Of a stretch of DNA of 64,000 bases, positions 1-64,000 are shown in pieces (positions within the stretch are counted from its first letter, which is position 1; every line of letters begins with the position of its first letter). The position numbers and the translations under genes were made by a program. The DNA comes from a phage. A model generated the notes under the pieces. That model did no database searches. It was not told the origin of the DNA and saw only the letters and a list, made by a program, of their open reading frames with translations. The stretch is taken from sequence record PZ386967.1; one strand, given 5' to 3'.

Positions 1-2211
1 ATGGCGTATCAGAAGCGTGATGTAGAATACGCCCCACTCAAGACGGGGTTTAAGACAGAAGACGTCAGACTGCGTATGGACCAAACGTTCATGCGCAAGC
101 CGTCTGTGCGCGCTCCTCGTGTGGAGTTGATGCTAACAGATGAGCAGGAATCGGAGTTCGTCGAGTGCGCGATGGACGCCCATTACTTCGCCGCCAACTA
201 CTACAAGATCACGACCATCGATAAAGGCTTCATCCTCTTTGACATGCACGATTACCAGAAGCAGTTGTTCCATGACTTCCAGGACTATCGATTCAATGCG
301 GTCGTCCAGGCTCGTCAGTCTGGGAAATGTGTAAAAGGTGACACGCTTGTCACAGTTTACGATACTCTCAGCCAAGAGCAGTTGCTCCTGACCATAGGGG
401 AGCTTCACAGCCGCTTCGAGGACGTCAACCACGCTGTGCCGCTGAATACCATTGGCAACCATGACAAGTTCGTGGACAGCCGCTTCGGCAAACGTTACTT
501 TGTGCAATCCGATAGTGGTTGGGTTCCGGTTATCGCAGCGCATAAGACGAAGAAATATGCGGAATTCGTTATTGTGACTGTTACTGGGCGGCGAATTAAC
601 GTGGCCGACGAACATATATTCTTCACTCCGGAAATGAAGGAGATATTTGCCAAAGACCTGAATTCTGGGTCATACATCATGACGTCAGAAGGTCCAGAAG
701 AAATCCGTGAGATTTGGCAGACTGGTGAGACGCATCACATGTATGACCTACAGGTGAAATCTAGTGATCAGCGCTACTACACCAACGGCTTCCTCAGCCA
801 CAACACGACAGTCGTGGCAGCGTTCCTGCTCTGGTATGCGATGTTCCACTCCGACAAAGAGATCGCAGTACTGGCGAACAAAGAGAAGCAGGCGATTGAA
901 ATCCTAGATCGTATTCGCAAAGCATATCAAGATTTGCCATTCTTCCTCCAACAGGGTTGTGAGAAGTTCGGTTCCACGCTGATCGAGTTCGAAAACGGAT
1001 CAAAGATCTACGCCTATGCGACATCTTCCGACTCCATCCGTGGTCGATCCGTATCGCTCCTGTATGTGGACGAAGTGGCGTTCATTGAAAACGACTTTGA
1101 ATTCTGGGAGTCTACATTCCCGGCGATTGCATCTGCAGAGACTTCACGTTGTATTCTGACCAGTACGCCGAAAGGTCAGCGCGGGTTGTTCTACGACATC
1201 GTCACCAAGGCGAACCCAGAACACCCACAATACAACGACTTCAAACTCACCGAGGTCCCATGGTATCGTGTTCCAACGTACACCAAAGATCCAGACTGGG
1301 AATCCAAACAAAGGGCGAAGCTGGGTGATGCACGTTTCGATCAAGAATTTGGCATTAAGTTCCGTGGTTCTGTGGGATCACTGATACCTGCCAAGTGTCT
1401 GGACAAGATGACCTCGAAGCTGTATCAGGAGCCGAACGAGTTCACCAAGATTTATCACGACTACGATCCTAAGCGCATCTATATGGGTATCGCAGATACA
1501 GGCAAGGGTGTCGAAGGGGATTATTCTGTGCTGACCATTATCGACATCACAGACTATCCTCACAAGATCGCAGCCAAGTATCGAAATAACACGATACCTC
1601 CAATGATGTACGCGTACACAATCGCCGATATGGGCGAGAAGTATGGAACGTGCCCGATGCTAGTCGAGACTAACAACGACGTGGGTGGTCAGGTGATCAC
1701 AATTCTATACCAGGAAATTGAATATCCCGAGATCATCTTCACTACAACAGATACCAAGGGCACAGGCAAGAGAATCGGTGGTCGCCGCCCTGAGCCTGGT
1801 ATCAATACCAACAAGAAGGTGCGCACAAACGGCTGTGCCAACCTGAAAGCCCTGATTGAACGTGAAATGCTGGTGATAGATGACCAGGACACGATAGATG
1901 AACTCAGTACATTCGTATGGACTGGAACAAGGTATGAAGCCGATGATGGTTGTCATGATGACTGTGTAATGCCCCTCGTGTTGTATGCATGGGCGGTGAA
2001 ACAAGAATGGTTTAGTGACCTCACCAACTCCAGTATCTCAGTCGACATGAGAGGACGGTTGTCTGCGATGGAAGAATCACAGATGCTACCATTTGGAGGT
2101 ATGATGTCGACGCCAGATCCTCACTCTGTGGAGAACATCCCAGGGTTCGGTGGAATTCAGGTTTATGACGACCGCTCTGGTATGTCTATGGAAGAATGGC
2201 TGAGACGGTGA
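1..2211 (+). CDS. gp17: Terminase large subunit (gp17-like), interrupted by a mini-intein; may be 5'-partial at window start
   Basis: Exteins match remembered T4 gp17: Walker A reads ARQSGK|TTVVAAF once residues 110-268 are removed; downstream LYVDEVAF and C-terminal nuclease-region similarity. Only ~109 aa precede the P-loop versus ~160 in T4, so the true start may lie upstream. Confidence 0.9.
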   Translation: MAYQKRDVEYAPLKTGFKTEDVRLRMDQTFMRKPSVRAPRVELMLTDEQESEFVECAMDAHYFAANYYKITTIDKGFILFDMHDYQKQLFHDFQDYRFNAVVQARQSGKCVKGDTLVTVYDTLSQEQLLLTIGELHSRFEDVNHAVPLNTIGNHDKFVDSRFGKRYFVQSDSGWVPVIAAHKTKKYAEFVIVTVTGRRINVADEHIFFTPEMKEIFAKDLNSGSYIMTSEGPEEIREIWQTGETHHMYDLQVKSSDQRYYTNGFLSHNTTVVAAFLLWYAMFHSDKEIAVLANKEKQAIEILDRIRKAYQDLPFFLQQGCEKFGSTLIEFENGSKIYAYATSSDSIRGRSVSLLYVDEVAFIENDFEFWESTFPAIASAETSRCILTSTPKGQRGLFYDIVTKANPEHPQYNDFKLTEVPWYRVPTYTKDPDWESKQRAKLGDARFDQEFGIKFRGSVGSLIPAKCLDKMTSKLYQEPNEFTKIYHDYDPKRIYMGIADTGKGVEGDYSVLTIIDITDYPHKIAAKYRNNTIPPMMYAYTIADMGEKYGTCPMLVETNNDVGGQVITILYQEIEYPEIIFTTTDTKGTGKRIGGRRPEPGINTNKKVRTNGCANLKALIEREMLVIDDQDTIDELSTFVWTGTRYEADDGCHDDCVMPLVLYAWAVKQEWFSDLTNSSISVDMRGRLSAMEESQMLPFGGMMSTPDPHSVENIPGFGGIQVYDDRSGMSMEEWLRR
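328..804 (+). other. Mini-intein (Hint domain, 159 aa, no endonuclease domain) inserted in the terminase P-loop
   Basis: Begins with Cys (CVKGDTLVTV, block A), ends MYDLQVKSSDQRYYTNGFLSHN followed by Thr (+1) (blocks F/G); removal restores the Walker A motif GKTT. Confidence 0.8.
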
Positions 2212-2263
2212 TCACTAAATATCTTTCAAATTGAGCGAAACTCTACAGAGAAGGAATAAGATT

Positions 2264-4159
2264 ATGGCAACTCAAAGCTTCAGCGTTGCGCCGTCCGTAC
2301 AGTGGACTGAGCGTGATGCCACGCTTCAGACGTCCCCATCCGTTGTTGTTCAGGGTGCGGCTGTCGGCAAATTCCAATGGGGTGAGGCAGAACTCCCTGT
2401 GTTGGTCACTGGTGGTGAAACTGGTCTGGTGAAGAAATTCTTCAAGCCAAACGATGCAACTGCCACCGACTTCTTAGTGATTGCTGACTTCCTGTCTTAC
2501 AGCTCTGTTGCATGGGTGACCCGTGTGGTCGGTCCGGCGGCACGCAACGCTGTAACCAAAGGTCAGACTGCAATCCTTATCCGCAACAAATTAGACTTCG
2601 AAACTGCGTCCCCATCTGCGTCTATTACCTGGACAGGCCGCTATGCTGGCTCTCTGGGTAACGACATTGCTGTGAACATCTGTGACGCTGCGCTGTTCCC
2701 GACCTGGGAATTCCGTAACAACTTCGCATATGCTCCGCAGGATGGCGAGTACCATATCGCCATCGTTGACAAAGTAGGTCGCATCACCGACTCTTCTGGC
2801 GCTGTTAGTCAGGTTGATCGTATCTCTGTATCCGGTACTGCCACCGCTGCTGGTTCCATCTCTGTTGCTGGTGAAGCCGTGGCGTACACTGACGCTGACA
2901 CCCCGGCGACTCTGGCGACAAAGATCGGAACTGCGCTGACGTCTCTGTCTGAAGTATATTCTTCTGTTGTCGTGAAGTCCAACACCGTCACCGTCACTCA
3001 CAAAGCAATCGGTCCTCAGGCTGCGACTGCGATTGTTCCAGACGCGAATGGCCTGACTGCTACCGCTGCCGTCACCACTGTTGGTGCTTCCGGTACGATC
3101 ATCGAGAAGTATGAACTGGTTCAGACCGCTCAGGGTTCTAAGAAATCTGATGGATCCAATGCATACTTCAAAGACGTGATCAACGGCACCTCAAATTGGG
3201 TGTACACCTTCGCCACTACCCTGGCTGCTGGTGTCATTGAACTCGAAGGTGGTGTAGACGATTACACTGGGAACCGTGTTGCGGCTATCCAGGCACTGAA
3301 CAACGCCGAAGCGTATGATGCCAAGCCAGTGTTCGGTTTCTGTGAAGAACTGATTGAGCAGCAGGCACTGATCGACCTGTCCACCGAGCGTAAAGACACA
3401 GTGTCCTTCGTGTCTCCTCTTCGCGATACGGTCGTCGGAAACCGTGGCCGTGAGATGGATGATGTTGTGGCCTGGCGTGAAAGTCTTGTTCGCGACTCCT
3501 CCTACTTCTTCATGGATGACAACTGGGCGTATGTGTACGACAAGTACAACGACAAAATGCGTTGGATTCCGGCTTGTGGCGGCACCGCAGGTGTTTGGGC
3601 GCGCAGCATTGAAATCGCGGGTATCTACAAATCTCCGGCGTTCCACAACCGTGGTAAATACAACAACTATAATCGAATGGCATGGTCTGCGTCTTCTGAT
3701 GAGCGTGCTGTGCTGTATCGCAACCAGATCAACAGCATTGTCACCTTCTCCAACGAAGGCATCGTGTTGTACGGCGACAAGACTGGCCTGACCCGCCCAT
3801 CTGCGTTCGACCGCATCAACGTTCGTGGTCTGTTCATTATGGCAGAGCAGAACATCGCAGCCATCGCCAAATACTACCTTGGTGAGAACAACGATGCATT
3901 CACTCGTGGGTTGTTCAGCAACGCTGTCCGCCCATATATCCGCCAGTTGGCCAACATGGGCGCGATCTATGACGGGATGGTGAAGTGTGATGAGGACAAC
4001 AACACTGCGGAAGTTATCGCTGCCAACCAGATGGTTGCTGGTATCTGGCTGAAGCCCGAGTACAGCATAAATTGGGTGTATCTCGACTTCGCCGCCGTTC
4101 GCCCGGACATGGAATTCAGTGAGATCGAATCCGGTGGTGGTATCGTAGCCGCTTCTTAA
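2264..4159 (+). CDS. gp18: Tail sheath protein (gp18-like)
   Basis: GKFQWG near N-terminus and C-terminal YGDKT...FDRINVRGLF resemble T4 gp18; ATG at 2264 has RBS GAAGGAA upstream (the track's 2231 start is TTG). Confidence 0.85.
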   Translation: MATQSFSVAPSVQWTERDATLQTSPSVVVQGAAVGKFQWGEAELPVLVTGGETGLVKKFFKPNDATATDFLVIADFLSYSSVAWVTRVVGPAARNAVTKGQTAILIRNKLDFETASPSASITWTGRYAGSLGNDIAVNICDAALFPTWEFRNNFAYAPQDGEYHIAIVDKVGRITDSSGAVSQVDRISVSGTATAAGSISVAGEAVAYTDADTPATLATKIGTALTSLSEVYSSVVVKSNTVTVTHKAIGPQAATAIVPDANGLTATAAVTTVGASGTIIEKYELVQTAQGSKKSDGSNAYFKDVINGTSNWVYTFATTLAAGVIELEGGVDDYTGNRVAAIQALNNAEAYDAKPVFGFCEELIEQQALIDLSTERKDTVSFVSPLRDTVVGNRGREMDDVVAWRESLVRDSSYFFMDDNWAYVYDKYNDKMRWIPACGGTAGVWARSIEIAGIYKSPAFHNRGKYNNYNRMAWSASSDERAVLYRNQINSIVTFSNEGIVLYGDKTGLTRPSAFDRINVRGLFIMAEQNIAAIAKYYLGENNDAFTRGLFSNAVRPYIRQLANMGAIYDGMVKCDEDNNTAEVIAANQMVAGIWLKPEYSINWVYLDFAAVRPDMEFSEIESGGGIVAAS

Positions 4160-4201
4160 TTTACTCCATGCCCTCTTCGGAGGGTACATTGAGGTATTGT
4201 T

Positions 4202-4504
4202 ATGAAAAGTTTTTCTCAATTTTTAGCAGAAGCAGGCCTAAAAGGTGACCTTCAGAAAGTTAAAGACTCCGTGATTGAATGGTTGGAAGACCAAGATGTA
4301 AGGCTCAAAAAGGGTGATATCGAAAATGGAGTATTTGGAGATTTCTTCCGCATAACCATTGATGATTTTGAATATACATATAATGGCAAAGAGATCAAAG
4401 TATTCGACCTGAAGAAAGATAAACAGGTTGTTAGCAAAGCTGCTGGAACTCGAGAAGCCCCAGGTGAACTCGGTAAATTGTTTAAGAAATACAGCAAAGT
4501 GTGA
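4202..4504 (+). CDS. Small basic protein with T4 internal-protein-like capsid targeting sequence
   Basis: N-terminus MKSFSQFLAE|AGL resembles T4 IP targeting sequence MKTYQEFIAE with L-x-E cleavage motif; followed by a terminator. Confidence 0.5.
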   Translation: MKSFSQFLAEAGLKGDLQKVKDSVIEWLEDQDVRLKKGDIENGVFGDFFRITIDDFEYTYNGKEIKVFDLKKDKQVVSKAAGTREAPGELGKLFKKYSKV

Positions 4505-4509
4505 CAAGA

Positions 4510-4537
4510 CCCCGCTTCGGCGGGGTTTTAAATTTTT
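4510..4537 (+). terminator. Rho-independent terminator
   Basis: Hairpin CCCCGC-TTCG-GCGGGG followed by a T-run. Confidence 0.7.
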
Positions 4538-4550
4538 CTAGATTATTTTA

Positions 4551-4578
4551 TTGAATTACTTTACTTCTTCAATAACTC
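4551..4578 (+). promoter_or_regulatory. T4-type early promoter (-35 TTTACT, 16-bp spacer, -10 TATAAT)
   Basis: Matches the repeated cassette; T4 early promoters have a GTTTAC-type -35. Conserved leader and start context follow. Confidence 0.55.
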
Positions 4579-4635
4579 ACGTATAATTCTAAACATAAGC
4601 AGTACGACACCAACTTGAAACGAAGGAACTATATC

Positions 4636-4992
4636 ATGACCAAGACCGAAATTAACGCTATCCTGAAAGAAATCGGCCTCTGCAACCTGAAACGCCGCGT
4701 CAATCCTTACCAGCCCGCAAAGCCAGTACGCGACAGCCAGGGAAAGATGATAAAAGGGATCTACTGTGCAGATGTTGGCCCAATGACTGTGACCAGTCCA
4801 CACATTGACAGATTTAACGCTATTGTTGAGGAGTTTTGTGGTAAGGTTCTGGGTGAACTAGCTAATGATTTATGCTCCCCAGATACCAAAGTTGTAGCTT
4901 TCGGGAGCCACCTCGTCACATTCCACCTCACCAGCTTCCGTGCCCACGGTGATTATCATGTGTATTATGCTCAGGTTAGCATTCGCAAATAG
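4636..4992 (+). CDS. Hypothetical early protein (119 aa)
   Basis: ATG inside the conserved GGAACTATATCATG start context; the track's 4615 start is an upstream TTG. Confidence 0.5.
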   Translation: MTKTEINAILKEIGLCNLKRRVNPYQPAKPVRDSQGKMIKGIYCADVGPMTVTSPHIDRFNAIVEEFCGKVLGELANDLCSPDTKVVAFGSHLVTFHLTSFRAHGDYHVYYAQVSIRK

Positions 4993-4998
4993 CAGTTT

Positions 4999-5025
4999 AC
5001 CCCGCTGAGGCGGGGTTTAGTTTTC
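4999..5025. terminator. Terminator hairpin between convergent genes
   Basis: ACCCCGC-TGAG-GCGGGGT followed by T-rich tract; lies between the + gene ending 4992 and the - gene ending 5017. Confidence 0.6.
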
Positions 5026-6801
5026 CAGTTCATACCGGATAAGACCACACCCCCAGATACGCCCCAACCCGGCTTCCACCGACAGCATATCCTCTGTTTT
5101 GCCTTCTATATCGTATCCAAGTTTAAGGAATTTCTCTTTCCTGAAATTGAATTTGTGTATACGTAAGCTATAGTCTGGTGTCACATATTTGTAATCAGGG
5201 GGAAGGATTTCCTTTTCAACAAATCCGTTATTCAGGTAAACATTTTTCAGACGACTGACAACACAACGATCACCAAAAGAATATACTGTCTCACCCCGAT
5301 GTCGAGCGATATAATATTTCAGCAAGCGTGAGAATGCGCCATGGCAATTGTTAGAAGCAAATCTCACCAATTCAATACCATGCACTCGTTTGGTAAACAA
5401 CATCACCGCCTGGATATTCCCAGTTTTGTCTACAAGGTGTATATAATCTGTCGCCACCACACCACCTTGTATATGGAATCGGTCGAGAAAGTCCTTGGAC
5501 GTCCTATAGGAGCCTTCCAAAATGGTATGTTGGCGAGCGTATGACAATGGTTTCCCTATCCCCAATTTTGCTTTTAGGAGTGATTTAACCACTTCCTGTT
5601 TGTCACGCCACTCATCTTCCCAGATATGGATTAATTGAATACCCTGGGATTCACAGTGCATAGTCTTTTCAAGATGGTAGTCTTTGTATCGATGTTTCTC
5701 CGAATGCCAATACAACCCATTAAATTCTATTGCCAACTTATGTTCTGGGCAGTATATGTCTATCTGGCGTGTGGTCGCCCTCCCGTCGAACATTTTACCT
5801 CTGAGGACGGAGAAATTACCAGATTCATAAACGACACCCAATGAATCCAGGTATGAACATATTTCTATTTCTGGCTGTGTTTGGCTTTGGCTGCTGGGGT
5901 ATGTGAAAGAGTTCCTATATTCTTCAGAAGAGAAATAGTGAGGTACGCCGTATTTTTCTTTTGAAATGATCCTGGTATTGGCCTGGCTTCTATCCCATAT
6001 AGCCTTTACCTTCAACGGATAATCAACCCCATATTTTAAGACGCATGTTTTCTTTCTCTTTTCTATAATGGAATTGAGGAACATTGGATGATCCACACCA
6101 TAGATCTTCCTCCAAGTCTCAATCACCCTTTCCCTCACTTCTGGCATTTTCATGACGTGTGATACGCCATAGCGTTCCATGACAGAAGCAGCCACTCTGT
6201 CCTTTATAACATCAGACTTCATAGGGTGGTCGACCCCATATTTCTTAAGGGCAGTTTCCCGTGACTTTTGTTTTACTTCTTCCAGTTGGAATATGTTGGC
6301 TACGCCATATTTCTCTGTTATGGCGTTTTCTAGGTTGGCCCGTTCTGAGCCTCCCACCTTCATTGATTCTCGTTGGCATTCTTCGGAACAAAACTTTTTG
6401 TATCTGGGCGGTTGGGCTTCCATTTCTAAGCCGACGTCAGCACCGCAAGTGGCACACTGCGACTTCGGAATATCGTACAGCCAAGCAGTTATCGCTTGTG
6501 GTTCTTCTAATAGGTCGTTGTGTGACACCACGTATCCAACAACATCAACCCCAGTATGGGCCGTGAGTAGGGGATGAGAGATAAGTTTGTAGTTCAACGA
6601 ACCATCTTTCTTCCTGAGTTTACTATCAACCCAAGAGCGGCATTCGGTTTCGGTCGTCGGGATGTCATCCAACAAACCCGGATTGCGTTTCATCGTTCCC
6701 AGCATGAATGATTTGCATTCGTCACTACAATACAACGCAGCCTTCCTGGTTGGGGTGAACGGTTTGTGGCAGCATAAACAATTTTTATCGGGGAATGGCA
6801 T
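5017..6801 (-). CDS. Free-standing homing-endonuclease-like protein: N-terminal zinc ribbon, five KYGV repeats, C-terminal PD-(D/E)XK-like nuclease domain
   Basis: CCHKPF...YCSDEC and CATCG...FCSEEC cysteine pairs; repeated ~28-aa units (EKYGVANIF, KKYGVDHPM, ERYGVSHVM, KIYGVDHPM, LKYGVDYPL, EKYGVPHYF); C-terminal IDIYCPEHKLAIEFNGLYWH...IWEDEW resembles Vsr/DUF559-type nucleases. Antisense insertion between gp18 and gp19. Likely ATG at 6801; the track starts at GTG 6816. Confidence 0.6.
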   Translation of the reverse strand: MPFPDKNCLCCHKPFTPTRKAALYCSDECKSFMLGTMKRNPGLLDDIPTTETECRSWVDSKLRKKDGSLNYKLISHPLLTAHTGVDVVGYVVSHNDLLEEPQAITAWLYDIPKSQCATCGADVGLEMEAQPPRYKKFCSEECQRESMKVGGSERANLENAITEKYGVANIFQLEEVKQKSRETALKKYGVDHPMKSDVIKDRVAASVMERYGVSHVMKMPEVRERVIETWRKIYGVDHPMFLNSIIEKRKKTCVLKYGVDYPLKVKAIWDRSQANTRIISKEKYGVPHYFSSEEYRNSFTYPSSQSQTQPEIEICSYLDSLGVVYESGNFSVLRGKMFDGRATTRQIDIYCPEHKLAIEFNGLYWHSEKHRYKDYHLEKTMHCESQGIQLIHIWEDEWRDKQEVVKSLLKAKLGIGKPLSYARQHTILEGSYRTSKDFLDRFHIQGGVVATDYIHLVDKTGNIQAVMLFTKRVHGIELVRFASNNCHGAFSRLLKYYIARHRGETVYSFGDRCVVSRLKNVYLNNGFVEKEILPPDYKYVTPDYSLRIHKFNFRKEKFLKLGYDIEGKTEDMLSVEAGLGRIWGCGLIRYELEN

Positions 6802-6882
6802 AATAAATATCCTCACTTTGGAGTATTTTAACCCCCATTTATTTCAAAACTAAATATTTACACTATTCAGAGGAGAACGACC

Positions 6883-7416
6883 ATGGCTACAGTTAATGAA
6901 TTCAGAGCAGCTATGTCACGCGGGGGTGGCGTTCAGCGCCAACACCGCTGGCGTGTGACTGTTAACTTCCCTTCCTTCGTGGCTGGAAGCGATACCATCC
7001 GTGATGTTTCGCTGTTGGCGGTGACCACAAATACCCCAACAGGCCAGCTCGGGGAGATACTCGTCCCATGGGGTGGTCGTGAACTTCCATTCCCAGGTGA
7101 CCGTCGTTTTGAGGCTCTGCCTGTAACGTTTATCAACGTTGTGGACAACGCCCCGTACAACGCATTCGAAGTCTGGCAGCAGTACATCAACGGCAGCAAC
7201 AACAACCGTGCGTCTGCTAACCCAGATGATTATTTCCGTGATGTAATCATGGAACTGCTGGATGCGAATGACAATGTCACCAAGACCTGGACCCTTCAGG
7301 GCGCCTGGCCTCAGAACCTCGGTCAGCTGGAACTGGACATGTCTGCAATGGACTCTTATACTCAGTTCACTGTTGACCTGCGTTACTTCCAGGCCATTTC
7401 AGACAAGTCTCTCTAA
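6883..7416 (+). CDS. gp19: Tail tube protein (gp19-like)
   Basis: C-terminal LQGAWPQNLGQLELDMSAMDSYTQFTVDL resembles T4 gp19 IKGLWPTNVGELQLDWDSNNEIQTFEVTL; RBS GAGGAG. Confidence 0.8.
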   Translation: MATVNEFRAAMSRGGGVQRQHRWRVTVNFPSFVAGSDTIRDVSLLAVTTNTPTGQLGEILVPWGGRELPFPGDRRFEALPVTFINVVDNAPYNAFEVWQQYINGSNNNRASANPDDYFRDVIMELLDANDNVTKTWTLQGAWPQNLGQLELDMSAMDSYTQFTVDLRYFQAISDKSL

Positions 7417-7482
7417 TGTCCTCAGTGCTGGGGGATCTATATTCCCCCTCACTAATTACAAGAAAATGTTGAGGACTTAATC

Positions 7483-9177
7483 ATGGCATTCGGTAATGGT
7501 GCATTCGGAAATGGGTTCTTCGGCTTGTTCGGCAGAGGCGGCAAAGTAGAAGCGCCGATTGATACCGACAAGATGGTCACGAACCAAGAAGAGAAGTTGC
7601 TTTCAAAAGCGACTGTTGTTGCGCTGGACGATTCTCAGGATGGTTCGATCATCCTCCAGGGCGGCGCGAACACATTCAATTTCGTTGGTGTTGAGAATGA
7701 GTTGCTCAACGTCAAACAGCTGGTCGAAGAGTACCAGTCTATGGCTCAGCAGCCTGAGATTCGTAAGGCTGTGGATATCATTGTCAACGACATCGTCACC
7801 TGTGAAGAGGACGAGACTCCTGTAACCATCAACCTGGAAAAGGTAGATGGCATCACAAACGAAGTCAAAGAGAAGATCACTGAAGCATTCAAAGAGATCA
7901 TGCATCTCCTTGACTTTGACAACACGGCGTATCAGAAGATCCGCAAATGGTATATTGAAGGCCGTCAGGCATTCCACGTTGTAGTGGACCCGAAGAACAA
8001 GAAAGCGGGTATCGCCAAACTCATCATGATGGACTCACGCTGTATCCGCCCAGTGTACATCGTTCAAAAGGCGATGCGCGACGGTATCGAAGTCATCAAT
8101 GACGTAAAACTTCAATACTACTACAACCCGAACTACAACCGCAACCAATTCACTGGCCAGTCCGGTACGTCTCAGAACTTCCAACCGTCACAGCAAGAGC
8201 TGGTGTTCGACGATGAGAGCATCGTGTATCTGGACAGTGGTGAAGAGCCTCTGGCGAATGGGGTTGTACCAAGCCTGCTGAACCCAGCTATCCGTCCCCT
8301 GAACAACCTTGTTACAACTGAAGATGCAACTGTGATCTATGCGATCACACGTGCTCCTGAGAAGCGAGCGTTCTATCTCGACGTGGGTACGCTGGGTAAG
8401 AAGTCGGCCGAAGAATACATGCAAGCCATGATGGGCAAATTCAAGAACCGTCTGGCGTATGATCGCACCACTGGTAAGGTGGCTGGTAACACTCATTTGA
8501 TGGGTATCGCTGAGGACTACTGGCTGCCACGTCGTGAAGGACAGAACGCAACCGAGATCTCCAACGTAGGCGGTGGCGATCAACTGGGTCAAATGGATCA
8601 TGTGGTATACTTCCGCGAGAAGCTCTACGAGGCTCTGATGATCCCTAAGAGCCGCCTGCAAGAGGAAGGTTCCATCAACATCGGTGGTTCCAATCTTGCT
8701 GAAATCACACAGGAAGAATTGCGCTTCAACAAGTTCTGTGCGAGCCTGCGCCGTCGTTATTCTTCTGGTATCTTCCTGGAACTTCTGCGCCGTCAGCTGA
8801 TATTGAAAGGCATTACAGATCAGGCTGACTGGAATGAGAAGATCAAGCCGTTCGTCAAGTTCGAATTCACTTCTGACAGCTTCATCCGTGAACAACAAGA
8901 GAACGAAATCTTGTCACAGCGTATGGCGGCTCTCGGTCAGATCGAACCATATATCGGCACTCTCTTCTCTATCGATTTTGCTCAACGCAATTTGCTGCGT
9001 ATGTCCGATGAAGACATCAAAGACCAGCAAGAGAAGATCGCGAAAGAGAAGAAAGAAGGCAAATACCCTGAAGTGCAGGCAGATGAGTCCGGCGGCTTCG
9101 GCAGCGGGGAAGTCAGTCCACTGAAATTCAGACCTAACGTCATCCCAGCGACTAACCCTCCTGGTGGTGAAGAATAA
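7483..9177 (+). CDS. gp20: Portal protein (gp20-like)
   Basis: 564-aa ORF in the gp19 to gp67/68/21 position of the T4 head module; good RBS. Confidence 0.75.
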   Translation: MAFGNGAFGNGFFGLFGRGGKVEAPIDTDKMVTNQEEKLLSKATVVALDDSQDGSIILQGGANTFNFVGVENELLNVKQLVEEYQSMAQQPEIRKAVDIIVNDIVTCEEDETPVTINLEKVDGITNEVKEKITEAFKEIMHLLDFDNTAYQKIRKWYIEGRQAFHVVVDPKNKKAGIAKLIMMDSRCIRPVYIVQKAMRDGIEVINDVKLQYYYNPNYNRNQFTGQSGTSQNFQPSQQELVFDDESIVYLDSGEEPLANGVVPSLLNPAIRPLNNLVTTEDATVIYAITRAPEKRAFYLDVGTLGKKSAEEYMQAMMGKFKNRLAYDRTTGKVAGNTHLMGIAEDYWLPRREGQNATEISNVGGGDQLGQMDHVVYFREKLYEALMIPKSRLQEEGSINIGGSNLAEITQEELRFNKFCASLRRRYSSGIFLELLRRQLILKGITDQADWNEKIKPFVKFEFTSDSFIREQQENEILSQRMAALGQIEPYIGTLFSIDFAQRNLLRMSDEDIKDQQEKIAKEKKEGKYPEVQADESGGFGSGEVSPLKFRPNVIPATNPPGGEE

Positions 9178-9214
9178 TTCGACTAAGTATAGAAAACATT
9201 TAGAGGATATGAAC

Positions 9215-9385
9215 ATGGCCGCTATCGATCTGGTAAAAGCAATCATCGCTGGTGATACTGATGCCGCTGCTGCTGAATGCGAAATGGAGCTGTCCGCTCG
9301 CGCCCAAGAACTGGTCCAGCAGGGTACTGAATATGTCTTGAACTCCCTGAGCCAAGACATGGGTCCTTTCGGCGACGACCAGTAA
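9215..9385 (+). CDS. gp67: Prohead core protein (gp67-like), small acidic
   Basis: Position between portal and gp68; small Ala/Glu-rich protein; ATG 9215 has the best RBS spacing (GAGGA, 7 nt). Confidence 0.45.
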   Translation: MAAIDLVKAIIAGDTDAAAAECEMELSARAQELVQQGTEYVLNSLSQDMGPFGDDQ

Positions 9386-9397
9386 GAGGAATGTATC

Positions 9398-9703
9398 ATG
9401 GAAATCGAAGAAGTTGCAACGTTCGCTGATTTCCTGGCTTCCCGCATGGATGAGCAGAAAGTCATTGACAAGGTGAACGCAAAAGGCAAACGCCGTCGCC
9501 GTCTGCAGTGTGCTCCTGGTTTCAAACTGTCTGCGGATGGTTCCCGTTGTGAGGTGATGGTCGCCAGTGAGCGCCGTACTCGCAAGCTGGGCAACCGCAA
9601 GGCGATCCGAGCCAAGAAACGCATGGGTATGGGATACCAGCGCAAAATCGAGCGTCGTAAGAAAAAAGCAATGAAGTTCCGTCGTATGATGGGGCTGAGT
9701 TAA
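9398..9703 (+). CDS. gp68: Prohead core protein (gp68-like), highly basic C-terminus
   Basis: Position between gp67 and gp21; KR-rich C-terminus. Confidence 0.45.
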   Translation: MEIEEVATFADFLASRMDEQKVIDKVNAKGKRRRRLQCAPGFKLSADGSRCEVMVASERRTRKLGNRKAIRAKKRMGMGYQRKIERRKKKAMKFRRMMGLS

Positions 9704-9710
9704 GGAGCGA

Positions 9711-10379
9711 ATGATGAAACTGTTGCGTGAGATCACTGCGATAGGGAAAGACCTTCAGATTGGTGAAGCGGCCACGGCTACTGGCGGCAAAGCCATGTAC
9801 ATCGAAGGTCCATTCGTGATGTGTAACCAGGTGAACCGTAATGGTCGCAACTACGATCTCCAAAAGGTGGGTATCCCTGCTGTCGAAGCATACGACAAAG
9901 AGTATATCCAGGATCGTCGTGCAATCGGTGAACTCAAGCATCCGGATTATCCTTTCCCCGATATCGAACACGCTGCACTCAAAACCGAATCTTTGCGCTG
10001 GGAAGGCACCAACGCTATCGGTCGAGCGCGGATCCTGAATACACCGAAAGGTCAGATCATTCGTGCTCTGGCTGAAGCAGACTTCAACCTGGCCGTGTCT
10101 ACACGTGGCCTTGGTGAGACCAAGTCAGTGAACGGCTATGATGACGTTCAACCCGGCTTTATGCTCACTGCTGTTGATGCAGTCGACCGTCCTTCTGGAC
10201 AAGTTTGTTATGTAAAGGCTGTGAGCGAATCTGTGGAATGGCAGCTTGATGAATCTTCAGGAATCTGGGTTCCTAAGGACATTAAGGGGCATGTGGTCGA
10301 TTCATTGGTGAAAACCAATATTCAGTTAGAAGACGACTTCCTGCGCCGCCTCGATATCGCATTGAAACATCTGGGCTGA
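9711..10379 (+). CDS. gp21: Prohead core scaffold/protease (gp21-like)
   Basis: AIGELKHPDYP...GRARIL...VSTRGLGE...LTAVDAV aligns with T4 gp21 ALGELNHPPR...GRARVI...VSSRGLGS...LTVGVDAV. Confidence 0.85.
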   Translation: MMKLLREITAIGKDLQIGEAATATGGKAMYIEGPFVMCNQVNRNGRNYDLQKVGIPAVEAYDKEYIQDRRAIGELKHPDYPFPDIEHAALKTESLRWEGTNAIGRARILNTPKGQIIRALAEADFNLAVSTRGLGETKSVNGYDDVQPGFMLTAVDAVDRPSGQVCYVKAVSESVEWQLDESSGIWVPKDIKGHVVDSLVKTNIQLEDDFLRRLDIALKHLG

Positions 10380-10424
10380 ATTCAGCCTCACTAAATACTG
10401 AAAATCGTTCAGAAGGAAACAATC

Positions 10425-11276
10425 ATGAAACCTGAATTGCAAAAACTGTTTGAGGGCGTTAACGGCCTCAGCACCGACTTCCTGGATAAAGTGTCTGGTC
10501 TGCTGGAATCTAAAGTAGAAGCCGCTCGCCTGACCGCTATTCAAGAAACCGAAAACGCTGCCAATATTGAGCGCCTGCGTCTGGTTGAAGCTCATCAGGC
10601 TGAGATTGCTCAGCTGAAAGAGTCTCACTTGATGGAAATTGCGACCAAAGTCGATGGCTTCCTGAACGCGGTTGTAGAAGAGTGGGCTAACAAGAACGCT
10701 CCTGCCATCGACGCTCAGATCAAACGTGAAGCGGCTGAAAATCTGCTGGCTGGCCTGACTGGTGTTCTGAAAGAAGCTGGTATCAACTTTGCCACCGACG
10801 AAAACGGCCAGATCGCTGCGCTGACTGCCCGCCTGACCGAAGCAGAACGACGTGCTGCGATTGCCGAAAGCGAAAACCGTCAAATCAAAGAAGCCGCGAA
10901 TGCGACTCTGCGTGACTCTGTGATCGCCCGTATCTGTGAAGGTATGGTCGACACCAAGAAAGCAACGGTTGTCAATCTGCTGGAAGCTGTGCAGTTCACC
11001 ACCGAAAGCGAATTCGCTTCCCGCGTACACACCTTCCGCAACCTGGTAGAAGGTAAGTCCGTGAAGAAAGAAGGCGATGACGATGACGATGACTTCCAAG
11101 ACAAAGTCGGCGGAAAAGACGGCGATGACGACAACAAAGATGTTAAAGCCGAAGGCAAAAAGCCTAAGAAAGAAGGCGATGAAGATGACGATGAAGATGA
11201 AACAGACAAAGAGCTGAAAGAATCTATCAAGCGTCAGTTGGCCGACTATAATCGTCGCTTCGGCATCAACGGCTAA
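10425..11276 (+). CDS. gp22: Prohead scaffolding protein (gp22-like), coiled-coil with acidic C-terminus
   Basis: Position between gp21 and gp23; alpha-helical Ala/Glu-rich sequence with poly-Asp/Glu tail. Confidence 0.7.
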   Translation: MKPELQKLFEGVNGLSTDFLDKVSGLLESKVEAARLTAIQETENAANIERLRLVEAHQAEIAQLKESHLMEIATKVDGFLNAVVEEWANKNAPAIDAQIKREAAENLLAGLTGVLKEAGINFATDENGQIAALTARLTEAERRAAIAESENRQIKEAANATLRDSVIARICEGMVDTKKATVVNLLEAVQFTTESEFASRVHTFRNLVEGKSVKKEGDDDDDDFQDKVGGKDGDDDNKDVKAEGKKPKKEGDEDDDEDETDKELKESIKRQLADYNRRFGING

Positions 11277-11358
11277 TTTTAGCAGCCACAGCCCTCGAAA
11301 GGGGGCTTGATTTTGAACTACTAAGTAATTTCAACTTAACTGAATATCAATGTAAGGA

Positions 11359-12693
11359 ATGACCATCATGGCTAAGAAACTTGTTACCGAACAAATGCGC
11401 GAGCAGTGGCTGCCAGTTCTTCAGAAAGAATCTGAAAGCATCCAGCCGCTTTCTGCCGAAAACGTTGCCGTCCGTCTGCTGCAAAACCAGGCTGAGTGGA
11501 ACGCCAAAAACCTGGGCGAATCCGACGCTCCTGGCTCCGTGAACGCCTCTGTGGGCAAATGGCAGCCAGTCCTGATCGACATGGCCAAACGTCTGGCTCC
11601 GGTCAACATCGCGATGGACTTCTTCGGCGTTCAGCCGCTGTCTGGTCCTGACGGTCAGATCTTTGCTCTGCGTGCTCGCCAGGGCATTTCAGACGGCGGA
11701 TCCAACACCCAACATTCCCGTAAAGAACTGTTCATGCAGGAAGCTGATTCTGGCTACTCTGGTGACGACACTGCTCAGGCTGGCGACCCATCTGGCTTTA
11801 CCCAGACTGAGATCGAAGGTTCCGGCGCTGCCACCACCACCATCGGTAAAGGCATGTCAACTTCCGACGCTGAACTGCTGGGCACCACCACTAACCCATG
11901 GGCACGTGTTGGTATCACCGTTCAGAAAGCAACCGTGACTGCGAAGTCTCGCGGCCTGTACGCTGACTACAGCCATGAACTGCGCCAGGACATGATGGCG
12001 ATCCACGGCGAAGACGTTGACAGCATCCTGTCCGACGTGATGGTAACTGAAATTCAGGCAGAGATGAACCGTGAGTTTATCCGCACCATGAACTTCAGCG
12101 CAGTACGCTTCAAAAAATTCGGCACCAACGGTATCGTAGATATCTCCACTGACATCTCCGGTCGTTGGGCGCTGGAAAAATGGAAGTACATGACTTTCAT
12201 GCTGGAAGTCGAAGCGAACGGCATCGGTGTTGACACCCGTCGTGGTAAAGGCAACCGTGTTCTGTGCTCCCCGAACGTAGCATCCGCTCTGGCGATGTCC
12301 GGCATGCTGGATTATGCTCCGGCGCTGCAGGAAAACACCAAGCTGGCGATTGATCCGACTGGCCAGACCTTCGCTGGTGTGCTGTCTAATGGTATGCGTG
12401 TCTACATCGACCCGTATGCAGTAGCAGAGTACATCACCCTGGCATACAAAGGCGCAACCGCGCTGGATGCTGGTATCTTCTTCGCCCCATACGTTCCGCT
12501 GGAGATGTACCGCACCCAGGGTGAAACCACCTTCGCACCGCGTATGGCGTTCAAGACCCGCTACGGGATTTGTGCTAACCCATTCGTTCAGATCCCAGCG
12601 AACCAGGATCCACAGGTCTATGTGACTGCGGATGGTATCGCCAAGGACACCAACGTGTATTTCCGCAAAGGGTTAATTAAGGGACTTTTCTAA
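11359..12693 (+). CDS. gp23: Major capsid protein (gp23-like)
   Basis: MDFFGVQPLSGPDGQIFALRA matches T4 gp23 FDICGVQPMNSPTGQVFALRA; the likely start is ATG 11368 (RBS AAGGA). Confidence 0.9.
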   Translation: MTIMAKKLVTEQMREQWLPVLQKESESIQPLSAENVAVRLLQNQAEWNAKNLGESDAPGSVNASVGKWQPVLIDMAKRLAPVNIAMDFFGVQPLSGPDGQIFALRARQGISDGGSNTQHSRKELFMQEADSGYSGDDTAQAGDPSGFTQTEIEGSGAATTTIGKGMSTSDAELLGTTTNPWARVGITVQKATVTAKSRGLYADYSHELRQDMMAIHGEDVDSILSDVMVTEIQAEMNREFIRTMNFSAVRFKKFGTNGIVDISTDISGRWALEKWKYMTFMLEVEANGIGVDTRRGKGNRVLCSPNVASALAMSGMLDYAPALQENTKLAIDPTGQTFAGVLSNGMRVYIDPYAVAEYITLAYKGATALDAGIFFAPYVPLEMYRTQGETTFAPRMAFKTRYGICANPFVQIPANQDPQVYVTADGIAKDTNVYFRKGLIKGLF

Positions 12694-12720
12694 TCGAATA
12701 GTTGTCCTTAACCCTGACAA

Positions 12721-12748
12721 ACCCCGCTTCGGCGGGGTTTTTCATTTT
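12721..12748 (+). terminator. Rho-independent terminator after gp23
   Basis: ACCCCGC-TTCG-GCGGGGT followed by TTTTTCATTTT. Confidence 0.75.
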
Positions 12749-12794
12749 GGGGATTCGTTATATGATGTGCCAAACTTAACCGGAGATAACGTGT

Positions 12795-12995
12795 ATGAGC
12801 CTGAAAGAAGATTCTGTAAACACCACAGTCGCCAACTCCACTTTCCGTGAGTGGCACGACGTATTGTGCAAAGTCGCGAAAAGCCAGGGCGGTTCAGCCG
12901 CCGACGCCGACGCCTGGCGTGATGATTACGAAGCAGGCAAGACCCCTCGCCAGTCTTGGGAAGATGAATGGGGTTGGGAAGAACAAGAAGGATAA
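12795..12995 (+). CDS. Hypothetical small acidic protein (66 aa)
   Basis: ORF with RBS GGAGA 8 nt upstream. Confidence 0.4.
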   Translation: MSLKEDSVNTTVANSTFREWHDVLCKVAKSQGGSAADADAWRDDYEAGKTPRQSWEDEWGWEEQEG

Positions 12996-13025
12996 CAGTT
13001 TTCAATAACGGGGCGAGAGGTATTA

Positions 13026-13280
13026 TTGCCCCGTCTACTATCCGAGGGTTGTGCCATGTACCTGAAAAAGACTGTGAAGAAGCCGAAAGGCGAAGTGATC
13101 GAAGTGTGCCTTATTGAGGCTTATGTTGACTCCTGGAACAATGAGCAGCGCTACTTCATGGTCAACACATTGGTGTATGTGCCAGCCTCTCACCTGAACC
13201 GTGATTTCATCACAACCGAGAACATCGTCCGCTGGGAGATTGCAACGCAGTCCGATATCGACAAACACATCATTCTTTGA
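13026..13280 (+). CDS. Hypothetical protein (84 aa)
   Basis: ORF in the early-gene array; start uncertain. Confidence 0.35.
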   Translation: MPRLLSEGCAMYLKKTVKKPKGEVIEVCLIEAYVDSWNNEQRYFMVNTLVYVPASHLNRDFITTENIVRWEIATQSDIDKHIIL

Positions 13281-13297
13281 AAGGAAGGAACTATATC

Positions 13298-13741
13298 ATG
13301 TCAAAAGAGAAATACATTTTTATCAGTCCAGCCACGAAGGAGTTCTTCATCTCTGACGTGAAAGACCGTGTTGAGAAGTTCCGCTACATGCGCAGCTATG
13401 GTCTGGCGTCTGGTGAGATCGATTACCAGTCCCTGGATAATGATCGCCAGGATCTGATTGATGACGGCTGGCGTTTGGTCCCATCCCCTCAGTATATCCA
13501 TATCAAGCTGTACTACATGAAGGACAGCGGGAAGTATTATTCTGAAGGTGAACTCGTCCTCAATCGTGGAGAGGCTGAAGCTGAACCTGCTAAGTCCTGG
13601 ATGGACACTATGGATAAAATCCGCTATCTTCTCGACTCAGGCAATTTGCCCGGTTTGGTTAAAGGTGCCCGGTACGAGGTCTTCGTGACCGGAGAAGGGC
13701 ATCCAGGTGGTTATCCACAACTGTTCCGCATTAACAACTGA
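13298..13741 (+). CDS. Hypothetical protein (147 aa)
   Basis: ATG in conserved GGAACTATATCATG context. Confidence 0.5.
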   Translation: MSKEKYIFISPATKEFFISDVKDRVEKFRYMRSYGLASGEIDYQSLDNDRQDLIDDGWRLVPSPQYIHIKLYYMKDSGKYYSEGELVLNRGEAEAEPAKSWMDTMDKIRYLLDSGNLPGLVKGARYEVFVTGEGHPGGYPQLFRINN

Positions 13742-13749
13742 GGTCAAAC

Positions 13750-13986
13750 ATGATTATCAAAAAGATCGGCGCAAGTCCTCTCACTGGTACTATATTCCAG
13801 GGCAGGTTGAACACCAAAACCAGCATGTGGGTTGGTGAGAAGACCGACGTGACAGATGACTGCGTGGCAGCTGTAGCTGAACACTTGCGACACATCAAGA
13901 AAGACTATTGCTTCCCAACGACGGATGGTAAGTTTCTGGTGCTGAGCGCCGAGGTTCACGACACCCTTCCCGACCGCTTCAAATAA
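13750..13986 (+). CDS. Hypothetical protein (78 aa)
   Basis: ORF immediately after the preceding gene with RBS-like GAGG. Confidence 0.4.
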   Translation: MIIKKIGASPLTGTIFQGRLNTKTSMWVGEKTDVTDDCVAAVAEHLRHIKKDYCFPTTDGKFLVLSAEVHDTLPDRFK

Positions 13987-14006
13987 ATTTTAAATTTATT
14001 CAATAT

Positions 14007-14040
14007 ACGGGGTTTAATTCTTCAATAAACCCCGTATACT
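14007..14040 (+). promoter_or_regulatory. Hairpin plus T4-type early promoter (-35 TTTAAT, -10 TATACT)
   Basis: 10-bp perfect stem ACGGGGTTTA/TAAACCCCGT encloses the TTCTTCAATAA box; -10 TATACT at 14035-14040; conserved leader follows. Confidence 0.5.
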
Positions 14041-14089
14041 TCATTCCATAAGCAGCACAACATTGACTCTGAAATGAAGGAAATATATC

Positions 14090-14419
14090 ATGACTTTTAA
14101 AGGCTTTGTAGCATTCGACGCAACCAAAACCAACGTGCTGAGCAACCCGCAGCTGGAAACCATCTCTGAAATGCGCCAGTGGGTGATGGGGATCACTGGC
14201 CATCAAACCCGAAAGGATCTTGAAGCGGAGTTCTATATCGAACCTGCTGAAGTCTTCTTCAATCGCCCTGAAGATGAACCGTTCATCCGTCAAGACTTGG
14301 ATGACAATGATATCACTCTCGCGATCTTCTCTGAAGCAAAAGCGGCTATGATCGTGGACGGCCTGTGTGATGAGTCCTTCACATACGATGAATACTGCGA
14401 TCAGTGTCAGGATCTGTGA
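14090..14419 (+). CDS. Hypothetical acidic protein (109 aa)
   Basis: ATG in conserved start context after the early promoter cassette. Confidence 0.5.
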   Translation: MTFKGFVAFDATKTNVLSNPQLETISEMRQWVMGITGHQTRKDLEAEFYIEPAEVFFNRPEDEPFIRQDLDDNDITLAIFSEAKAAMIVDGLCDESFTYDEYCDQCQDL

Positions 14420-14488
14420 TTTGTTCTAAACCTTTGAACAGGGTATGTTAACCGCATACCCTATCCCCTACAAATAGAGGACTTTACC

Positions 14489-14833
14489 ATGGCAGCAGAC
14501 ACCAAACTGAACAAATCCGTGGAGATCCCCCACATCGTCAAATTCGAAAAGCCGAGTGAGCGCAAGCCACGCAAAACGCGCCGCCTGACCACCAAACTGG
14601 ATATTCTGAAACAGAAGTTCGGCGACCACAGCGTGTTCACTCGCATTCGCAATGCAATAAAGGAAGGGCGAACTGAGCTGGAGCTATATCGACCGAACGG
14701 TTCGACACGCGCGTATCAGACCACTGACGGCTTACTGGAACTGATCCGCCTGAGCGGGATGACGATCGAACCTCGTTCGTCAGGCACTCCTCTGTGCTCC
14801 CTGTACGTAATCGGCAATCTTGGGGCGCTGTGA
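14489..14833 (+). CDS. Hypothetical basic protein (114 aa)
   Basis: RBS GAGGA upstream of ATG. Confidence 0.45.
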   Translation: MAADTKLNKSVEIPHIVKFEKPSERKPRKTRRLTTKLDILKQKFGDHSVFTRIRNAIKEGRTELELYRPNGSTRAYQTTDGLLELIRLSGMTIEPRSSGTPLCSLYVIGNLGAL

Positions 14834-14838
14834 GTTCT

Positions 14839-15261
14839 ATGAAGAAGTATATCGTTCTCATTACGGGTTCCCGCTCAATCACCGAGCGGGATAAGGTATT
14901 CGCCAAGCTGGACGAACTCCTCGATCCTCATGAAGTCTATACGTTGATCGAGGGTGAGGCCACGGGTGTCGACACGATTTGCCGTGATTGGGCTGAAATC
15001 AATTATGTTCATATCACCCCCATGCCGATCCCTCCGAGCTATTATGAAAAGTATGGGAACGGGATGGGTAACAAACGCAATCAGGACATGTTAGACAAGG
15101 CATTGGATCTCGTCAGGCAGACCAAGCTGGAAGTGTATCCGATTGCGATGTGGGATGGTTCGTCCACTGGCACCCTGGACATGATCAACCGTTGCAAGAA
15201 AGCTGGCCTCCCTGTGGATATCACTCTAATGGGTAAGCCGAAGACCAAGCGCCTTTTGTAA
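14839..15261 (+). CDS. SLOG/DprA-like Rossmann-fold protein (DUF2493-like)
   Basis: ITGSRSI...GEATGVDTICRDWA...IAMWDGSSTGT pattern resembles the phage SLOG family; recalled from memory. Confidence 0.4.
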   Translation: MKKYIVLITGSRSITERDKVFAKLDELLDPHEVYTLIEGEATGVDTICRDWAEINYVHITPMPIPPSYYEKYGNGMGNKRNQDMLDKALDLVRQTKLEVYPIAMWDGSSTGTLDMINRCKKAGLPVDITLMGKPKTKRLL

Positions 15262-15302
15262 CATATCATAAATAATTTGAGTACACACAGCGGAGATACA
15301 TC

Positions 15303-15473
15303 ATGTTTGTCGTCATCAATCTGTTCTGCTATATCTTCACGGCGTACTTCTTGGGCGCGGTATGGATCGAGACCTACAATGACCTGAAGGATGGGGAATA
15401 CGCCAACCGAATGGTTTATGTCAAGAAGTTTGTTCGTAAGTTCTGGTCCAACTTCGTTTACAAACTACCATGA
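15303..15473 (+). CDS. Small hydrophobic protein (56 aa)
   Basis: MFVVINLFCYIFTAYFLGAVWI transmembrane-like; stop overlaps the next ATG (ATGA). Confidence 0.3.
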   Translation: MFVVINLFCYIFTAYFLGAVWIETYNDLKDGEYANRMVYVKKFVRKFWSNFVYKLP

Positions 15474-16240
15474 TCCCTAAATACCCCCATCATCCATGGG
15501 GGTATTTTCTTATGAACGCACAGATCTATGACGCCCTATCGCAGGGCAACGCCTTTACCAATCCTCTCCCGTCCCTCAGCAGCGCCTCACAGGGGTTAAT
15601 CACCAGTGGTAAGGCGACTACAGCGTCACTGGCTAACACCGGAAATACGCAGATTCAGGAAGCGCTGACGGCAGGTGGGTTGACTACAGCCAAACTCAAC
15701 GAATCTACGGCGATGTTCGACTCAGCAAACACCAGCATCACCACGCTGATCAACTATGGCGACCAGTCAGTGAACGAGGCATATTCCCGCATCGGTACAT
15801 CTGTGTCGTATAAGTCCGCCCTGAAGTCTATAGGTCGAGAACCGAACAACTGTGATCTGATCAATAATGCATTTGGGGTTATTCAGAACCTCGGCAAACA
15901 GTGGATCAATACCATGCAAAGTGTTCTCACAACTATCACAAACAAGATGAATGAGTTGGCTGAATTGGTAGCTCAGGGTGTCAGTGCTGGTCTTGATGCT
16001 ATTCGGGCACTGGCTGCTGAAGTTACTCAGGCCATCGACACTGCTGTCGCATCAGTAGCCTCTATTGCTCAGGACATCACGAACGGTATTGCAGCAGAGT
16101 TAGCCCATATCCAAGACATGGTTGGTAAGTGTCTTAACTTCTCTTTTGCCAACGTGATCTCAGAGTGGGCGAAAGATATCTGCGCCGGAGGTGTCATCAA
16201 CAGCATTGGTTCCGATAATCTGAAGAACGCACTGAAGTAA
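15470..16240 (+). CDS. Hypothetical protein (256 aa), Ser/Thr/Ala-rich; function unknown
   Basis: Long ORF, start coupled to the preceding small ORF. Confidence 0.45.
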   Translation: MIPKYPHHPWGYFLMNAQIYDALSQGNAFTNPLPSLSSASQGLITSGKATTASLANTGNTQIQEALTAGGLTTAKLNESTAMFDSANTSITTLINYGDQSVNEAYSRIGTSVSYKSALKSIGREPNNCDLINNAFGVIQNLGKQWINTMQSVLTTITNKMNELAELVAQGVSAGLDAIRALAAEVTQAIDTAVASVASIAQDITNGIAAELAHIQDMVGKCLNFSFANVISEWAKDICAGGVINSIGSDNLKNALK

Positions 16241-16648
16241 TCAGTGCTCCCGCGCCGGAAGAACTCCCACTGGTTCGATGCCATCCAACAGCAGGGAGTT
16301 CACACCCACATTACTCAGTCTGATCAAGATCGTTCCCCCTGGGTTAACTTCAAAGATACTCATCCCATTTCCAACCGCGTCGTTGTTAACGAACACACCC
16401 TGAGTTGCGATTCGTACTGGTTTATCTGAGTCATTCATGATCTTGAACGTCACGATTATATCCGATGTTGTACCCAGTCGTCCAACCATGCGTTGCTTCA
16501 GCTTGGCATAGAATGATGGATTAAAAGTGATAATGATGCTGTTGTTCTGAGAGTAATAAATACTGGCTGAAAGGTATGGAATCTTCCCTTCATCGCCACG
16601 CCGCAGGAGAGGAATTGTGGTCTTCCAGTATGGCTTGAGGGTGCTCAT
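16241..16648 (-). CDS. Hypothetical protein (~135 aa), convergent with upstream gene
   Basis: Protein-like C-terminal part of the 16241..17056 minus ORF; internal ATG at 16648 avoids overlap with the + gene at 16920. Confidence 0.3.
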   Translation of the reverse strand: MSTLKPYWKTTIPLLRRGDEGKIPYLSASIYYSQNNSIIITFNPSFYAKLKQRMVGRLGTTSDIIVTFKIMNDSDKPVRIATQGVFVNNDAVGNGMSIFEVNPGGTILIRLSNVGVNSLLLDGIEPVGVLPAREH

Positions 16649-16919
16649 GTTCTCATCAAAGCAACCTAAAGGTACGAGCTTCTGGAAGGGCTGGAACTCT
16701 TGCACGATGATGTCCAGCATACCCTTGTTACAAGTGGGAACGCTGGCCGACAACATCACAGGTACGGTGCGCACTTCCGGGGTCCAGAGTTCGGAAACAG
16801 AAATTATTGGCGTGACAAAGATACGACAGCTCGTAAACAAGAGCATCGAGCATGCCAACAACAATCTACTGATCCCGCGCATCAGGGTCACAAAATATCT
16901 CCACAGCAAAGGTGCTATT

Positions 16920-17420
16920 ATGTCCAACGTACAATTCAAGAACGAAAACCCTAATTTCGCGGCGTCCGATAAGTGGCGTCTGACTATCGGAGACCTTGTA
17001 CTCCTAACCCGTAACATCCACGACTTCAGTATACCAGGGGTGTACTCCGAAGGCATCGATGGTCCGTCGCCAGGAGACGTACTGGTTTCTATTCCTTCAG
17101 AACGTTTAACCTATGATCCCGTCGTATTTACTTTCGTTATAGACGAGGACTGGAAATCATGGTTACAGATCCACCAATGGATTACCAGCAACGTCGGCAA
17201 GGATTTGCCTGTCAGCAAGGACATTACCATTGAATTGCTGGATAACCTCAACCGACCGATTGGCCTCACTCTAGTGCTGGAGGAAGCCCGCCCGACTGCT
17301 TTGGACAACGTACTGGTGGACGTAGACGCGGCTGTACCTCAGCTGGTGACGACAGTGACCTTCAAGTTCCAACAACTGGTTCCACTATCTGGTGGGAAGG
17401 CGATTGATTCTAATCAGTGA
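16920..17420 (+). CDS. Hypothetical protein (166 aa)
   Basis: Internal ATG of track ORF 16617..17420 with RBS AAAGG 8 nt upstream. Confidence 0.4.
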   Translation: MSNVQFKNENPNFAASDKWRLTIGDLVLLTRNIHDFSIPGVYSEGIDGPSPGDVLVSIPSERLTYDPVVFTFVIDEDWKSWLQIHQWITSNVGKDLPVSKDITIELLDNLNRPIGLTLVLEEARPTALDNVLVDVDAAVPQLVTTVTFKFQQLVPLSGGKAIDSNQ

Positions 17421-17464
17421 AATGCGGTATAATTCTCTATGACATTGACAAGCTGGGATATTTT

Positions 17465-17917
17465 ATGAAAGAACAACTACAGACAATGGCTACCGAGGAC
17501 ATCATGAACGAACTGGAGCCACTGATCACAGTGGACCCAGAAGACATGAACCTTGACCAGATCTCGCTGAAAATCGGGCGCTCTTGGATGGCTGTACAGC
17601 GGCATTATCTGCGCGAGGGGCGTTATCTTGAATTCCTCAATGGGCGCTTCCGTCAGATAGATCTCTATTTGCGCCGCTACTATGCAGGGGAGTTACCCCC
17701 GAACATCTACGCAGAGCGCCCCCTGAAGGTTCGCCCCCTGAAGTCTGACCTGGATACATGGGTCAAAGCAGACGATGACTATGTGGAGTTGTCTGTTCTG
17801 TTACAAGAACAAAAAGCAAAAGTCAAGTTCATAGAGACTTGTTTGGATCGCCTGAACAAACTGGGATACGAAGTGAAAAATGCTATTGAATGGAGAAAGT
17901 ATCTCGATGGTGTATAA
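17465..17917 (+). CDS. uvsY: Recombination mediator UvsY-like
   Basis: YLRRYYAGE...LDTWVKADDDYVEL...IETCLDRLNKLGYEVKNAIEWRKYLDG parallels T4 UvsY LDYYSG...DTSLQYWGILLDFCSGALDAIKSRGFAIKHIQDMRAFEAG. Confidence 0.65.
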   Translation: MKEQLQTMATEDIMNELEPLITVDPEDMNLDQISLKIGRSWMAVQRHYLREGRYLEFLNGRFRQIDLYLRRYYAGELPPNIYAERPLKVRPLKSDLDTWVKADDDYVELSVLLQEQKAKVKFIETCLDRLNKLGYEVKNAIEWRKYLDGV

Positions 17918-17932
17918 CAAGGATCACACATA

Positions 17933-18679
17933 ATGGCATCTCTCCAGGATCTACGCAAGCTGAATGACTTCGAAAACCGCCATTACACATTCCAGCAGTA
18001 CGAACTTCCTTACAAGGAACTGGAGTGTGTGACGACGGAAAACGGTCGTCATTATGTATCGCCGACTGGCGTCAAGCTGACATCCGTCACGACTATGCTG
18101 GGGCGTACTGGTGATCATGAATGGCTTGAGGCTTGGAGGAAGAAGCTAGGTGCAGAGGCCGCCGACCTTGAGACCATGCGTTGCGCTGACCGAGGGGAGA
18201 AGCTGCACCTTGCATGCGAACTGTATTTGAAGAACCGCCCAATGAAAGAAGTGTTGGAAGCGGCTGGCGAATACATGTTCATGTTCAAGCAGCTGTTCCC
18301 CTATCTGAACAAGATGACAAAGATCTATGCTCAGGAGATCCCATTATACAGCGAGGTGCTTGGTCTTGCAGGTCGAGTGGACCTTATTGGGATTTATGAG
18401 GGTAAACCTGCTATCATCGACTTCAAGACATCGAACATTATGAAGACGCGGGGAATGATCGAGGACTACAGTATCCAGCTGTGCTTATATTCGGTCATGT
18501 TCCAGCAGATGTTCGGTGTCAAGATCACCCGCCTCATCAATGTGATCGCCAACGAGTCTTCCCCTCTACCAACCGTCATTGAGTTCAACCGTGATGACAT
18601 CCTGACAAAGATGTTTGAGCGTGTTCGTCTGTACCATCGCATGGATAAAGAACAGAACGGAGTCTGGCCAGATCACTAA
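17933..18679 (+). CDS. Putative PD-(D/E)XK-family nuclease
   Basis: GRVDLIGIYEGKPAIIDFKTS resembles the D...E-x-K core of RecB/Cas4-like nucleases; between uvsY and uvsW. Confidence 0.4.
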   Translation: MASLQDLRKLNDFENRHYTFQQYELPYKELECVTTENGRHYVSPTGVKLTSVTTMLGRTGDHEWLEAWRKKLGAEAADLETMRCADRGEKLHLACELYLKNRPMKEVLEAAGEYMFMFKQLFPYLNKMTKIYAQEIPLYSEVLGLAGRVDLIGIYEGKPAIIDFKTSNIMKTRGMIEDYSIQLCLYSVMFQQMFGVKITRLINVIANESSPLPTVIEFNRDDILTKMFERVRLYHRMDKEQNGVWPDH

Positions 18680-18707
18680 ATACCCCATAATTCTTGGGAG
18701 ATTTTGT

Positions 18708-20216
18708 ATGGCAGACATCCAGATTGTTAAGGTTAACGAAGTCCGCATGCGTTGCATCGCAGATCTTTCTATCAGGGAAGAACTGAATGACTACTTCAAA
18801 TTCGAAGACCCGAACTTCGTTCCCAACCCCTTCTCTAAATGGGACGGGGTTGTTCGCTTGTTCACCAAGTCATCCGGCCTGATTGATATCGGCCTACTGT
18901 TTGAGGTGTTCAAGTTCTGCAAGAACAACAACTACACCATTGAACTGGATCCGGCTCTGAAGTACATTCAGGACATCCCAGACCAAGAAATCCATGACTT
19001 CATCAACAGTCTGCATCCAAAGATCCGCACCGAAAATCACGAATATATCGATGCCGAGACTCGTGACTACCAGTACGACACCATCGCCAAGGCTATGCGT
19101 CAAACCAGATGCGTCTGTGAACTGGCTACGAGTGCCGGTAAGTCCTTTATTCTGTATGTCATGGCGCGGTACTACAGGCAGCGCAGAGAAGCTCTCGAAA
19201 GTCCTCTGAAGACGCTTATCGTGGTTCCGTCAATTCACCTGGTCACTCAGCTGTACGACAACTTTGAAGAGTACGCACACGGCAGTGATTGGAAGCCCGT
19301 TGTCAACACTCAATTGATCTTTGAGGGCGCGACAAAGGAAATCAGCAAACCAATCGTCATCAGTACATGGCAGGGTATTCAAGACCAGCCGAAGGAATGG
19401 TTCCACCAGTTCGGTGATATCGTGGTGGATGAAGTGCACACCTCCAAGTCTGAGAAACTGTCTTACATCCTAAACAACTGCATCTATGCCGACCAGCGCC
19501 TGGGGGTTACAGGTACGCTGGCGAATACCAAAGTTGCCGGGCTTCAGGTGGTGGCTCACTTCGGGGCGTACCATAAGATCATCACGGCTCGCGATCTTAT
19601 CAATCTCGGGTACGCCACTGACATCAAAGTGAAGATGATTCAGCTGAAGCACACTCCGGCGGATGCTGTTGGTCTAGACGGGGATTATTCCAAGGAAATA
19701 GAATACCTTATCACACACCAGTCCCGCAACGAACTGATCGCCAAGATGGCACTGAATCTGAAAGGAAACGTGGCCATCATGTTCGAACGTATTGATGGTC
19801 ACATGATGGTCGTGTATGATATGCTGAGCGCAGTCAAGCCCAACGTGTTTGTCATCAACGGGGAAGTGAAGATCGAAGACCGCCGCCGCATACAGAAAGC
19901 GATGGAGGATGGAGAGGACATCACCCTGTTGGCATCATACGGGACAATGCAGCAGGGAGTGTCGATCAAGAAGCTACACCACCTTGTACTGGCACACCCG
20001 AGCAAGTCATATATCCGCGTCATACAGACATTGGGTCGTCTGATGCGTCAGCACTCCTCTAAGGACGTCGCGTGGATATGGGACTTAGTGGATGATGCAT
20101 CGTACAACGCCAGCACGAACCACGCTCTTAGGCACTCTCACGAGCGTTACAAGTTTTACCTGGCAGAGCGCCACCCTGTGGAATTCATGAAGGTGGCGCT
20201 GGGTAATCACGATTAA
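18708..20216 (+). CDS. uvsW: UvsW-like SF2 helicase
   Basis: ATSAGKS, IVVDEVH, GVSIKKLHHLVLAHPSKSYIRVIQTLGRLMR and WIWDLVDDA match T4 UvsW; RBS GGGAG. Confidence 0.85.
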   Translation: MADIQIVKVNEVRMRCIADLSIREELNDYFKFEDPNFVPNPFSKWDGVVRLFTKSSGLIDIGLLFEVFKFCKNNNYTIELDPALKYIQDIPDQEIHDFINSLHPKIRTENHEYIDAETRDYQYDTIAKAMRQTRCVCELATSAGKSFILYVMARYYRQRREALESPLKTLIVVPSIHLVTQLYDNFEEYAHGSDWKPVVNTQLIFEGATKEISKPIVISTWQGIQDQPKEWFHQFGDIVVDEVHTSKSEKLSYILNNCIYADQRLGVTGTLANTKVAGLQVVAHFGAYHKIITARDLINLGYATDIKVKMIQLKHTPADAVGLDGDYSKEIEYLITHQSRNELIAKMALNLKGNVAIMFERIDGHMMVVYDMLSAVKPNVFVINGEVKIEDRRRIQKAMEDGEDITLLASYGTMQQGVSIKKLHHLVLAHPSKSYIRVIQTLGRLMRQHSSKDVAWIWDLVDDASYNASTNHALRHSHERYKFYLAERHPVEFMKVALGNHD

Positions 20217-20584
20217 TCTTGATTCACATAGGCGGGGGTGGCCTCGCCTTCATCAGATACTACGCCGAACAATTTGTCCAGAGAAGCCAGACATTGTGAG
20301 TTCAGGTGTTCACTGATCGTATCCTTCAGCATTTGTTCGCTGCCCATTTTGAATGGTAGAACCTTCGCTTCGATGCCGTTTTCAAACGTCACAACACCGA
20401 CATACAGACCAACTTTCAGGCCTGTCATCAAGCCAAGAGGGACAAATCGCGGCTCCGATGGTAAGTTCTTGTCTGACGCCAGCTGTGCCAGATAAACTGG
20501 GGTGCCTGTGACAAATTGCCCTGCGGTGAGGATGGCGTCTGGCTTACTGCATCCGACCGCATATAATCCTACGAACTGTTTCAT
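20213..20584 (-). CDS. Hypothetical protein (123 aa)
   Basis: Minus-strand ORF convergent with uvsW, divergent from the AT-rich control region. Confidence 0.4.
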   Translation of the reverse strand: MKQFVGLYAVGCSKPDAILTAGQFVTGTPVYLAQLASDKNLPSEPRFVPLGLMTGLKVGLYVGVVTFENGIEAKVLPFKMGSEQMLKDTISEHLNSQCLASLDKLFGVVSDEGEATPAYVNQD

Positions 20585-20947
20585 ATATTACTCTCGTGTG
20601 TTGGTTAACCTGACATACATATTATTTCGCATGCATGTTTAGACCAAATTAAATTAATTTTGCTGTTGAATAAAAAATTGCTTTCCTGTTGAACAATGGC
20701 GTGGTATTATACGAGTTGTGAGTGTTAACGAACAACGAGTATTTGTTTTATGAGCGAAGCGAATAGGATTAATAAAGATTATTATCTTTAATAAAGGTTA
20801 TTATCTTTAATAAAGTCCATAAATGCCGAAGGCATTTATTAATAACGCGTAGCGCAATTTGCCACTTGTTCTATAAACAAAACACAGCGATACTAGATTG
20901 CGTCAAACATGACTTGAACCCCCACTATATTTTGAGGATACATACAA
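20585..20947. promoter_or_regulatory. AT-rich 360-bp divergent intergenic region with tandem repeat and hairpin
   Basis: Longest non-coding stretch in the window; 19-bp tandem repeat (A/G)TTATTATCTTTAATAAAG x2 at 20777-20814 and hairpin AAATGCC-GAA-GGCATTT at 20819-20835. Confidence 0.45.
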
Positions 20948-21616
20948 ATGCAAGAGATCACTCTCTCCGAACGTACACTTCAGTTGCTGGCCAACTTTGA
21001 GACCATCAACCCATCTATCGTCCTGACACCGGGTAAGATGCTGCGCAGCATTAACGATTCGTCTACTGTTATCGCCGTGGCACAGATCGAAGAAGACTTC
21101 CCGTTTGAGTTCCCTATCCTGGACCTGACCAAACTTCTGGCCATCCAGCGCCTGCCTTCCTTCAAAGGTGGTAAAGCCGAATTCCATCAGGACTACATCC
21201 TGTTGAAAGGCGAAAACTCTCAGCTGCAATTCTGGCGTTCTGCTAAAGAACTCACTGTTGTTCCGGCTGACACCATTGAACTGCCGTCTGTCGACTTTGA
21301 AGCGATCATCACTCCAGAGAAGATGAAAGAACTGACCCGCGCCTGTTCTACCCTCGGACACAAGACTGTGCGCCTGGTTGCTCAGGGTGGCAAAACTCGC
21401 CTGGTTGCAACCACCACTACCCTGGACAACTCCAACAACTACACTGTTGAGCTGGGCGAAACCGCGCTGCCGGACTTCGTAATGCCGCTGGATGTTGCCA
21501 ACCTGAAAATGATCGAAGGCAACTACACTCTGCGTGCCTGTGCTGATCTACAGATGGTGAACTTCCAATCATCCGACGCGACGATCAATTACTTCGTCGG
21601 CGCACAGATTGAGTAA
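20948..21616 (+). CDS. gp45: Sliding clamp (gp45-like)
   Basis: N-terminus LQLLANFETINPSIVL matches T4 gp45 ALLKNFATINSGIML; size 222 aa versus 228. Confidence 0.8.
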   Translation: MQEITLSERTLQLLANFETINPSIVLTPGKMLRSINDSSTVIAVAQIEEDFPFEFPILDLTKLLAIQRLPSFKGGKAEFHQDYILLKGENSQLQFWRSAKELTVVPADTIELPSVDFEAIITPEKMKELTRACSTLGHKTVRLVAQGGKTRLVATTTTLDNSNNYTVELGETALPDFVMPLDVANLKMIEGNYTLRACADLQMVNFQSSDATINYFVGAQIE

Positions 21617-21634
21617 TCAATCTCCAGCCTGATG

Positions 21635-21673
21635 CTATAATGTGTGGGCGGGGCGTTCCCCGCCTATTTGAAA
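21635..21673 (+). promoter_or_regulatory. Promoter -10 (TATAAT) followed by 5'-leader stem-loop
   Basis: TATAAT at 21635-21640, then GGCGGGG-CGTT-CCCCGCC hairpin and CTATTTGAAATG, the same hairpin-leader arrangement seen at 33273 and 33832. Confidence 0.4.
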
Positions 21674-21696
21674 TGATTCTTCTACACGAGGCTGAA

Positions 21697-22686
21697 ATGT
21701 CTAATATCACTATCGTTTCCGACCAGTACGCATGGGAAAACAAGTACCGCCCTGACAACCTGGACGAGATTATCATCCCTCAAGACGTCCGCGCTAAAAT
21801 CCATGGCTACATCACCAGCGGCAACGGCAACATCCCGTCTATGCTGTTCTACTCCCCTCAGCCTGGTACTGGCAAGACTACCTCCGCCCTGGCCGTGTGT
21901 AATGAAATCGGTTGTAAGCAACCACTGATGATCAACGCATCCCTGGACAACAGCATCGACGTTATCCGTGACCGCGTGATTCAGTACTCTACTGGTGTGA
22001 GCGTATTCGGTGGTCGCAAAGTCGTTATCCTCGACGAAGTAGAGCGTCTGTCTATGGCGGCACAGGAGTCGCTGAAGGGTATTGTGGAGAAGGTCTCCAA
22101 GAACTGTTCATTCATCCTGACCACCAACGCCAAGCAACGTGTGAACGAACCTCTGCGCTCTCGTTGCCGTGAAATCGACTTTATCTGGAATGAGGCTGAG
22201 GCTGATGAGGTAAAACTTCAGTTCATGCGCCGCTGTGCTGAAATCCTTCGCTGCGAAGGTGTTGAGTATGACCCTCCTGTGTTGGCTGCTATTGTCAAGC
22301 GCCATTTCCCTGATAACCGCCGCATCATGGGTGTTCTACAGGATAACGTCACCACTTACGGCAAGATCGACGAACGTGCACTGGCTGTGTTAAAATCGGC
22401 CGATATGGGCATGTTGGTGAATATGTTGAAGGATAATGACTGGGCTGGGATGAAGCAGTGGGTGACCGACAACCAGAACTATATCACTGAAGACTTCTAT
22501 TCCCGCTTCTTCCAGTTCTGTGTACCACAGGATAAAGAGAAGCAAATGTTGGTTCAGAATGAGTCTATCCCTGATCTGGTATGCGTGTGTGGTCAGTCTC
22601 AGATTGAACACCGTCAGGTCGGCGATGTCTGGCTGCATGCTGTGTATTTCCTGACCAACGTCATGCTCAACATCAAGTGGAAGTGA
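21697..22686 (+). CDS. gp44: Clamp loader large subunit (gp44-like AAA+ ATPase)
   Basis: YRPDNLDE, SPQPGTGKTT (Walker A), VVILDEVERL, SRCREIDF (SRC motif) align with T4 gp44. Confidence 0.85.
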   Translation: MSNITIVSDQYAWENKYRPDNLDEIIIPQDVRAKIHGYITSGNGNIPSMLFYSPQPGTGKTTSALAVCNEIGCKQPLMINASLDNSIDVIRDRVIQYSTGVSVFGGRKVVILDEVERLSMAAQESLKGIVEKVSKNCSFILTTNAKQRVNEPLRSRCREIDFIWNEAEADEVKLQFMRRCAEILRCEGVEYDPPVLAAIVKRHFPDNRRIMGVLQDNVTTYGKIDERALAVLKSADMGMLVNMLKDNDWAGMKQWVTDNQNYITEDFYSRFFQFCVPQDKEKQMLVQNESIPDLVCVCGQSQIEHRQVGDVWLHAVYFLTNVMLNIKWK

Positions 22687-22690
22687 TACT

Positions 22691-23113
22691 ATGGCCGCCC
22701 TTGGATTGTTCGATTACCTGTCTGCTCTGAACAGCAGCAAAGAAAACCTTCTGCGGACTGATGACCCAGAAGTGTTGAAAGGATTCGACCCGTTTATGAC
22801 GCGGCGTGGTTTAGCTCAGAGCAAAGACACTCTAGTGACCGCTCAGCAGATGAACAAACTGCATGCTGTTACTCCATGGATGCAATGGTCATATGCCTTT
22901 CACACCATTCCGGCGCGGAAACGCTACGACAAATGGTCTAAGAAAGGTCCGATTGATCCTGACGTGAAGTTACTCTCCGAGTACTTCTACATCAGCATGG
23001 AGAAGGCATCCGAGTACGTCCGTTTCTTGCCGAAGGAAGTCCTGGCCGAAATACGCGAGAAGATGAGACGCACTGAGCTGAACGCCAAAGCGAAACCGCG
23101 CAAGGCTAAGTAG
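22691..23113 (+). CDS. gp62: Clamp loader small subunit (gp62-like)
   Basis: Follows gp44; PARKRYDKWSKK resembles T4 gp62 PRGKRYGKWAK. Confidence 0.6.
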   Translation: MAALGLFDYLSALNSSKENLLRTDDPEVLKGFDPFMTRRGLAQSKDTLVTAQQMNKLHAVTPWMQWSYAFHTIPARKRYDKWSKKGPIDPDVKLLSEYFYISMEKASEYVRFLPKEVLAEIREKMRRTELNAKAKPRKAK

Positions 23114-23142
23114 TTCAAACTATTGTGAAAGGAGAATGAGTC

Positions 23143-23607
23143 ATGGCGCGCAATACGCTAGACATATTGAACATTTCAGCCGTCAACGATGAGGCCAGCA
23201 TCGTTGATTGTATGGTTGAAGTTCAATTGAACCAAGATCGGCCAGGAATATTCCTGGGGATCAAGGAAACACTGAGCCGGATTGGGGTAAACACGCGCCA
23301 AGAGCCGAATACTCTGTATCAGACTTGCCATATTCTTCATAAGTGTGGTAAGTATTATATCGTCCACTTTAAGCATCTATTCATGCTGGACGGGCATTAC
23401 AACGGATTTAACCGCGAAGATGTCCTGAGGATGAACCGCATCATCAAGCTGCTGGAGCAGTGGAACATGGTGAAGGTCATTCATCCCGAGCAGGTCACCG
23501 AAGCCGCCGATATGTCACGCATTAAAGTGGTTAAACACGATCAGGTTCCTGAATGGAAGCTGGTCCCAAAATACATTATCCGGCCTACGAAGGCCAAGAG
23601 CGAATAA
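23143..23607 (+). CDS. regA: Translational repressor RegA-like
   Basis: KETLSRIGV...LYQTCHILHKCGKYYIVHFKHLFMLDG and EWKLVPKYI match T4 RegA; about 23 extra N-terminal residues, alternative start 23212. Confidence 0.75.
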   Translation: MARNTLDILNISAVNDEASIVDCMVEVQLNQDRPGIFLGIKETLSRIGVNTRQEPNTLYQTCHILHKCGKYYIVHFKHLFMLDGHYNGFNREDVLRMNRIIKLLEQWNMVKVIHPEQVTEAADMSRIKVVKHDQVPEWKLVPKYIIRPTKAKSE

Positions 23608-23623
23608 CTGGAGTCGCTAAATC

Positions 23624-24496
23624 ATGACAACTACATTTTCTAAGAACGTGAATCTGAATCTGGCTTTCGGTAATGCAAAGGGCGACGTCACATCGCCTGA
23701 CTTTGGTAAGATCCGCAATCAGGCGAAACTGGTGCTGGAAGAGACCCGCGAACTGCTGGAAGCGGTGTTCTTTGACCATGATGTGAAGGTGGAATTCACT
23801 GCAACTCCACGAGTCCTGAAAGAACCTGCCGTTGTGGACATCAAAGGCATCATGCGCCAGATCATGGATGCCCAGGGCGACATCACAACAGTCAACGACG
23901 GTTTGGCTCATATTGCTGGTTTCGACGGCGACGAATGCCTACAGCGCGTGTATGCGTCTAACATGAGCAAGTTCATTCGCAATGAAGGTGAAGTTGTGCC
24001 TGCACTGGATTACTACTACAACAAAGGCTTCCCACGCGAAAGTCTGCGCATCGAAGGGGAATTCCCTCAGGCGTGCATCAAAGTGGTAGACACCATCACC
24101 GTCGACGGCAAAGAATACCCGGCTGGCAAGTTCCTGAAGAACATGGCAACCTTCAAAGAGCCTGACTTCTCTGATATGCTGACTGCCGAGCCTAAGCGCC
24201 AGATCACTGAAATCATTCTGACGGGTACGGCCATTCCAGGCCAGCTCGGCTCTAACGAACACGCTGGTGTTGCCTTCGCTCCGTTCGATTTTATTGACGA
24301 GATCATGGGATACACCAAGATGGGCTTCCAGGCGTTCTCTGGCGAAACAGTCGAGAGCTACATTCCCGTGTTTGTTTTCAATGAAGACAACTTCCCAACT
24401 CTACCGTTGATCTGGGGTGAATGGAAAGCCAACGTCCGTATCTATGTGGCCAGCCCAGTGCAATCATCTATCACCCAACTGACCCGTATCGATTAA
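23624..24496 (+). CDS. Hypothetical protein (290 aa); possible MazG-like NTP pyrophosphohydrolase N-terminal domain
   Basis: VLEETRELLEAV resembles the EExxE metal-binding helix of MazG/HisE-type enzymes; weak. Confidence 0.35.
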   Translation: MTTTFSKNVNLNLAFGNAKGDVTSPDFGKIRNQAKLVLEETRELLEAVFFDHDVKVEFTATPRVLKEPAVVDIKGIMRQIMDAQGDITTVNDGLAHIAGFDGDECLQRVYASNMSKFIRNEGEVVPALDYYYNKGFPRESLRIEGEFPQACIKVVDTITVDGKEYPAGKFLKNMATFKEPDFSDMLTAEPKRQITEIILTGTAIPGQLGSNEHAGVAFAPFDFIDEIMGYTKMGFQAFSGETVESYIPVFVFNEDNFPTLPLIWGEWKANVRIYVASPVQSSITQLTRID

Positions 24497-24564
24497 GATA
24501 TACGGTTATTCACTAAACAACAGAGGCTATAATGGCCTCTGTTTTCGTATTCTAAGAGGATACC

Positions 24565-25788
24565 ATGAAAGATAAACCATATGACATCCCATATTGCGGT
24601 GTCCGTGAAACCAAAATCAAATCAGCCCATCCTATGTTAAGTTCATTCCACCGTCAGCTGGCATATGAATGGATGAGGGATCGTTATGCGATACATGTCA
24701 AGAAGGACGTGCAATGCCTTCCAGCGCCATGGACGGATAATCCGGTATTACGCCAAGTCAAGTTTTGTAACGTGCGGAGAGAGCACGATAGACAGTCTCG
24801 AAATTTGATCAATAATATCATCCTCAATCAGGATCTCACGCTATCTGACAAAATGTTCAACTGTGTATTGTTCCGCATGTACAACATGTGGGAACCTATA
24901 CAGGCTTTGGGTGGTCCATGGACGATCGAAGAATTCGGAAACATAAATCTTGAATGGTGTCGAAGTGTTCTTCAGGAATTCGAATCTAAAGGTGGCAAAG
25001 TTTTCACCAATGCGTTTAATACAGGCGGTCTGAAACAATGCCTGGCTTTCCCCGAACTAGTTGTCAACCACAAGGAGCAGCGCTTCGGTGGGATGATGGT
25101 GAATCTGATCTGTAAAGACGGTTCAACCCAGAACATGGATTACAAGGAAGCCAAGGCCATCGCTGAAGCAGAGCCGGACTTCTACACCATCGAAGGTTGG
25201 GAACCGTACATGCCAATGCGTGTCATCCGCTCCCTGAAGGCATTCGTCAACAAACACCCTCATTACTTTGATCGCCTCAGGGAATTTAGCCGTCCCGACT
25301 CTGTTTACCAGGCGATGTATGACGACATTGAGGGGCTTGGACCATTCTTGGCATACCAGATTTGGGTTGATTTTACATACATCGATGAATATCCATTCAG
25401 TGAAAACCACTTCACTATCGCTGGTCCAGGTTGCCGTGCTGGTATCGATCTGTTATTTTTGGACAAGGACGGCATGACGCATGAAGAATGCATATTCTGG
25501 GTTCGTGATCATCAAGATCAATTGTTCGCTCAGTATGGGTATAAACGTAATGAATTTTGGTCGGCAGAAGAACCGGAAGATCGTTGCATGAATGTTATGC
25601 AGCTGGAGAACATGTTCTGTGAACTTCAGAAATATACCCGCTGTGTTGAGGCAGTGATGCGCGGGGAGAAACCTCGAGGAAAGGTGGGGTATGACGGGAA
25701 TGGTAGTGCGTATAAGCAACGTTGTGATGAAGTCGTGCTCAAACGTGGTTCCGTCAATTTGCTGGACCGTTTGAAGAAACCTGAATAA
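24565..25788 (+). CDS. Hypothetical protein (407 aa), function unknown
   Basis: Long ORF with RBS; no motif recognised by eye. Confidence 0.5.
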   Translation: MKDKPYDIPYCGVRETKIKSAHPMLSSFHRQLAYEWMRDRYAIHVKKDVQCLPAPWTDNPVLRQVKFCNVRREHDRQSRNLINNIILNQDLTLSDKMFNCVLFRMYNMWEPIQALGGPWTIEEFGNINLEWCRSVLQEFESKGGKVFTNAFNTGGLKQCLAFPELVVNHKEQRFGGMMVNLICKDGSTQNMDYKEAKAIAEAEPDFYTIEGWEPYMPMRVIRSLKAFVNKHPHYFDRLREFSRPDSVYQAMYDDIEGLGPFLAYQIWVDFTYIDEYPFSENHFTIAGPGCRAGIDLLFLDKDGMTHEECIFWVRDHQDQLFAQYGYKRNEFWSAEEPEDRCMNVMQLENMFCELQKYTRCVEAVMRGEKPRGKVGYDGNGSAYKQRCDEVVLKRGSVNLLDRLKKPE

Positions 25789-25796
25789 AGATTCCC

Positions 25797-25834
25797 TTTA
25801 CTTCGTTCTTCAATAACTCAATCCAGCGTATATT
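25797..25834 (+). promoter_or_regulatory. Early promoter cassette variant (TTTACT ... TATATT) with 9-bp insertion in the spacer
   Basis: Shares TTTACTTC and CTTCAATAACTCA boxes with the other cassettes but the -35 to -10 spacing is 26 bp. Confidence 0.3.
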
Positions 25835-25902
25835 AACCTCACTTAAACGAAGCGCCCTGGCAAACGGGGCGCACATTTGAACTGAAACAGGAAGATTACA
25901 TC

Positions 25903-27921
25903 ATGTCAGATTTTAAGCCCTTCGCAGTAGCTGTCAACAATAACGTGCTGGCCATGTCAGCAACTGGTCTGTTCATGACCAACATCGATAAAGATGCTCT
26001 GTGGGATCTGTATCTGTCTTCTTTCCCTGCTGGCACTAACCCGCTTTATCGTGAGCGTACCGAGCACGACTGCACCTGCTGTAAACAATTCATCCGTAAT
26101 ATCGGCGGTGTGGTCACCATCGACTCCGACCTGAACGTGATCTCTATCTGGGATAACATTCAGCTGGGTAACGAATACGACGTTGTCGCTGCGGCGCTGT
26201 CAGCATATGTTAAGCAGCACGCAATCGTCGACGTGTACTTCAACGACACCAAGAAAGTTGGTGTTGAGTCGAATCACGAAATGAAAGACGGTATTGTCCG
26301 CACCTACAACCACTTCCACACCGACCTGCTGGGTAGCTATGTTCTGCGGGCAGATACCATCGCTTCTAAGAAGGGCGAAATCCGCCAGGCGATTGAAGTG
26401 TTTGAGCGCGGTCTGCGCGAACTGTCTCTGGAATCGGCTGAAATCGTTCTGGAATTGATTGACCAGAATTCTCTGTATCGCGGTGAAGAGCACAAAGCGG
26501 CAGTGCAGGCGTTCGTGGTGAACAAGACCCTGTACGAACAAACTGCAGAAGAGAAACGCGCTCTGTGGGCTTGGCGCACTGGCTACCGTGCAAACGGTCA
26601 TACCCCTCACGGCATTCGTAATACCGTGATTGGCTCTCTGCTGGTAGACCTCAATGAAGGCCGGGATTTGGAAACCGCCGTGAAGTCCTTTGAAGCCAAA
26701 GTCGCCCCGACGAACTACAAGCGCCCAACCGCGCTGGTCACGAAGTCGATGATTGAAAACGCGCAGAAAGAAGTCGAAGCGCTGGGTCTGACTGATTCAC
26801 TGGGTCGCCGTTATGCCGTGTATGACGATCTGACCATCAACAACGTTCTGTTCGCCGATCTGGCAGCTCAGAAGAAGATGGACCCGTTTGCTCAGCTGGC
26901 GTCTGAAGTGAAGACTCCGACCAAGTCCCTGGACAAGGTTGAAGAGATCACGATCGACGACTTCCTGGCCAACGTGTTGCCAAAGGCGCATTCCCTGGAA
27001 GTGCTGGTCGAAAACTCTCACATTGGCAACCTGATGTCCCTGATCGCTCCGGCTACCGCAGGCGCTCCTAACCTGTTCAAATGGAACAACGGTTTCAGCT
27101 GGTCATACAACGGTGAAGTGGCCGACTCCATCAAAGAGCGCGTGAAGACAGCAGGCGGCAACGTTGACAGCTTCCTCCGGGTGTCACTGGCTTGGCATAA
27201 CAACGACGACCTGGATCTGAGCATGAACGATCCTCTTCACAACCACGTATATTTTCGCAACCGTCGTTCGACAACTGGCGCAACTCTGGACATCGACATG
27301 AACGGTATGGACGGCATTGACCCAAATCGCCGTCCGGTGGAGAACATCTTCTTCAGCGATGAACGCAAGCTACGTGACGGGAATTATGAGTTCTATGTCA
27401 CCAACTTCAACAAGCGTGAAACCTGTGACGTTGGTTTCGAAATCGAAGTCGAATACAAAGGCCAGACCAAGCGCTTCTCACACCCTGGCCTGGGTAACAA
27501 AGATCGCACGTTGGCTGTTGTGGTTCAGGTTCGCGCTGGTCAGGTGGTTGACATCAGTTCTACCCTGAAAGACGACGCTCGCTCTCAGGAAATCTGGGGC
27601 ATCAAGACCTCCGTCTTCCAGAAGGTACAGCTGGTTCTGAACTCACCAAACCATTGGGACGGCGAGCAGACGGGCAACAAGCACGTGTTCTTCATCCTGG
27701 AAGGTTGTGCTAACCCTGTCGGCACCCGTGGTTTCTATAACGAATATCTGAAGCCGGAACTTGATAAACACCGCAAGGTTTTTGAAATGTTAGGTGGTAA
27801 GATTAAAGTACAGCCAAGCAATGAGCAGCTGTCCGGTCTGGGCTTCTCTACCACCCAACGCAACCACGTGTTCGTGAAGGTGAGCGGTTCGTTCAACCGC
27901 ACTGTGAAAGTTGTGTTCTAA
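25903..27921 (+). CDS. Hypothetical large protein (672 aa), function unknown
   Basis: Long ORF after the cassette; N-terminal HDCTCC motif and C-terminal Asp-rich DIDMNGMDGID segment; no confident family assignment. Confidence 0.5.
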   Translation: MSDFKPFAVAVNNNVLAMSATGLFMTNIDKDALWDLYLSSFPAGTNPLYRERTEHDCTCCKQFIRNIGGVVTIDSDLNVISIWDNIQLGNEYDVVAAALSAYVKQHAIVDVYFNDTKKVGVESNHEMKDGIVRTYNHFHTDLLGSYVLRADTIASKKGEIRQAIEVFERGLRELSLESAEIVLELIDQNSLYRGEEHKAAVQAFVVNKTLYEQTAEEKRALWAWRTGYRANGHTPHGIRNTVIGSLLVDLNEGRDLETAVKSFEAKVAPTNYKRPTALVTKSMIENAQKEVEALGLTDSLGRRYAVYDDLTINNVLFADLAAQKKMDPFAQLASEVKTPTKSLDKVEEITIDDFLANVLPKAHSLEVLVENSHIGNLMSLIAPATAGAPNLFKWNNGFSWSYNGEVADSIKERVKTAGGNVDSFLRVSLAWHNNDDLDLSMNDPLHNHVYFRNRRSTTGATLDIDMNGMDGIDPNRRPVENIFFSDERKLRDGNYEFYVTNFNKRETCDVGFEIEVEYKGQTKRFSHPGLGNKDRTLAVVVQVRAGQVVDISSTLKDDARSQEIWGIKTSVFQKVQLVLNSPNHWDGEQTGNKHVFFILEGCANPVGTRGFYNEYLKPELDKHRKVFEMLGGKIKVQPSNEQLSGLGFSTTQRNHVFVKVSGSFNRTVKVVF

Positions 27922-27965
27922 ACCTGATTTGAAATTGTAACCCATTCATCATTGAGGATAGTAAA

Positions 27966-28337
27966 ATGTTTGATAAAGCAACCCGTATGAAACTGCGCTT
28001 CGAGTCTAACAAAGGCCTGTTGTCTGTTGAGCAGGTCTGGGACCTGAGCCTGACTGCCCTGAACGAAATGGCGAAAGGTCTGAGCCGTCAGGTGAAAGCA
28101 GCAGAAACCGATGAAGAAGATTTCATTGGTACCAAAAGCAACGTTGACTCCGAACTGCAGCTGCGCTTCGACGTTGTCAAGCACATCATCGGCGTTAAGC
28201 TGAAAGAACGTGACGACAGCAGAGACGCGGCAGAGCGTAAGGCGAACAACCAGATTATCCTGGAGCTGATCCAGCGTAAGAAACAGCAAGAGCTGGAAAG
28301 CAAATCTGTTGAAGAACTGGAAGCACTCCTGAAATAA
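27966..28337 (+). CDS. Hypothetical coiled-coil protein (123 aa)
   Basis: Charged helical sequence; RBS GAGGA. Confidence 0.45.
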   Translation: MFDKATRMKLRFESNKGLLSVEQVWDLSLTALNEMAKGLSRQVKAAETDEEDFIGTKSNVDSELQLRFDVVKHIIGVKLKERDDSRDAAERKANNQIILELIQRKKQQELESKSVEELEALLK

Positions 28338-28360
28338 TCTGTCTGACCTCAGCCTGAGCA

Positions 28361-28387
28361 ACCCCGCCATGTGCGGGGTTTCTTTTG
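28361..28387 (+). terminator. Rho-independent terminator
   Basis: AACCCCGC-CATGT-GCGGGGTT followed by TCTTTT. Confidence 0.7.
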
Positions 28388-28397
28388 GACAAAGAAT

Positions 28398-28772
28398 ATG
28401 AAACCTGTTATATGCGATTACTGTGGCCTCCCAGCCGAATTCGTCGGTGGTGATGTTCTCTACCCTCATCACCCTGACCTCCGCAATCTGAAGTTCTGGG
28501 TGTGCACTCCATGTGATGCCCGTGTCGGTTGCCATGCCCATGGCGACGGCAGACAACCTTTGGGAAGGATGGCGAATGCCGCTCTCCGTGCTGCTAAGCA
28601 AAAAGCCCATAGATCGTTTGACCCATTATGGAAAAGCGGAGAGAGGAGCAGGAGCGACGCTTACAGTTGGCTGGCGCATAAGCTGGGGATTAAGAAGCGC
28701 GATTGCCATATCGGCTTGTTCGATATCGACATGTGCCGTAAAGTAGTGGAGGTCTGTAAACAAATATCATAG
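28398..28772 (+). CDS. Zinc-ribbon protein (DUF3268-like)
   Basis: CDYCG...CTPCDARVGCH cysteine pattern near N-terminus. Confidence 0.4.
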   Translation: MKPVICDYCGLPAEFVGGDVLYPHHPDLRNLKFWVCTPCDARVGCHAHGDGRQPLGRMANAALRAAKQKAHRSFDPLWKSGERSRSDAYSWLAHKLGIKKRDCHIGLFDIDMCRKVVEVCKQIS

Positions 28773-28780
28773 GAGAACAC

Positions 28781-29653
28781 ATGACAACTCGCACTGGCAT
28801 CAAACTCACTCCTGAAGTCCTGAAGTCACATATCGCTGAGGTGATTTACGAAGACCGCGAAGTCGGCGGTCACCGGGCTATCACTTGTCATTTCAAGATG
28901 GATAACGGCTTCGTCGTTCACGGCACCAAGCCCAGCACATCCATAGACCCGGCCAACTTCGATGAAGCCCTGGGCAAAGAGATTTCCTACAATAACACCT
29001 TCGACCAGCTGTGGCAGCTGGAGGCGTACCGGGCGCTTGTTGAACAAGATCTGTTGGCCAAAGCCACGGAAACGGCAGAGATCCGGATCGATCAATACGC
29101 TGTTGAACGTAGCGCCCTCTGTCCGGCCTATCACCTCGGCTTCAATGTGATGATTCAGGAAGTGATGTTCAGAGCGGAAAATGGCGAGCGCTTCTTGGCG
29201 TCTTTCATTTGTGGGCCGGATGACATGGAACTTGTTGTTGAATCTCACAACGCCAAATCTCGTAAGGCTGTTAGTGATTTCCTGCGCGCCAACTCCAAAC
29301 TCGATCTCACTTATTCGCCATTGGTTCTGCGCATCGCCAAGATTTGTCATGAAGCCAACCGCGCATACTGCAAGTCTATTGGTGACGACTCTCAACTGCC
29401 TTGGGAACAATCTCCGGCCTGGCAGCGTGAGAGCGCTTGCAAAGGTGTTATCTTCCATCTCACTGGTGATCGTAAGCCCAGCGAATCGCATGAGAGATGG
29501 ATGGCGGAGAAGGAGTCTGAGGGATGGGTATATGGCCCAGTCAAAGACCCTCAGACCAAGCAACACCCTTGCATAGTTCCGTATGGAGAACTCCCGGTAC
29601 AACAACGCTCCAAAGATTATATTTTCAAATCCATTGTAGACTCCTTTAAATAA
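28781..29653 (+). CDS. Hypothetical protein with Gp49-like N-terminal domain and C-terminal RyR-like domain
   Basis: N-terminal AITCHFKMDNGFVVHGTKPSTSIDPANFDEALGKEISYNNTFDQLWQLEAYRA and C-terminal ICHEANRAYC...PWEQSPAWQRESACKGV pattern recalled as phage Gp49-like and RyR domains; from memory only. Confidence 0.4.
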   Translation: MTTRTGIKLTPEVLKSHIAEVIYEDREVGGHRAITCHFKMDNGFVVHGTKPSTSIDPANFDEALGKEISYNNTFDQLWQLEAYRALVEQDLLAKATETAEIRIDQYAVERSALCPAYHLGFNVMIQEVMFRAENGERFLASFICGPDDMELVVESHNAKSRKAVSDFLRANSKLDLTYSPLVLRIAKICHEANRAYCKSIGDDSQLPWEQSPAWQRESACKGVIFHLTGDRKPSESHERWMAEKESEGWVYGPVKDPQTKQHPCIVPYGELPVQQRSKDYIFKSIVDSFK

Positions 29654-29687
29654 GCTCTGAATAATATTTCAACCTGTCAATAATATA

Positions 29688-29720
29688 ATGCCCGGTTATA
29701 TTCAATCGGGCATTTTTATT
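29688..29720 (+). terminator. Terminator hairpin within promoter-like region
   Basis: AATGCCCG-(12 nt)-CGGGCATT followed by TTTTATT; flanked by TGTCAATAATATAATG and TGTCGTAATATAATAG boxes. Confidence 0.5.
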
Positions 29721-29804
29721 ATATTAATTGGCATCAATACCGCCTGTCGTAATATAATAGTCCCATGTTAAAATAGTTAGGAAATATAACTCACGAGAGC
29801 CTGA

Positions 29805-29981
29805 TGACCGACAACAAATTAAAACGTGTCGGACTTGATTGTCTTGACAATTCATTCCGCCCCAGTGATGTTCTGGTCGCCCAAATGGAAAACAACCGGG
29901 ATTTCATTGAAACTATGCTGGAGAACGCCGACGCGAACTCCAAACACTCCAAAGCCCAAAAAGGTCAAAACGATGATTGAA
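29805..29981 (+). CDS. Small protein (58 aa), coupled to the downstream vWA gene
   Basis: ATG 29805 to TGA 29979-29981, overlapping the vWA ATG (ATGATTGA); replaces the Pro/Thr-rich N-terminal extension in track ORF 29826. Confidence 0.35.
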
Positions 29982-32174
29982 TCATTAACATTTAAGAATG
30001 CGGTTGCGACCGTTGCGCCGTCTAACCATGTAATCGTTGTGGATATCTCCGGTTCCATGTATCGTTCACTTCCAGAAGTCCGTAAGCATCTGAAGGAGAA
30101 CCTGCCTTCCCTGGTGAAACCCGAAGATACTGTGAGCATCCTTTACTTTTCATCTCGCGGTGATTTCGGAACGGTATTTGCCGGACGCCAGATCGGTGTC
30201 GCATCTGACCTGAGCGAGCTGAATAAGCTGATCGATCGCTTCCTGCAACCGTCCGGATGTACTGGCTTTGTTGAGCCGTTGAAACTGGCGATGGACACTG
30301 CTCGTAGCCTGAAGAAGCCTGGCTATGTCAACAACCTGGCGTTCATGACTGACGGGTATGACAACTGCTGGCGTACCAACGAAATCTTACTGGTTGCTGA
30401 GACCCTGCCATTTGCTTTCGATAACATTACTTTCATCGAATACGGCTGGCACTGTAACCGCGAACTGCTGGCGCAGATGGCCGAACGCTCCGGTGCGACC
30501 CACGTGTTTGCCGAAGGTCAGACCGAATACCAGACCGAACTAGAAAACGTGCTGAAGTCATCAGTGCCGAAGGTGAAAGTTGATGTCCCAGTCATCTACA
30601 CCCATGCCATCTACGTCGAAAACGGTGTGGCAACAGTACTGGCGGTGCAGGACGATGACTCTCACCCGGTCGGCTATGTGAGCATCCCTGAGAGCGTCAC
30701 CAAGCTGTGGGTTGTAAACCCTAACATGATCGACCAGCTTGATGCGCTGGCGGACATCCAGGCGGCATACGTGCTGGCGTTCTACGGCGTACACATCATG
30801 GACGCAGACCTGGTATGGGCTGCGCTGAAGAAGACGGGCGACGTTCGCTTCATCAAACAGTACAGCAACTGCTTTACCAAGCAGGACTACTCCAACATCA
30901 AGAACGATCTGGTACAGGCGATTGTTGACGACCAGCTGCGCGGCGTTGACGGTATTGACTATGACCTGGTTCCGGCTGAAGATGCGACGACCGTCGTTGA
31001 CGTGCTGACGTATCTGGCTGAAGCTGGCGTGTCTGTTGCCACCAAACATCCTATGTTCTCCTACAAGAGCATTGGTCGCGGTACTGTGCAGAAAGCGGAC
31101 GATACCGAAGACAAACTGGCAGAACAGATCGCGAATGCTCAGTCCAAAGAAGAGCGTAAAGCCCTGGCTCTCAAGCTGGCTGAGCACGAAGAATGGACGC
31201 CGTCGTTTGAACCTGCCAACGATCTGGGCGTTATCTCAATCAGCGATCTGGTCTACAACTCTGAGCGCCCGAACATCAGTGTGCGCACTATTCAGCATGG
31301 TACTGTGACTGTCCCTGAGTTCGCACAGAAGAAGTTTGGTCTGCCTGAAGAACTGGATACTTTCCAGTGGCGCAACTACACCATCGTCAAAGATGGTATC
31401 ATCAACGTGAAGACCCTGCCGTTCAAGGCTGATATCGAAGTTGTACAGAAGCTGATCGAAATGGGCGTCCACGTGTTTGGTGGACCGGAAGTGTTTGTCC
31501 TGAACCTGGAAAGCGTACCGCTGGTCAACCGCGCCATGGTCAAGAACATCAGTGCTGCTCAGTTCTTTGCGGATAATGTCCGTTTGGAAGCCCTGAAAGG
31601 CAAGCAGAAGGTGCTGAAGTTCTATCGAGACGCCCTGGTTGGTAAAGGTAACGCCAAAGGCCTGGCAGTACAGTACGGCGCTGAGGCGGCCGAGTTCCTG
31701 TCCTCCTACGGCATCCGCGATTACGGCTTCTCACCGAAGACTGAGACCAAAGAGTCTACCGACTTCTACATGAGCCGGGAGCTGAACGTGAAGATCGCTG
31801 GCGCTTCATCTCTACCGTCTATCGCAGCGGTACAGAAGAAGATTGCCGAGAACAAGAAACTCAATGCTGGTGACTTGTTCATCGCCAATGCTCTGAAAGA
31901 GTACGAAGCATTCGTGAAGTCTCCTATGATCACTGCCGTGCCTGAAGCCTTACAGAAACAGCTGATCGAAAACTGGATCGACGCTGCTGCCAAGGCGGCC
32001 ATCACCGAAGTCCGTGCCCTGAACAAGACACTGTCTAAAGTGGTGTATGGTATCGTTGCTGGCCACGGCTGGTTCACCGACCTCGACCTGGAAGAGTCCA
32101 CCATGGAAGTTGAAGTGGATGGCGTGAAGTACAAGGTCACTGCCGAACTGACAGAGAAAGAAATCAAAATCTAA
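29973..32174 (+). CDS. von Willebrand factor A (vWA) domain protein, 733 aa
   Basis: MIDAS motif DISGSM near N-terminus followed by a vWA-like region (LAFMTDG); long C-terminal extension of unknown function. Confidence 0.6.
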   Translation: MIESLTFKNAVATVAPSNHVIVVDISGSMYRSLPEVRKHLKENLPSLVKPEDTVSILYFSSRGDFGTVFAGRQIGVASDLSELNKLIDRFLQPSGCTGFVEPLKLAMDTARSLKKPGYVNNLAFMTDGYDNCWRTNEILLVAETLPFAFDNITFIEYGWHCNRELLAQMAERSGATHVFAEGQTEYQTELENVLKSSVPKVKVDVPVIYTHAIYVENGVATVLAVQDDDSHPVGYVSIPESVTKLWVVNPNMIDQLDALADIQAAYVLAFYGVHIMDADLVWAALKKTGDVRFIKQYSNCFTKQDYSNIKNDLVQAIVDDQLRGVDGIDYDLVPAEDATTVVDVLTYLAEAGVSVATKHPMFSYKSIGRGTVQKADDTEDKLAEQIANAQSKEERKALALKLAEHEEWTPSFEPANDLGVISISDLVYNSERPNISVRTIQHGTVTVPEFAQKKFGLPEELDTFQWRNYTIVKDGIINVKTLPFKADIEVVQKLIEMGVHVFGGPEVFVLNLESVPLVNRAMVKNISAAQFFADNVRLEALKGKQKVLKFYRDALVGKGNAKGLAVQYGAEAAEFLSSYGIRDYGFSPKTETKESTDFYMSRELNVKIAGASSLPSIAAVQKKIAENKKLNAGDLFIANALKEYEAFVKSPMITAVPEALQKQLIENWIDAAAKAAITEVRALNKTLSKVVYGIVAGHGWFTDLDLEESTMEVEVDGVKYKVTAELTEKEIKI

Positions 32175-32216
32175 TCCAACGGGCGGGGCAACCCGCCTTT
32201 CTTTGGGAGAAGTAGC

Positions 32217-32540
32217 ATGAGCAGTAAACCAACATATGTTGAAGTCATGCGTCATCTGGCTCAGTACGCCACTGACAATCTGAACTTGGATCTGTGGCGT
32301 GACGATGACAAGCGCAAATTGCTGGACGACGTGGCATCTCAGAACGAGGACGCCCTAGACAAGCTGGCTGGCCTCCGCACCAAGAAAGACCTCGGCGGTG
32401 ATGAACTGGACGCTATCGAAATTGTAATGGACCTCGAAGAAGAGTTTCAGGTCGAAATCGACGATGGTTGGCTGGGCAGTAAAGGTGATGACCCGACCAT
32501 GGGTGAACTCGCTGAACTCGTGGTTGCCCTGCGCAAATAA
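32217..32540 (+). CDS. Acyl-carrier-protein-like acidic protein with the phosphopantetheine Ser replaced by Glu
   Basis: DLGGDELDAIEIVMDLEEEFQVEIDD aligns with E. coli ACP [26 protein letters not shown]; the attachment Ser is Glu here. Confidence 0.55.
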   Translation: MSSKPTYVEVMRHLAQYATDNLNLDLWRDDDKRKLLDDVASQNEDALDKLAGLRTKKDLGGDELDAIEIVMDLEEEFQVEIDDGWLGSKGDDPTMGELAELVVALRK

Positions 32541-32544
32541 CAGA

Positions 32545-32609
32545 AGTCCCCAACAAACGTTGGGGATTTTTACTTTTAGGGGTTTACTTCTATAATGTAA
32601 ATGCGTATT
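32545..32609 (+). promoter_or_regulatory. Terminator plus T4-type early promoter cassette (copy A)
   Basis: Hairpin TCCCCAAC-AAAC-GTTGGGGA with T-run, then -35 TTTACT (32581-32586), 17 bp, -10 TATTAT (32604-32609). Confidence 0.55.
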
Positions 32610-32660
32610 ATTGAATTCATAGAGCGGGGCGTTCCTGTTCATTGAAAGAAGGTATACATT

Positions 32661-32885
32661 ATGTCTGCTATATCATGTGTTGTTGATCTCACCCCATTTT
32701 GCCTGAACAATATTGCTAACCCTAAATTGGTCTTGTTTAAGGATCCCTCTAATTTCTGCTGGCTGGCAAGTTGTGATACCAACAACGGGCGTCGTGCTGT
32801 TTGGGAGTTTCCCGCAACTGATGAAGGCAGAATTTCTGCTATAAGAAAATTAGAACTAGAAAATTCAAGCCGAGAAATTAAATAG
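32661..32885 (+). CDS. Hypothetical Cys-containing small protein (74 aa)
   Basis: ORF flanked by near-identical cassette copies; RBS AAGAAGG. Confidence 0.4.
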   Translation: MSAISCVVDLTPFCLNNIANPKLVLFKDPSNFCWLASCDTNNGRRAVWEFPATDEGRISAIRKLELENSSREIK

Positions 32886-32902
32886 GCATAACTTTTATTA
32901 AA

Positions 32903-32968
32903 TCCCCAACAAACGTTGGGGATTTTTAACTTTTAGGGGTTTACTTCCTTTAAGGAATGTCCTATTAT
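32903..32968 (+). promoter_or_regulatory. Terminator plus T4-type early promoter cassette (copy B)
   Basis: Near-identical to copy A (1-bp indel); -35 TTTACT 32940-32945, -10 TATTAT 32963-32968. Confidence 0.55.
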
Positions 32969-33019
32969 TCAATAACTGGCGAACGATGGGTTCACCGGGT
33001 TGAAAGGTAAGATTATATC

Positions 33020-33259
33020 ATGAAGAACAAAATGGTCGAAACTTCAGTAGAGATTGATCGCAATTGGGGATTGCTCCGCGCTAAAGGGTTCCGTCGTGTG
33101 TATGCGACCAAAGAAGTCTACGCACAGCGCCGTGACGTTATCATCAGCAAGAAAGGCAAAGAGTGGGTTGCTGAAGAAGTTGATGTCGAGACAGGCATCG
33201 TAGGAAAGGTAAAGGCCAAGGCCGTGATCCTCTTCGCTCTTCTGAAGCACATCAGTTAA
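33020..33259 (+). CDS. Hypothetical protein (79 aa)
   Basis: ORF after cassette copy B with RBS AAAGG. Confidence 0.4.
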   Translation: MKNKMVETSVEIDRNWGLLRAKGFRRVYATKEVYAQRRDVIISKKGKEWVAEEVDVETGIVGKVKAKAVILFALLKHIS

Positions 33260-33318
33260 TTCTATAACTTTGGGCGGGGTATGATTACCCCGTCTATTTG
33301 AAATGCAGGAACTATACC

Positions 33319-33825
33319 ATGACCGATCAACAAATTCAAGATTTATTTTACCTCGTCCATGATAAGTCCCACATCATGCGCCCCGGTACTGTTTCCCCTG
33401 CCGTCCGTGATCTGGTGCAAGAATTGCGCGAACCACAGACGACCACACTTTATCGCGGGTTGCCTAAAGAGGACGTTGCGCGTTTAGAGATGATGTTTGA
33501 ACGAGGCGACATGTTCCAGACATGGGATTCTTGCCTTAGCTTCAGTGAACTGAAGCATGTGGCCAAAAAATTTTCTAAATCGTACGGAACCCAAGCTGTT
33601 GCCCGCATTTGTTACAAACATCGAAACAGACTCCCGGAGGGGCTTAATGTCTATGGTTCTCTAGAAAAATTTGTGAACAAAGGCGATGAATCAGAAATGG
33701 ATATGCTGGACTTGGCGTCCATGGAGAAAGAATGGATATTCTGCCAGCCTCGCGTCATACCAGTTTCAAGAAAAATGGCAACAGACGGCACGATGGTTTT
33801 TACCGTATCACTTGTTACCCTATAA
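33319..33825 (+). CDS. Hypothetical protein (168 aa)
   Basis: ATG in conserved GGAACTATACCATG context; flanked by identical 31-bp hairpin-leader repeats. Confidence 0.5.
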   Translation: MTDQQIQDLFYLVHDKSHIMRPGTVSPAVRDLVQELREPQTTTLYRGLPKEDVARLEMMFERGDMFQTWDSCLSFSELKHVAKKFSKSYGTQAVARICYKHRNRLPEGLNVYGSLEKFVNKGDESEMDMLDLASMEKEWIFCQPRVIPVSRKMATDGTMVFTVSLVTL

Positions 33826-33877
33826 ACCCACGGCGGGGTATGATTACCCCGTCTATTTGAAACCAAGAGACTATATC

Positions 33878-34255
33878 ATGAAAAAGTTAATCCTCGCTGT
33901 TGCCCTGCTGGGCGCTTCCTTTGCTGCTGTTTCCGCCCCTCCTGTCATCACCGGAGTGTCTACCAACGGTGTTTATGCTTTCAAGGCGTATGGCCAAGAC
34001 CTCGTTCTGTATAAGAACGGGAAGATGATTGAGCGCTGCGTATCAGACGACGTGAATCGTGGGATCGACAATCAGGGTAGCCCATACGTCCTGGACATCT
34101 ATTCCTGCTCCAACGGGACGAAGTCCTTTGGCGTCAAGACCTTTGGCAACGTCGCCGACGGTGGCTGGGGCTTCATGTTCGAAACCCGCAACCACCACCC
34201 GGTCAAGACCATGCAAGAAGAGTTCTTGATCTCTGTCGGGGGTGGAACATTATGA
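33878..34255 (+). CDS. Secreted protein with signal peptide (125 aa)
   Basis: MKKLILAVALLGASFAAVSA|PP signal peptide; conserved start context. Confidence 0.5.
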   Translation: MKKLILAVALLGASFAAVSAPPVITGVSTNGVYAFKAYGQDLVLYKNGKMIERCVSDDVNRGIDNQGSPYVLDIYSCSNGTKSFGVKTFGNVADGGWGFMFETRNHHPVKTMQEEFLISVGGGTL

Positions 34256-34539
34256 CGCCTGAACAACGCCGTTCCGTGAAAGTCATGGTGAAAGGTAAGA
34301 CTCAGCTGAGTTATGTCCAGTCTGCCAATGTTGTCCGCCTGATGGAAGTCAAGAACGACATCGACAACTCCCGATTCCAATCGGCACTCTACGGGCTTCT
34401 CGAGTTCGTTCTTCGCCAGGCTGATCTTGGTCCTGTCTATACTCTTGATGATCTGACCAAGCTGTTGAACACGGGCGGGGAAGGTTTCGACACTGCTCGT
34501 ATCCTGATTGACGGTGGACCTAAAGAAGACGAGGTATAA
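34252..34539 (+). CDS. Hypothetical protein (95 aa)
   Basis: Start overlaps the upstream stop (ATGA). Confidence 0.4.
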   Translation: MTPEQRRSVKVMVKGKTQLSYVQSANVVRLMEVKNDIDNSRFQSALYGLLEFVLRQADLGPVYTLDDLTKLLNTGGEGFDTARILIDGGPKEDEV

Positions 34540-34540
34540 T

Positions 34541-34699
34541 TTGGATAAAGAATTGGTTTGGGAAATTGTGAAGGGTGTCCTAGTAATAATCGCGGTGGTT
34601 TTCATCTTGGGTGGAAACTTCTTCTATTGGTTATTCCGATCCGACCAGAAACGTCGCGAACGCAAGGAGAAAGAGAGAAAGGATCGATGGATGCGCTAA
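34541..34699 (+). CDS. Small membrane protein (~52 aa), single TM helix and basic tail; start uncertain
   Basis: VLVIIAVVFILGGNFFYWLF hydrophobic segment followed by KRRERKEKERK; possible TTG start after GAGG. Confidence 0.25.
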   Translation: MDKELVWEIVKGVLVIIAVVFILGGNFFYWLFRSDQKRRERKEKERKDRWMR

Positions 34700-34731
34700 C
34701 TAAGGGATAACCCTATATCCCGAGGTGTGTC

Positions 34732-35181
34732 ATGTTCCTTACATCCTTTATTGACTGGTTGAACATCATTAACGGCCTGAGGATCCCTGTTGGGAACCTC
34801 GGGCTTTCTCGTTCTTCTATGCCGCAAATCGATGCCGACAAACAAGAAGATTTTCACAAATATCTTGAAGACAACGGCGTGTCCATAGATGCTGTGCAAG
34901 TGCCCATCAAAATGCTTCGTCTCACCCAGAACGAAATCAACAAGATGAAGGTCTGGAAGATCATGAAGCAGATCAGAAATAAGAAACCTATGGGTCGAGT
35001 TTGGGTGTCTTCTGACAATTACGTTGTTGACGGTTCTCACCGATTTGTCGCTGCGTTGAACATGGACGGCAAACAGCGCATGAAGGTCTACAAAGTTGAT
35101 TTGCCAGCGATGGAATTTGTTAAACTCGCTAAACAGTTTCAGGGTGTGCGATACAGAACGGTCAGCGATACCCGTTTCTGA
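34732..35181 (+). CDS. ParB-like nuclease-domain protein
   Basis: YVVDGSHRFVAA resembles the DGxHR motif of ParB/Srx-fold domains. Confidence 0.4.
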   Translation: MFLTSFIDWLNIINGLRIPVGNLGLSRSSMPQIDADKQEDFHKYLEDNGVSIDAVQVPIKMLRLTQNEINKMKVWKIMKQIRNKKPMGRVWVSSDNYVVDGSHRFVAALNMDGKQRMKVYKVDLPAMEFVKLAKQFQGVRYRTVSDTRF

Positions 35182-35260
35182 ATACGATAGTTTATTGAAA
35201 CCCTTTACTCATCATGGTGAGCCGCCTATCATTTCATCCAATGAAATAAGGAGAATCACC

Positions 35261-35947
35261 ATGAAACGTTTAATCCTCGGGGTCGTGCTGTCTGGTCTGG
35301 CATTACCCGCCGCTGCTAAGCTGAACCCCACAGGTGATAAACTGTGGTCCGACCTTTCCTATTGTGCTGGGTTCTCCCAGGCGGTTGCCATCGACAAGTC
35401 TGGTTCCATAGAGAACTTCGCTGAACTCTGGAACACAGGCAACGTCTCCACTGCTGTCGTCAATGCCGGAATTGAGTTCAACCGTTACAAACAGGGAGCC
35501 TATAACCTCAAGGGCTACCTCAATGACGACGAATTTAACCGTGGAGGCATGGAGGCTGGCGATTTGATCATGACTGGGCGTATGGGCACCCAAGGCCGAA
35601 TGACCGTAAGACAGTGCCGTTCGCTCCCTTCTCCGGCATTACAGAAGGGTGTGCAGGTTGGTCGCCGCCACCTGAACCTCATCAACGATGGCAACCAGTG
35701 CGTCAAAGTATTCGAATACAGCGCTACGCAGACCTCTGATCGCGTCCTGAAGAAGGAATGGCGCACCCGCGCTCTTGGTCTCAGAGCCTGGCTGGTTGAG
35801 AACGATTATTACTTTGAAGACAGGGTTCAGAACGGTCTGAAAGACCTGGCCACGAATCTGAGCGTGAACCTTGATGATCCTCGCATGTCGCGCGAACTCC
35901 AGCAGACTCGTGTTGACTGCGACAATATGATGAAGGAGAACGAGTGA
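35261..35947 (+). CDS. Secreted/periplasmic protein (228 aa)
   Basis: MKRLILGVVLSGLALPAAA|K signal peptide; RBS AGGAGA. Confidence 0.5.
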   Translation: MKRLILGVVLSGLALPAAAKLNPTGDKLWSDLSYCAGFSQAVAIDKSGSIENFAELWNTGNVSTAVVNAGIEFNRYKQGAYNLKGYLNDDEFNRGGMEAGDLIMTGRMGTQGRMTVRQCRSLPSPALQKGVQVGRRHLNLINDGNQCVKVFEYSATQTSDRVLKKEWRTRALGLRAWLVENDYYFEDRVQNGLKDLATNLSVNLDDPRMSRELQQTRVDCDNMMKENE

Positions 35948-36273
35948 TGAAATGTAAAATCTTGCTCTTGTTGGTACTGATAGCCGGATGTGTAAACGCC
36001 GCGCCACCGTCCAAACTGAACACATGTGTGGCATGGATGGAGACGTATCAGCAGTTCCACCCAGATGACAAAGACACATCTATCCTCCTGTCTGACTTTG
36101 AGGGAGAGCTGAAGCGCCTTGATCTGTTCAGTGTTGATCAGATAGAGAATGCGCTGGATCTTCCCATGATGCTGACTGCGGCTGATAACAGTCCACAAAC
36201 GAAGAAAGACCTGATGTATTGTCGGGGGATTGCCCAGGACTTTGTCGGATTTCAAAATAAAGTTTCGGGTTAA
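35944..36273 (+). CDS. Lipoprotein (109 aa)
   Basis: Signal peptide with lipobox LIAGC; start overlaps the upstream stop. Confidence 0.5.
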   Translation: MMKCKILLLLVLIAGCVNAAPPSKLNTCVAWMETYQQFHPDDKDTSILLSDFEGELKRLDLFSVDQIENALDLPMMLTAADNSPQTKKDLMYCRGIAQDFVGFQNKVSG

Positions 36274-36309
36274 AATTTAGCCCTACATTGTGAACTGAAG
36301 GAATACACT

Positions 36310-37179
36310 GTGATGCTCCTGACCAAAACAATCGCTGCGGCGATTATCGAAAAGAATAAGGCTTTTGCCCCCAACGTAGCCAAAGTTATGTTGGTACACG
36401 AAGACGCTCGCGTGATCTTCGCCGAGAAGTTCGAGATGGGCGCGAAGTTCTGGTATGCCGACAACTTACGTGAGAGCAAACTTCAGGGTATCATCCACAA
36501 ACTGACTCTGGTCGCCAAGCGTAATGACCAGGGTGACTGGGTCGGCGTTTCTGACTTCAGTACGAAGATCACCCCAAAGGCTCCGCTTTCTCGTCAAGAG
36601 CGCATTCTGGAAGCCCAGGAAAAGCTGCGTGCGGCTCGGAGTACCACAAAGGCGAAGCCAGATGCAAGCCCTGTCATCAAGCCAGCGGTTGTTCCTAAGT
36701 CCAAATACCTCCCGCCCGTGAGTCAAAAGTCTGTGGAGCAATTGGTTGAGAAGCGCAAGGGTGACGTTGTGATGAAGTCTGACTCTTCAGTGGAGTCGTT
36801 CAAGCCGGATCCAGCAGAAGTACAGGCGCTGGCAGAAAAGGTAAAGAATTCACAATTCATTTCCCTGCGCGAACTTGAACCGCCTACTCGCCGTCGTATC
36901 GCCAACGAGCTGTTTGTGTCGTTCAGGTCGGATGGCAAGATCGTCCTGTGCAAAGCCCTGCGCGATGCAATCCCTTGGACAACTCTGAACATGATGGTCA
37001 CTCGCGACTTCAAGCGTTTTGGTATCATGCAAGGCAAGGACTACAACGTCAACCAGAGCGGGACTTATGTTAATCGCGCCATGTGTGACAAACTGACCTT
37101 CCCAGAAGACACCGGAACGATCCGTGTCGTTCTGAATTGGGATGACAAGCTGAACATGTATGTTGGCGATTTCCAATAA
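36310..37179 (+). CDS. Hypothetical protein (289 aa)
   Basis: Long ORF with RBS GAAGGAA; GTG 36310 or ATG 36313 start. Confidence 0.45.
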   Translation: MMLLTKTIAAAIIEKNKAFAPNVAKVMLVHEDARVIFAEKFEMGAKFWYADNLRESKLQGIIHKLTLVAKRNDQGDWVGVSDFSTKITPKAPLSRQERILEAQEKLRAARSTTKAKPDASPVIKPAVVPKSKYLPPVSQKSVEQLVEKRKGDVVMKSDSSVESFKPDPAEVQALAEKVKNSQFISLRELEPPTRRRIANELFVSFRSDGKIVLCKALRDAIPWTTLNMMVTRDFKRFGIMQGKDYNVNQSGTYVNRAMCDKLTFPEDTGTIRVVLNWDDKLNMYVGDFQ

Positions 37180-37235
37180 TCAATAACCTCGGGCGGCTTA
37201 TCATAAAGCTGCCCTTTCATTTGAGAGACTATATC

Positions 37236-37898
37236 ATGGAAAAACTTTATTCTATTATCGTCGGTCCTGATCCTGACGGATTATTCTTCGCCTCGTTGTC
37301 TTATATTGCCCACGCCCGTATCGGTAGCTATTACGCATATTGCACACGTGGCCACGACGGTTCCAATATCCTCCATTATAGCCGCCTGAACGATTTCCTG
37401 GCACTTCAACCAGAAGATGTTGTGCTGGCGCGTCGCGTGTTCATCGACTTCAACGCGATGCACAACAACGAAATCGACGCTCGCTACCATGCCATGCGTT
37501 CTATGGACGGGGGAGATTGCATTTATCGTATCGACCATTTTAGTGAGTTTACCGAATGTATTGATTGGTTTATCTCTGATAAAGTGATGGGTGAAAGAAT
37601 CGTCACAACTCCGTGGGCACATGCGGAACAACTTCGTGTGTCTACCGATGCGTACAAAGAAGTCGACAATCTGTGCAACAAGTTCCGCATCTCGGTGACC
37701 TGTAATCAAGACCTGGGCGAAGAGATACAATGGACAGCTGAGTCTCCTCATTTCAGTGGCCTGGTGATGACGGCCGAAACCCGTTCCCGTGCTGTTGTCC
37801 AGTTAGTACTCTGGGCGTTCTACCAGCGCACCCCGTTCTCGTACATGGGGCAGAAAGAGATTGATGAACTCCTGAAGTCTCACGCGGTGGAGGTGTAA
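37236..37898 (+). CDS. Hypothetical protein (220 aa)
   Basis: ATG in conserved GAGACTATATCATG context after a hairpin. Confidence 0.5.
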   Translation: MEKLYSIIVGPDPDGLFFASLSYIAHARIGSYYAYCTRGHDGSNILHYSRLNDFLALQPEDVVLARRVFIDFNAMHNNEIDARYHAMRSMDGGDCIYRIDHFSEFTECIDWFISDKVMGERIVTTPWAHAEQLRVSTDAYKEVDNLCNKFRISVTCNQDLGEEIQWTAESPHFSGLVMTAETRSRAVVQLVLWAFYQRTPFSYMGQKEIDELLKSHAVEV

Positions 37899-37899
37899 T

Positions 37900-38178
37900 A
37901 TGGCTGGCGTATGGTGTGATGTCTTGCTGGTTCGTTACAGCGTAAATGGGTGTGTCCAAGTGCGTTCCGCCTTCTATCCAGTACCGTTCTCTTCCGGTGG
38001 CCTGACGGTTCAGCGAGTTCTCGATATTGAGGCAGAACTGAACAAAAAGTCTTTTGGTGTACAAGTCCTGGGGTACGATCTTCTGAATGAAATGATGGTT
38101 GAAGAAGACAAAGTTGAGACTGTCATTGGTCGTCAGGAGATGGAATCGTTAATCTCCAAATCGGAGGTCAAATCATGA
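37900..38178 (+). CDS. Hypothetical protein (92 aa)
   Basis: Tightly packed ORF immediately after the preceding stop. Confidence 0.35.
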   Translation: MAGVWCDVLLVRYSVNGCVQVRSAFYPVPFSSGGLTVQRVLDIEAELNKKSFGVQVLGYDLLNEMMVEEDKVETVIGRQEMESLISKSEVKS

Positions 38179-38426
38179 GTCCCAACATGGCAATAATCTG
38201 GGTTGGTGAATCGTCAATGCGTTGTCCTCACAAGACGATCACCTTCTTGGACGATGAGCGCCTGGCCGAACAACGGGTTGAAGTCCGCGAAATGCAGGTT
38301 TCTTCAAAGGTGGTGAACGTTCCTGTGACTAATATTCAGACTTTTAAGCCTTGCGTCAGAGTGATTTGTGAACGCTGTGGATGTTATGGCACGATGACGA
38401 CTGAAGACGTGGCGAAAGGCTATTAA
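38175..38426 (+). CDS. Hypothetical Cys-rich small protein (83 aa)
   Basis: Start overlaps the preceding stop; C-terminal CERCGCYG motif. Confidence 0.35.
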   Translation: MSPNMAIIWVGESSMRCPHKTITFLDDERLAEQRVEVREMQVSSKVVNVPVTNIQTFKPCVRVICERCGCYGTMTTEDVAKGY

Positions 38427-38516
38427 TTCCGCTTTATTCAATAAAATTTGTTAGTTAAACTGTAGTCCTCTTGTAGTGAACATGAAAGTAAACATTAACC
38501 CAACGGAGAAATCCAG

Positions 38517-38795
38517 ATGAATCGTACTGAATTTGTTGCCCACATTGCTTCGACCCAGAACATCACCAAAGGCGAAGCGGAGAAAGTAGTGGCATCCTTT
38601 ATCAACGGTGTTAAGACTGCAGTTGCTGCAGGCGCATCTGTACAGCTGGTCGGCTTCGGTGCGTTCGAAGTGAAACACCAAGAAGCGCGTGAAGGCCGCA
38701 ACCCTCTGGACGGCCAGACCATTCAGATCGCGGCGAAAAACGTTGTGAAATTCAAAGTGGGCGAAGGTCTGAAGAACGCTGCCAACGGCAAGTAA
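38517..38795 (+). CDS. hup: HU/IHF-family DNA-binding protein
   Basis: Canonical HU sequence: MNRTEFV...GFGAFEVKHQEAREGRNP..GQTIQIAAKNVVKFKVGEGLK. Confidence 0.85.
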   Translation: MNRTEFVAHIASTQNITKGEAEKVVASFINGVKTAVAAGASVQLVGFGAFEVKHQEAREGRNPLDGQTIQIAAKNVVKFKVGEGLKNAANGK

Positions 38796-38846
38796 TTCTA
38801 TCTGACGCGCGGCCAGGCTCTGCAATACAGGGCATGGCAAAGAGAA

Positions 38847-38876
38847 AGCCGGAGCATTGTACTCCGGCTTTTTCGT
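38847..38876 (+). terminator. Rho-independent terminator after HU gene
   Basis: AGCCGGAG-CATTGTA-CTCCGGCT followed by TTTTCG. Confidence 0.7.
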
Positions 38877-38923
38877 TCTTGGGGATCGGGTAAACTATAG
38901 GCGAATCCCATAGGAGGAAGAAA

Positions 38924-40642
38924 GTGACAGCATTCAACCAATATACCAAGGCGCTTGACGGCGTCGGACCAGTCAGCATAGACCGCATCAAGTCTCTTGC
39001 CACTGAGTTCTTCCCGTATGACACCGCCAACCCCGGCCAGATGGAATGCATCGTTGAAGCCATTGATGCCCTTGTGAATAAGAAATTCAAACACGTGATC
39101 ATCGAGGCTCCGACTGGTGTAGGTAAATCCCTCATCGGCACTACCATCCATAATGTGCTTCGCCATTTGGTTCTTGAGCACAACCCGTATGGTCAGTTCC
39201 GCACGTCTATCACGACGCCGACCAAAGGTTTACAGGATCAGTATGCAGCAGAGAAAGCCGTGGCGATAGACATCCTGAAGGGCAAGAAGAACTACCGTTG
39301 CCACATCAGTCCCGACCTATACTACAACGCCATTCAGTGCCGTATGGCATGCCGTGATGGCCACTGTAGTAAGAATCGTTGCCCATATGTTCAGGCGCGT
39401 CGACAGTGGACCGACGTCTCCTCCCTGCGCTGCACCAACGCCGCCATGATGGTGGAGATGTGTACGACGATTTGTATGAAGCCGGAAAACCGTGCCGATA
39501 TGCTGATCCTTGACGAGTGTCATAAGATGCCCTCTACGCTCCTAGAGCATACTATCATGGAATACAACATAAAGGCTGTGGAAGGGTTGCTTACGATCCC
39601 CGAGGGAGTGCCTATCGTGGAGACCATCAAGGATATCATCATCCGCACAGAGAACTATGAATTGGGCAAGCTGTATTCCCTGTCTGGTGAGATGCATGCG
39701 ATATTTGATGAACTACACGGCAAGGTTGAAGCCCTGTTGGAAACTCTTGAAGAACTGGTAGAGGATGAGCGCCTGACTGAAGCCCAGGTGATGAAGCTGT
39801 CTGATATTATTGATAATCTTCACAACCTCAGTGACTACTGCGGTATCATGGGGCAGACCAACGCCAGCACTTTCATCGTACAGGAGAAGGACAAGGGTAT
39901 GATTCAGTTCAAGCCTGTCATCGCCTCTGATGTATCCCAGTTCGGTCTGTTCCGCAAGGGTGACTACCACGTTCACATGTCGGCGACCATCTGCGGGATT
40001 GACTCGTACGCCCGGTCACTGGGTATCCGCGAGGGTGAGTACCACAAGATACAGATCGGCAACCCTATCCCGATTGAGAACCGGAAAGTCAACTACATGC
40101 CCATCATGAAGATGACAGCGAACATGGGTGACTACGAGATGAAGAAGCTGGCTGAATACGTGGATGAAATTATCGCGTTCCACCCTGGGCAGTCTGGCAT
40201 CATTCACACAGTCAGTTATGACCGCGCCCTGGCTCTACAAAAGTTCAGTAAGTACCGGAATATGATTCACGTTCCTCGTACTCGTAAGGCTCTGATGGAC
40301 ATCATGGAAAACGCGTTCAGGACGAAGACGCCTTGTGTCATCGCCAGTCCGGCCATGGAAGAGGGGTATGACTTCAAAGGCGATTATAGTCGATTTCAGA
40401 TCTTGATCAAGGTGCCATACGATTACCTTGGTGATCCTCTGGTGGCCCACGTCAACAGTGTGGACCCATCGGCGTACTTCAGGATGGCGGTACTGCGTAT
40501 CGTTCAGATGTGTGGGCGTTCGGTCAGGGGTGTGAATGACTGGGCTGCGACGTACATCCTTGATTCTTCTTTTGAATCACTGATGATGCGCAACCCAGAG
40601 TTCTTCCCCGCTTGGTTCACTGATGCCGTGTTTGAGGTTTAG
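38924..40642 (+). CDS. DinG/Rad3(XPD)-family SF2 helicase with Fe-S cluster cysteines
   Basis: Q-motif PGQ, Walker A APTGVGKS, four Cys between motifs (CHISPDLYYNAIQCRMACRDGHCSKNRC), DEAH box LDECH. Confidence 0.75.
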   Translation: MTAFNQYTKALDGVGPVSIDRIKSLATEFFPYDTANPGQMECIVEAIDALVNKKFKHVIIEAPTGVGKSLIGTTIHNVLRHLVLEHNPYGQFRTSITTPTKGLQDQYAAEKAVAIDILKGKKNYRCHISPDLYYNAIQCRMACRDGHCSKNRCPYVQARRQWTDVSSLRCTNAAMMVEMCTTICMKPENRADMLILDECHKMPSTLLEHTIMEYNIKAVEGLLTIPEGVPIVETIKDIIIRTENYELGKLYSLSGEMHAIFDELHGKVEALLETLEELVEDERLTEAQVMKLSDIIDNLHNLSDYCGIMGQTNASTFIVQEKDKGMIQFKPVIASDVSQFGLFRKGDYHVHMSATICGIDSYARSLGIREGEYHKIQIGNPIPIENRKVNYMPIMKMTANMGDYEMKKLAEYVDEIIAFHPGQSGIIHTVSYDRALALQKFSKYRNMIHVPRTRKALMDIMENAFRTKTPCVIASPAMEEGYDFKGDYSRFQILIKVPYDYLGDPLVAHVNSVDPSAYFRMAVLRIVQMCGRSVRGVNDWAATYILDSSFESLMMRNPEFFPAWFTDAVFEV

Positions 40643-41406
40643 TAACCCGCAACGAAGGACAGATGGCACTTGACATTCGGTTCCAACGACGTCACAGAAA
40701 CCGTCATATTGTCCGTATCTTGGCTGAAGTCAATGGTGGCGAGAGGTTTGGTCTGAATATGGTTGTAAACACTGTAGATCAGATCCTCGCCACGATACCC
40801 TACCTTCCCGTCGGTGTCTTGCCAATGACCCAGTGTCTCATCGTAGACATGCACTCTGAACTCGATCATATGGAAGAGTGCCTTGGGGATGTCCTTGAGT
40901 ACGCTGGTGCCAACCACGGGAATCTCTATGCTGGAATCATTGGAGTTCCCTTCATATACCGAAGCCCATGCAAAGGTGGGATCTCCCCCAGCAACAGGGG
41001 TTCGCTTCCAGTATTGGAATTCTGGGTTGCCTGAAGCGTTCTTCTGAAGTAGAATGACCTCACCACCTTTGAAGTTCGAAGTATCGATGTCGCCTCGCTG
41101 AAGTTCATCTGCTGGAGATCCAATAAATTTCCAGCCTTCGCGATCCAGTAAAGACTTATAATAGTCGGTGAACACGTTGCTGTCTTCTGCATCGTTGATG
41201 GCATCTTTGAGACCTTGGCCTGTCACCATCTCGTTGAGCTTCAACCACATGTTCTTGACAGCAGACGCTGCTGCGACTTGTCCAGCAGTCCCACCTGCAG
41301 CATAATCATAGATGATATCTTCTGACTTGATAGCATCATAGATAGAGAGGAGCAATTGCTCAATCTGCGGGGCGGTGAGACTGAAACGATATGCGCGGGG
41401 TGTCAT
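40639..41406 (-). CDS. Hypothetical late protein (255 aa), possibly structural
   Basis: Minus-strand ORF from internal ATG 41406 with RBS AAGAGGA; canonical T4 late promoter TATAAATA about 36 nt upstream on the same strand. Confidence 0.45.
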   Translation of the reverse strand: MTPRAYRFSLTAPQIEQLLLSIYDAIKSEDIIYDYAAGGTAGQVAAASAVKNMWLKLNEMVTGQGLKDAINDAEDSNVFTDYYKSLLDREGWKFIGSPADELQRGDIDTSNFKGGEVILLQKNASGNPEFQYWKRTPVAGGDPTFAWASVYEGNSNDSSIEIPVVGTSVLKDIPKALFHMIEFRVHVYDETLGHWQDTDGKVGYRGEDLIYSVYNHIQTKPLATIDFSQDTDNMTVSVTSLEPNVKCHLSFVAGY

Positions 41407-41441
41407 AGTTTCATTCCTCTTTCTATAAAACCAGTTTGGGA

Positions 41442-41449
41442 TATTTATA
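41442..41449 (-). promoter_or_regulatory. T4-type late promoter (TATAAATA) on minus strand
   Basis: Exact TATAAATA (plus-strand TATTTATA) upstream of the minus-strand gene. Confidence 0.5.
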
Positions 41450-41451
41450 TC

Positions 41452-41979
41452 ATGATAGAAATTTATTCTGACGGGGGTTCTAACCCGAAGACCAACCAGG
41501 CCGCAGGCTGGGCATTTGTCATCAGGCCAATAACGGGTATGCAATGGAAGGTGTTCTTCGGCCATCTACCTCCCCCGTCCACTAACAATATCGCCGAGTT
41601 GTTGGGTGTGACCAACGCATTGAAGCTACTGTGGGCATTCTCAGGAAAGGGTGAGCGCAGAATACCAAAGGCAACAATTTGGTCTGACAGCCAATATGCC
41701 ATCAAGAGTGTCACCGAATGGCGAGCGAAGTGGGAGTATCAGGGTTTCCCAGAAAAGAACGTTGAACTCATCAAAGATCTGTTCAGAATCTATGATCTCG
41801 TTTGTTCAATTTGTGATGTTGAACTAAAATGGGTTAAGGGTCATGCGGGGCACGAAGGCAACGAACTTGCCGATGACTGGGCCACAGCAGCCAAAAACGA
41901 CAGCAACTTCCTGATTGAGAATGACAAGATCTCAGTGAAGAAGGTTGTTGGATCTTTTGATGAATTTATCGGTATCTGA
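41452..41979 (+). CDS. rnhA: Ribonuclease HI (bacterial-type RNase H)
   Basis: IYSDGGS...GWAFV, TNNIAEL, IWSDSQY, WVKGHAGHEGNELADDWA correspond to RNase HI catalytic motifs. Confidence 0.8.
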   Translation: MIEIYSDGGSNPKTNQAAGWAFVIRPITGMQWKVFFGHLPPPSTNNIAELLGVTNALKLLWAFSGKGERRIPKATIWSDSQYAIKSVTEWRAKWEYQGFPEKNVELIKDLFRIYDLVCSICDVELKWVKGHAGHEGNELADDWATAAKNDSNFLIENDKISVKKVVGSFDEFIGI

Positions 41980-41990
41980 GGGCTTTCATA

Positions 41991-42782
41991 ATGGGAATGA
42001 ACTTCGTGGACAGAGGGGAGAATGTCGTCAAATATTTCACGGACGAAGACAACGAGCGTGTCATTAGTATCCTTCGTGATTGGATCCCCGCCCGCAAGAA
42101 AGCACTTGCTGAGGGCACCAGGCTTCCAAAGATCCCCAACTATGTTGCTCTGCAGGTCCAGCGCATCATCACCAAGATGAGTACCCGCTACAACTATCGC
42201 GACTATCCCTTCCGTGAAGACATGGTCTCTGAAGCAATAGTCAACATCCTGCGCTACCTCCACACCTTTGACGTCGAACACATTGGAAAGAAAGGGAAGA
42301 TCAACTTCTTCTCTTGGGTGACCATGTGCGCTGATCGATCATTCGCTCGTAAACTGAATATCGAAGAAGAACACACGTACATCAAATTGCGCTCATTTGA
42401 AGAGGCGGGTGGGTTCGCAGGCCTGGCAGACGATCCCGACTTCCAACAAGAGATCTTTGTTGACGCGACAGGGATTGGTATGGACTTCCGTGAGCGTATC
42501 GGTAACTTTGAGAACAAAAAGGACGCTCAAAGGCAGAAGGAGCGAGAGAAGGTGGAGGCGGCTCGTCTCGCAGAATCGAATAAAAAGATTGCGAAAGGCA
42601 TACTTCAATACATGGCGCAGGCTAAGAATACGGTAACAGCGCAGGCCGAAGACAATTCAGATCAGGACTTTGGCAAAACCCAATTCAATCTGGAAGATGA
42701 TATCTGTGCGATGGAACCAGATTGGGAAGCCCTCAAACAAAGATTAGAAGAACGGGAGAAAAAGAATAATGGCGATTGCTAA
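41991..42782 (+). CDS. gp55: Late sigma factor (gp55-like) with acidic/coiled C-terminal extension
   Basis: ISILRDWIPARKKALAEG...MVSEAIVNILRYLHTFDVEH...FFSWVTMCADRSFARKL parallels T4 gp55 LQAIIDWKTEL...[20 protein letters not shown]...AYITQACFNAFVQRIKK. Confidence 0.7.
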   Translation: MGMNFVDRGENVVKYFTDEDNERVISILRDWIPARKKALAEGTRLPKIPNYVALQVQRIITKMSTRYNYRDYPFREDMVSEAIVNILRYLHTFDVEHIGKKGKINFFSWVTMCADRSFARKLNIEEEHTYIKLRSFEEAGGFAGLADDPDFQQEIFVDATGIGMDFRERIGNFENKKDAQRQKEREKVEAARLAESNKKIAKGILQYMAQAKNTVTAQAEDNSDQDFGKTQFNLEDDICAMEPDWEALKQRLEEREKKNNGDC

Positions 42783-43884
42783 AATCGGCGATCTGCATAT
42801 CGGGAGCCGTAATGGTTCCCGATACGTTCGCGACTTCATCAAGAACTACCTCATCAATTATTTCATCCCTGAACTTGTCGCCTCCGACATCCATGAGGTC
42901 TGGCAGTTTGGTGACACATTTGACGTCCGCAAATTCATGTACGGGCGTGACAAGGACTGGTTGAAAGATGAGCTGACTCCGGCGCTGAAAGCTGCTGGGA
43001 TCAAGTGGAATGGTATTGTTGGCAACCACGACATCACCCTGGAAGAGTCTAACCGCATCAACTGGCCATCCTACCTGAACGAACTCGACCCAGATGTATA
43101 CTGCTATTATAGCGAACCGACCGAAGTGATGATCGAGGGTGTCAAGACTCTGCTCCTACCGTGGATCAACAAGGAGAACTATGATGCGTCTATTAAGGCG
43201 TTACAAGATACAGACGCCGAGTACTGTTTTGCGCATCTGGAGTTGGCAGGGTTCAAAATGTACCAGTCCTCTACTTGTGATCACGGTCAGATCGACGTTG
43301 CGTTGCTTTCCAAGTTTACCAGGGTCGACACGGGGCATTTCCATACCCGTTCGATGGAAGGTAACATTCAGTATCTTGGGACTCCGTATCACCTGAACTG
43401 GGAAGACTACAAAGATGGCACCAACCGTGGCTTCTATGTGGACGACATGCGCGGCGGTGAGGTATTCATTCCCAACAGCGAGCACCAGACGTTGTTCCGC
43501 TATGTGGAATATGATTACACCAAGTTGTCCTCAGACGATGAGGGTAACTGGATCGACCCGGAATGGTTGAACACAGGCTTGGGTATTGAAGGGCAAATCG
43601 TTAAGGTTATTGTACAGAATCGCGACAATGCTAAGCATTATGAAAAGTTCTGTGATGCAATGAAGCGATGCAAGTGTATTGACTACAACTTCATCGACCG
43701 GACTATTACCGTAGCGGCTGAGAAGGTTGAGGTCACCGAAGAGATGGTGGCAACCGACGCAGTGGAAGTCCTAAAGAAGGATATCCGCGCCGGGAACAAC
43801 ATCCAGCGCCCTGAAAACGTCTGCAAGCTAGCAGAGCACTTCTACAACGCTGCCCAACAACGCCTGAATACACTGGATGCATAA
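42769..43884 (+). CDS. gp47: Recombination endonuclease subunit (gp47-like, Mre11/SbcD family)
   Basis: IGDLHIG, QFGDTFDVRKF, IVGNHD, GHFH and YLGTPYHL match T4 gp47 phosphoesterase motifs. Confidence 0.85.
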   Translation: MAIAKIGDLHIGSRNGSRYVRDFIKNYLINYFIPELVASDIHEVWQFGDTFDVRKFMYGRDKDWLKDELTPALKAAGIKWNGIVGNHDITLEESNRINWPSYLNELDPDVYCYYSEPTEVMIEGVKTLLLPWINKENYDASIKALQDTDAEYCFAHLELAGFKMYQSSTCDHGQIDVALLSKFTRVDTGHFHTRSMEGNIQYLGTPYHLNWEDYKDGTNRGFYVDDMRGGEVFIPNSEHQTLFRYVEYDYTKLSSDDEGNWIDPEWLNTGLGIEGQIVKVIVQNRDNAKHYEKFCDAMKRCKCIDYNFIDRTITVAAEKVEVTEEMVATDAVEVLKKDIRAGNNIQRPENVCKLAEHFYNAAQQRLNTLDA

Positions 43885-46222
43885 CATGACTCAAAGTACA
43901 GATATCCTGGCCAAATTTGGCAATCTTTTGAAGGAAGCTGACACCCCGGTAGAGGTGGAAGTCCCATTTGAAGTGCGTGATAACGTTACGCACAAACTGA
44001 CTTTCCGCAAAGGTCGCGCCAAGAACTTCCGCTCCATCGGCAATCAGTTCATGGAGATTGATTATCAGCGCAACCCAGCCACCCTTGTCACGTCTGATGA
44101 CAACGGCGCGGGTAAATCCACGATGTTGGTATGGCTGCTGTTCTTCGTACTGTACAACACCACGTACAGTAAGAAGGAGAAGAAGGCAGGCCTGGTTAAC
44201 TCACAAAGCCGCAAGGAATGTGTGGGTGAGGTAGAGTTTGCCTGTCGTGGTAGTGAATGGAAAGTTCGCCGGGGTATCAAGCCCGACTTTGTTGAAGTCT
44301 ACCAGATGGTGGACGGTAAGTGGTTGCAGATCGATAACGAAGCAGCCAAGGCCGACATGAACAAGTACATCGTGAACCTCATCGGTGTAGACCAGAAGAT
44401 GTTTGAGAACTCTCTGGTGCTGGGTAAAGAGAAGTTCATTCCGTTTACGGAGATGTACACTGCCGACCGTCGCGCCATGGTGGAGACAATTTGGGACTTG
44501 GGCTTCTTCAGCCTGATGAACGAAGATGTCAAGGCCGCCATCAAAAAGGCAAATACAACTCTGGACTCCATATCTAACGAATGCGCACTGAAGGTTATTG
44601 ACCACACCAACAAGAAGACGCAGCTTCAGCAGATCGAGCAATCCAACGCTCTGATCCAACAGCAGTCGGCCGATATCCTTGTACAGCAACAGGAAGCCCT
44701 GAATTCCCTGGATGCTGACATCGCTTCCCAGAACGAAGAGCGCAGCCGCCTCACTGCGGTTGAGTTCGAAGCCACCCAGGAAATGAAGACGGTAGAAAAT
44801 CGCCTGAATGATGAATCCATGGTGGAGATCGAGGCTATCAAGAAAGACTTTGATGCCAAGATCCAGGCGGTGAAGGATGCCGCTCAGGAAAAGGCCGATG
44901 ATTATGAGCGCATCGAAGTGTCTACTGCGGAGCATGAACTTCAGGTCTTGCGTGACCGTGCCTTTACAGTGGCCGAAAGCAAGAACACCCTGCTCACCGA
45001 GCGCAACACAAACCTGGACGCCCTGAACGCTGCTATTCAGCGCCGCCAGCAGGGTGAGAACTTCCGCATCAAGTTCCAGACCGAAATGGACGGACATCAG
45101 TCGGCCATCAAGCGCTTCCACGACATGGGGACTTGCCCTACCTGTACCCAACTGGTGTCTGATGACACCAAGGCGCGGATTGAGAGTGAGTACAATCCTC
45201 AGATCCAGGAACTACAGTCGAAGTTAGATCAACTAGACAAAGTTACCGCCGATATCAATGTCCTGATCGATGATCACAAGGCTCAGGATGATAAGTTGGT
45301 TGCTGACATTGCTGTGTTGGACACTGAACTGGATGCAATGCGCAAGCAGGCTGACGAAATCGTTGACAACATCAAGCAGCTGCGCCGTGATATTCAAGGT
45401 TTTCATGATGCTGCCACGATTGAGTGTAATTCACTGAACCGTGAATGTCAACAGAAGATCCTTGACATCCGTAAGGCACTGAACGTTCGTTTTGAAGACA
45501 TCACTGCGTCACTACAACAAACTCGAGAGAATGCCGTCAGCGGGATTAAAGCCGTCGATGATAAGATCGCCGAGCTGAAAGCCCGTCGTGCTCCTCTCGT
45601 GGCGTCTATTGCCGATCTGGAGCGTAAACTGGCTGTACAGCCAACACCTACCACCGACCTGGAGAACTCTATCGCTGCGTTGGAAGGTGAACTGGAGTCT
45701 CTGTATGAACTCCGTGAAGATGCAGATGAGGAACTCCAGGACTTACAGCACCTGCTGTTCTTCTTGAAAGATGACCAGACCAAGGCGCGTATCATCGCCC
45801 TGTATCTGCCATTCCTCAATAGCAAGATCAACGAGTATCTTGAAGCCCTCAACATGTTCTTGGATATCGTTGTTGACGATACCTTTGAGATCACCATGAG
45901 CGCAGCAGGCCGCAAGGGGCAGAGTATCTTCTCCCTGTCTACTGGCCAACGCAGTCGTCTGAACCTGGCTGTGACATTAGCTCTGCGCGATGTGGCTAAC
46001 CTCAAGGCATCGGTGCAATGTAACCTGTTTGTCCTGGATGAAATCCTTGAGAACATGAGCGAGCGCGGGGTGCAGGAATCGGTTGAGATGTTGAAGCATA
46101 AGTTCGGCGGGAACAACCTGTTTGTTATTAGCCAGCGCGAACAGGAGTTCCAAGAATACTTCCAACACAACATTCGCTACGGCCTGCGAAACGGCCTGAC
46201 TGAAGTTATCAAGAAGGATTGA
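43877..46222 (+). CDS. gp46: Recombination endonuclease ATPase subunit (gp46-like, Rad50/SbcC family)
   Basis: Walker A DNGAGKST, long coiled-coil with zinc-hook CPTC, signature STGQRSRLNLA, Walker B FVLDEIL. Confidence 0.85.
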   Translation: MHNMTQSTDILAKFGNLLKEADTPVEVEVPFEVRDNVTHKLTFRKGRAKNFRSIGNQFMEIDYQRNPATLVTSDDNGAGKSTMLVWLLFFVLYNTTYSKKEKKAGLVNSQSRKECVGEVEFACRGSEWKVRRGIKPDFVEVYQMVDGKWLQIDNEAAKADMNKYIVNLIGVDQKMFENSLVLGKEKFIPFTEMYTADRRAMVETIWDLGFFSLMNEDVKAAIKKANTTLDSISNECALKVIDHTNKKTQLQQIEQSNALIQQQSADILVQQQEALNSLDADIASQNEERSRLTAVEFEATQEMKTVENRLNDESMVEIEAIKKDFDAKIQAVKDAAQEKADDYERIEVSTAEHELQVLRDRAFTVAESKNTLLTERNTNLDALNAAIQRRQQGENFRIKFQTEMDGHQSAIKRFHDMGTCPTCTQLVSDDTKARIESEYNPQIQELQSKLDQLDKVTADINVLIDDHKAQDDKLVADIAVLDTELDAMRKQADEIVDNIKQLRRDIQGFHDAATIECNSLNRECQQKILDIRKALNVRFEDITASLQQTRENAVSGIKAVDDKIAELKARRAPLVASIADLERKLAVQPTPTTDLENSIAALEGELESLYELREDADEELQDLQHLLFFLKDDQTKARIIALYLPFLNSKINEYLEALNMFLDIVVDDTFEITMSAAGRKGQSIFSLSTGQRSRLNLAVTLALRDVANLKASVQCNLFVLDEILENMSERGVQESVEMLKHKFGGNNLFVISQREQEFQEYFQHNIRYGLRNGLTEVIKKD

Positions 46223-46224
46223 TC

Positions 46225-46389
46225 ATGAACTACGAACAAATTAAACTCGCAATACTGATCTTTGCATGCATCATTGACATCGTTGCGTTTTCTCGTGAAG
46301 TCGAAAGGAAAAACTACCTGAAATCACTGGGGTATCTCGGGTTCTCTGTCTGGTTCTGTTATCTACTTGCAGGTCAAATCCTGAAATGA
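46225..46389 (+). CDS. Small membrane protein (54 aa)
   Basis: Two hydrophobic segments; start 4 nt after the gp46 stop, stop overlaps the next ATG. Confidence 0.3.
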   Translation: MNYEQIKLAILIFACIIDIVAFSREVERKNYLKSLGYLGFSVWFCYLLAGQILK

Positions 46390-46715
46390 AAGTCGTCCAC
46401 TTCAAGAAGGAGCCATATGACGTCTACATTGGTCGGCCTGGTAAATGGGGGAACCCGTTTGAGGTCAAAGACCATGGACGAGGCGTCTGTATCGAGCTGT
46501 TTGAGGACGACCTGTATGTGCGCCTGGTTGAAGGGGATATCACTGAGGATGAACTCCTTGAGCTTGACGGGAAGGTATTGGGGTGCTGGTGTAAGCCACG
46601 CCCCTGCCACGGGGATGTTTACGTCAAAGTCATTGGTCGTATTAAACTATTCCGCAAGCTGGGTAAATCCTTTACTGAACACCTGAGACAAACATATGTC
46701 AGAATCAAAAGATGA
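46386..46715 (+). CDS. DUF4326-like protein
   Basis: YDVYIGRPGKWGNPF...CWCKPRPCHGDV pattern recalled as DUF4326. Confidence 0.45.
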   Translation: MKVVHFKKEPYDVYIGRPGKWGNPFEVKDHGRGVCIELFEDDLYVRLVEGDITEDELLELDGKVLGCWCKPRPCHGDVYVKVIGRIKLFRKLGKSFTEHLRQTYVRIKR

Positions 46716-46980
46716 AATCCAAGACTCCTGTGACATTGCAGTTGAAACCTGGAACCGTCGGAACCCGCATTACCAGGTGACTGTCACTCCGAATCGTTAT
46801 CTTGAGCAGGGCGGCCTGATTGTGGTTGATGCTGTACTCGCTTTCAACAAGTACCAAGATATGCAGATCCTGGACGGCAACTTTACCGTCGCGACCAAGA
46901 CGGCATGGGATGACCCTCTACAGTTCGTCTACGGCTGGCTGGAGTGTATCGAGGAATCCTACCACCTCATCTACGAATGA
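46696..46980 (+). CDS. Hypothetical protein (94 aa)
   Basis: ORF followed by a hairpin plus T-tract at 46987-47016. Confidence 0.4.
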   Translation: MSESKDEIQDSCDIAVETWNRRNPHYQVTVTPNRYLEQGGLIVVDAVLAFNKYQDMQILDGNFTVATKTAWDDPLQFVYGWLECIEESYHLIYE

Positions 46981-47077
46981 GGCTGAAGGGCACTAAATAT
47001 CACGTGCCCTTTATCTTTTAACCCCTGTCAGGAGGCTCAAGCGAGCTGCAAGTCGACAAAACATAAGGAACGCCATC

Positions 47078-47692
47078 ATGACGATGACAACGTTGAAGGC
47101 CATGGCCTTGTCCGTGACCTTTACCATTGCCAGCGGGAATGTGCACGCTTCCCAAAGTACCACCCAATGTGATTATAATTTCTCCGAGCAACAACTCAAT
47201 ACACTGGCAACTGCCTACCATGTAGGCAAGACACAAGACCTTGGTTACACCCTGGCTGCAATATCCTGGCGAGAGAGCCGCGCTGGTGAAGATGTAGTGT
47301 CAATGCGATACGGCCTCAAGGCGGCCAACATGGGAGCCTTTCAGAACAAGGTGAAGACAGTTGGTGATCGCGAAGGTTGTAAGAATCGCAAGTGCTATGC
47401 CAATGTCGCCATAAAGTTGCTGACCGACCAAGAATATGCCGCGCAAGCCGCCCTCGATGAGATGCAGTTCTGGCTGACCTATCACAATCAGAATATCCGC
47501 AAATCCCTCTCCTCTTACAATGCTGGCTTCGCCCGTAATCCTGCATCGAACGCTTATGCTGCCGACGTCGTGAAGAAAGCTAAATATCTTCAGAAATGTG
47601 TGTCTTTCGAAGGCCGGACCATCTCCGAGGTAGATCCTCGGGTGATCGCCATGAACAAGCACACAATAGAGAAACTGAAGAGGACAAGATAA
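47078..47692 (+). CDS. Secreted lytic-transglycosylase-like protein (SLT domain)
   Basis: Signal peptide MTMTTLKAMALSVTFTIASGNVHA|S; AISWRESRAGE (catalytic ES), MGAFQ, SYNAG resemble SLT-domain motifs. Confidence 0.5.
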   Translation: MTMTTLKAMALSVTFTIASGNVHASQSTTQCDYNFSEQQLNTLATAYHVGKTQDLGYTLAAISWRESRAGEDVVSMRYGLKAANMGAFQNKVKTVGDREGCKNRKCYANVAIKLLTDQEYAAQAALDEMQFWLTYHNQNIRKSLSSYNAGFARNPASNAYAADVVKKAKYLQKCVSFEGRTISEVDPRVIAMNKHTIEKLKRTR

Positions 47693-48330
47693 TGAACATC
47701 ACTCCATCTCAGGCCGGATATGAACATATCTTGGTCTTCATTGCTCTACAGGGTGCGAAGGAAGGCATCATCGTATCCGAGTACTCAGGCACGGTTCGCC
47801 TTGCCGATTATGTCGCACCAGAGGCATTTATCAAGAAGTGTATTGACGCATGGTGTCTCTATGCCCTCAGCACATACCCTGCTCCTCCTGAGGGTGAGCT
47901 GTTGTTTACTGTACCGACTCCGGCTGTTGGGGATACGGATGCCATCTTTGCCGATATGCTGGCGAAGGGGTATCTGGTGTATGACATCACCCACGATGTC
48001 TACTCTTTTACTTCGCTGAACACCGTGTTTGGATTCACCATCACATCTGAAGCCAACATCCCTGACTGGGGTATCTTGGCATGGGGTGTTGACGGCCTGG
48101 GTGCAACCTACGCATCGTCTGACGTCGGTGCAGTTCTGATTGATGAGGGTGTCACCATGGAGCAGTACCTTGCCCAGTTCCCTCAGCACAATATCACAGG
48201 CAGCGACATCATTTTGGTCCAGCCTGGCGCTATCGCTCTCCCCCGTTTGGTGGATGGATGGAATCCTCGGCTGAAGGGCATCATCGCAGGTATTCGATCC
48301 CACATTCCGATTGTGAATCCGACGCCGTAA
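47692..48330 (+). CDS. Hypothetical protein (212 aa)
   Basis: Start overlaps the upstream stop (TAATG). Confidence 0.45.
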   Translation: MNITPSQAGYEHILVFIALQGAKEGIIVSEYSGTVRLADYVAPEAFIKKCIDAWCLYALSTYPAPPEGELLFTVPTPAVGDTDAIFADMLAKGYLVYDITHDVYSFTSLNTVFGFTITSEANIPDWGILAWGVDGLGATYASSDVGAVLIDEGVTMEQYLAQFPQHNITGSDIILVQPGAIALPRLVDGWNPRLKGIIAGIRSHIPIVNPTP

Positions 48331-48343
48331 AATAATTCAATAA

Positions 48344-48388
48344 AAGGGGCTTTTGCCCCTTTACTTCTTCAATATCCTTCCCTATACT
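48344..48388 (+). promoter_or_regulatory. Terminator plus T4-type early promoter cassette
   Basis: Hairpin AAGGGGC-TTTT-GCCCCTT, then -35 TTTACT (48360-48365), 17 bp, -10 TATACT (48383-48388); conserved leader. Confidence 0.55.
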
Positions 48389-48436
48389 TCATTCCATAAG
48401 CAACACAACACCAACTTGAAAAGCAGGAACTACACC

Positions 48437-48712
48437 ATGAAAATTATCCTCGACGCATATATCCGCCACGGTCAGAAATACCTGATGGCCAAGGTTTACG
48501 ACGGCGAAGAATTGATCCACGCCCAGACCGCCCCAGCTGCCCAGCTGCGAGAAATCATGTCACGCGACTTCCCTGGTGTTGAAATGGTAGAGCCTACCAA
48601 CCAGGCCGAAGTAGACAAAGAGTGGGAGCGCGAATGGAGTCCAGCGGCTATCGCTCGGGCTGAAAAGAATTGGTCTAACCGCGAAAACGCAAACCGCCCT
48701 TTCCGCCGTTAA
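48437..48712 (+). CDS. Hypothetical protein (91 aa)
   Basis: ATG in conserved GGAACTACACCATG context. Confidence 0.45.
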   Translation: MKIILDAYIRHGQKYLMAKVYDGEELIHAQTAPAAQLREIMSRDFPGVEMVEPTNQAEVDKEWEREWSPAAIARAEKNWSNRENANRPFRR

Positions 48713-48734
48713 TTTGAACCGAAGGAACTATATC

Positions 48735-49070
48735 ATGACACAACTCAAGAACTTCACCGCCGATGACATGTTTGCCTTCCAGGGTGCTGAGCACTTTGCT
48801 GACGGCTCCGTACCTCGCATCTACTACTTCTCCGACGAAGAAATGGAAGATTTCTTCGCCCTGATGGAAAAGGACTACGAACCAGACGACTTCGTTTATA
48901 TCATCCATCACGCCGAAGGACTGACATTGGGCTGGACGGCCAACAATGAACCAGAAGAAGTAAACTTCCCTGAAGGTATCATGTCAGAGCGCGTCGAATA
49001 TCTACTGGAAGCCCTGGACCCCCACACCCTCCCGCTCTGGGCGATGTCTGTAGCCCAAGTTCAAAAATAA
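48735..49070 (+). CDS. Hypothetical acidic protein (111 aa)
   Basis: ATG in conserved GGAACTATATCATG context. Confidence 0.45.
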   Translation: MTQLKNFTADDMFAFQGAEHFADGSVPRIYYFSDEEMEDFFALMEKDYEPDDFVYIIHHAEGLTLGWTANNEPEEVNFPEGIMSERVEYLLEALDPHTLPLWAMSVAQVQK

Positions 49071-49145
49071 GATAAGGGGGCTGACGCTCCCTTTTGGTTT
49101 CGCTAATTAGAAGAAACCGCCGTTAATTCAATCAGGAGATATAAA

Positions 49146-52130
49146 ATGTCAAAGCCAAGTTTCCTCCAGTTCATGCAGGAAAGAGATCAGTTGGACGAAG
49201 CGTTCAACTCCGCTCCGTATGAGCTGACCATGGGTAAGAAGAACGCAGGCGATGTGTTCTTCACCTTCGTCGACGAAGATGATAAGGAATACCGCATTCA
49301 GTTCTATACTCCTCAGGGACTGGGCAAGAGCGTTCGTCAGGTTTTCATCGGCCAGAAGCGCGGCTCCGTCTATCCTGACGCCATCGCTCGCTTCAAGAAC
49401 CCAATGCGCGTTATTGCTTCCATGATCGAAGCGACCAAACAATTCATGGCGACTCCTCTGGGCAAAACTATCGATGGCTATGCTGTCAACTTCTCGAAGA
49501 AAGCGCTGGATCGCGGTATGACCCTGATTCCTAAGATCATCCGCCAGTCCGGTCTGAAGCAGAAACTGAATGTCATGGACCTGACCTACGCGCCTGTCCC
49601 TGACCGTGGTTATGTGTGGCTAGTTCGTAAGGGCAAAGATCCGGCTCAGGTATTCGACGGTCCGAAGATGCAGGGTATCACCTGGGATGATCCAGACAAG
49701 GTCGGTGACGTTCCGGTTCAGAACAATACTCCGGATGTGGGTGTGTCATCTTCTGTTGATAATTCCAACGGATGGAAATTAACTTCAAACGGGGATCAGC
49801 CCATGTTGATATGGGCTGGTAAGGAGAGAGGCCGCACGAATACGGCAAATATCGCTCCCCACTACAATGAGCCGGGCGTGTATGTTGGCGCATACATGAA
49901 TGAGAAACCTGTGCGTGGGCAAAGTGCTGATTTCATTGCTCGTCAGTTGAAATTACCACAAGTCCCTATCAGTATCCTGAATGATTTCACCACGGCGTCC
50001 ACAAAATTTTGGAAAGGTTCTCAACAGAAATCTGCGCCTGTTGTGCCGGCAGGTTCGGACAGAAATAACCCAGCCAACATTATCGGTTCTGGAACTGCTG
50101 TTATTGATGCCAAACGGCTTGGTGCTCAGGAAGTAAACGTGGAACGATTCAAAAACGGCGTTCGCATGCGTTCTCGAAACGGTGACGTCGACATCAGTAT
50201 TTCTGACCCAGACTTTTCAAATGCAGCAAGTGCGGCTGATGCTGCCACAGCCTCTGTTGTGGTCAAGAACGGGCGTTACGAAGGTGCCATCAATTCAAAG
50301 CGCAAGATTGCCCGCACCTCGAACGAGCAGGGTACTGAATGGGATATCATCGGTGTCAACGGGGAAACCCTTGTCTCTATCAAGTTGAACAAAGTGTCTA
50401 AATCCACATCAGATTCGACCGAGGGTGCAACCAGTGTTGATCAATTACGTGACAGCGGTTTCATCGCTCGTGTTCTGGGTATCATTGATACCAACGTTGG
50501 GCTGGACACTTCTATTCTTCCTGGTGAAAACATCCGTCGCGTGGGCGCTGGTCGTTACACGACGGCAGGCGGGTTGGTTATCGTTGTCAACTTCACAAAC
50601 GTCCTCGCTGGTTTCGTTCAATACTCAGTTTTCAGCGAAATTGCTGAAGAGGAGAACGTGGCCAAAGGTAGCGCCCGTGACGTCGCCAAGGCGGTAATTG
50701 CGTCCATCTTTGAGGTTGCTAAGACCCAGTACACTGGCAAATGGGAAATTAGCGCAGTGCCAACAAGCGCTCCATATCCTATCAAAGCCATTCGCCGTTC
50801 TCGGGGCTGGGGTTATGTGGAAACCGCAAACTGGACTCTGACAGTGTCCGACGCTGTCCTGAATCGTGTGAAGCCAGGGAACACTGCTCTACTGGAACTC
50901 ATCAAAGAACCTCCGCGTGGCAAGCACCCGCTGGAAATCATCCCAGAGAAGGGCGACAAGACCCTGATGCTGAAAGATCGTATCACCGGGGCCATCTATG
51001 GTTCTATCGACCTGAATGCCCAAGGCGCTGATCTGGTCAACTCTGGAACCCTGAAGATACCAAGCAACGCCATGGTGTTTGGTGAGACTGTCAACGGTAT
51101 GTCCATTCGGTGGGATGTCAATTTCCCCGAAACGGGAAAATACGCCGGTACTTCTATGATAACCAACGTGACCTATTACTACGACAAAGGTAAAGTTGCA
51201 TTCACCCCAATTGTCTCTCAGAAAGGGCGTACCCTGAACAATCCGAAGACATATGAACTTCCTTTAAACAAAGATATGGTCCAGAGTGTGATTGATGAGA
51301 TTTCATCAAAAATGGTATATCTTTCCAGAAACCTCCAACAGTTGAAAAGTCAGTCATACAACCCAAACCAGGTGTTCTTGAACGATATAACCATCACGGA
51401 TAAAGGTGAAGTGATTTGGAATGATTACAACTTGTCTGACGGCAAAGTTACACAAATTATGCTGTCCATGATAAGCGCAGAAAATAAACGCCTGGAGAAA
51501 GTAGCAAACACGCCGGATATCAATATCACATTGCCCAAGAAACAAGCTGAAGTGGTAGAATTTATAAACCGGATGATCGATGTCGATCTCACCCCTTATG
51601 TGAGAACCCCCAAAAAACGTGATGTGGTATTATTTGACTCTTCTGAATTGTCGATAAACCAACTCAACAACATAGAACGCCTGGGAAGAGAAACAGGAAA
51701 ATGGTCTCTTCAGCCAAACGGTGGTATGGGTCATGCACTACTTCTGAAAAGCACGTCGCACAATCCGAAGGACGACCTTGCGGCATACGCCGACTCCATT
51801 CGCGACAACGCACCAAAAGGTCGCGACCTGGATTGGCAGATCTATGCAAGCCGTGATGGTCAGACTCTGAACGTGGACTGGGATATCACCTTCCGCCGCA
51901 ACACAACTGAAGGGGCATATCGCGAGTTCAAAGCTCAGATTGACCGCGCCAACCAGTACCTGCAGACACTGTACCGGGATGCGAAGTCCAAGGGTTACAA
52001 CCCGACTGAACCAAACCTGATGACTCTGGATAGCGCCCAGCAGTCTGACCAGTGGGCACGAGACTACGGGGAAGGCGCATACAGCGAGTACGAGCAGTCC
52101 CTGGGTGGCAACATGCAGATTAAGATCTGA
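49146..52130 (+). CDS. Large (994 aa) protein with internal-protein-like N-terminal capsid targeting sequence; candidate packaged/injected protein
   Basis: N-terminus MSKPSFLQFMQERDQLDE|AF resembles the T4 targeting sequence with L-x-E cleavage motif; RBS AGGAGA; no catalytic family recognised. Confidence 0.55.
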   Translation: MSKPSFLQFMQERDQLDEAFNSAPYELTMGKKNAGDVFFTFVDEDDKEYRIQFYTPQGLGKSVRQVFIGQKRGSVYPDAIARFKNPMRVIASMIEATKQFMATPLGKTIDGYAVNFSKKALDRGMTLIPKIIRQSGLKQKLNVMDLTYAPVPDRGYVWLVRKGKDPAQVFDGPKMQGITWDDPDKVGDVPVQNNTPDVGVSSSVDNSNGWKLTSNGDQPMLIWAGKERGRTNTANIAPHYNEPGVYVGAYMNEKPVRGQSADFIARQLKLPQVPISILNDFTTASTKFWKGSQQKSAPVVPAGSDRNNPANIIGSGTAVIDAKRLGAQEVNVERFKNGVRMRSRNGDVDISISDPDFSNAASAADAATASVVVKNGRYEGAINSKRKIARTSNEQGTEWDIIGVNGETLVSIKLNKVSKSTSDSTEGATSVDQLRDSGFIARVLGIIDTNVGLDTSILPGENIRRVGAGRYTTAGGLVIVVNFTNVLAGFVQYSVFSEIAEEENVAKGSARDVAKAVIASIFEVAKTQYTGKWEISAVPTSAPYPIKAIRRSRGWGYVETANWTLTVSDAVLNRVKPGNTALLELIKEPPRGKHPLEIIPEKGDKTLMLKDRITGAIYGSIDLNAQGADLVNSGTLKIPSNAMVFGETVNGMSIRWDVNFPETGKYAGTSMITNVTYYYDKGKVAFTPIVSQKGRTLNNPKTYELPLNKDMVQSVIDEISSKMVYLSRNLQQLKSQSYNPNQVFLNDITITDKGEVIWNDYNLSDGKVTQIMLSMISAENKRLEKVANTPDINITLPKKQAEVVEFINRMIDVDLTPYVRTPKKRDVVLFDSSELSINQLNNIERLGRETGKWSLQPNGGMGHALLLKSTSHNPKDDLAAYADSIRDNAPKGRDLDWQIYASRDGQTLNVDWDITFRRNTTEGAYREFKAQIDRANQYLQTLYRDAKSKGYNPTEPNLMTLDSAQQSDQWARDYGEGAYSEYEQSLGGNMQIKI

Positions 52131-52154
52131 TCATTGAAAGCCCCTTCGGGGGCT

Positions 52155-52162
52155 TATAAATA
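52155..52162 (+). promoter_or_regulatory. T4-type late promoter (TATAAATA)
   Basis: Exact TATAAATA 26 nt upstream of the ATG at 52188. Confidence 0.5.
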
Positions 52163-52187
52163 ACTGAAATCCCCGAGGAGAGATCCA

Positions 52188-52493
52188 ATGAAACCTTTTA
52201 TCGAATATTTTAAAGAACAAGCCGCTCAACCCCAGACCCATGCTGGTGTCCAGGGTAAGACCGTATCCATCACCAAGCAAGCTGACGGCACCCAGTGGTG
52301 TTCCGGCGCTACCGTGACCCAGATTACCCCTGACAATCAGGCGGATGTATATAACCTGGAGTTAACCAACGGCAACACTATCAAGGTGAAGCTGACCCCA
52401 GACCAGACTCACGGTATCTCCCAAGGTCAGGAAGTCGTTGCTGTTCATGACGGCTTCGAATTCTTCTTTGGCAAGTCTATCGACAAAGACTAA
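52188..52493 (+). CDS. Internal-protein-like small protein with capsid targeting sequence
   Basis: MKPFIEYFKE|QAA resembles T4 IPI/IPII/IPIII N-termini; canonical late promoter and RBS GAGGAGA upstream. Confidence 0.5.
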   Translation: MKPFIEYFKEQAAQPQTHAGVQGKTVSITKQADGTQWCSGATVTQITPDNQADVYNLELTNGNTIKVKLTPDQTHGISQGQEVVAVHDGFEFFFGKSIDKD

Positions 52494-52578
52494 GTGAAAC
52501 CATCAAGATGACTCTTGTCAAGCCATGATCATAATCCCCCTTAAATACAGGGGGATTTCTTTTTCTGAGGACAACATC

Positions 52579-52932
52579 ATGGTCAATGCGAGTATTTTCA
52601 TCAACCGTGGACTGCTTGCTATAGCCCACTCTCATGCCTTGCACTTCGTTACAACATCCTATGCCAAGCACAAGGCACTCGGGGAGTTCTACGGGGAATT
52701 GGAGGGCTTGCTGGACACGTTTACCGAAGCATACATCGGTGCGGGTGGTCAGTATGTTCCATCATTCGAGAATATCAAATTGTACAACCCAGACCCTATC
52801 TCCTATATTAACAGTGTGGTGATAGACGTCGATGGCATCTACAAGCAGTGTGACTCCCACCTTCAGAGCACTCTTGACGATATCAAGACACTGTGCTACC
52901 AGACGATCTACAAACTGAAGCAGCTGTCGTAA
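52579..52932 (+). CDS. Hypothetical protein (117 aa)
   Basis: Internal ATG of the track ORF with RBS GAGGA 8 nt upstream. Confidence 0.4.
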   Translation: MVNASIFINRGLLAIAHSHALHFVTTSYAKHKALGEFYGELEGLLDTFTEAYIGAGGQYVPSFENIKLYNPDPISYINSVVIDVDGIYKQCDSHLQSTLDDIKTLCYQTIYKLKQLS

Positions 52933-53175
52933 GTCAATACGAAATAAAGGCATATAATTTTGCTCATTATTCGCCAAAAGGAAAGGACAATGAGCAAAAT
53001 CTTTACCCCGACACATGCGCAGCTACATGAATCTCTTGGACGGCTTCGCCCACTTCGAGCGCAACACGGCTGATAAACAGAATATATTGTATGGGGCTTG
53101 ACGACAACTGTGTATAGCTCAAAGTCGTGATGTAGACTATACTGTGACCGAAGTGTTCCAGAGGCAGAAGATCTA

Positions 53176-54237
53176 ATGAAATTTCTTGATGAACAATTCA
53201 TAAATTACGTTGCTCCTAGACTCGATAAATTCAAGTGGGAACGTGTTGGGTCTGTCGCAAATTTTAGATGCCCAATTTGTGGAGATTCTCTCAAAAGTGC
53301 TAACAAGCGACGCGGTTATTTTTTCTTCGATCGAGATAATGATTGCTTTCGGTTTAAATGTCATAATTGCCATAACATGAGTGGCTGGGCGTTTGAGTTC
53401 TGGTTGAAGAAGTTTGATGAACGCTTGTCCACTGAGTACAACATGGAGAAGTTCCGTCTGCTGGGTGATTCATCTTCCAAGCCGCTCCCGGCGCTGAAGC
53501 CTTTGCCAAAGCTGACACAATCAGCCCGTATCGGTTCAATGGAGGCTAAACGCGACGAGAGCCTCCTCGGCAATATGCTCCGGCTTGATCTGCTACCGCC
53601 TGACCATAAGGCTCGGCAGTACGTACAGGGCAGGGGAATGCCGGAGAGCACGTTGCCCCTCCTGTATTACACCCAACACTTCCGCCAGGATCTACTCCAG
53701 TTCGAAACGAATCCCGAGAAGCAGCTGAAAATCCCCGATGACGAGCGGCTGGTGATTCCGTTCTGGACTCAGGATGGTCGCATGAAGATCGTCCAGGGAC
53801 GTGCATTTGAAGTGCGTGATGGGGTACTGCGTTACTCTACTGTCAAGCCGCGCGATGAAGACACTAAGGTCTATGGTGAAGACCGGGTGAACTTTCACAA
53901 GACCAAGCTGGTTGTGGAAGGTCCGATTGACAGCCTGTTCCTACCCAACTGTCTTGCATCAGCCGACGCCGATCTACTGAGTGTGAAGGGTGACATCTAT
54001 ATCCCCGACAACCAGTACCGAAACCCGCAGGTATGTGATGGCATTCAGAAGATGATAGATAAAGGTGTCAAGGTCGTCCTCTTCCCGCCGAACATTCCGT
54101 GGAAGGACATCAATGATATGGTCATGCCTTCGAAGGGTAACATGGCCATACGAGACCTCCTGAAGCTGATTGCACAGAACGTCTACCAGGGGATGGCCGC
54201 ATCACTGCAATTTGCTGAACTGAGGAAAGTGAGATGA
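53176..54237 (+). CDS. gp61: DNA primase (gp61-like)
   Basis: Zinc ribbon FRCPICGDS...FKCHNCHN; LVIPFW, QGRAF, VEGPIDSLFL and C-terminal NIPWKDINDM align with T4 gp61. Confidence 0.8.
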   Translation: MKFLDEQFINYVAPRLDKFKWERVGSVANFRCPICGDSLKSANKRRGYFFFDRDNDCFRFKCHNCHNMSGWAFEFWLKKFDERLSTEYNMEKFRLLGDSSSKPLPALKPLPKLTQSARIGSMEAKRDESLLGNMLRLDLLPPDHKARQYVQGRGMPESTLPLLYYTQHFRQDLLQFETNPEKQLKIPDDERLVIPFWTQDGRMKIVQGRAFEVRDGVLRYSTVKPRDEDTKVYGEDRVNFHKTKLVVEGPIDSLFLPNCLASADADLLSVKGDIYIPDNQYRNPQVCDGIQKMIDKGVKVVLFPPNIPWKDINDMVMPSKGNMAIRDLLKLIAQNVYQGMAASLQFAELRKVR

Positions 54238-54440
54238 CATTAGAAGAACTGAACAAACTGGACGACGGAGAGATCTTGCGGGGGTACTTGAAATCTCGTG
54301 AGGGATATGTCCTATCTGGGGAAGAGTCTCCGAGTTTCATCCACGGCTGGAAGAATGGTCAGGTGGACTTCCATGGGGTTCCCATCAGTGCTGAGCAAGC
54401 CGAATTGGCTCGCGAGTTTGTAAGATTTCGCCCGAACTAA
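54234..54440 (+). CDS. Hypothetical protein (68 aa)
   Basis: Start overlaps the primase stop (ATGA). Confidence 0.4.
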   Translation: MTLEELNKLDDGEILRGYLKSREGYVLSGEESPSFIHGWKNGQVDFHGVPISAEQAELAREFVRFRPN

Positions 54441-54468
54441 AACTTTTTACTTCACATTACTTCCATCC

Positions 54469-54563
54469 AGGCCTCATTCGACGAGGCCTTTTAAAATACT
54501 TCAAAAATAATTTTAAAAAATTATTGAAAAAGACTTTACTCTTCAATAATGATGCACTATTAT
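54469..54563 (+). promoter_or_regulatory. Terminator followed by AT-rich region and T4-type early promoter
   Basis: Hairpin AGGCCTC-ATTCGAC-GAGGCCT with T-run; -35 TTTACT 54535-54540, 17 bp, -10 TATTAT 54558-54563. Confidence 0.55.
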
Positions 54564-54636
54564 AGTTCACATAGGGCGGTAACACACCGCCGAATGAAAA
54601 GTGAAATGAACCAACTACATTATGAGGAATTACATC

Positions 54637-55125
54637 ATGGCTACCACCAAAACTCTGATCACCAACGGCACCATCTCTTTCGAACTGAACACCGAAGTTG
54701 CTAAAGTTGAAATGTTCCGCATCGCTCAGGCAGCTGGCTTCACTGGTGGCAAAACTTCCTTCATGAACCTGCTGAACGGTAAAGTGAAAGCGACTAACGG
54801 CTTCACCCTGGTAGAGCAGGTTGTGGTTGATAAAGCTGTGGTTGCTAAGACTGCCGACAAAGTTGGTATGCTGAAAAACCTGGGTCACGACATCCACATT
54901 GTCGAAGCAAGCACCGAAACTTACGGCACCATCGTAGTCGGTAAAGGTCGCATCCAGCTGAACCCGCTGAACAACGGTTCCTTCTCTGTGATGGTCTTCC
55001 CTAAGAAGGGGTACGACAACACCGACATCGTGAAAGCTGTTGGCGGCGAAGCAAAAGCTCAGTACGTCAAAATGGGTAAACTGAGCGCCGACGCAGTTGA
55101 AGCTCTGGTGAACAAACTGGCTTAA
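54637..55125 (+). CDS. Hypothetical protein (162 aa), likely early gene
   Basis: Early promoter cassette and RBS GAGGA upstream; Ala/Val/Lys/Thr-rich composition. Confidence 0.5.
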   Translation: MATTKTLITNGTISFELNTEVAKVEMFRIAQAAGFTGGKTSFMNLLNGKVKATNGFTLVEQVVVDKAVVAKTADKVGMLKNLGHDIHIVEASTETYGTIVVGKGRIQLNPLNNGSFSVMVFPKKGYDNTDIVKAVGGEAKAQYVKMGKLSADAVEALVNKLA

Positions 55126-55307
55126 TCCAGACGTGTAACATAGGGGAGGCAACTCCCCCTATCAGGTCTTTGGAGGAGATCGCAGTCATTCAATCCTCTT
55201 TGGTGCTCTCTGGGTTGCTGACACATCCAGAACAAAGTCTCCCCCAGCTCCTCGAGTAGTTCACTTTCACTTTAAATACCTCTGCATTCATTGTGGAGGT
55301 ATTTCTT

Positions 55308-56102
55308 ATGGCCATTCTAAAACTTGGCAACCGTGGCACTGAAGTGAAGGCACTTCAGAATAGCCTCAACAAAATCGGCTTCACCCTCGTCGCTGATGGT
55401 ATCTTTGGCAAGGCAACAGAGAACGCCGTCAAGACTGTTCAGGCGGGTGCGGGGCTTGTCATTGATGGTATCGTGGGTCCAAAGACCTCCTATGCTATTC
55501 GCAACGCCGGAGACGCCCATCAGGATCATCTAACTGAGTCAGACCTGATTGATGCTGCTAACGATCTGGGTGTTGACCTCGCCTCTGTCAAGGCGGTGAA
55601 TCAGGTTGAGTCGCGCGGCACGGGCTTCACCAAGTCAGGTAAGATCAAGACATTATTTGAGCGCCACATCATGTATAAGAAGCTGATGGCGAAGTTCGGA
55701 CAGGCTCGAGCGAATGCCATGGGACATATGTACCCGACGTTGGTCAGTCCTTCCGCAGGCGGGTACACGGGAGGCGACGCGGAGTTGGATCGACTTCATG
55801 CGGCCATCAACATCGATGAGGATTGTGCGTACGAGAGCGCCTCTTACGGTCTCTTCCAGATCATGGGATTCAACTGCCAGATCTGTGGATATGCCAACGC
55901 CAAGGAGATGTTCAACGACTTCCTGACAGGAGAACGTGCTCATTTGATGGCATTCGTGAAGTTCATCAAGGCTGACGCCAAGCTCTGGCAGGCTCTGAAG
56001 GACAAGAACTGGTCTGAATTTGCACGGCGCTATAATGGTCCGGCGTATGCCAAGAACCAGTACGACAAGAAGCTCGCAGCAGCATACAAGAGTTTCAGTT
56101 AA
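55308..56102 (+). CDS. Endolysin: N-terminal peptidoglycan-binding domain plus C-terminal muramidase-like domain
   Basis: LKLGNRGTEVKALQNSLNKIGF...DGIFGKATENAVKTVQ is a PG_binding_1-type repeat; C-terminal EDCAYESASYGLFQIMGFN...YNGPAY resembles DUF3380-type N-acetylmuramidases; RBS GGAGGT. Confidence 0.7.
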   Translation: MAILKLGNRGTEVKALQNSLNKIGFTLVADGIFGKATENAVKTVQAGAGLVIDGIVGPKTSYAIRNAGDAHQDHLTESDLIDAANDLGVDLASVKAVNQVESRGTGFTKSGKIKTLFERHIMYKKLMAKFGQARANAMGHMYPTLVSPSAGGYTGGDAELDRLHAAINIDEDCAYESASYGLFQIMGFNCQICGYANAKEMFNDFLTGERAHLMAFVKFIKADAKLWQALKDKNWSEFARRYNGPAYAKNQYDKKLAAAYKSFS

Positions 56103-56106
56103 CTCA

Positions 56107-56130
56107 AAGGCCGGAAACGGCCTTTTCTTT
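56107..56130 (+). terminator. Rho-independent terminator after endolysin
   Basis: AAGGCCG-GAAA-CGGCCTT followed by TTCTTT. Confidence 0.65.
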
Positions 56131-56204
56131 ATCCAATCCTCAGGTATGCTGGGGTTGTCACCTTAATTAGAGGTGATGACACCCTGAGATATAGGAAGGT
56201 TCCC

Positions 56205-57047
56205 ATGCAATCTGCCACCAAAGTTGTAAGTAAGAAGCCAGCGGGTAAGACCAAGTCAGCACGTAAGAAAGAGACAATTCAGAAAGAAGATGACTGGATG
56301 AAGTTCTCTAAAGGTGACTTCAGAATCGCTCCATTCAATGGCCTCTCAGAAAATCAGAACCTCGCGTATCAATCTGCTCTTGAAGAAAACCTCACCATCG
56401 CAATCGGTCCGGCAGGCACAGGTAAATCGTATTGTGGTGCCTCAGCCGCCGCCAAGCTCCTGATCGATAAAGTGGTCAGCAAGATCGTCATCACGCGCTC
56501 TCCGCTGCCAACAGGCCAGACTGCAGGCTTCCGCCCTGGCGACACATACGAAAAACTGATGCCATATCTGATGCCCCTGATTCAGACGCTGAAGAAGGTG
56601 CTGAAGACTGACACAGGTAGCGACGGTTTCTTCAACTATCTGTGGGAGAAGCGGATCATTGAGATCCAGGATCTGGAGACCATCAAGGGGATGACCTTCG
56701 ACGACACCTTCCTGATCATTGAAGAAGCGCAGGAATGTGATATGGAGCAGCTGAAGAACCTACTGACCCGCGCATCCGACTCGACTTATATCTTTGTCAA
56801 CGGTGACATCAAACAGTCCAACAAGCGCCTGCGCGACAGCGCCCTTGAAAAGTACGTCAGTTCCTTCCGCGACTTCAACGCCAAGCTGGAGGCCGGAACC
56901 CTGAAGATCGATGGTATTGACGTCGGTGATGAGTACCCTGAATGGGTTCAGCCGTTCAGTATCATCGAGTTCGACAAGTCTGACCGCAACGGGCGCGGCG
57001 ACTTCACCCGCCTGATGCTGGAAGTCAACGATCTGTACGACATTTAA
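56205..57047 (+). CDS. phoH: PhoH-like ATPase
   Basis: Walker A GPAGTGKS, LPTGQTAGFRPGDTYEKLMPYLMPL, Walker B FLIIEEAQE, LTRASDSTYIFVNGD match the PhoH family. Confidence 0.8.
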   Translation: MQSATKVVSKKPAGKTKSARKKETIQKEDDWMKFSKGDFRIAPFNGLSENQNLAYQSALEENLTIAIGPAGTGKSYCGASAAAKLLIDKVVSKIVITRSPLPTGQTAGFRPGDTYEKLMPYLMPLIQTLKKVLKTDTGSDGFFNYLWEKRIIEIQDLETIKGMTFDDTFLIIEEAQECDMEQLKNLLTRASDSTYIFVNGDIKQSNKRLRDSALEKYVSSFRDFNAKLEAGTLKIDGIDVGDEYPEWVQPFSIIEFDKSDRNGRGDFTRLMLEVNDLYDI

Positions 57048-57130
57048 GTAACTCGCCAACCCTCCCCGCCGCCTTCAATCTACGAGGGCGGCGTATAATA
57101 AAACCTGCGTAAACAAACCCGAGGAACACC

Positions 57131-59413
57131 ATGATTAACGTTATAAAACGTGACGGATCTTCTGTCCCATTTGATATTGAGAAACTACACGCAGTCGTAG
57201 ACCGCGCATGTGATGGCCTGTCTGGTGTGTCAATGTCAGAGGTGATCGCTGCATCGAAGATTCAGTTCACCGACAACATGAGAACAGATCGCATTCAGGA
57301 TATCCTCATCCAGGCTGCGGCTTCACTGATCTCTGTAGAGAAACCCAACTACCAGTATGTGGCCGCTCGCCTGAAGTCATATGATCTGCGCAAGGCTGTC
57401 TATGGCCAGTACAAGCCGCCTCACCTGCTGGACATCTTCGTCAAGAACATCAAACAGCGCGTGTATGATCGTGAGTTCCTTGATCTCTACACGACCGAAG
57501 AGTTCAACGAGCTGAACGATGTTATTAACCACAAACGTGACAAGAACTTCACGTGGGCGGCCATGGGCCAGCTGACAGAGAAGTATCTGCTGCGCGACCG
57601 TTCCAAGAAAGACAGCAAGATCTTCTATGAAACTCCACAGGTCATGTACATGGGCATCGCCATGGCGTTGTTCTCCAACTGGGACAAAGCCAGCCGCCTG
57701 GAGATGGTGAAAAAGTTCTATGAATATGCCAGCACAGGCAAGTTCAGTCTTCCCACCCCGATTATGGCAGGTGTTCGTACTCCTACCCGTCAGTTCAGTT
57801 CCTGTGTGTTAATCAAGACGGATGACACCCTGAACTCTATCAACGCAACAGCCAAGACCATCGTTGACTATGTGTCCAAACGTGCGGGTATCGGCTTCGA
57901 TGTCGGGGCAATCCGTGGGATTGGTAGTCCTATTCGCGGCGGAGAGATGGTTCACACAGGCCTGATCCCGTTCATCAAGTATCTCACTGGGGCACTCAAA
58001 TCGTGCTCTCAGGGCGGCATTCGTGGTGGTGCAGCAACAGCGTACATCCCTCTGTGGCATTACCAGTTCGATGACGTCGTTGTTCTGAAGAACAACCGTG
58101 GTACTGAAGAAAACCGCGAACGCCGTATCGACTATGGCATTCAGATCAACCGCGTGATGTTTGAGCGCCTGGTTGCCAAGCAGCCTCTGTATCTGTTCGA
58201 CCCGAAAGACAACCGCGAAATGTATGAAGCATACTTCGCTGACGTTGACAAGTTCCGTACTCTGTATGAGAACATGATCAAGGCCGCTGATGCTGGTTTG
58301 GTTCGTGCTAAAAAGTTGCAGGCAGAAGAGGTGTTCCAGATGCTGTTAGACCAGCGTTCAGACACAGGCCGCATCTACATCGCATTTGTCGATCACATGA
58401 ATGAATACAGTCCATTCAACCTAGACACGATTTATTCTTCAAATCTTTGTTTAGAAATCGCCCTGCCGACCCGTGAGTTTGAGCAGTACAACGATGAAAA
58501 CGGGCGCGTGGCTCTGTGCACCCTGGCTTCCTTCAACCTGACAGCGTTCGAAGATCCTACGGAAATGGAAGACGTGGCGTTCGTGTTGGTGTCTGCGCTG
58601 GACATGCTGTTGGAATATCAGGACTATCCAGCGATTCAGGCTCGCAAGGCTGTTGAAGACTATCGTCCTCTGGGTGTTGGTATCGTGAACGTGGCTCACT
58701 TCCTGGCCAAGAACTTCACGGGCTATGGCTCACCAGCTGGTCTTGAAATGCTGGATGCGTGGATGGCACACCTGCACTTCTATCTGGTCAAGGCGTCCAA
58801 CCGTCTGGCCATGAAGTTCGGGGCGTGTAAACGCAGAACCATCCACAATAATGGGCAGGTCACCGCCGACCTTCAGCCGCTTCCACTTGATATCCTACCA
58901 AATGGCAAGAAGCCAGAAGGGATGGCATACGGGCTGGATTGGGATGAGTTGAAGGATAATCTGAAGACCTATGGTATCCGCAACGCCACTCTGCTGGCAG
59001 TAGCCCCTACCGAAAGCTCCTCACAGGTCCTCAACGCAACGAACGGCATTGAGCCACCGAAGGGCTTGGTGAGCATCAAGGGTAGCAAGGACGGCACTTA
59101 TAAGCAGGTCGTCCCGGACGTTGAGACCCTTGGACCGATGTATGACCTCAAGTGGGACCTGGACTGTATTGAGTACCTGAAGACCGCTGCTGTCATCCAG
59201 CGCTGGGTTGACCAGTCCATCAGTACCAACACGTGGTATGACCCAGAGAAGTACCCTGACAGCAAGATCCCTCGCGCCAAGATGATGCAGGATATCCTGT
59301 CGTTCTATATGTGGGGTGGCAAGACTCTGTATTACAACACAAACAAGGACGCCAAGGAAGACGAAGAGCTGAAGCAGGCTGAGGAAACTCAGTGCGATAG
59401 CTGTGTTGTATAA
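57131..59413 (+). CDS. nrdA: Ribonucleotide reductase large subunit (NrdA, class Ia)
   Basis: N-terminal ATP-cone (VIKRDGSSVPFDIEKL); active-site region SSCVLI; 760 aa like E. coli NrdA; C-terminal Cys pair. Confidence 0.9.
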   Translation: MINVIKRDGSSVPFDIEKLHAVVDRACDGLSGVSMSEVIAASKIQFTDNMRTDRIQDILIQAAASLISVEKPNYQYVAARLKSYDLRKAVYGQYKPPHLLDIFVKNIKQRVYDREFLDLYTTEEFNELNDVINHKRDKNFTWAAMGQLTEKYLLRDRSKKDSKIFYETPQVMYMGIAMALFSNWDKASRLEMVKKFYEYASTGKFSLPTPIMAGVRTPTRQFSSCVLIKTDDTLNSINATAKTIVDYVSKRAGIGFDVGAIRGIGSPIRGGEMVHTGLIPFIKYLTGALKSCSQGGIRGGAATAYIPLWHYQFDDVVVLKNNRGTEENRERRIDYGIQINRVMFERLVAKQPLYLFDPKDNREMYEAYFADVDKFRTLYENMIKAADAGLVRAKKLQAEEVFQMLLDQRSDTGRIYIAFVDHMNEYSPFNLDTIYSSNLCLEIALPTREFEQYNDENGRVALCTLASFNLTAFEDPTEMEDVAFVLVSALDMLLEYQDYPAIQARKAVEDYRPLGVGIVNVAHFLAKNFTGYGSPAGLEMLDAWMAHLHFYLVKASNRLAMKFGACKRRTIHNNGQVTADLQPLPLDILPNGKKPEGMAYGLDWDELKDNLKTYGIRNATLLAVAPTESSSQVLNATNGIEPPKGLVSIKGSKDGTYKQVVPDVETLGPMYDLKWDLDCIEYLKTAAVIQRWVDQSISTNTWYDPEKYPDSKIPRAKMMQDILSFYMWGGKTLYYNTNKDAKEDEELKQAEETQCDSCVV

Positions 59414-59482
59414 ATTGGTCTAAACCTACTACCGTTATATCATCAGGGGTGAGAGATCACCCCTATTCATCAGGAGTTCTAT

Positions 59483-59776
59483 ATGTTCCAAACGTTATTG
59501 TTAGTCCCTGGCCAACCAGGTATCTTGCTCGAACACAACAGCAAAATGGAAGCGGAGAATGTTCTGCGCAACGTGAAGGTGGCCACTGCTTGGCACAACG
59601 GCGGCGAAGTCACGGCTATCCCGTTGAACTACACGGATCCAATGGATACTGTGAACCGTACTCACATCCTTCTAGACCTCAGCAAATTACCTGCAGACAA
59701 ACGCCGGGATTTTGTTGTTAACATCAAGAATTACATTACCACCGAACAGATCAAACTCCACGAAGGCAAGGCATAA
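59483..59776 (+). CDS. Hypothetical protein (97 aa) between nrdA and nrdB
   Basis: RBS AGGAG 5 nt upstream; the alternative-frame ORF 59449..59721 looks non-protein-like. Confidence 0.4.
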   Translation: MFQTLLLVPGQPGILLEHNSKMEAENVLRNVKVATAWHNGGEVTAIPLNYTDPMDTVNRTHILLDLSKLPADKRRDFVVNIKNYITTEQIKLHEGKA

Positions 59777-59777
59777 C

Positions 59778-60881
59778 ATGAGCGAACAGAAACAATTCTC
59801 CGTATTCGACCCAAGCTCCGATAACACTGGTCTGCCGTTCTTCGGTGACCCAGTGAGCATTCAGCGTTACGATGTCGTGGCCTGGCCATTCGTACAGAAG
59901 TGGTATGAGAAAGGTCTCAGTCAATTCTGGCGTCCTGAAGAGGTGGACATCACCAAGGACAAGGCAGACTTCGCTACTCTGAACGAAGCAGAGAAACATG
60001 TCTACTTCAGCAACCTGAAGCGCCAGACCATGCTGGACTCTATCCAGGGTGCGGCTCCGTTCGAGGCGTTTGGTCCATGGGCGTCTACCCCTGAAATGCA
60101 GTTTGCTGTCCTTGAATGGACGCGCCAGGAAGCCATTCACTCTTTATCTTACACCCACATTTTGCGCAATACTGTGAACGATCCAGGTATTGTGTTTGAC
60201 CACGTACTGGATGTTGTGGAGATCGTGGACTGTGCTCACCAGATCAGTGTGTACTACGATGACATGGTACAGTACAGTGGCATGCGTATGGCCGGACGCA
60301 TCTTCACCCGAGAAGATCTGATGAATGCCAAACGCGCATTCTGGCGTGCTCTGTTTGCTGCCAACACACTGGAAGGCATCCGCTTCTACGTGTCCTTTGC
60401 ATGCTCTTGGGCATTCACACAGTTCCAGAAGAAGATGGAAGGCAATGCCAAAATCATTCGACAGATCGCCCGTGATGAGCAGGATCACCTGATCCTGACC
60501 CAGACGCTGCTAAACCGCCTGCCTGGTATGGACCCTGACTTTGCAATCATCCGTGAGGAACTGCGTGGTGAGATGACCCAGATGTTCCTGGACGTGGTTC
60601 ATCAAGAGAAGGAGTGGGCGAACTACCTATTCAAAGACGGTTCCATCCTGGGGCTGAACGCCAAGATCCTTCATCAGATGGTAGACTGGCTGGCAACCCA
60701 CCGAATGGGCGCTATCGGGCATCCATATCCCGGTGAACCTCGCAAGGAGAACCCAGTCCCATGGATTAATGACTGGCTAGATAATAAGGCAATGCAGTAC
60801 GCGTTGCAGGAAGCGGAAGCTCCTGATTATCTGATGGGTGTACTGACTGGTTCGGTATCCGATGGCCTCAAATTCGCTTAA
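59778..60881 (+). CDS. nrdB: Ribonucleotide reductase small subunit (NrdB)
   Basis: Di-iron/tyrosyl radical region (EAIHSLSYTHIL, REDLMNAKRAFWRA), about 367 aa; real start at internal ATG 59778. Confidence 0.85.
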   Translation: MSEQKQFSVFDPSSDNTGLPFFGDPVSIQRYDVVAWPFVQKWYEKGLSQFWRPEEVDITKDKADFATLNEAEKHVYFSNLKRQTMLDSIQGAAPFEAFGPWASTPEMQFAVLEWTRQEAIHSLSYTHILRNTVNDPGIVFDHVLDVVEIVDCAHQISVYYDDMVQYSGMRMAGRIFTREDLMNAKRAFWRALFAANTLEGIRFYVSFACSWAFTQFQKKMEGNAKIIRQIARDEQDHLILTQTLLNRLPGMDPDFAIIREELRGEMTQMFLDVVHQEKEWANYLFKDGSILGLNAKILHQMVDWLATHRMGAIGHPYPGEPRKENPVPWINDWLDNKAMQYALQEAEAPDYLMGVLTGSVSDGLKFA

Positions 60882-60890
60882 AGGTGAGAA

Positions 60891-61115
60891 ATGATTACTA
60901 TCTATTCCAAACAAGGTTGCGCTCAGTGTGTAACAGCCGAAAATCTGTGCAAAATGAAAGGGCTGGAACACAAGATCCTCAAGCTGGACAAAGATTACCG
61001 GCTGGAAGAACTTCAGCAGTTGACGGGTAAGCCGCGCGTGTCGATGCCTGTAATCGTCCTCGCTGACCAGACCGTGACCGACGTTAATGGACTCGCCGCC
61101 AGCCTTAAACGCTGA
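60891..61115 (+). CDS. nrdC: NrdC-like glutaredoxin/thioredoxin
   Basis: IYSKQGCAQCVTAENL redox CxxC motif; immediately downstream of nrdB. Confidence 0.55.
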   Translation: MITIYSKQGCAQCVTAENLCKMKGLEHKILKLDKDYRLEELQQLTGKPRVSMPVIVLADQTVTDVNGLAASLKR

Positions 61116-61123
61116 CAAGCCAA

Positions 61124-61170
61124 AGCCCCTCAATGAGGGGCTTTACTTCTATAATCCCTGCGCTTATACT
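61124..61170 (+). promoter_or_regulatory. Terminator plus T4-type early promoter cassette
   Basis: Hairpin GCCCCTCA-A-TGAGGGGC, then -35 TTTACT (61142-61147), 17 bp, -10 TATACT (61165-61170). Confidence 0.55.
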
Positions 61171-61221
61171 TCCCAGTAATTCATTGGCATTCGCCACAAA
61201 TTGAACAGCAGGAACTATATC

Positions 61222-61461
61222 ATGACCGACTCTGAAGTCTACGACACCTCAATGAAATACCACGCCATGACAGCCAAACGCGGCTGTGCTGCTAACAAGG
61301 CATATTGGATAGGTGAACTCAGAACCCTCCGCGCCGTGGTCAACCACGAAATCATTATGAATCACGACAACAACGGTCAAGGTAAAGACCGAGAAGAATT
61401 GAAGGTTGCTCGTGAACGTCTTCGCTTTGGTCTGACCAAAGCCCTTGAATATGTGAAATAA
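61222..61461 (+). CDS. Hypothetical protein (79 aa)
   Basis: ATG in conserved GGAACTATATCATG context. Confidence 0.45.
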   Translation: MTDSEVYDTSMKYHAMTAKRGCAANKAYWIGELRTLRAVVNHEIIMNHDNNGQGKDREELKVARERLRFGLTKALEYVK

Positions 61462-61472
61462 GGAACTATATC

Positions 61473-61934
61473 ATGACAAACAAAGTACTCACCAACCCAC
61501 TGCACAACTTCGGTTACATTCAACTCCCTCTGGTGATCGACACCCTGTACGCCGACGACAAAGAAGAGATCTGCTGGTCACCCACCGCACTGATTGAACG
61601 CGAAATCTTCAAGTCTGTTGTTGATGTCATGTTCCGTATCGGTCGCAATGGACCTCTGGTCTACCTCGGCAAGGTGACTGAGTTGAAGACAAGCCACAAC
61701 GAACGCTTCCTTCGTATCGATACAACGGGGTGCTCTCATCAGGACTTCAACACATTGCGCAATTATGTTCTGGTCAACCGCCCGGTCAGTCAACACCGCC
61801 CGTATCTGACGTCAATGCACATCGACAATTTCATCACCGACGTACACCTCCGCGCCGAAACCCTCCATGAAGAGGAAACAGGCCGAGCTATCGACACAGT
61901 CTTAAATATGGTTGTGATCACCCTGGCGGAGTAG
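61473..61934 (+). CDS. Hypothetical protein (153 aa)
   Basis: ATG in conserved GGAACTATATCATG context. Confidence 0.45.
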   Translation: MTNKVLTNPLHNFGYIQLPLVIDTLYADDKEEICWSPTALIEREIFKSVVDVMFRIGRNGPLVYLGKVTELKTSHNERFLRIDTTGCSHQDFNTLRNYVLVNRPVSQHRPYLTSMHIDNFITDVHLRAETLHEEETGRAIDTVLNMVVITLAE

Positions 61935-61939
61935 TCCTC

Positions 61940-62290
61940 ATGCAAGATTACAAAGAGTTGAGAATGCAGCTGGCAGTCCCCATACCAGACAAAGGTTTAT
62001 ACCAGAACCTGCATCATCTGATGTCTGAAGGGCATATGCTGCCCTTGCGGTCTGAGGATGGATCTCAGATCGGTTATGCCACCAGTTGCGTGGTCTACGA
62101 CAAACCAGGAGACGAAGAGCGCGGAAAGGTCAGTGTGGGTTCCAGATTTGTGTTGAACAAGAAGCTGGAGGGATCAGTGGTTGACGTCAGGCCGATGATT
62201 ATCCTCTACCAATTCAACGGCAAAGAAATGTTCAGGTTATTGAGCCACTTCATGTTAGTCGTGGCTCCGGCATTCAGGACGAAATTCTAA
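61940..62290 (+). CDS. Hypothetical protein (116 aa)
   Basis: ORF 5 nt after the preceding stop. Confidence 0.4.
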   Translation: MQDYKELRMQLAVPIPDKGLYQNLHHLMSEGHMLPLRSEDGSQIGYATSCVVYDKPGDEERGKVSVGSRFVLNKKLEGSVVDVRPMIILYQFNGKEMFRLLSHFMLVVAPAFRTKF

Positions 62291-62667
62291 TTCGTCCTTT
62301 TCAACCACACGGTGTCTGTTATTGGATCTGGATTGTTGACCACATAGAATGTGATGGTCACGCCCAGAGAGTGGTAATCCTCTGACAGACTCACCGTGAC
62401 TTCTTCTACCTCTGCTCTGGGTTCATACAGGGCGATGGCGTCCTCTACTTTGTTCTTCACATCTACCTGGATAGTCGGTGTCGTGTTTTCACCCAGCAGC
62501 CCATAAAGTCCCGCGCCGATCCCAGGATAAGTGGGCCAGTCCCCGACTGAAGACATGACGATATTCCGCACGGATTGTAAGACAGCATACACACCTGATT
62601 TCATGGTGACATCTTTGGTCACCGGATGCATGCCGAACTTCAGATCGACATCTTTATACTCTTTCAT
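62287..62667 (-). CDS. gp25: Baseplate wedge protein (gp25-like)
   Basis: AIALYEPRAEVEEVTV matches T4 gp25 AVRNYEPRIDKLAVNV; 126 aa versus 132. Confidence 0.75.
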   Translation of the reverse strand: MKEYKDVDLKFGMHPVTKDVTMKSGVYAVLQSVRNIVMSSVGDWPTYPGIGAGLYGLLGENTTPTIQVDVKNKVEDAIALYEPRAEVEEVTVSLSEDYHSLGVTITFYVVNNPDPITDTVWLKRTN

Positions 62668-62740
62668 TTCGCGATCCTCTCAGGATGCCTATAAGGAGCA
62701 GAGAGACGTGCTGTCCCTCTGCCACTAAACTTATACCAAC

Positions 62741-64000
62741 TTACTCTTTGGTGCCGAAATTACCACCATTGTCTTTTAATTCTGCCTTGATGTCAATCTC
62801 ACCCGGACCCGTAGGGGATGCAGGGGTTGCACCTGACAGAGAAGAAGCGCGACCAGCACCTTCGGCATATATGATGTTACCATTGATCGTCTGAGCGACA
62901 GTCAGTTTGTCAGCGATTATCTCAGTCGTTAGAATCTTAGGAACCTTCAATGTCCCACCGACCTCCAGAGTCTCGCAGATAATGCGCAGAATATTCTGCG
63001 CTTGCATTTCCGCTAGGTCACTGAATTTCATCAGCGCTGTGCCCGCAACCACGTTGGAGTAATTGTTGGAATGCAAATGATAGACCTCACCTGTCTTGCG
63101 CTGAACTTCAGTTCCTTTGACCGTCAGGTTGTGGTCCCCGCCGACATAATAACGCTTGTTGAACATCGTCAGGTCATAGTGGTCTTTGACGGACTTGTTG
63201 ACCACATCACCATCCGGCAACATTTGCTTGTAAGACCCAGACTTATGCATCCAGTGAAGACGTTCACCACCAGGGGTGTCGTCCACTTCCATAATATGCC
63301 CAGCTCGGGACACCATGACGTTATTGTACGGGTATTTAGATCCACCCGCAGCCGGAACCATGGTTTCTCCAGTGTTGTCAATATCCTGTACTCGCCCAGT
63401 AGGAGCCGGAGTCGGTTGTTCCTTTGGGGTACGATCTGGGATAGGTTCTGACCATTTACCATTCTGCTGCGCAGGCGCGGCTGTGGCTGTGTTAGCAGGA
63501 CCAGGCCAACGATATCCCAAGACCGAAGAACGTCTGAAACGACTGACCTTCACTGAATCGGATTGGTTGCCACCAATACACCAGACATAGTTTGCATCGA
63601 ACTTCTGCACAAACGCTACGTGTCCAAATGTGGGGTTGTTACCACGCCGGAAGACTACGATAGCGCCATATTGTGGTGCTGACAGTGCAGTACCCCATGT
63701 AAGGTAAGATCGGGCAAGAGCGGAGCGTGTAGACGTGTATCCAGCCTGTATCATAACCCAACCCACGAACGCCGCACACCACGACACTTCATCTTCAGAA
63801 GCACCAAGGGAGGTTGTCTTGTGATATTCTATAATGCGCGGGTTGTTGTTGAACTTTCCGGCATACTCCTTGATACCTAATTCGCCACGAGCGATTGTCA
63901 TCCACTTCTCTGGATCATACCCACCAACAGGTGGTTGTGGATCTGGTTGTGGTTCGTCTTCTTGTTTCACAGGAACGTCAGTGACAGCGTTGTACGCCTG
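62741..64000 (-). CDS. Baseplate hub-like protein with CHAP/NlpC-P60-type peptidase domain; N-terminus beyond window end
   Basis: SWCAAFVGWVMIQAGY...GAIVVF...GHVAFV Cys-His pattern; minus-strand reading frame stays open to position 64000; adjacent to gp25. Confidence 0.55.
   Translation of the reverse strand, partial: QAYNAVTDVPVKQEDEPQPDPQPPVGGYDPEKWMTIARGELGIKEYAGKFNNNPRIIEYHKTTSLGASEDEVSWCAAFVGWVMIQAGYTSTRSALARSYLTWGTALSAPQYGAIVVFRRGNNPTFGHVAFVQKFDANYVWCIGGNQSDSVKVSRFRRSSVLGYRWPGPANTATAAPAQQNGKWSEPIPDRTPKEQPTPAPTGRVQDIDNTGETMVPAAGGSKYPYNNVMVSRAGHIMEVDDTPGGERLHWMHKSGSYKQMLPDGDVVNKSVKDHYDLTMFNKRYYVGGDHNLTVKGTEVQRKTGEVYHLHSNNYSNVVAGTALMKFSDLAEMQAQNILRIICETLEVGGTLKVPKILTTEIIADKLTVAQTINGNIIYAEGAGRASSLSGATPASPTGPGEIDIKAELKDNGGNFGTKE

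Follow-up and report, generated by a model that had tools for sequence, protein, structure and literature searches.

A dispersed family of terminator-promoter-start units, probably PeSL-like, in an Ackermannviridae phage

The 64,000 nucleotides of phage DNA analysed here (the window) carry dispersed units composed of a terminator, a promoter, a leader and a translation start, which probably serve both as regulatory signals and as substrates for homologous recombination. In this they resemble the promoter-early stem-loop (PeSL) cassettes of T4-like phages (Arbiol et al. 2010, PMC2839356; Comeau et al. 2014, PMC4122927). The phage, which is called T4-related, belongs to the Ackermannviridae (Aglimvirinae) and shares ~98% identity with the Escherichia phages ZQ1 and PC3. 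Seven relatives were compared with the window. Indels and junctions were investigated in five genomes at ~95-98% identity, and the mean identity to the Kuttervirus Mutine is 77.8% over aligned DNA.

The promoter pattern TTTAMT-N{16,17}-TATWMT matches eight times in the window (4560, 14013, 32569/32583 overlapping, 32940, 48360, 54535 and 61142), always on the + strand, compared to a mean of 0.04 and a maximum of one match in dinucleotide-preserving shuffles. All seven sites named in a first-pass annotation could be located. The −35 element TTTACT, given there as common to all, is present at these sites generally, with TTTAAT instead at 14013. The GC-rich hairpin placed just upstream was found at all sites, 0-50 nt upstream of the promoter or overlapping it (4506-4529, 14006-14036, 32547-32566, 32900-32925, 48343-48362, 54469-54493 and 61125-61141; hairpin scans and direct reading of the sequence). 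A related whole genome contains seven matches to the promoter pattern, all on one strand. With a generic TTGACA/TATAAT scan three regions gave 17, 27 and 22 hits versus 15.4, 19.7 and 12.6 in shuffles, an enrichment that is unclear in two of the three. The non-randomness is a property of the specific family pattern and not of a generic promoter signal.

Searching with an nhmmer profile revealed four full cassettes (4504-4640, 13957-14094, 48298-48440 and 61086-61226; 99-109 bits), whereas 32581, 32940 and 54535 reach only 8-13 bits and have solely hairpin and promoter in common with them. The uniform family of at least seven proposed before is thus reduced to four full-length members and three partial ones. 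Of its conserved leader end, GGAACTATATCATG has perfect copies at 4625 and 61211, one mismatch at 14079 and two at 48426 and 54626, and the match at 32581 and 32940 is poor. What had been overlooked is that this leader end (TTGAA..AGGAACTATATCATGAC) is an independent translation-start module. It occurs without a promoter at 13277/13287, 33298/33308, 33867, 37225, 48714/48724 and 61462, and TTGAA-N3-6-AGGAA-N6-8-ATG matches six times versus 0.01 expected. An AGGA-type Shine-Dalgarno sequence with ATC-ATG is a general trait of start sites in this phage, many genes sharing AGGA..ATC-ATG. The cassette was detected in 287 phage records, nearly all named for Ackermannviridae hosts, at 3-4 places per record, and the genes behind the cassettes are small with no assigned function. 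The cassettes and their surroundings are composed as follows.

4506-4640, + strand: cassette c1 (108 bits, nhmmer)
4506-4529, + strand: putative terminator hairpin of c1 (CCCCGCTTCGGCGGGG and T-run), followed by an AT-rich stretch that includes TTATTGAA
4560-4565 and 4582-4587, + strand: −35 TTTACT and −10 TATAAT of c1; the 16-nt spacer holds TTCAATAA
4615-4640, + strand: start-site module of c1
4636-5016, + strand: 118-aa gene (PHROG 13016, function unassigned) and second CCCCGC..GCGGGG terminator (4999-5016)
12719-12740, + strand: terminator after the major capsid gene (repeat family D9)
13277-13302, + strand: start-site module without promoter (TTGAAAGGAAGGAACTATATCATG), before gene 13298-13741
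13957-14094, + strand: cassette c2 (109 bits, nhmmer), AT-rich upstream part with ATTCAATA, start-site module with its end ATGAC at 14094
14006-14036, + strand: hairpin of c2 around −35 TTTAAT (14013-14018) and spacer
14035-14040, + strand: −10 TATACT of c2
14090-14419, + strand: first gene behind c2, 109 aa, variable slot
48298-48441, + strand: cassette c3 (107 bits, nhmmer) with ATTCAATAA; hairpin 48343-48362 abutting −35 TTTACT (48360-48365), −10 TATACT 48383-48388, unstructured leader, start-site module 48416-48441
48437-48739, + strand: 91-aa gene, then second start-site copy (48714-48739) serving gene 48735-49070
61086-61226, + strand: cassette c4 (99 bits, nhmmer); hairpin 61125-61141 abutting −35 TTTACT (61142-61147), −10 TATACT 61165-61170, distinct leader with small 5' hairpin, start-site module 61201-61226
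61222-61477, + strand: 79-aa gene, then perfect 16-nt repeat of GGAACTATATCATGAC (61462-61477) serving gene 61473-61934

In such a unit, the hairpin would act as an intrinsic terminator or attenuator closing the upstream transcript and the AT-rich stretch would be UP-like. It would be followed by a T4 early-type promoter for host sigma-70 (−35 TTTACT; −10 TATAAT, TATACT or TATTAT), and the 3' part would provide a leader of 45-50 nt and the extended translation-start region TTGAA-N-AGGAACTATATC-ATG-AC. Each unit would drive one to few small genes, often closed by a further terminator. The orthologous positions of c1-c4 in Mutine, together with an identity of the c2 core above the genome average, suggest purifying selection on the units, and hairpin stems are kept between relatives while loops vary. 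The leaders of c1-c3 fold worse than their own shuffles (z +1.1 to +2.0), fitting open, ribosome-accessible leaders; that of c1 is CA-rich and unstructured (MFE −2 kcal/mol, z +1.2), and that of c2 is also unstructured (z +2.0). From these sequences we infer promoter and terminator activity, and likewise the function of the leader and the mechanism of recombination proposed below.

Early timing of the cassette promoters likewise seems probable. The sites could instead be middle-type promoters depending on a phage factor, with an activator or repressor of the phage binding to TTCAATAA. This motif occurs 12 times versus about two expected, with pairs (one copy upstream, one in the spacer) at c1, c2, c3 and 54535, and the spacer is conserved although sigma-70 does not need it. 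In the LIMEstone1 record (HE600015), four of the seven sites have homologs that are annotated singly as early or middle promoters with adjacent terminators. Those of c3 and 54535 are each labelled 'putative middle promoter' with a terminator; however, the c2 homolog is a 'putative early promoter', as is that of 32940 with its terminator, and at the c4 homolog a terminator but no promoter is annotated. Since one record mixes both, the published labels are only pattern-based. The −35 TTTACT, the 16-17 nt spacer and the TATAAT-like −10 correspond to the early PeSL consensus of T4/PST (TTTACW-N17-TAYWAT), and direct reading of the sites gave no TGCTT-type box at −30. We consider middle-type promoters unlikely; they would affect timing alone and be compatible with a role in recombination.

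This role is indicated by the comparison of relatives, in which further hairpin, promoter and start-site loci take part.

21643-21696, + strand: hairpin and TATTTGAAA module before gene 21697 (repeat family D2)
32547-32616, + strand: hairpin (CCCCAACAAACGTTGGGG) and promoter, left copy of a 73-nt direct repeat (family D10), with overlapping −35/−10 pairs 32569/32591 and 32583/32606
32661-32885, + strand: 74-aa gene between both hairpin-promoter copies
32900-33024, + strand: right copy of the hairpin-promoter repeat and start site for gene 33020-33259; hairpin 32900-32925, −35 32940-32945, −10 32963-32968, leader with 5' hairpin
33273-33322 and 33832-33881, + strand: two copies of a hairpin and start-site module, 88% identical (family D2)
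33319-33825, + strand: 168-aa gene between both D2 copies, candidate Mod/Alt-like ADP-ribosyltransferase
37225-37240, + strand: promoterless start-site module (GAGACTATATCATG) before gene 37236-37898, preceded by hairpin 37191-37214
54469-54641, + strand: weaker family member (12.7 bits), start site GGAATTACATCATG for gene 54637-55125; hairpin 54469-54493, AT-rich region with TTATTGAA, −35 TTTACT 54535-54540, −10 TATTAT 54558-54563, leader with 5' hairpin

Four indels in the window each involve a single gene and have direct repeats of modules, in register and 16-73 nt in length, at their borders. The 74-aa gene 32661-32885, shared with ZQ1 and LHE287, is missing in PC3 and A221, which retain one repeat copy, and the 168-aa gene is missing in PC3, A221 and LHE287 (junction overlap 50 nt). 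Behind c3, the 91-aa gene occurs in the window, A221 and Mutine and is missing in PC3, ZQ1, LHE287 and LIMEstone1, with a junction overlap of 28 nt. The 79-aa gene behind c4 is missing in all four close relatives, each with one hybrid start site, and is found in Mutine and many Kuttervirus genomes. Family-wide BLAST alignments break off in the query at 143-144 and 413-415 for the c3 locus and at 139 and 376 for the c4 locus; these positions are the edges of the start-site copies. PC3 has a 652-nt insertion precisely at the 21643-21696 module. Shigella phage MK-13 has two tandem cassettes around an extra gene at its c4 locus, as does the window at 32547-33024.

Junction repeats of at least 16 nt occur at five indels in the five genomes, and all of these indels are module-bounded, with overlaps of 73, 50, 48-52, 28 and 16-24 nt, the 16-nt repeats being partly expected beside adjacent strong start sites because ATC-ATG and AGGA are general. 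Repeat modules cover 18% of the intergenic sequence and hold 11 of 24 intergenic breakpoints (binomial P = 0.0015); with all 43 breakpoints treated as drawn from intergenic sequence P is 0.14, and breakpoints are not independent, as their ends are paired. The enrichment is modest. Indels without module bounds, many in all, were found in the same comparison, among others at homing-endonuclease genes, internal to 49146-52130 and at the genes at 4202, 38175 and 59483. Each event could have been an insertion or a deletion.

Exchange also concerns the genes behind c2 and the promoter cores. ZQ1, LIMEstone1 and Mutine all carry the 56-nt core of c2 with 100% identity. ZQ1 and LIMEstone1 have an unrelated gene of 93 aa in the slot behind it, Menlow an unrelated one of 99 aa and Mutine a 154-aa gene related at the C-terminus only; the slot is empty in PC3, A221 and LHE287. 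A near-invariant putative promoter would drive no first gene in some phages and, in others, one of at least three that are unrelated. The window c1 core shares 96% identity with the c3 core of Mutine versus 76% with its c1, and the window c3 core 89% with Mutine c1 versus 75% with Mutine c3, while the upstream and start-site segments still match by position. This mosaic suggests that the core was exchanged between c1 (4551) and c3 (48360) in another subfamily.

A relocation was observed for c1. Together with the 118-aa gene and the terminator at 4999-5016, c1 forms a predicted insulated terminator-promoter-gene-terminator unit between the late structural genes gp18 and gp19. It is flanked by repeated CCCCGC..GCGGGG terminators, perfect 26 nt repeats in Mutine. 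In the Klebsiella phage Menlow the unit was not found between gp18 and gp19; a homologous one (55% amino-acid identity, full length) follows the capsid gene at the terminator copy corresponding to 12719-12740, a sequence shared with the hairpin upstream of c1 (93% over 28 nt). LIMEstone1 lacks the unit and has an empty site with one terminator.

These observations could be explained by ordinary conserved regulatory signals only, that is, strong host-type promoters with optimised ribosome-binding sites, the coincidence with indels being incidental at gene boundaries. The orthologous positions of the cassettes and their conservation above the genome average would fit this. Since the cassettes are positionally stable across subfamilies, most of the similarity could be upheld by function alone, and the commonness of AGGA..ATC-ATG and the harshest null for the breakpoints point the same way. 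Signals alone nevertheless appear quite unlikely in view of in-register junctions in repeats of up to 73 nt leaving exactly one hybrid copy, the exchange of c1/c3 cores between flanks that remain positional, extra genes between tandem cassettes and the terminator-flanked c1 unit with its other terminator copy in Menlow and its single-terminator empty site in LIMEstone1.

[quoted passage not shown] Polymorphic homing endonuclease genes adjoin two relevant sites: 5017-6816, deleted in LHE287, adjoins the c1 unit, and PC3, A221, ZQ1 and LHE287 have one at the post-capsid site 12750. In Menlow a GIY-YIG gene separates gp18 from gp19, and 14 homing endonuclease genes are reported for LIMEstone1. 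However, the module-bounded indels at 32617, 33323, 48441 and 61227 are without an endonuclease gene beside them, and endonuclease indels show microhomology of 10-11 nt or none. Break repair could stimulate module recombination, yet the modules would remain the homology; this explanation is very improbable.

An integron-like site-specific system, whose dedicated recombinase would have its attachment sites in the hairpins or in the start-site sequence, is extremely improbable: at c3 and c4 single promoterless ORFs do lie precisely inserted, all in the same orientation, immediately after a strong promoter already in place, where the ORF's 3' repeat would restore expression of the displaced gene, and the hairpins are constant, but integrase and attC-type site were not found, the relatives' annotation tables contain no integrase or recombinase for the region, and three module types with repeats of 16-73 nt fit homology-dependent exchange. 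As repeat length and type vary, general homologous recombination is favoured, and genes for it are present in the phage (relatives have annotated homologs of UvsX, UvsY and gp46/47).

Recombination would then use three recurring modules, the terminator, the promoter with leader and the start region, with 16-73 nt of near-identity. Being dispersed and near-identical, they would supply the homology on which the phage's own recombination machinery acts. Between direct copies the intervening gene would be deleted and one hybrid copy left, insertion being the reverse. A non-allelic module crossover would replace the gene immediately behind a promoter, turn one cassette core into another's or shift a whole terminator-flanked unit to another terminator copy. 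The crossover module appears to be the translation-start region or terminator hairpin more often than the promoter. The earlier suggestion of homology patches for shuffling small genes agrees with the in-register junctions, BLAST breaks at module edges, core exchange and relocated unit, small genes being gained, lost, swapped and relocated at the repeats. 'Mobile' is a term to be limited to the flanked genes and the c1 unit, because the cassettes are few and mostly positionally stable.

The PeSL resemblance, also proposed by the first-pass annotation, extends feature by feature. Both are intergenic composites of ~100 bp with an AT-rich region, a sigma-70-type promoter and a 3' Shine-Dalgarno sequence with ATG; a GGGG..CCCC stem-loop precedes the promoter, abuts it or lies within it, and TTTACT equals the T4/PST TTTACW. 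Small genes of unassigned function differ between close relatives, deletion alleles have one hybrid copy and tandem cassettes surround single ORFs. In contrast to PeSLs, described in T4-like myoviruses with dense arrays in RB49 and nt-1, about seven promoter copies per genome are found here in Ackermannviridae, mostly positionally conserved and not dense in hyperplastic regions, with a strongly conserved leader of 45-50 nt. As published for PeSLs, crossovers lie between −10 and ATG or in the stem-loop; here the start-site module and the terminator alone are also crossover repeats, at promoterless sites. Promoter/terminator activity and mini-circles of PeSLs were experimentally demonstrated in T4-like phages, while promoter and terminator activity of the window cassettes is predicted from sequence. 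T4-type early promoters share the TTTAC-type −35, 16-17 nt spacer, TATAAT-like −10, A/T-rich upstream region and small downstream genes, but not the extra conserved TTCAATAA in spacer and upstream region or the few copies on one strand.

[quoted passage not shown] Promoters and transcription are not covered in a 2024 review of the family, our literature search found no transcriptome paper for Ackermannviridae, and no paper found there joins PeSL with Ackermannviridae or Viunalikevirus. PeSL-like cassettes thus apparently have not been described so far in this family, the PeSLs of T4-like phages being the closest known kind.

The units at c1, c3 and 32581 also recall lambdoid morons, genes that bring their own promoter and terminator, as they would be insulated insertions of terminator, promoter, gene(s) and terminator. 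Moron accretion is independent of conserved flanking sequences (PMC2839356), whereas the flanks in the window are repeated modules with the junctions inside them.

A shared promoter connects the seven sites that the first-pass annotation had combined into one family. The pattern TTTAMT-N{16,17}-TATWMT finds eight matches in the window, every named site included, all on the + strand and all intergenic, compared to 0.04 matches on average in shuffled sequence. A generic sigma-70 scan lists these sites as well; its totals were not clearly above those of shuffles, so it was dropped and only the family-specific pattern is used as evidence. The hairpin proposed near each promoter was likewise recovered, by scan and direct reading: a GC-rich hairpin is located at most 50 nt upstream or overlaps the promoter, as at 14013.

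Promoter-pattern matches in the window and their hairpins
4560, + strand: promoter of the full cassette c1; hairpin 4506-4529
14013, + strand: promoter of the full cassette c2; hairpin 14006-14036, within the promoter
32569/32583, + strand: hairpin and promoter only; hairpin 32547-32566
32940, + strand: hairpin and promoter only; hairpin 32900-32925
48360, + strand: promoter of the full cassette c3; hairpin 48343-48362
54535, + strand: hairpin and promoter only; hairpin 54469-54493
61142, + strand: promoter of the full cassette c4; hairpin 61125-61141

The sites do not form a uniform family. The four best sites, c1 to c4 (4504-4640, 13957-14094, 48298-48440 and 61086-61226), reach 99-109 bits with a profile constructed from them, whereas the other three obtain 8-13 bits. 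Degenerate relatives of the promoter occur at 12999, 25797, 35204 and 38437, and beyond the promoters the window holds about six start-site-only copies and one terminator family. The copies flank variable genes of unknown function, although several are found between conserved core genes and are kept in position. The complete PC3 genome (155.9 kb) contains exactly seven pattern matches, all on one strand and six of them within the region homologous to the window. The remaining one, at 143520-143620 of the PC3 record, shows TTTATTGAATAAAG upstream, TTTACTTCTTCAATAACTGGCGTATACT and a CA-rich leader. Since PC3 has no copy on the strand with the large rIIB/topoisomerase/DNA polymerase block, other promoters are needed for those genes.

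The promoter hexamers are near the sigma-70 consensus and fit TTTACW-N17-TAYWAT, the consensus reported for the promoter-early stem-loop (PeSL) cassettes of T4/PST (PMC2839356, PMC4122927); the regions upstream are A/T-rich. The terminator CCCCGC-N4-GCGGGG, present at 4510, 5000 and 12722, constitutes a third repeated module, and the T-run of a terminator itself provides the -35 element of c3 and c4. Insulated units of terminator, promoter, one or two genes and terminator are present at c1 (4506-5016), at 32547-32925 and from c3 through the terminator at 49074. This anatomy fits early transcription units served by the host polymerase, with activity and timing as predicted properties. From the similarity of the hexamers we infer recognition by the unmodified host sigma-70 holoenzyme immediately after infection. 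No transcriptome or transcript mapping for Ackermannviridae was found in the literature.

The leaders of c1-c3 are CA-rich and less stable than shuffles (MFE -2 to -4.8 kcal/mol; z +1.1 to +2.0), and a reading as riboswitch or sRNA was rejected because of this weak folding. In the leaders of c4, 32581, 32940 and 54535 structure is limited to a small 5' hairpin, and UUGAA comes after it. An Rfam scan of the whole window gave zero matches at the gathering threshold, so the conserved leader falls outside the described RNA families. Twelve copies of the octamer TTCAATAA, its complement included, are present where about two are expected (4548-4575, 13998-14028, 48335-48375, 54521-54549, 32608 and 32968). 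Most form pairs around the -35 element: a first copy, of either orientation, is located some 20-30 nt upstream and the second within the promoter spacer. As conservation of the spacer is not needed by sigma-70, the octamer may be recognised by a protein of phage or host, or may belong to an UP element.

The conserved end of the leader, described initially as part of the cassettes, proved to be a real sequence family (GGAACTATATCATG) that is, however, an independent module and not tied to them. With at most two mismatches, this start-site module is present in the absence of a promoter before the genes at 13298, 33319, 33878, 37236, 48735 and 61473. Its longer form TTGAA-N3-6-AGGAA-N6-8-ATG gives six matches compared to 0.01 expected. 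A function as RegA translational operator was considered, as a RegA homolog is encoded at 23143-23607, and found no support: the 16-nt motif matches at 13-16 positions in the module genes and at only 6-9 positions at the starts of the regA (23143), gene 44 (21697) and gene 45 (20948) homologs. The comparison with RegB targets was uninformative, the module start sites having AGGAA and not GGAG. Some 8-12 nt ahead of the Shine-Dalgarno sequence, module genes and also the leaders of apparent late genes have a (T/C)TGAA(A) box (e.g. at 4615, 10400, 13277, 14069, 25875, 33298, 48416, 52160 and 61201), and ATC directly before ATG is common among the genes of this phage.

Genes behind the cassettes and modules are small, and all except the one at 33319-33825 lack a known function and a Pfam match. 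The product of the latter (168 aa) matches PHROG 832, "RNA polymerase ADP-ribosylase" (E = 6e-15), and is a candidate Mod/Alt-like ADP-ribosyltransferase. This gene, flanked by two hairpin and start-site repeats, is shared by the window, ZQ1 and Mutine (95% amino-acid identity) and missing from PC3, A221 and LHE287.

The closest relatives of the window are the Escherichia phages vB_EcoM-ZQ1, PC3, PH4 and A221 (ca. 98% identity over 8 kb), followed by the Dickeya LIMEstone1 group (ca. 88%); like the window phage, all belong to the Ackermannviridae, subfamily Aglimvirinae. Salmonella phage vB_CECAV_050 matches a 553-nt test segment with 99.3%. Nearly all genes of the window are carried by the + strand, and by homology their order runs from large terminase and tail sheath via head, then replication, regA, gp55, gp46/47 and nrdAB to baseplate. 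Genes were called on the + strand with known minus-strand genes masked; these calls, in which a few large genes are missed or shortened, served only the start-site survey and the delimitation of intergenic space.

The 136-nt c1 cassette matches 287 phage records at three to four places each, and the names of essentially all these records are of Ackermannviridae type. In Kuttervirus Mutine, a member of a different subfamily, c1-c4 are found at orthologous positions; LIMEstone1 possesses c2-c4, and Taipeivirus Menlow c2 as well as c1 at another locus. The 56-nt core of c2 is identical in ZQ1, LIMEstone1 and Mutine, with a mean identity of 77.8% over the aligned DNA of window and Mutine. Stems of the hairpins are retained among relatives while the loops vary. 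Orthologous positions, identical c2 core and kept stems indicate that the cassettes are old and under strong purifying selection.

The proposal that such homology patches shuffle small genes was borne out by comparing flanking gene content among relatives. Every alignment break was listed for the homologous 70-kb regions of PC3, ZQ1, A221 and LHE287 (95-98% identity). Four single-gene indels were detected in which direct repeats flank the gene in the window and a single copy remains in the shorter genome, with the in-register hybrid visible in the junction sequences.

Single-gene indels and their junctions
32617-32899: 74-aa gene; 73-nt junction overlap in hairpin and promoter
33323-33831: 168-aa gene; 50-nt junction overlap in hairpin and start site
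48441-48710: 91-aa gene; 28-nt junction overlap in start site
61227-61461: 79-aa gene; 16-24 nt junction overlap in a perfect GGAACTATATCATGAC repeat

All-against-all comparison added an event separating PC3 and A221 from ZQ1 and LHE287 at a 48-52 nt hairpin and Shine-Dalgarno repeat, so that five events are bounded by modules (16-73 nt). In this comparison every indel with a junction repeat of at least 16 nt was module-bounded, whereas the homing-endonuclease indels and one other indel possess repeats of only 10-11 nt. Within-window repeat modules make up 18% of intergenic sequence and contain 11 of the 24 intergenic breakpoints (P = 0.0015, a value conditional on intergenic breakpoints that overstates independence, the breakpoint ends being paired). 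A harsher null that draws all 43 breakpoints from intergenic space gives P = 0.14; we judge it mis-specified, since genes contain about half of the breakpoints. Family-wide BLAST alignments end at the edges of the start-site copies, at query positions 143-144 and 413-415 for the c3 locus and 139 and 376 for the c4 locus, and at both loci the gene is present, absent or replaced in all combinations.

At c2 the cassette is nearly invariant and the first gene behind it varies: 109 aa in the window, an unrelated 93 aa in ZQ1 and LIMEstone1, an unrelated 99 aa in Menlow, and 154 aa in Mutine, which shares the C-terminus only. PC3, A221 and LHE287 retain promoter and leader, while the start site (window 14079-14086) is cut at GGAACTAT, and a remnant of some 40 nt from the first gene of ZQ1 type (codons ~16-29) follows. 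In these phages the first gene has decayed and c2 remains as an orphan promoter. The block 12795-14086, from the post-capsid terminator/endonuclease site to the c2 start site, shows 87.5-89.9% identity to ZQ1, A221 and LHE287, compared to 94-98% in the neighbouring blocks; it looks like a mosaic segment with the c2 start-site module as its right edge.

Exchange between loci was seen when three segments of each cassette were compared separately: upstream, core (from the -35 to the leader) and start site. Upstream and start-site segments cluster by position, but the cores do not: the c1 core of the window is 96% identical to Mutine c3 and 76% to Mutine c1, and the c3 core 89% to Mutine c1 and 75% to Mutine c3. 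Crossed cores within positional flanks show that a patch was exchanged between c1 and c3, which are 44 kb apart. The c1 unit is bracketed by two CCCCGC..GCGGGG terminators, which in Mutine are 26-nt perfect repeats with a third copy as the capsid-gene terminator. In Menlow a homolog of the c1-unit gene (55% identity over all 118 residues) is carried with its c1 cassette directly after the capsid gene, again between two such terminators; between its gp18 and gp19 this phage has just a terminator and a gene for a GIY-YIG endonuclease. The gp18 site of LIMEstone1 is empty of the unit and has a single terminator. As with the 32547/32900 pair of the window, an additional gene of 128 aa at the c4 locus of Shigella phage MK-13 is flanked by two hairpin-promoter-leader cassettes in tandem. 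After two successive tail-spike genes of PC3 (record positions 2566 and 5399) the CCCCGCTTCGGCGGGG terminator is followed by about 30 conserved nucleotides. Tail-spike genes are exchanged within Ackermannviridae, so this terminator family may offer homology there as well.

General homologous recombination between short dispersed repeats would be the simplest account of these events. During replication, which in T4-related phages is typically highly recombinogenic, direct repeats would lead to deletion or reinsertion of the gene between them, and non-allelic copies to replacement, conversion or relocation; UvsX, UvsY, gp46/47 and RuvC-like genes are annotated in relatives. Breaks by homing endonucleases could stimulate events near two sites, yet they leave the module-bounded junctions elsewhere unexplained. 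A site-specific recombination system moving the genes is unlikely given the three module types and variable overlap lengths in use. A further, rather doubtful idea builds on homologous recombination: the extended module TTGAA-N-AGGAACTATATC-ATG-AC might, beyond being an optimised ribosome-binding site, have been selected as a "docking" sequence at which genes are captured through homology in an integron-like manner. ORFs ending in a module copy would insert in frame right behind the ATG(AC) of the first gene at a strong insulated early promoter, taking the resident promoter and leader and giving the displaced gene a new start site. The four deeply conserved cassettes would then be fixed expression platforms, with paired TTCAATAA elements and invariant leader as control sites, whose first slot is continually refilled across Ackermannviridae.

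Further indels and replacements were observed. In LHE287 a homing-endonuclease gene of 599 aa on the minus strand (5017-6816), located between the c1 unit and the gene for the tail tube, is missing through a clean deletion with 11-nt microhomology. A post-capsid endonuclease insertion of 1.5-2.1 kb is present in PC3, A221, ZQ1 and LHE287 and not in the window (12750-12999). The segment 28556-29957 is a replacement hotspot with a 290-aa gene in the window and PC3, 329 nt in ZQ1, 864 nt in A221, and 3.5 kb encoding nicotinamide phosphoribosyltransferase and ribose-phosphate pyrophosphokinase in LHE287, as in Menlow.

The comparative evidence supports a PeSL-like reading, with recombination, promoter activity and early timing as its predicted elements. 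A sigma-70-like pair at about 17 nt in intergenic position, a GC-rich stem-loop and indels of relatives bounded by the elements are all found. PeSL and the present cassettes are alike in composite architecture, type of -35 element, a GGGG..CCCC stem-loop in variable position, adjoining variable genes of unknown function, and deletion alleles with a single hybrid element, with crossovers between -10 and ATG or in the stem-loop. However, the window phage belongs to the Ackermannviridae (Aglimvirinae) and is not a T4-like myovirus; we therefore class the cassettes with PeSL by kind and not by descent, as elements of another phage family. PeSL occur in many dispersed copies in hyperplastic regions, whereas the Ackermannviridae cassettes are few and positionally stable, possess a strongly conserved leader and have start-site and terminator modules that act alone. 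For PeSL, mini-circles and promoter and terminator/attenuator activity have been demonstrated; promoter and terminator activity of the present cassettes is predicted. Of the cassette family for gene shuffling postulated at first, the sites are confirmed and the shuffling is supported by comparison, with the refinements that the family is not uniform and that mobility concerns the flanked genes and one unit more than the cassettes in general.

Single elements were annotated before. In LIMEstone1 (HE600015, PMC3296691) homologs of four sites are labelled putative early or middle promoters and terminators, inconsistently as to early and middle, and the c4 homolog carries a terminator annotation only; the phiSboM-AG3 paper (PMC3121705) gives counts of promoters and terminators. 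In both papers the elements are neither grouped as a repeated family nor connected with the turnover of genes. Promoters and transcription do not appear in the text of a 2024 review of Ackermannviridae, and the searched literature contained no paper joining PeSL with Ackermannviridae or Viunalikevirus.

Small early genes make up much of the host-takeover and anti-defence repertoire of phages, and their fast turnover is only partly understood. That a second phage family shows the architecture and the junction signatures of PeSL suggests repeated regulatory modules as a general, homology-based route of gene exchange. The signatures are unusually clean, with in-register junctions, a core swap between two cassettes and a unit at two terminator copies in different genera. 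Ackermannviridae phages are under development for biocontrol and diagnostics, and a few deeply conserved promoter-leader platforms with natural insertion points could be used for their engineering. The variable genes behind the cassettes are first candidates for host-specific functions, e.g. the putative ADP-ribosyltransferase.

Two minor observations concern other parts of the window. The 994-aa gene at 49146-52130 shows internal indels or replacements among close relatives (49715-50035, 50039-51051 and 51316-51772), with annotated homolog lengths of 800 to 1124 aa. A CTAAATA / TAAATA motif precedes structural and other genes (6883, 7483, 10425, 18708, 52188, 52579, 55308 and 61940) by about 25-35 nt and is similar to the T4-type late promoter TATAAATA reported for Ackermannviridae.

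Follow-up and report, generated by a model that had tools for sequence, protein, structure and literature searches.

A conserved hairpin element upstream of the sliding-clamp gene in Ackermannviridae: a possible replication start site or small structured RNA

The gap and its flanking genes

The 64,000-nucleotide stretch of phage DNA analysed here (the window; sequence record PZ386967.1) derives from an Ackermannviridae (ViI-like) phage and was found to include an intergenic gap of 363 bp (20585-20947) lying exactly between a minus-strand open reading frame (ORF) of 123 aa (20213-20584) and a plus-strand gene for a gp45-type sliding clamp (20948-21616; PHROG 223, E = 2e-64). The GC content of the gap is 0.33, versus ~0.50 across the window. 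An earlier sequence-only reading had reported a 19-bp repeat and a hairpin in this gap, directly upstream of replication genes. Gap, repeat and hairpin were all recovered on recomputation from the sequence, and downstream of the clamp gene lie gp44 and gp62, which encode the clamp loader, and regA. The description of the gap as the longest non-coding stretch is approximately correct, a crude ORF tiling giving only two longer gaps (33260-33685 and 41566-41990), which contain ORFs of 175 and 207 aa. The flanking genes had also been called divergent, which depends entirely on the one small minus-strand ORF; uvsY and uvsW, further upstream, are on the plus strand, as is gp45.

The 123-aa ORF is the sole minus-strand gene here, and its 3'-end overlaps the uvsW stop codon by 4 nt. 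It matched PHROG 4255 ('unknown function', E = 3e-49) and is annotated as hypothetical in relatives; no match was found in Pfam, nor any sequence match in the PDB, and an AlphaFold model from the single sequence (pLDDT 38.6) was unusable. A role for this protein as an initiator was considered and set aside, given the lack of any family or PDB relative and of a usable structure model. A block (A)TGTTTAGACCAAAT at 20635-20650, in the leader/promoter area of this ORF and with no strand assigned, is invariant in 12 phages of 4 genera, and the Serratia phage carries the related CCCGTTTAGAGC. Two short ATG-initiated frames in the gap (10 and 13 codons) were rejected as conserved ORFs, as the start codon is lost in Kuttervirus.

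At the other end of the gap, a sigma-70-type promoter of the clamp gene is predicted on the plus strand at 20866-20894, consisting of TTGTTC (20866-20871), a 17-nt spacer and GATACT (20889-20894). Across 4 genera the hexamers are invariant, and the spacer varies in sequence with its length fixed. Serratia, Vibrio and Kuja phages and an uncultured relative have equivalent promoters 44-65 nt before the ATG; in Erwinia phage phiEa2809, TTGCTT-N17-TAATAT was read by eye. The gp45 5' leader (20895-20947, plus strand) includes a ribosome-binding site GAGGA (20934-20938) and a C-run (20920-20924) that differs in length among relatives, while 70-85% of the leader columns are invariant. The 'middle promoter' and -10 signals annotated in the gap of LIMEstone1 were discounted, being in-silico matches to T4 consensus sequences in a family without MotA.

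In an alignment of the gap across 4 genera, 53% of the columns were invariant, compared with 6-27% of the third codon positions in the flanking genes. Conservation is concentrated in two blocks, 20675-20765 and 20855-20947, and is lowest where the repeat and the hairpin lie (0-25% invariant columns). Conservation in relatives, the check proposed with the sequence-only reading, is seen for the upstream module described below, the clamp promoter and the leader, and is weakest for the repeat and hairpin that had drawn attention to the locus.

The 19-bp repeat and the AT-rich tract

Tandem Repeats Finder placed an array of period 19 with 2.5 copies (96% matches, score 87) at 20769-20815, which is the top-scoring array in the window, the runner-up having a score of 51. 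The two full units reported earlier are present, one base to the right of where they had been placed (20778-20815, not 20777-20814), and are preceded at 20769-20777 by an additional half-unit, TTAATAAAG, that had been overlooked. Span lengths in 46 related records indicated 1.5 copies in 36, 2.5 in 7 and 3.5 in one. Copy number differs among phages that are 97-98% identical, and the extra unit is confined to a small clade of near-identical phages. The repeat is absent from Kuttervirus, Taipeivirus and the Serratia and Erwinia phages; Kuttervirus has a different sequence at this position, and Taipeivirus little or none.

Inverted repeats I1 and I3 underlie an AT palindrome in the array, and on these comparisons the array is a recent expansion of an ancestral palindrome, TTAATAAAG-rTTATTATC-TTTAATAAAG. 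As in slippage-generated VNTRs at AT-rich palindromes, the duplication is head-to-tail, in exact 19-bp steps and within a weakly constrained spacer, and no difference from such loci was noted. The 19-bp repeat is accordingly a young product of slippage, variable in copy number, in an easily melted AT-rich spacer, and its use is limited to that of a strain-typing polymorphism. Erwinia phage phiEa2809 has an independent 10-bp duplication (CTTAATTTAA twice) in its corresponding tract.

The array is part of an AT-rich tract of minimum duplex stability (20763-20845), a candidate DNA unwinding element. The 50-bp segment from 20763 has a nearest-neighbour dG of -47.9, the minimum in the window (mean -68.9, sd 4.2), and the counterpart of the repeat tract in phage LHE287 is the weakest 50-bp duplex of the whole 149-kb genome. 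The tract is ~80-86% AT over 50-80 bp; across genera its composition is kept but not its sequence, and changes in repeat number are tolerated. Its right edge is marked by a GC box, GCGTAGCGC (20847-20855, plus strand), whose equivalent is CGCGCGAG both in other genera and at the gp6 paralogue described below.

Within the tract lies the hairpin AAATGCC-GAA-GGCATTT of the sequence-only reading, here named H3 (20819-20839, plus strand; inverted repeat I5), which in full is ATAAATGCC-GAA-GGCATTTAT, with 9 perfect pairs, of which just 3 are G-C, and the apex CCGAAGG. H3 is kept in Aglimvirinae; Kuttervirus has the loop GTCA, and in Taipeivirus another AT palindrome, ATAGATTAATCTAT, is found. The plus-strand tail is TAATAAC and no gene converges on the hairpin. 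A terminator scan called H3 on the minus strand only, and weakly, its tail GGACTTTATT passing a lenient scan. The left arm, CCATAAATGCC (TATAAATG in Kuttervirus), is similar to late-promoter motifs.

A conserved hairpin module

The part of the gap that is probably its functional core, as judged from the comparisons, lies just upstream of the repeat and comprises a box and -10-like hexamer (~20672-20710) and two hairpins, H1 (20709-20742) and H2 (20750-20764). This conserved module (~20672-20766) begins with an A-tract box that is followed by the two purine-rich hairpins, and the module is conserved across Ackermannviridae genera.

The A-tract box, AAAAAATTGCTTTCCT (20672-20687, plus strand), resembles a promoter upstream element, is kept across genera, and is common to the paralogous locus at gp6. 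When AAAAACT(G/A)CTTT(C/T)CT was sought in LHE287 with up to 2 mismatches, it was found at the gap locus and at the gp6 locus, the sole other match being inside an annotated ORF. The -10-like hexamer TATTAT (20705-20710, plus strand) is 17 nt 3' of the box and overlaps the first 2 nt of H1. In a 14-sequence alignment it is TA(T/A/C)TAT throughout except in the Erwinia phage, where TATATT lies one base away, and the geometry at the gp6 locus is matching, box-N17-TAT(nn)T. A generic sigma-70 scan did not call these elements; the box is taken as a putative promoter element, and TATTAT as a possible -10 on the basis of motif similarity.

H1 (plus strand; ATAC / GA / GTTGT / GA / GT [GTTA] AC / GA / ACAAC / GA / GTAT) is composed of three helices with two tandem G.A mismatch steps between them, and is the predicted minimum-energy fold in the window and in Vi01, Serratia, Erwinia and Kuja phages, representing five genera. 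In the alignment, 100% of the cells in the H1 helix are paired and 2 pairs have double changes, while in the Serratia and Erwinia phages the stem is longer by matching insertions on both sides. The hairpin of the Vibrio-infecting Kuja phage has a matching apex, but a 22-bp stem, and is on the opposite strand.

H2 (plus strand) has the structure AT / GA / GC [GAA] GC / GA / AT, and its core GCGAAGC is a classic DNA mini-hairpin sequence. The sequence GAGCG(A/T)AGCGA is kept in six genera and the outer pair switches from T-A to C-G among relatives. Both hairpins thus combine tandem G.A mismatches with GNA/GNNA loops, mostly of the GCGNAGC/GCGNNAGC mini-hairpin DNA type. Such sequences on the plus strand are GCGAAGC/GCGTAGC in H2, GCGTTAGC, GCGTCAGC and GCGGAGC in H1 of relatives, and CCGAAGG in H3; the H1 apices of the window (GT-GTTA-AC) and of Kuttervirus (GC-TTT-GC) depart from the rule.

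When H1 and H2 were considered together, 99.4% of the alignment cells were paired and 3 pairs were changed on both sides, as against 13-49% paired in a control with the partner slid by 1-3 columns. U.G wobbles occur in 8/12 sequences of the module alignment, and those in H1 would be A.C on the other strand. Folded as RNA, the module gives -14.2 kcal/mol for the plus strand versus -5.7 kcal/mol for the minus strand, and 145 nt of the plus strand has z = -3.9. H1 and H2 are predicted to fold on the plus strand only. The compensatory changes, here and in the gp6 copy, point to selection on pairing; as they are few and follow clades, they would represent few independent events. Covariation therefore provides moderate support for a secondary structure conserved on one strand.

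A covariance model of H1, linker and H2 (R1) matched the plus strand at 20705-20767 with 89.6 bits (E = 4e-20), and with filters off the match was unique in the 64-kb window, the runner-up scoring 10 bits. Neither TATACGAGTTGTGAG nor GAGC-N3-4-GCGA nor GCGNAGC was in excess elsewhere in the window, and GCGNAGC was not enriched genome-wide. Pattern scans of IMG/VR with 14-15 specified bases returned mostly chance matches and, after filtering with R1, one known type only, so that no members were found outside Ackermannviridae.

Copies of the module upstream of gp6 and gp5

Paralogues were sought in LHE287, the closest complete genome. There the model of the gap locus scored 43 bits for a full match upstream of gp6; at gp5 it scored 20 bits for a partial upstream copy, which consists of an insert and H2, without H1. 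The three copies are therefore modular, being H1+H2 at the gap, H1+insert+H2 at gp6 and insert+H2 at gp5, and an identical H2 18-mer, TGAGCGAAGCGAATAGGA, is repeated upstream of gp5. In the other genera tested, the gp6 copy scored 40-45 bits in four close genera and 20.5 bits in the Serratia type, and all three loci were found in ~270 records.

By position the loci are uvsY-uvsW|gp45, gp26|gp5-gp25 and gp6, and the layout common to them is a promoter-like box, a structured part, an AU-rich stretch, a terminal hairpin and the downstream gene's own promoter. The AT tracts 3' of H2 at the gp6 and gp5 loci are just ~20-24 nt, a point against the origin reading discussed below. The divergent gene at the gp6 locus is unrelated to the 123-aa ORF. 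The gp6 copy folds into four helices that show their own compensatory changes, and one of its hairpin loops covaries with a downstream segment (45-57, AU to CG), possibly in the manner of an RNA pseudoknot. This multi-helix architecture, with the possible pseudoknot-type covariation, looks more like RNA than like a DNA signal.

Discussion

The sequence-only reading had proposed that iterated AT-rich repeats next to replication genes indicate a replication origin or a protein-binding array. The argument from the repeats fails, because the extra unit is limited to one clade, copy number ranges from 1.5 to 3.5 and the segment is the least conserved of the gap; an origin is nonetheless arguable on other grounds. 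By analogy with T4, the module together with the AT-rich tract is tentatively viewed as a candidate transcript-primed replication origin of the oriF/oriG type, which is short of probable. This reading leads because of the hairpin module with its conserved pairing, the paralogues at gp6 and gp5, the AT tract of least stability and a layout like that of oriF/oriG. Host RNA polymerase would start at the box/-10 element and transcribe rightwards, and the RNA would be kept hybridised to the template strand in the meltable AT tract, forming an R-loop. The displaced plus strand could then adopt the stable H1, H2 and H3 mini-hairpins, which would hold the bubble open and mark the loading site of the gp59/gp41/gp61 primosome, while the processed 3'-end of the RNA would prime the leading strand towards gene 45. 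The clamp gene itself would be served by the separate promoter at 20866-20894. In such a model, expansion of the repeat would just lengthen the unwinding element and would therefore be tolerated.

In T4, oriF (ori uvsY) and oriG (ori 34) consist of a promoter and an A+T-rich unwinding element of non-specific sequence (PMC3016281), which is ~50 bp long and for which meltability matters over sequence, as would be the case here. The T4 primosome loads on the unpaired non-template strand, and T4 origins are near late genes (PMC3016281), those of oriF/oriG type being intergenic or gene-start sites near late genes and uvsY/uvsW. The T4 oriF is located by uvsY/uvsW/25/26, and oriE inside gene 5, upstream of gene 6. 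The correspondence of the three loci with these positions could be a coincidence; R1 found no match at T4 oriE or oriF, with which there is no sequence homology. The replisome set of T4 is also present here (gp43, 44/62, 45, 41, 61, 59, 32, RNase H, UvsW and Dda). However, T4 oriF and oriG have no conserved hairpins or common motif, whereas a structured module with paralogues is found here. ViI-like phages have no MotA and AsiA (PMC3184105), and so the module promoter cannot be a T4 middle promoter; its TGCTT-like box is ~19 nt from the -10, compared with ~12 in MotA-dependent middle-mode promoters.

The second precedent is provided by GCGNAGC/GCGNNAGC DNA mini-hairpins, which occur at the primase origins of G4, St-1 and alpha3 and in ssiA, whose mini-hairpins include CCGAAGG, the apex of H3 (PMC13037366). 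Such mini-hairpins bind SSB poorly (PMC13037366). The G4, St-1 and alpha3 complementary-strand origins and RSF1010 ssiA share with the module identical loop-closing sequences with sheared G.A closure and the clustering of several hairpins on one strand. They differ in that they act on DNA that is already single-stranded, with DnaG or RepB' primases, whereas the present case involves duplex DNA and a gp61-like primase. The more specific idea that conserved mini-hairpins on the transcript-displaced strand direct loading of a T4-type primosome beside the AT element, as a family-wide origin module with copies at gp45, gp6 and gp5, is speculative and somewhat unlikely. As a pure analogy, ColE1 RNA II is likewise a promoter-driven transcript with multiple stem-loops, the folding of which controls an RNA-DNA hybrid at a downstream origin, and a scheme of this kind would bring the RNA-like structure and an origin function together. 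RNA II is, however, ~550 nt long and regulated by the antisense RNA I, while neither an antisense partner nor an RNase H site is known here.

GC skew at third codon positions of co-oriented genes does not switch at the locus. This counts only weakly against an origin, since replication in T4-type phages depends mostly on recombination. A kink in the cumulative skew at 21-22 kb was too weak to be used. A literature search for transcriptome or origin mapping in any Ackermannviridae phage returned none.

Alternatively, and with some doubt, the three modules may be genes for small structured RNAs or structured 5' leaders, with a regulatory and not a replicative role. An RNA of ~125 nt would be made from the module's own box/-10 promoter, and would end at the hairpin after the AU-rich stretch (20819-20839); its G.A-rich hairpins could, for instance, bind or titrate a protein. 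The one layout at all three loci, the four compensated helices and pseudoknot-like loop covariation of the gp6 copy, the far better folding of the plus strand as RNA and the tolerance of U.G wobbles agree with this proposal. On the other hand, Rfam 15 yielded no family match at any of the three loci even at permissive thresholds (best 13-22 bits, far under gathering scores), and since the -10-like hexamer overlaps H1, an RNA begun 7 nt downstream of it would miss the 5' strands of two H1 helices whose pairing is conserved. The terminal hairpin is moreover not family-wide and is a weak plus-strand terminator, with the tail TAATAA, and conservation is lowest in the AU-rich 'single-stranded' part, which is not how a seed region typically behaves. 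The stability of GCGNAGC/GCGNNAGC mini-hairpins is far lower in RNA than in DNA (PMC13037366), which also argues against a function as RNA. An ordinary divergent regulatory region, with promoters, operators and leaders for the 123-aa ORF and gene 45, is an unlikely explanation, in which the AT palindrome and GC hairpin would be a bidirectional terminator or insulator and H1/H2 duplex sites for transcription factors. The gap does contain a well-supported sigma-70 promoter and a conserved gp45 leader, the terminator scan flagged H3 on the minus strand and its left arm recalls late-promoter motifs; but no gene converges on H3, so a terminator would have nothing to terminate. A minus-strand sigma-70 promoter across H1, directed towards the 123-aa ORF, can also be drawn in the window (TTGTTC-N18-TATAAT) and in Kuttervirus (TTGCTC-N17-TATATT). 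It was demoted to a part of this alternative, as it fails in the Serratia and Erwinia phages (spacer 20-23 nt, -10 AATAGT or AATATA), where compensatory changes and matching insertions nonetheless preserve the hairpin. Strand-specific wobbles and invariant G..A loops are not expected of a double-stranded protein site, and the paralogues lie upstream of unrelated late genes, gp5 and gp6.

It is very improbable that the three modules are remnants, now functionless, of some small mobile or repeated element (MITE-like or homing-endonuclease-borne). Their modular make-up, the homogenisation of H2 within the genome, with an identical 18-mer at two loci, and the many homing endonucleases of these phages would fit such an origin, but the identical three positions are occupied across genera, conservation is far above that of synonymous sites, the compensatory changes imply selection on pairing, and neither terminal inverted repeats nor target duplications nor extra copies are seen. 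There is hardly any likelihood left for the iteron-type origin or protein-binding array of the sequence-only reading, with the 19-bp repeats as initiator sites, which is largely refuted by the comparative data. Real AT-rich direct repeats do lie beside replication genes, as at plasmid iteron origins and at T4 oriE (near replication or late genes), although the role of the 12-nt iterons of oriE is unproven (PMC3016281). Here, however, the repeat is a 1.5- to 3.5-copy polymorphism of one palindrome, which is single (1.5 copies) in most relatives and missing from other genera, it occupies the least conserved segment of the gap, and PHROG and Pfam searches recognised no Rep-like protein beside it. 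Three or more conserved regular repeats (~17-22 bp), as in iteron origins, are lacking, and the AT-rich unwinding region of such origins is present.

Members of the Ackermannviridae, among them ViI, CBA120, the LIMEstone phages and Klebsiella Taipeivirus, have found wide use in biocontrol and therapy, and to our knowledge next to nothing has been established about early promoters, origins and non-coding elements in the family. Control signals could not be identified in the analysis of CBA120 (PMC3184105). The element described here, being short, sharply bounded and constrained by structure, with copies at three loci, is a concrete experimental target. An RNA at this site would mean a new family of phage RNAs, represented by three paralogues. 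An origin would reveal how recruitment of a T4-type replisome can proceed without MotA-dependent promoters, and would add a duplex-DNA phage to the cases in which GCGNAGC mini-hairpins have long been associated with replication starts. Should the mini-hairpin origin module prove true, it would combine the T4 R-loop origin with the G4/ssi hairpin signal in a way not described before, and would provide the first defined origins for Ackermannviridae.

Genomic context of the gap upstream of gp45

The window was found to match phages of the Ackermannviridae, most closely Escherichia phages LHE287 and RPN242 (~98% identity) and, at lower identity, Dickeya LIMEstone-type, Kuttervirus and Taipeivirus phages. 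The gap described in the sequence-only reading is an exact intergenic gap of 363 bp (20585-20947), and the repeat and hairpin reported in it are also real. Its GC content is 0.33 vs ~0.50 for the window. It separates a lone minus-strand ORF of 123 aa (20213-20584; PHROG 4255, unknown function) from the plus-strand gene for a gp45-type sliding clamp (20948-21616), which is followed by the gp44 and gp62 clamp loader genes and then regA. Upstream of the gap, uvsY, a hypothetical gene and uvsW lie on the plus strand. The 123-aa ORF belongs to no recognisable family and its synteny is kept across genera; its stop and that of uvsW overlap tail to tail by 4 nt (20213-20216), such that transcripts of either must run antisense into the other.

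A 657-bp ORF, absent from the window and labelled a homing endonuclease in one relative, lies between the clamp and clamp-loader genes gp45 and gp44 (window ~21617-21639) in YX22, PC3/PH4, CAU_YEP3, SW16-7 and pSal-SNUABM-02, and uvsW of LIMEstone-type phages is interrupted by an element annotated I-LimI. Out-of-frame ORF overlaps at 33260-33685 (33298-33825 against 33686-34255) and 41566-41990 (41356-41979 against 40639-41565 and 41991-42782) may stem from frameshifts, nested genes or inserted mobile DNA. Kuttervirus-type sequence was also present at the gp45-upstream locus in OR844942 (Enterococcus phage Efm 3-10) and MN871475 (Pseudomonas phage Pa-sanjiao), the host labels of which are probably wrong, or the records contaminated.

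Conservation within the gap

In an alignment of seven genomes from four genera, 53% of the columns of the whole gap were invariant, as were 27%, 10% and 6% of third codon positions in gp45, the 123-aa ORF and uvsW, respectively. Two blocks, ~20675-20765 and 20855-20947, reached 70-85%, and the segment with the repeat and hairpin H3 (20770-20845) only 0-25%. The gap is therefore strongly selected, but outside the repeat and hairpin previously flagged.

Tandem Repeats Finder placed the top array of the window at 20769-20815 (19-nt period, 2.5 copies, score 87); the two tandem 19-bp units noted earlier are present, though their coordinates were off by one base and a leading half-unit had been overlooked. 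H3 (ATAAATGCC-GAA-GGCATTTAT) follows at 20819-20839. Comparison across 17 relatives gave 1.5 copies of the unit in LIMEstone1, SKML-39, ChubbyThor, SP-9-14, AV101, fGh-Ecl02 and CAU_YEP3, 2.5 in the window, LHE287 and YX22, and 3.5 in A221. Judged by span length, 36 of 46 Aglimvirinae records have 1.5 copies, seven have 2.5 and one has 3.5, while two deviate by 7 nt. In the ancestral state of 1.5 copies the sequence already forms an AT palindrome (TTAATAAAGrT-TATT-ATCTTTAATAA), and the array thus arose by stepwise 19-bp expansion at a palindrome. In Kuttervirus another AT-rich palindrome occupies this place, in Taipeivirus there is little or nothing, and Erwinia phage phiEa2809 has an independent 10-bp duplication within the equivalent tract. 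The proposal that the repeats form an iteron or protein-binding array does not agree with their polymorphic copy number, their absence from other genera and the 0-25% invariance. On these comparisons the repeat is a young polymorphism and was rated ordinary in itself; an iteron-type origin at this young copy-number polymorphism in a weakly conserved segment is essentially excluded.

The right-hand block includes a sigma-70-type promoter motif on the plus strand (TTGTTC 20866-20871, 17-nt spacer, GATACT 20889-20894), whose hexamers and spacer length, but not spacer sequence, are constant in four genera. Serratia, Vibrio and Kuja phages, like an uncultured relative, have an equivalent predicted sigma-70-type promoter 44-65 nt before the ATG of gp45; in phiEa2809 TTGCTT-N17-TAATAT was recognised by eye, the scan having chosen another site. 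The leader is also nearly invariant as far as the GAGGA ribosome-binding site. From its motifs, this block holds the promoter and 5' leader of the clamp gene itself, and is ordinary. Among near-identical phages a homopolymer ~10 nt upstream of the gp45 ribosome-binding site (20920-20924) varies in length: CCCC in SKML-39, CCCCC in the window, CCCCCC in A221 and CCCCCCC in fGh-Ecl02.

A plus-strand hairpin module

The module consists of an A-tract box and two plus-strand hairpins (~20672-20766). H1 (20709-20742), ATAC-GA-GTTGT-GA-GT[GTTA]AC-GA-ACAAC-GA-GTAT, has three helices with two tandem G.A steps between them, and H2 (20750-20764) is AT-GA-GC[GAA]GC-GA-AT. The predicted minimum-energy fold is shared by the window, Vi01, Serratia 2050H1, Erwinia phiEa2809 and Vibrio phage Kuja; the Kuja stem lies on the opposite strand, is 22 bp long and carries a GA-GC-GGA-GC-GA apex (z = -7.2). 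Over 12 distinct sequences, pairing was kept in 99.4% of cells and three pairs were changed on both sides (A-U/U-A, C-G/U-A and C-G/U-A), while a control with the partner shifted by 1-3 columns gave 13-49%. The apical pair is of a third type, A-U, in an uncultured relative, and the middle H1 helix is longer in the Serratia and Erwinia phages through simultaneous insertions on both sides. The plus strand was taken as the folding strand because a U.G wobble, which the opposite strand would carry as an A.C mismatch, occurs in 8 of the 12, and because all of its loops are G..A (GAA, GTA, GGA, GTTA, GTCA). These data are good, not overwhelming, evidence that it is the plus strand that folds, as independent events are few.

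R1, a covariance model built on this locus, had with filters off a sole match in the window (20705-20767, 89.6 bits; runner-up 10 bits), and the element matched no curated RNA family. A 2012 genus paper reportedly mentions 'conserved regulatory sequences'; the accessible literature yielded no account of Ackermannviridae origins or early promoters, nor of this element, and an earlier description is possible. According to the CBA120 paper, its authors were unable to identify control signals, and the family has neither MotA nor AsiA (PMC3184105).

The 50 bp from 20763 have the lowest nearest-neighbour duplex stability of the window (-47.9 kcal/mol; mean -68.9, sd 4.2), and their LHE287 counterpart is the least stable 50-mer of that entire genome. 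Downstream of H2, every genus has 40-65 bp of ~85-90% A+T, unrelated in sequence, and then a GC box, CGCG(C/T)(G/A)AG. AT-rich imperfect repeats at 54489-54531 (period 10-13) coincide with the second least stable 50-bp duplex of the window (dG -49.4, 90% AT); the LHE287 counterpart (~70.28 kb) also ranks second in its genome.

Paralogous modules upstream of gp6 and gp5

Applied to the complete LHE287 genome (PP761450), R1 disclosed two further sites, both outside the window: one upstream of gp6 (146815-147010, minus strand; 43 bits, E = 4e-8), where a 45-nt insert separates H1 from an extended H2 and a short AT stretch and CGCGCGAG follow, and one upstream of gp5 (61105-61215, plus strand; 20 bits, E = 0.015), with the same insert followed by an H2 that shares 18 identical nt with that of the window. 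The shared insert (CCTCCATGGC..TGGAATGGTGCTGCCCGCATAGGGCGG) has its own compensatory changes, and one such change joins a hairpin loop (CCAU) of the gp6 copy to an AUGG lying downstream, suggestive of a pseudoknot or alternative helix. The gp45 and gp6 loci both carry, 5' of H1, the A-tract box AAAAACT(G/A)CTTT(C/T)CT, 17 nt and a TAT(nn)T hexamer; elsewhere in LHE287 the box has one match only, within an annotated ORF. The three gaps of LHE287, at ~61, 106 and 147 kb of its 149.5-kb circularly permuted genome, are 361-365 bp long, against 363 bp for the gap in the window. All three loci occur in ~270 database records, and R1 also recognised the gp6 copy in each further genus tested, with 40-45 bits for the four close genera and 20.5 bits for the Serratia type.

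The LHE287 gap upstream of gp6 (146753-147117) is ~94% identical to Kuttervirus (Salmonella) phages and only ~79% to Ag3, whereas its gp45-upstream gap clusters with Aglimvirinae, which is evidence of inter-genus recombination in non-coding DNA. The motif (A/C)CTAAATA(C/T)C recurs at window 2215, 15477, 18676, 46993 and 47580 (plus strand) and upstream of gp6 and gp5 in LHE287, shortly 5' of several genes, uvsW and gp6 among them; it would seem to be the Ackermannviridae equivalent of the late promoter of T4, TATAAATA. A T4-type late promoter was not identified in CBA120 by the 2011 paper (PMC3184105).

Possible role of the module

What the comparisons show is a conserved plus-strand hairpin module, paralogues of it, and an adjoining minimum-stability tract that tolerates change of sequence and length. 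Minimal T4 origins comprise a promoter and an A+T-rich unwinding element of non-specific sequence; an R-loop holds the duplex open and the gp41/61 primosome loads on the unpaired non-template strand, and these origins cluster near late genes and points of transcription divergence (PMC3016281). The three loci flank uvsY-uvsW|gp45, gp26|gp5-gp25 and gp6, positions that parallel T4 oriF, at uvsY beside uvsW, 25 and 26, and oriE, within gene 5 upstream of gene 6. We tentatively prefer to read module and AT tract as a transcript-primed origin like T4 oriF/oriG, although this is somewhat short of an even chance. The hairpins would then lie on the strand displaced by the origin transcript. Their loop-closing sequences are mostly GCGNAGC, GCGNNAGC or CCGAAGG, the 'mini-hairpin DNA' motifs known at the G4, St-1 and alpha3 primase origins and at RSF1010 ssiA, which have little affinity for SSB and much lower stability as RNA (PMC13037366). 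Upstream of gp45 a -10-like hexamer overlaps H1, so that RNA begun there could not form the full hairpin, and displaced DNA could. Against an origin, the AT stretch after H2 is only ~20-24 nt at the gp6 and gp5 loci, although bigger AT tracts lie within 100-400 bp; third-position GC skew of co-oriented genes shows no switch at the locus; the mini-hairpin motif has no genome-wide enrichment; and the H1 apices of the window (GT-GTTA-AC) and Kuttervirus (GC-TTT-GC) break the GCG..AGC rule. T4 origins, too, need no hairpins, and no homology between them and the module was found.

The main rival, rather unlikely in our estimate, is that the three modules form a family of small structured RNAs or leaders, as the layout of putative promoter, structure, AU-rich stretch and terminal hairpin, the multi-helix gp6 copy with its possible pseudoknot, and the better folding of the plus than of the minus strand as RNA would all suggest. 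An ordinary promoter, operator or terminator region is improbable, as it leaves the paralogues and the strand-specific pairing unexplained. By analogy, a ColE1 RNA II-like primer would unite the transcript-primed origin with the structured RNA.

Follow-up and report, generated by a model that had tools for sequence, protein, structure and literature searches.

Whether a run of large genes conserved on one strand of a phage genome amounts to a single functional module is a question raised by positions 24,565 to 32,174 of the window analyzed here, the whole 64,000-nucleotide stretch of sequence record PZ386967.1, which belongs to a Kuttervirus (ViI-like Ackermannviridae) phage. The original prediction had described this interval as a block of uncharacterised early genes and as the best candidate for an undescribed host-takeover or anti-defence module.

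Gene content and predicted transcription units

Several deposited Kuttervirus genomes match the 7.6-kb stretch with 92-94% identity, and no less than 80% of it is represented in 157 phage records; hence, the observed block of ORFs is not due to chance. All the ORFs originally claimed were found as described, on the + strand, but the list was incomplete, since it omitted a 123-aa ORF at 27,966-28,337. The description of the block as uncharacterised applies to most of its genes, which have no assigned function, but not to the 407-aa gene, which is the ortholog of ViI gp160. In a similar vein, the claimed lack of T4 counterparts holds only loosely, given that full-length homologs of the von Willebrand-type (vWA) protein, with about 48% identity, are present in T4-like Straboviridae, among them RB16 and Klebsiella phage Miro.

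Four terminator-like hairpins on the + strand are predicted to divide transcription of the block among three units or more. An 11-bp stem followed by a T-run (24,519-24,543) lies 3' of the upstream MazG-like gene, at the start of the first unit, and an 8-bp stem with six GC pairs and a T-run (28,360-28,380) closes the unit composed of the 407-aa, 672-aa and 123-aa genes. Two further hairpins were called 3' of the gp49/RyR gene (29,687-29,714) and 3' of the vWA gene (32,181-32,198), and the phage Maynard record annotates terminators at the same places as all four. The early-promoter cassette that had been placed before the 672-aa gene was not recovered, as a sigma-70 scan returned no + strand site in 25,789-25,902; the TTTACT and TATATT hexamers that can be discerned by eye in this region are 26 nt apart.

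The 407-aa protein and thymidine hypermodification

The first gene of the block (24,565-25,788) codes for a 407-aa protein that matches Pfam PF18723 (HMUDK_hel) with an E-value of 2.4e-83 (280 bits versus a cut-off of 25), the match spanning profile positions 5-278 of 281. Vi01_130c (note orf00160) is 79% identical to it over the full length of 407 aa, and the location of the gene between the MazG-like and 672-aa genes is shared with ViI. Since it follows the MazG-like gene as in ViI, shows a full-length Pfam match and does not differ structurally from ViI gp160, the 407-aa protein is, as judged from sequence, a member of the gp160-type HMUDK_hel family. Named aG/PT-PPlase1 in Lee et al. 2018, gp160 has been reported as one of the five ViI genes or lysates that reconstitute 5-NeOmdU thymidine hypermodification (PMC5889632), and the pathway described with purified enzymes comprises the kinase gp67/gp243, the serine transferase gp247 and the decarboxylase gp226 (PMC8989533).

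The hypermodification genes of Kuttervirus are reported to be dispersed and to lie outside the block (PMC5889632). In Vibrio phage D509, the homolog of the 407-aa gene is found two small ORFs downstream of adjacent genes for 5-hmdU DNA kinase 2 and an amino-acid:DNA transferase, with a thymidylate-synthase-like gene further down and a dUTPase also in the cluster; HMUD2, ADDT, HMUDK_hel and the Thymidylat_synt-like gene fall there within 7 kb. Furthermore, gp186 of phage SP10 is listed as a fusion of the HMUDK_hel domain to a 5-hmdU DNA kinase (PMC5889632, Table 3). It seems reasonable to propose that the 407-aa protein acts as a helical DNA-binding accessory of the pathway leading from 5-hmdU to 5-NeOmdU, and its working partner would most likely be the 5-hmdU DNA kinase, an enzyme that carries the domain as a fusion in SP10. 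The anti-defence role envisaged for the block thus survives insofar as this gene belongs to an anti-restriction pathway, but the pathway has been described before (PMC5889632).

The 672/123 gene pair

The second gene (25,903-27,921) encodes a 672-aa protein identified, through its homolog clusters and AF2 model, as the large subunit of a two-gene cassette, the 123-aa ORF coding for its helical partner, as indicated by their adjacency in viral and bacterial loci. The 672-aa protein yielded no match in local Pfam, NCBIfam or PADLOC libraries; its family comprises more than 5,500 homolog clusters and has a precomputed Pfam entry, PF26675. In the AF2 model (pLDDT 82), the N-terminal part consists of an alpha/beta and a helical region with a near-invariant CxxC, to which no structural match assigns a function, and the C-terminal alpha/beta domain carries an inserted beta-sandwich (approximately residues 420-555) whose best structural match is the TerD beta-sandwich. 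The TerD Pfam profile did not match the segment of residues 400-560 scanned alone against Pfam, even at E<=5. Members of this family bear the product name "DNA-directed RNA polymerase" in the GenBank records of KNP2, FrontPhageNews and ChubbyThor and in the Sajous1 table. Beyond these product names, no such domain or fold emerged for the 672-aa protein from Pfam, NCBIfam, PDB-sequence or fold comparisons, no double-psi beta-barrel or T7-like fold is seen and the best structural match is to the TerD beta-sandwich instead, which makes it extremely improbable that the protein is an RNA polymerase.

The association between the two genes is strikingly constant. A homolog of the 123-aa gene adjoins the 672-family gene in all 80 viral loci (77 by tblastn and three by clustering), usually just downstream of the large gene, with a median gap of 39 nt, and upstream of it in three. 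It is likewise present in 79 of 80 bacterial loci, the sole exception ending 48 nt after the large gene. The 123-aa protein has no Pfam or PDB match, and BLASTP aligns it with the equivalent neighbor in phages of Bacillus, Caulobacter, Alteromonas and Klebsiella at E-values from 1e-18 to 1e-32. Six short or divergent relatives of the 672-aa protein that do not have the TerD-like insert have no 123-aa partner nearby; the partner occurs only where the large protein carries the insert. Approximately 50 Micromonosporaceae species harbor the pair, and in 39 of their loci blastn similarity is limited to a 2.7-kb operon, with flanks that share nothing and neighbors that encode transporters, oxidoreductases and regulators. 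Myxococcota, Bradyrhizobium and Sericytochromatia are further groups to which genomes and MAGs with the pair have been assigned. Within the block, only the 672-aa and 123-aa genes behave as a true module, a self-contained two-gene operon that would appear to move among widely divergent phages and the chromosomes of bacteria. In Dickeya phage XF4, a natural deletion has removed both genes together with part of the Zn-ribbon gene and left the vWA gene in place, which shows that the pair is dispensable in this phage; being a single deletion event, it is not proof of independent co-loss.

As regards function, the TerD-like beta-sandwich insert may be what holds the two proteins together in a complex, and our best guess is a dispensable metal-binding accessory system whose targets would be nucleotides or nucleic acids, or whose role would lie in inter-element conflict. 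One way of reading the evidence is that the pair assists DNA replication or repair, for instance as an aid to a ligase or polymerase, and is not a conflict or stress system. In viral loci outside the Ackermannviridae, its commonest neighbors are DNA polymerase A and DNA ligase (about 15 loci each), followed by DnaB-like helicases (8 loci), phosphoesterases (6) and RecD-like helicases (4), and the short relatives of the 672-aa protein adjoin DNA ligase, ribonucleotide reductase or DHFR. With phage neighbors so often drawn from DNA polymerase A, ligase, helicases and ribonucleotide reductase, a role in replication or repair would fit better than one in conflict, and the same can be said of the 40-50% identity that the family maintains across phages of hosts as distant as Bacillus, Caulobacter, cyanobacteria and enterobacteria, with Arg, Tyr and Asp residues that are invariant at many positions. 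On the other hand, in some 50 Micromonosporaceae chromosomes the pair is an isolated unit surrounded by metabolic and transport genes to which it bears no relation, it is deleted in XF4, the 672-aa gene is fragmented in other deposited Ackermannviridae genomes (PHROG fragment families) and split in ViI, and neither folds nor profiles of nucleic-acid enzymes were detected in the 672-aa protein. A replication or repair accessory is, on these grounds, a rather unlikely yet serious possibility, and the pair is probably not part of the core replisome. We also advance, tentatively, a more far-reaching proposal, in which the pair would constitute an undescribed autonomous system of about 2.7 kb (its own promoter and two genes), common to many unrelated virulent phages and bacterial chromosomes and inserted at unrelated sites without a recognizable mobility gene, with the TerD-like insert and its partner serving as a metal-dependent sensor or effector in inter-element conflict or in a stress response.

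Accessory genes, the vWA protein and the block as a whole

The two genes that follow belong to known phage families, with matches above the curated Pfam cut-offs. The 124-aa Zn-ribbon protein (28,398-28,772) matches PF11672 (DUF3268; E 7e-38, 130.1 bits versus 28.4), and its ATG at 28,398 is likely to be the true start, because a longer version starting at a GTG (28,371) would begin inside the terminator stem. The 290-aa protein (28,781-29,653) combines an N-terminal domain of the N4 gp49/Sf6 gp66 type (Phage_gp49_66; E 1.4e-11, 45.1 bits versus 27) with a C-terminal RyR domain (E 4e-10, 40.2 bits versus 27.4). The orthologs of ViI and phiMAM1 retain the N-terminal domain and give no RyR match, which points to a lineage-specific addition of the RyR domain at the C-terminus. 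The Zn-ribbon gene is absent from phiMAM1 and truncated in XF4, and in the closest relative, fGh-Ecl02, three unrelated small ORFs replace the gp49/RyR gene, of which only the last codons remain. Both genes can be regarded as interchangeable accessories.

The last two genes are translationally coupled, as originally predicted, the stop of a 58-aa ORF (29,804-29,980) overlapping by 8 nt the ATG of the 733-aa vWA gene (29,973-32,174), at ATGATTGA. The small ORF, with an acidic C-terminus (...QNDD), belongs to phrog_11447 (E 2e-44) and is conserved in fGh-Ecl02 (43% identity) and XF4 (40%); ViI has an unannotated counterpart that ends in ...NNDD and also overlaps the vWA start. It was not detected outside the Ackermannviridae, and the two genes are predicted to form an Ackermannviridae-specific coupled pair. 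The 733-aa protein matches Pfam VWA (PF00092; 29.4 bits versus 23.8) and its MIDAS motif is indeed intact, with VVDISGSM present and D24, S26, S28, T97 and D127 invariant or nearly so in 54 homologs. In its AF2 model (pLDDT 88), residues 1 to about 290 comprise the vWA domain and a beta-sandwich that follows it, a layout resembling that of ArnB, ITIH and Sec24, and the last 440 residues or so have no structural match. RB16, Miro, Thanatos-1, pf16 and jumbo-phage contigs have homologs. A probable role for the vWA protein is that of a protein-protein adaptor dependent on the MIDAS metal, with the small acidic-tailed 58-aa protein as a candidate ligand or regulator.

Several known systems invite comparison. 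In MoxR AAA+/vWA pairs, such as NorQ/NorD, RavA/ViaA and the phage MoxR-vWA pairs of PMC7824862, the vWA protein works beside an AAA+ ATPase, whereas Pfam detects no AAA+ domain among the proteins that the block encodes, none is annotated in 50 kb of the closest relative and tblastn with a phage MoxR found a match in none of 22 close vWA loci and in one of 58 distant ones, leaving 57 without; in T4-like and jumbo phages the vWA gene occurs alone, with no AAA+ partner. The vWA plus beta-sandwich proteins of the ArnB (Sulfolobus), TerY and ITIH types (PDB 8s05_B, 4fx5, 6fpy) are only 12-16% identical in sequence to the vWA protein, which has about 440 further residues without structural match, and an ArnA-type FHA/Zn-ribbon partner for it would be hypothetical; no kinase or phosphatase genes are present. 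As for TerD (PDB 2kxt, 2qz7), the version seen here is an insert in a far longer polypeptide, which shows no further Ter features and has no ter operon genes nearby, and it always comes with a 123-aa partner, which TerD proteins are not known to have.

A calcium-responsive "Ter-like" phage system could still be envisaged, in which the 672-aa and 123-aa proteins would cooperate with the Zn-ribbon protein and the ArnB/TerY-like vWA protein, for instance to bring about superinfection exclusion, a role that has been put forward for the Ter genes of jumbo phages. The TerD fold match of the insert agrees with this idea, as does the fact that, in Alteromonas phage AD45-P3, genes for a MoxR-like ATPase and a DUF2201 vWA-like protein adjoin the pair, and the partner of ArnB, ArnA, is a zinc-ribbon protein. 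Moreover, Ter components (TerD, the TerF vWA protein and TelA) have been reported in phages (PMC7824862; PMC8386662). Nevertheless, linkage between the 672 and vWA families is confined to the Ackermannviridae, XF4 has the vWA gene without the pair, and of 63 loci with the pair only about 4 have MoxR or DUF2201 in the vicinity. Pfam reveals no TerB, TerC, TelA, kinase, phosphatase or FHA domain in the block, and the failure of the TerD profile to match the insert also weighs against such a system, which we deem very unlikely.

A comparable degree of skepticism, or slightly more, applies to the notion that all the proteins of the block act together as one undescribed host-takeover or anti-defence module. 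This reading can invoke the collinear, same-strand gene order kept across Kuttervirus, Taipeivirus and Miltonvirus, the membership of gp160 in an anti-restriction pathway and the many members without assigned function. Outside the Ackermannviridae, however, the components are distributed differently. Only one of 63 distant viral loci of the 672 family lies near vWA, gp160, MazG or ACP genes, and that one is from an Ackermannviridae phage, phiMAM1; among distant vWA-family loci, one of 58 is near other block genes, and the RB16 and KNP2 neighborhoods agree. Apart from the 672/123 pair, the genes are therefore scattered and do not co-occur in relatives, an outcome that the original prediction had itself named as its refutation, and PADLOC models of anti-phage defence systems matched none of eight proteins (E<=0.01). 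Together with this co-occurrence test, the hairpins delimiting at least three units, the replacement of the gp49/RyR gene in fGh-Ecl02 and the XF4 deletion lead us to regard the single-module reading as largely refuted. The interval is probably a part of the replication and nucleotide-metabolism arm of Ackermannviridae in which synteny is kept but functions are mixed, composed of four pieces (the 407-aa gene, the 672/123 pair, the Zn-ribbon and gp49/RyR genes, and the 58-aa ORF with the vWA gene) and not of one machine. Given that gene order and strand are maintained through the block in most Ackermannviridae, its parts may be functionally linked in a manner specific to this family.

A separate observation, which counts against a mixed stretch, is the presence of two "Ter"-flavored folds within 7.6 kb, namely the TerD-like insert and the ArnB-like vWA plus beta-sandwich.

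These results bear on the annotation of hundreds of Ackermannviridae genomes, in which the 407-aa "hypothetical protein" should be relabeled as a gp160-type thymidine-hypermodification accessory, and on that of the 672-aa family, from which the unsupported "DNA-directed RNA polymerase" label should be removed. The useful lead is the 672/123 pair and not the block, for it has thousands of members, is unusually conserved and forms a sharply bounded operon in bacterial chromosomes, and the natural XF4 deletion and the availability of culturable hosts make it directly testable. If the pair were indeed a conflict or stress system, it would represent a new family common to phages and bacteria.

Gene content and transcription units of the block

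The 7.6-kb interval at 24565-32174 shares 92-94% identity with the Salmonella phages vB_CECAV_050, Marshall and Maynard and the Escherichia phages PC3 and PH4, all of them Kuttervirus (Ackermannviridae, ViI-like), and at least 80% of it is covered by 157 phage records. Its first gene, which encodes a 407-aa protein (24565-25788, + strand), has its nearest relative in Enterobacter phage fGh-Ecl02 (99.3%), and clamp, clamp-loader, RegA and MazG-like genes lie upstream of the block. The ORFs named in the original prediction were all found in the window sequence, and its zinc-ribbon, gp49_66, RyR and vWA assignments are each backed by a Pfam match (DUF3268, E 7e-38, for the zinc-ribbon protein; E 1.4e-11 and E 4e-10, respectively, for the gp49_66 and RyR domains of the 290-aa protein; 29.4 bits, with a cut-off of 23.8, for the vWA domain of the 733-aa protein). 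A 123-aa gene (27966-28337, + strand) was missing from the title of that prediction.

Terminator-like hairpins at 24519-24543, 28360-28380, 29687-29714 and 32181-32198, each in the same place as an annotated Maynard terminator, divide the block into three units on the + strand: the 407-aa, 672-aa (25903-27921) and 123-aa genes; the zinc-ribbon (28398-28772) and gp49/RyR (28781-29653) genes; and the 58-aa ORF (29804-29980) with the vWA gene (29973-32174), directly after which comes an acyl-carrier-like gene. The zinc-ribbon gene most likely starts at ATG 28398, since the upstream GTG sits within a terminator stem. An early-promoter cassette had been proposed ahead of the 672-aa gene, and a sigma-70 scan, which returned no sigma-70-like site on the + strand there, does not bear it out. 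The 114-nt spacer between the 407-aa and 672-aa genes harbors a GC-rich hairpin (GCGCCC…GGGGCGC; 25850-25875, + strand) devoid of a T-run, a possible signal for RNA processing or attenuation. In related phages, homing endonuclease genes interrupt the block at differing points, as seen for an HNH gene ahead of the gp160 gene in Maynard (locus L001, 5190-5819) and for an F-LimVI gene between gp160 and the 672-aa remnant in Dickeya phage XF4 (locus L177, 5487-6272). The canonical E. coli acyl carrier protein carries phosphopantetheine on the serine of its DSL motif. At this serine position the acyl-carrier-like protein of the window (32217-32540, + strand) reads GGDELD, and its counterparts read DDL in ViI and DEL in phiMAM1. 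To judge by these residues, the phage proteins probably cannot be loaded with the cofactor at the canonical position; they may instead be mimics or binding partners.

Separate affiliations of the block genes

The block had been read as one undescribed host-takeover or anti-defence module, a claim that the co-occurrence check contradicts. Genes for vWA, gp160 or MazG proteins were detected near members of the 672-aa family (<60% identity) in only one of 63 loci, that of the Ackermannviridae phage phiMAM1, and the other block genes, present near vWA homologs in one of 58 distant loci, are absent from the remaining 57. Taken as a whole, the block does not constitute a module; the sole real module within it is the pair formed by the 672-aa and 123-aa genes.

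The postulated anti-defence link, which fails for the block as a unit, does hold for the 407-aa gene. Its product matches the whole Pfam profile HMUDK_hel ('5-hmdU DNA kinase, helical domain'; E 2.4e-83), and the ViI gene at the equivalent position, Vi01_130c (note 'orf00160'), encodes a protein 79% identical across all 407 residues. ViI gp160 has been listed as one of two aG/PT-PPlase paralogs by Lee et al. 2018 (PMC5889632), and is among the five recombinant lysates that jointly turned 5-hmdU DNA into 5-NeOmdU, the natural ViI hypermodification (PMC5889632); the SP10 phage counterpart of this domain forms a fusion with the kinase (PMC5889632). The reconstitution of Lee et al. 2021 involved the kinases gp67/gp243, the serine:DNA transferase gp247 and the PLP decarboxylase gp226, and the available part of that report ascribes no activity to gp160 (PMC8989533). 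A PDB sequence search with the 407-aa protein returned nothing significant, and no functional study of HMUDK_hel proteins was found in the literature. In Vibrio phage D509, 5-hmdU DNA kinase 2 and amino-acid:DNA transferase genes sit side by side, and two small ORFs separate them from the homolog downstream (47% identity), behind which a thymidylate-synthase-like protein, a dNMP kinase and a dUTPase are encoded within a few kb. Hence, the Pfam match, the orthology with ViI, the published lysate data (PMC5889632) and the D509 context place the 407-aa gene in a described anti-restriction pathway. A MazG-like pyrophosphohydrolase gene (23624-24496, + strand) lies directly upstream of the gp160-type gene, in a synteny seen across the Ackermannviridae, and might serve the 5-hmdU pathway by removing competing dNTPs; the D509 hypermodification cluster contains the dUTPase-family gene.

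The zinc-ribbon and gp49/RyR genes are interchangeable. The DUF3268 gene is absent from phiMAM1, and in fGh-Ecl02 three unrelated small ORFs replace the 290-aa gene, of which only the last few codons are left. As for the 290-aa protein, its orthologs in ViI and phiMAM1 have retained the gp49_66 domain, and RyR was not matched in either.

The vWA protein stands alone. Its MIDAS motif is intact, as had been noted (D24, S26, S28, T97 and D127 are conserved across 54 homologs), and the coupled 58-aa ORF indeed has an 8-nt overlap with the vWA start codon. Full-length homologs occur in the T4-like RB16, Miro and Cronobacter phages, in Shewanella phage Thanatos-1, in Pseudomonas phage pf16 and in numerous contigs of jumbo phages. 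A conserved partner of the family was sought and not found, no AAA+ ATPase accompanies the protein, the C-terminal ~440 aa have no match, and PDB searches with the 733-aa protein and a vWA-family profile gave nothing significant besides the vWA domain; no functional study of vWA/MIDAS proteins in phage anti-defence was found in the literature. The 58-aa ORF is conserved only within the Ackermannviridae, with an unannotated copy in ViI, and the sequence of its product, which in Kuttervirus has an acidic C-terminal end (…NDD), suggests a putative MIDAS ligand or regulator. A GT51 transglycosylase domain (Pfam Transgly, E 4e-41) is present in a 494-aa protein encoded ~1 kb past the vWA homolog (e.g. 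11073-12557 in locus L128), an arrangement limited to 14 environmental contigs, several of which are jumbo-size.

A Ter flavour is apparent twice in the block, in the TerD-like beta-sandwich inserted at about residues 420-555 of the 672-aa protein and in the vWA plus beta-sandwich arrangement of ArnB/TerY type in the 733-aa protein. Together with the Ter components reported in jumbo phages (PMC7824862), these two folds would favor a joint Ter-like system of both families. Such a system is nevertheless unlikely because the 672-aa and vWA families are not co-inherited, because XF4 retains the vWA gene without the pair and because no other Ter genes are present alongside them.

A two-gene cassette of phages and bacteria

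The 672-aa family comprises >5,500 clusters at E<=0.001, and its members carry the precomputed Pfam label PF26675. Full-length homologs at 40-52% identity are found in Klebsiella Mydovirus, Caulobacter phiCbK-like, Bacillus BCP78 and Alteromonas AD45-P3 phages, with a more distant one (35%) in Microcystis MaMV-DC. In five unrelated phages, a 127-140-aa gene homologous to the 123-aa protein (BLASTP E 1e-18 to 1e-32) sits just downstream of the large gene, with one short ORF in between in KNP2. The partner was located by tblastn in 77 of 80 IMG/VR loci, at a median gap of 39 nt, and was recovered by clustering in the other three. The CxxC motif and the C-terminal domain persist, and the insert motif is missing, in short relatives 531-552 aa long (phages A1432, Eowyn, D148, phiH2 and 2050HW) and in a divergent 722-aa version from Cellulophaga; no partner was found within 3-4 kb of them. 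The partner tracks the TerD-like insert, from which we infer that the 672-aa and 123-aa proteins may interact at this point.

Searches for function were uniformly uninformative. The best 120 matches of a 123-aa family profile searched for fusions were all 122-152 aa long, none with a Pfam domain, and neither PDB searches with the 672-aa sequence and the profiles of both families nor NCBIfam and PADLOC searches yielded, respectively, anything significant or informative. Domain-by-domain Pfam scans of the 672-aa and vWA proteins (E<=5) gave only noise, with matches to the PinA inhibitor (E 0.024) and to mRNA capping enzyme (E 0.2) both well under cut-off. Foldseek comparison of the 672-aa model with the viral predicted structures of BFVD retrieved only uncharacterised phage proteins and one giant-virus protein, and no functional study of PF26675 was found in the literature. 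Some records name the 672-aa protein 'DNA-directed RNA polymerase', an annotation for which there is no support.

Bacterial chromosomes also carry the pair. A scan of one genome per species yielded 80 loci, ~50 of them in Micromonosporaceae and the others in genomes or MAGs assigned to Myxococcota, Bradyrhizobium and Sericytochromatia; the partner adjoins the large gene in 79 of them, and a contig end truncates the remaining locus. When 39 Micromonosporaceae loci are compared, similarity at the DNA level begins ~95 nt before the start codon, ends with the stop codon of the partner and is zero in both flanks, and the cassette ends show no terminal repeats, integrase or transposase. The flanking genes encode transporters, oxidoreductases and regulators, with no phage, integrase or defence domains among the commonest neighbor families. 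The conserved ~95 nt upstream of the 672-aa homolog in these loci (L205-L257) comprise, in order, the near-palindrome GGAAAnGCGnTTCTCC, a TAGGAT -10-like hexamer and a GGGGGA ribosome-binding site, a sequence arrangement that suggests a shared regulator of the bacterial copies.

An unbiased Pfam census of neighbors in phages, Micromonosporaceae and other bacteria revealed no recurrent partner of the pair, and a link to MoxR/vWA-like genes, an idea drawn from AD45-P3, was discarded, being true of only ~4 of 63 loci. In BCP78 (locus L008, 8863-9609), an Apyc1-like metallo-beta-lactamase of the anti-Pycsar family (E 7e-16) and an AAA ATPase are encoded just downstream of the pair. A single deletion in XF4 has removed residues 90-672 of the large gene, the entire partner gene and the first 33 DUF3268 codons, leaving gp160, the 58-aa gene, the vWA gene (91% identity) and the acyl-carrier-like gene; it starts ~115 nt downstream of the F-LimVI endonuclease gene. 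In the ViI reference (locus L005, 25300-27319, - strand), the annotation splits the 672-aa gene into two CDS, Vi01_129c and Vi01_128c, each bearing the note orf00158; this reflects either a frameshift or a sequencing error, and the gene is fragmented in other deposited genomes, with PHROG families of fragments. Based on the XF4 deletion, the ViI split and these fragments, the pair is not essential everywhere.

The commonest phage neighbors of the pair are DNA polymerase A, DNA ligase, helicases and a phosphoesterase, and the short relatives adjoin ligase, ribonucleotide reductase or DHFR; a replication or repair factor is a serious rival reading. Our best guess is that the pair would constitute a dispensable, horizontally mobile, metal-binding two-protein system, with nucleic acids as its target or with a part in conflict or stress. 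The real lead in this block is a widespread two-gene cassette common to phages and bacteria.
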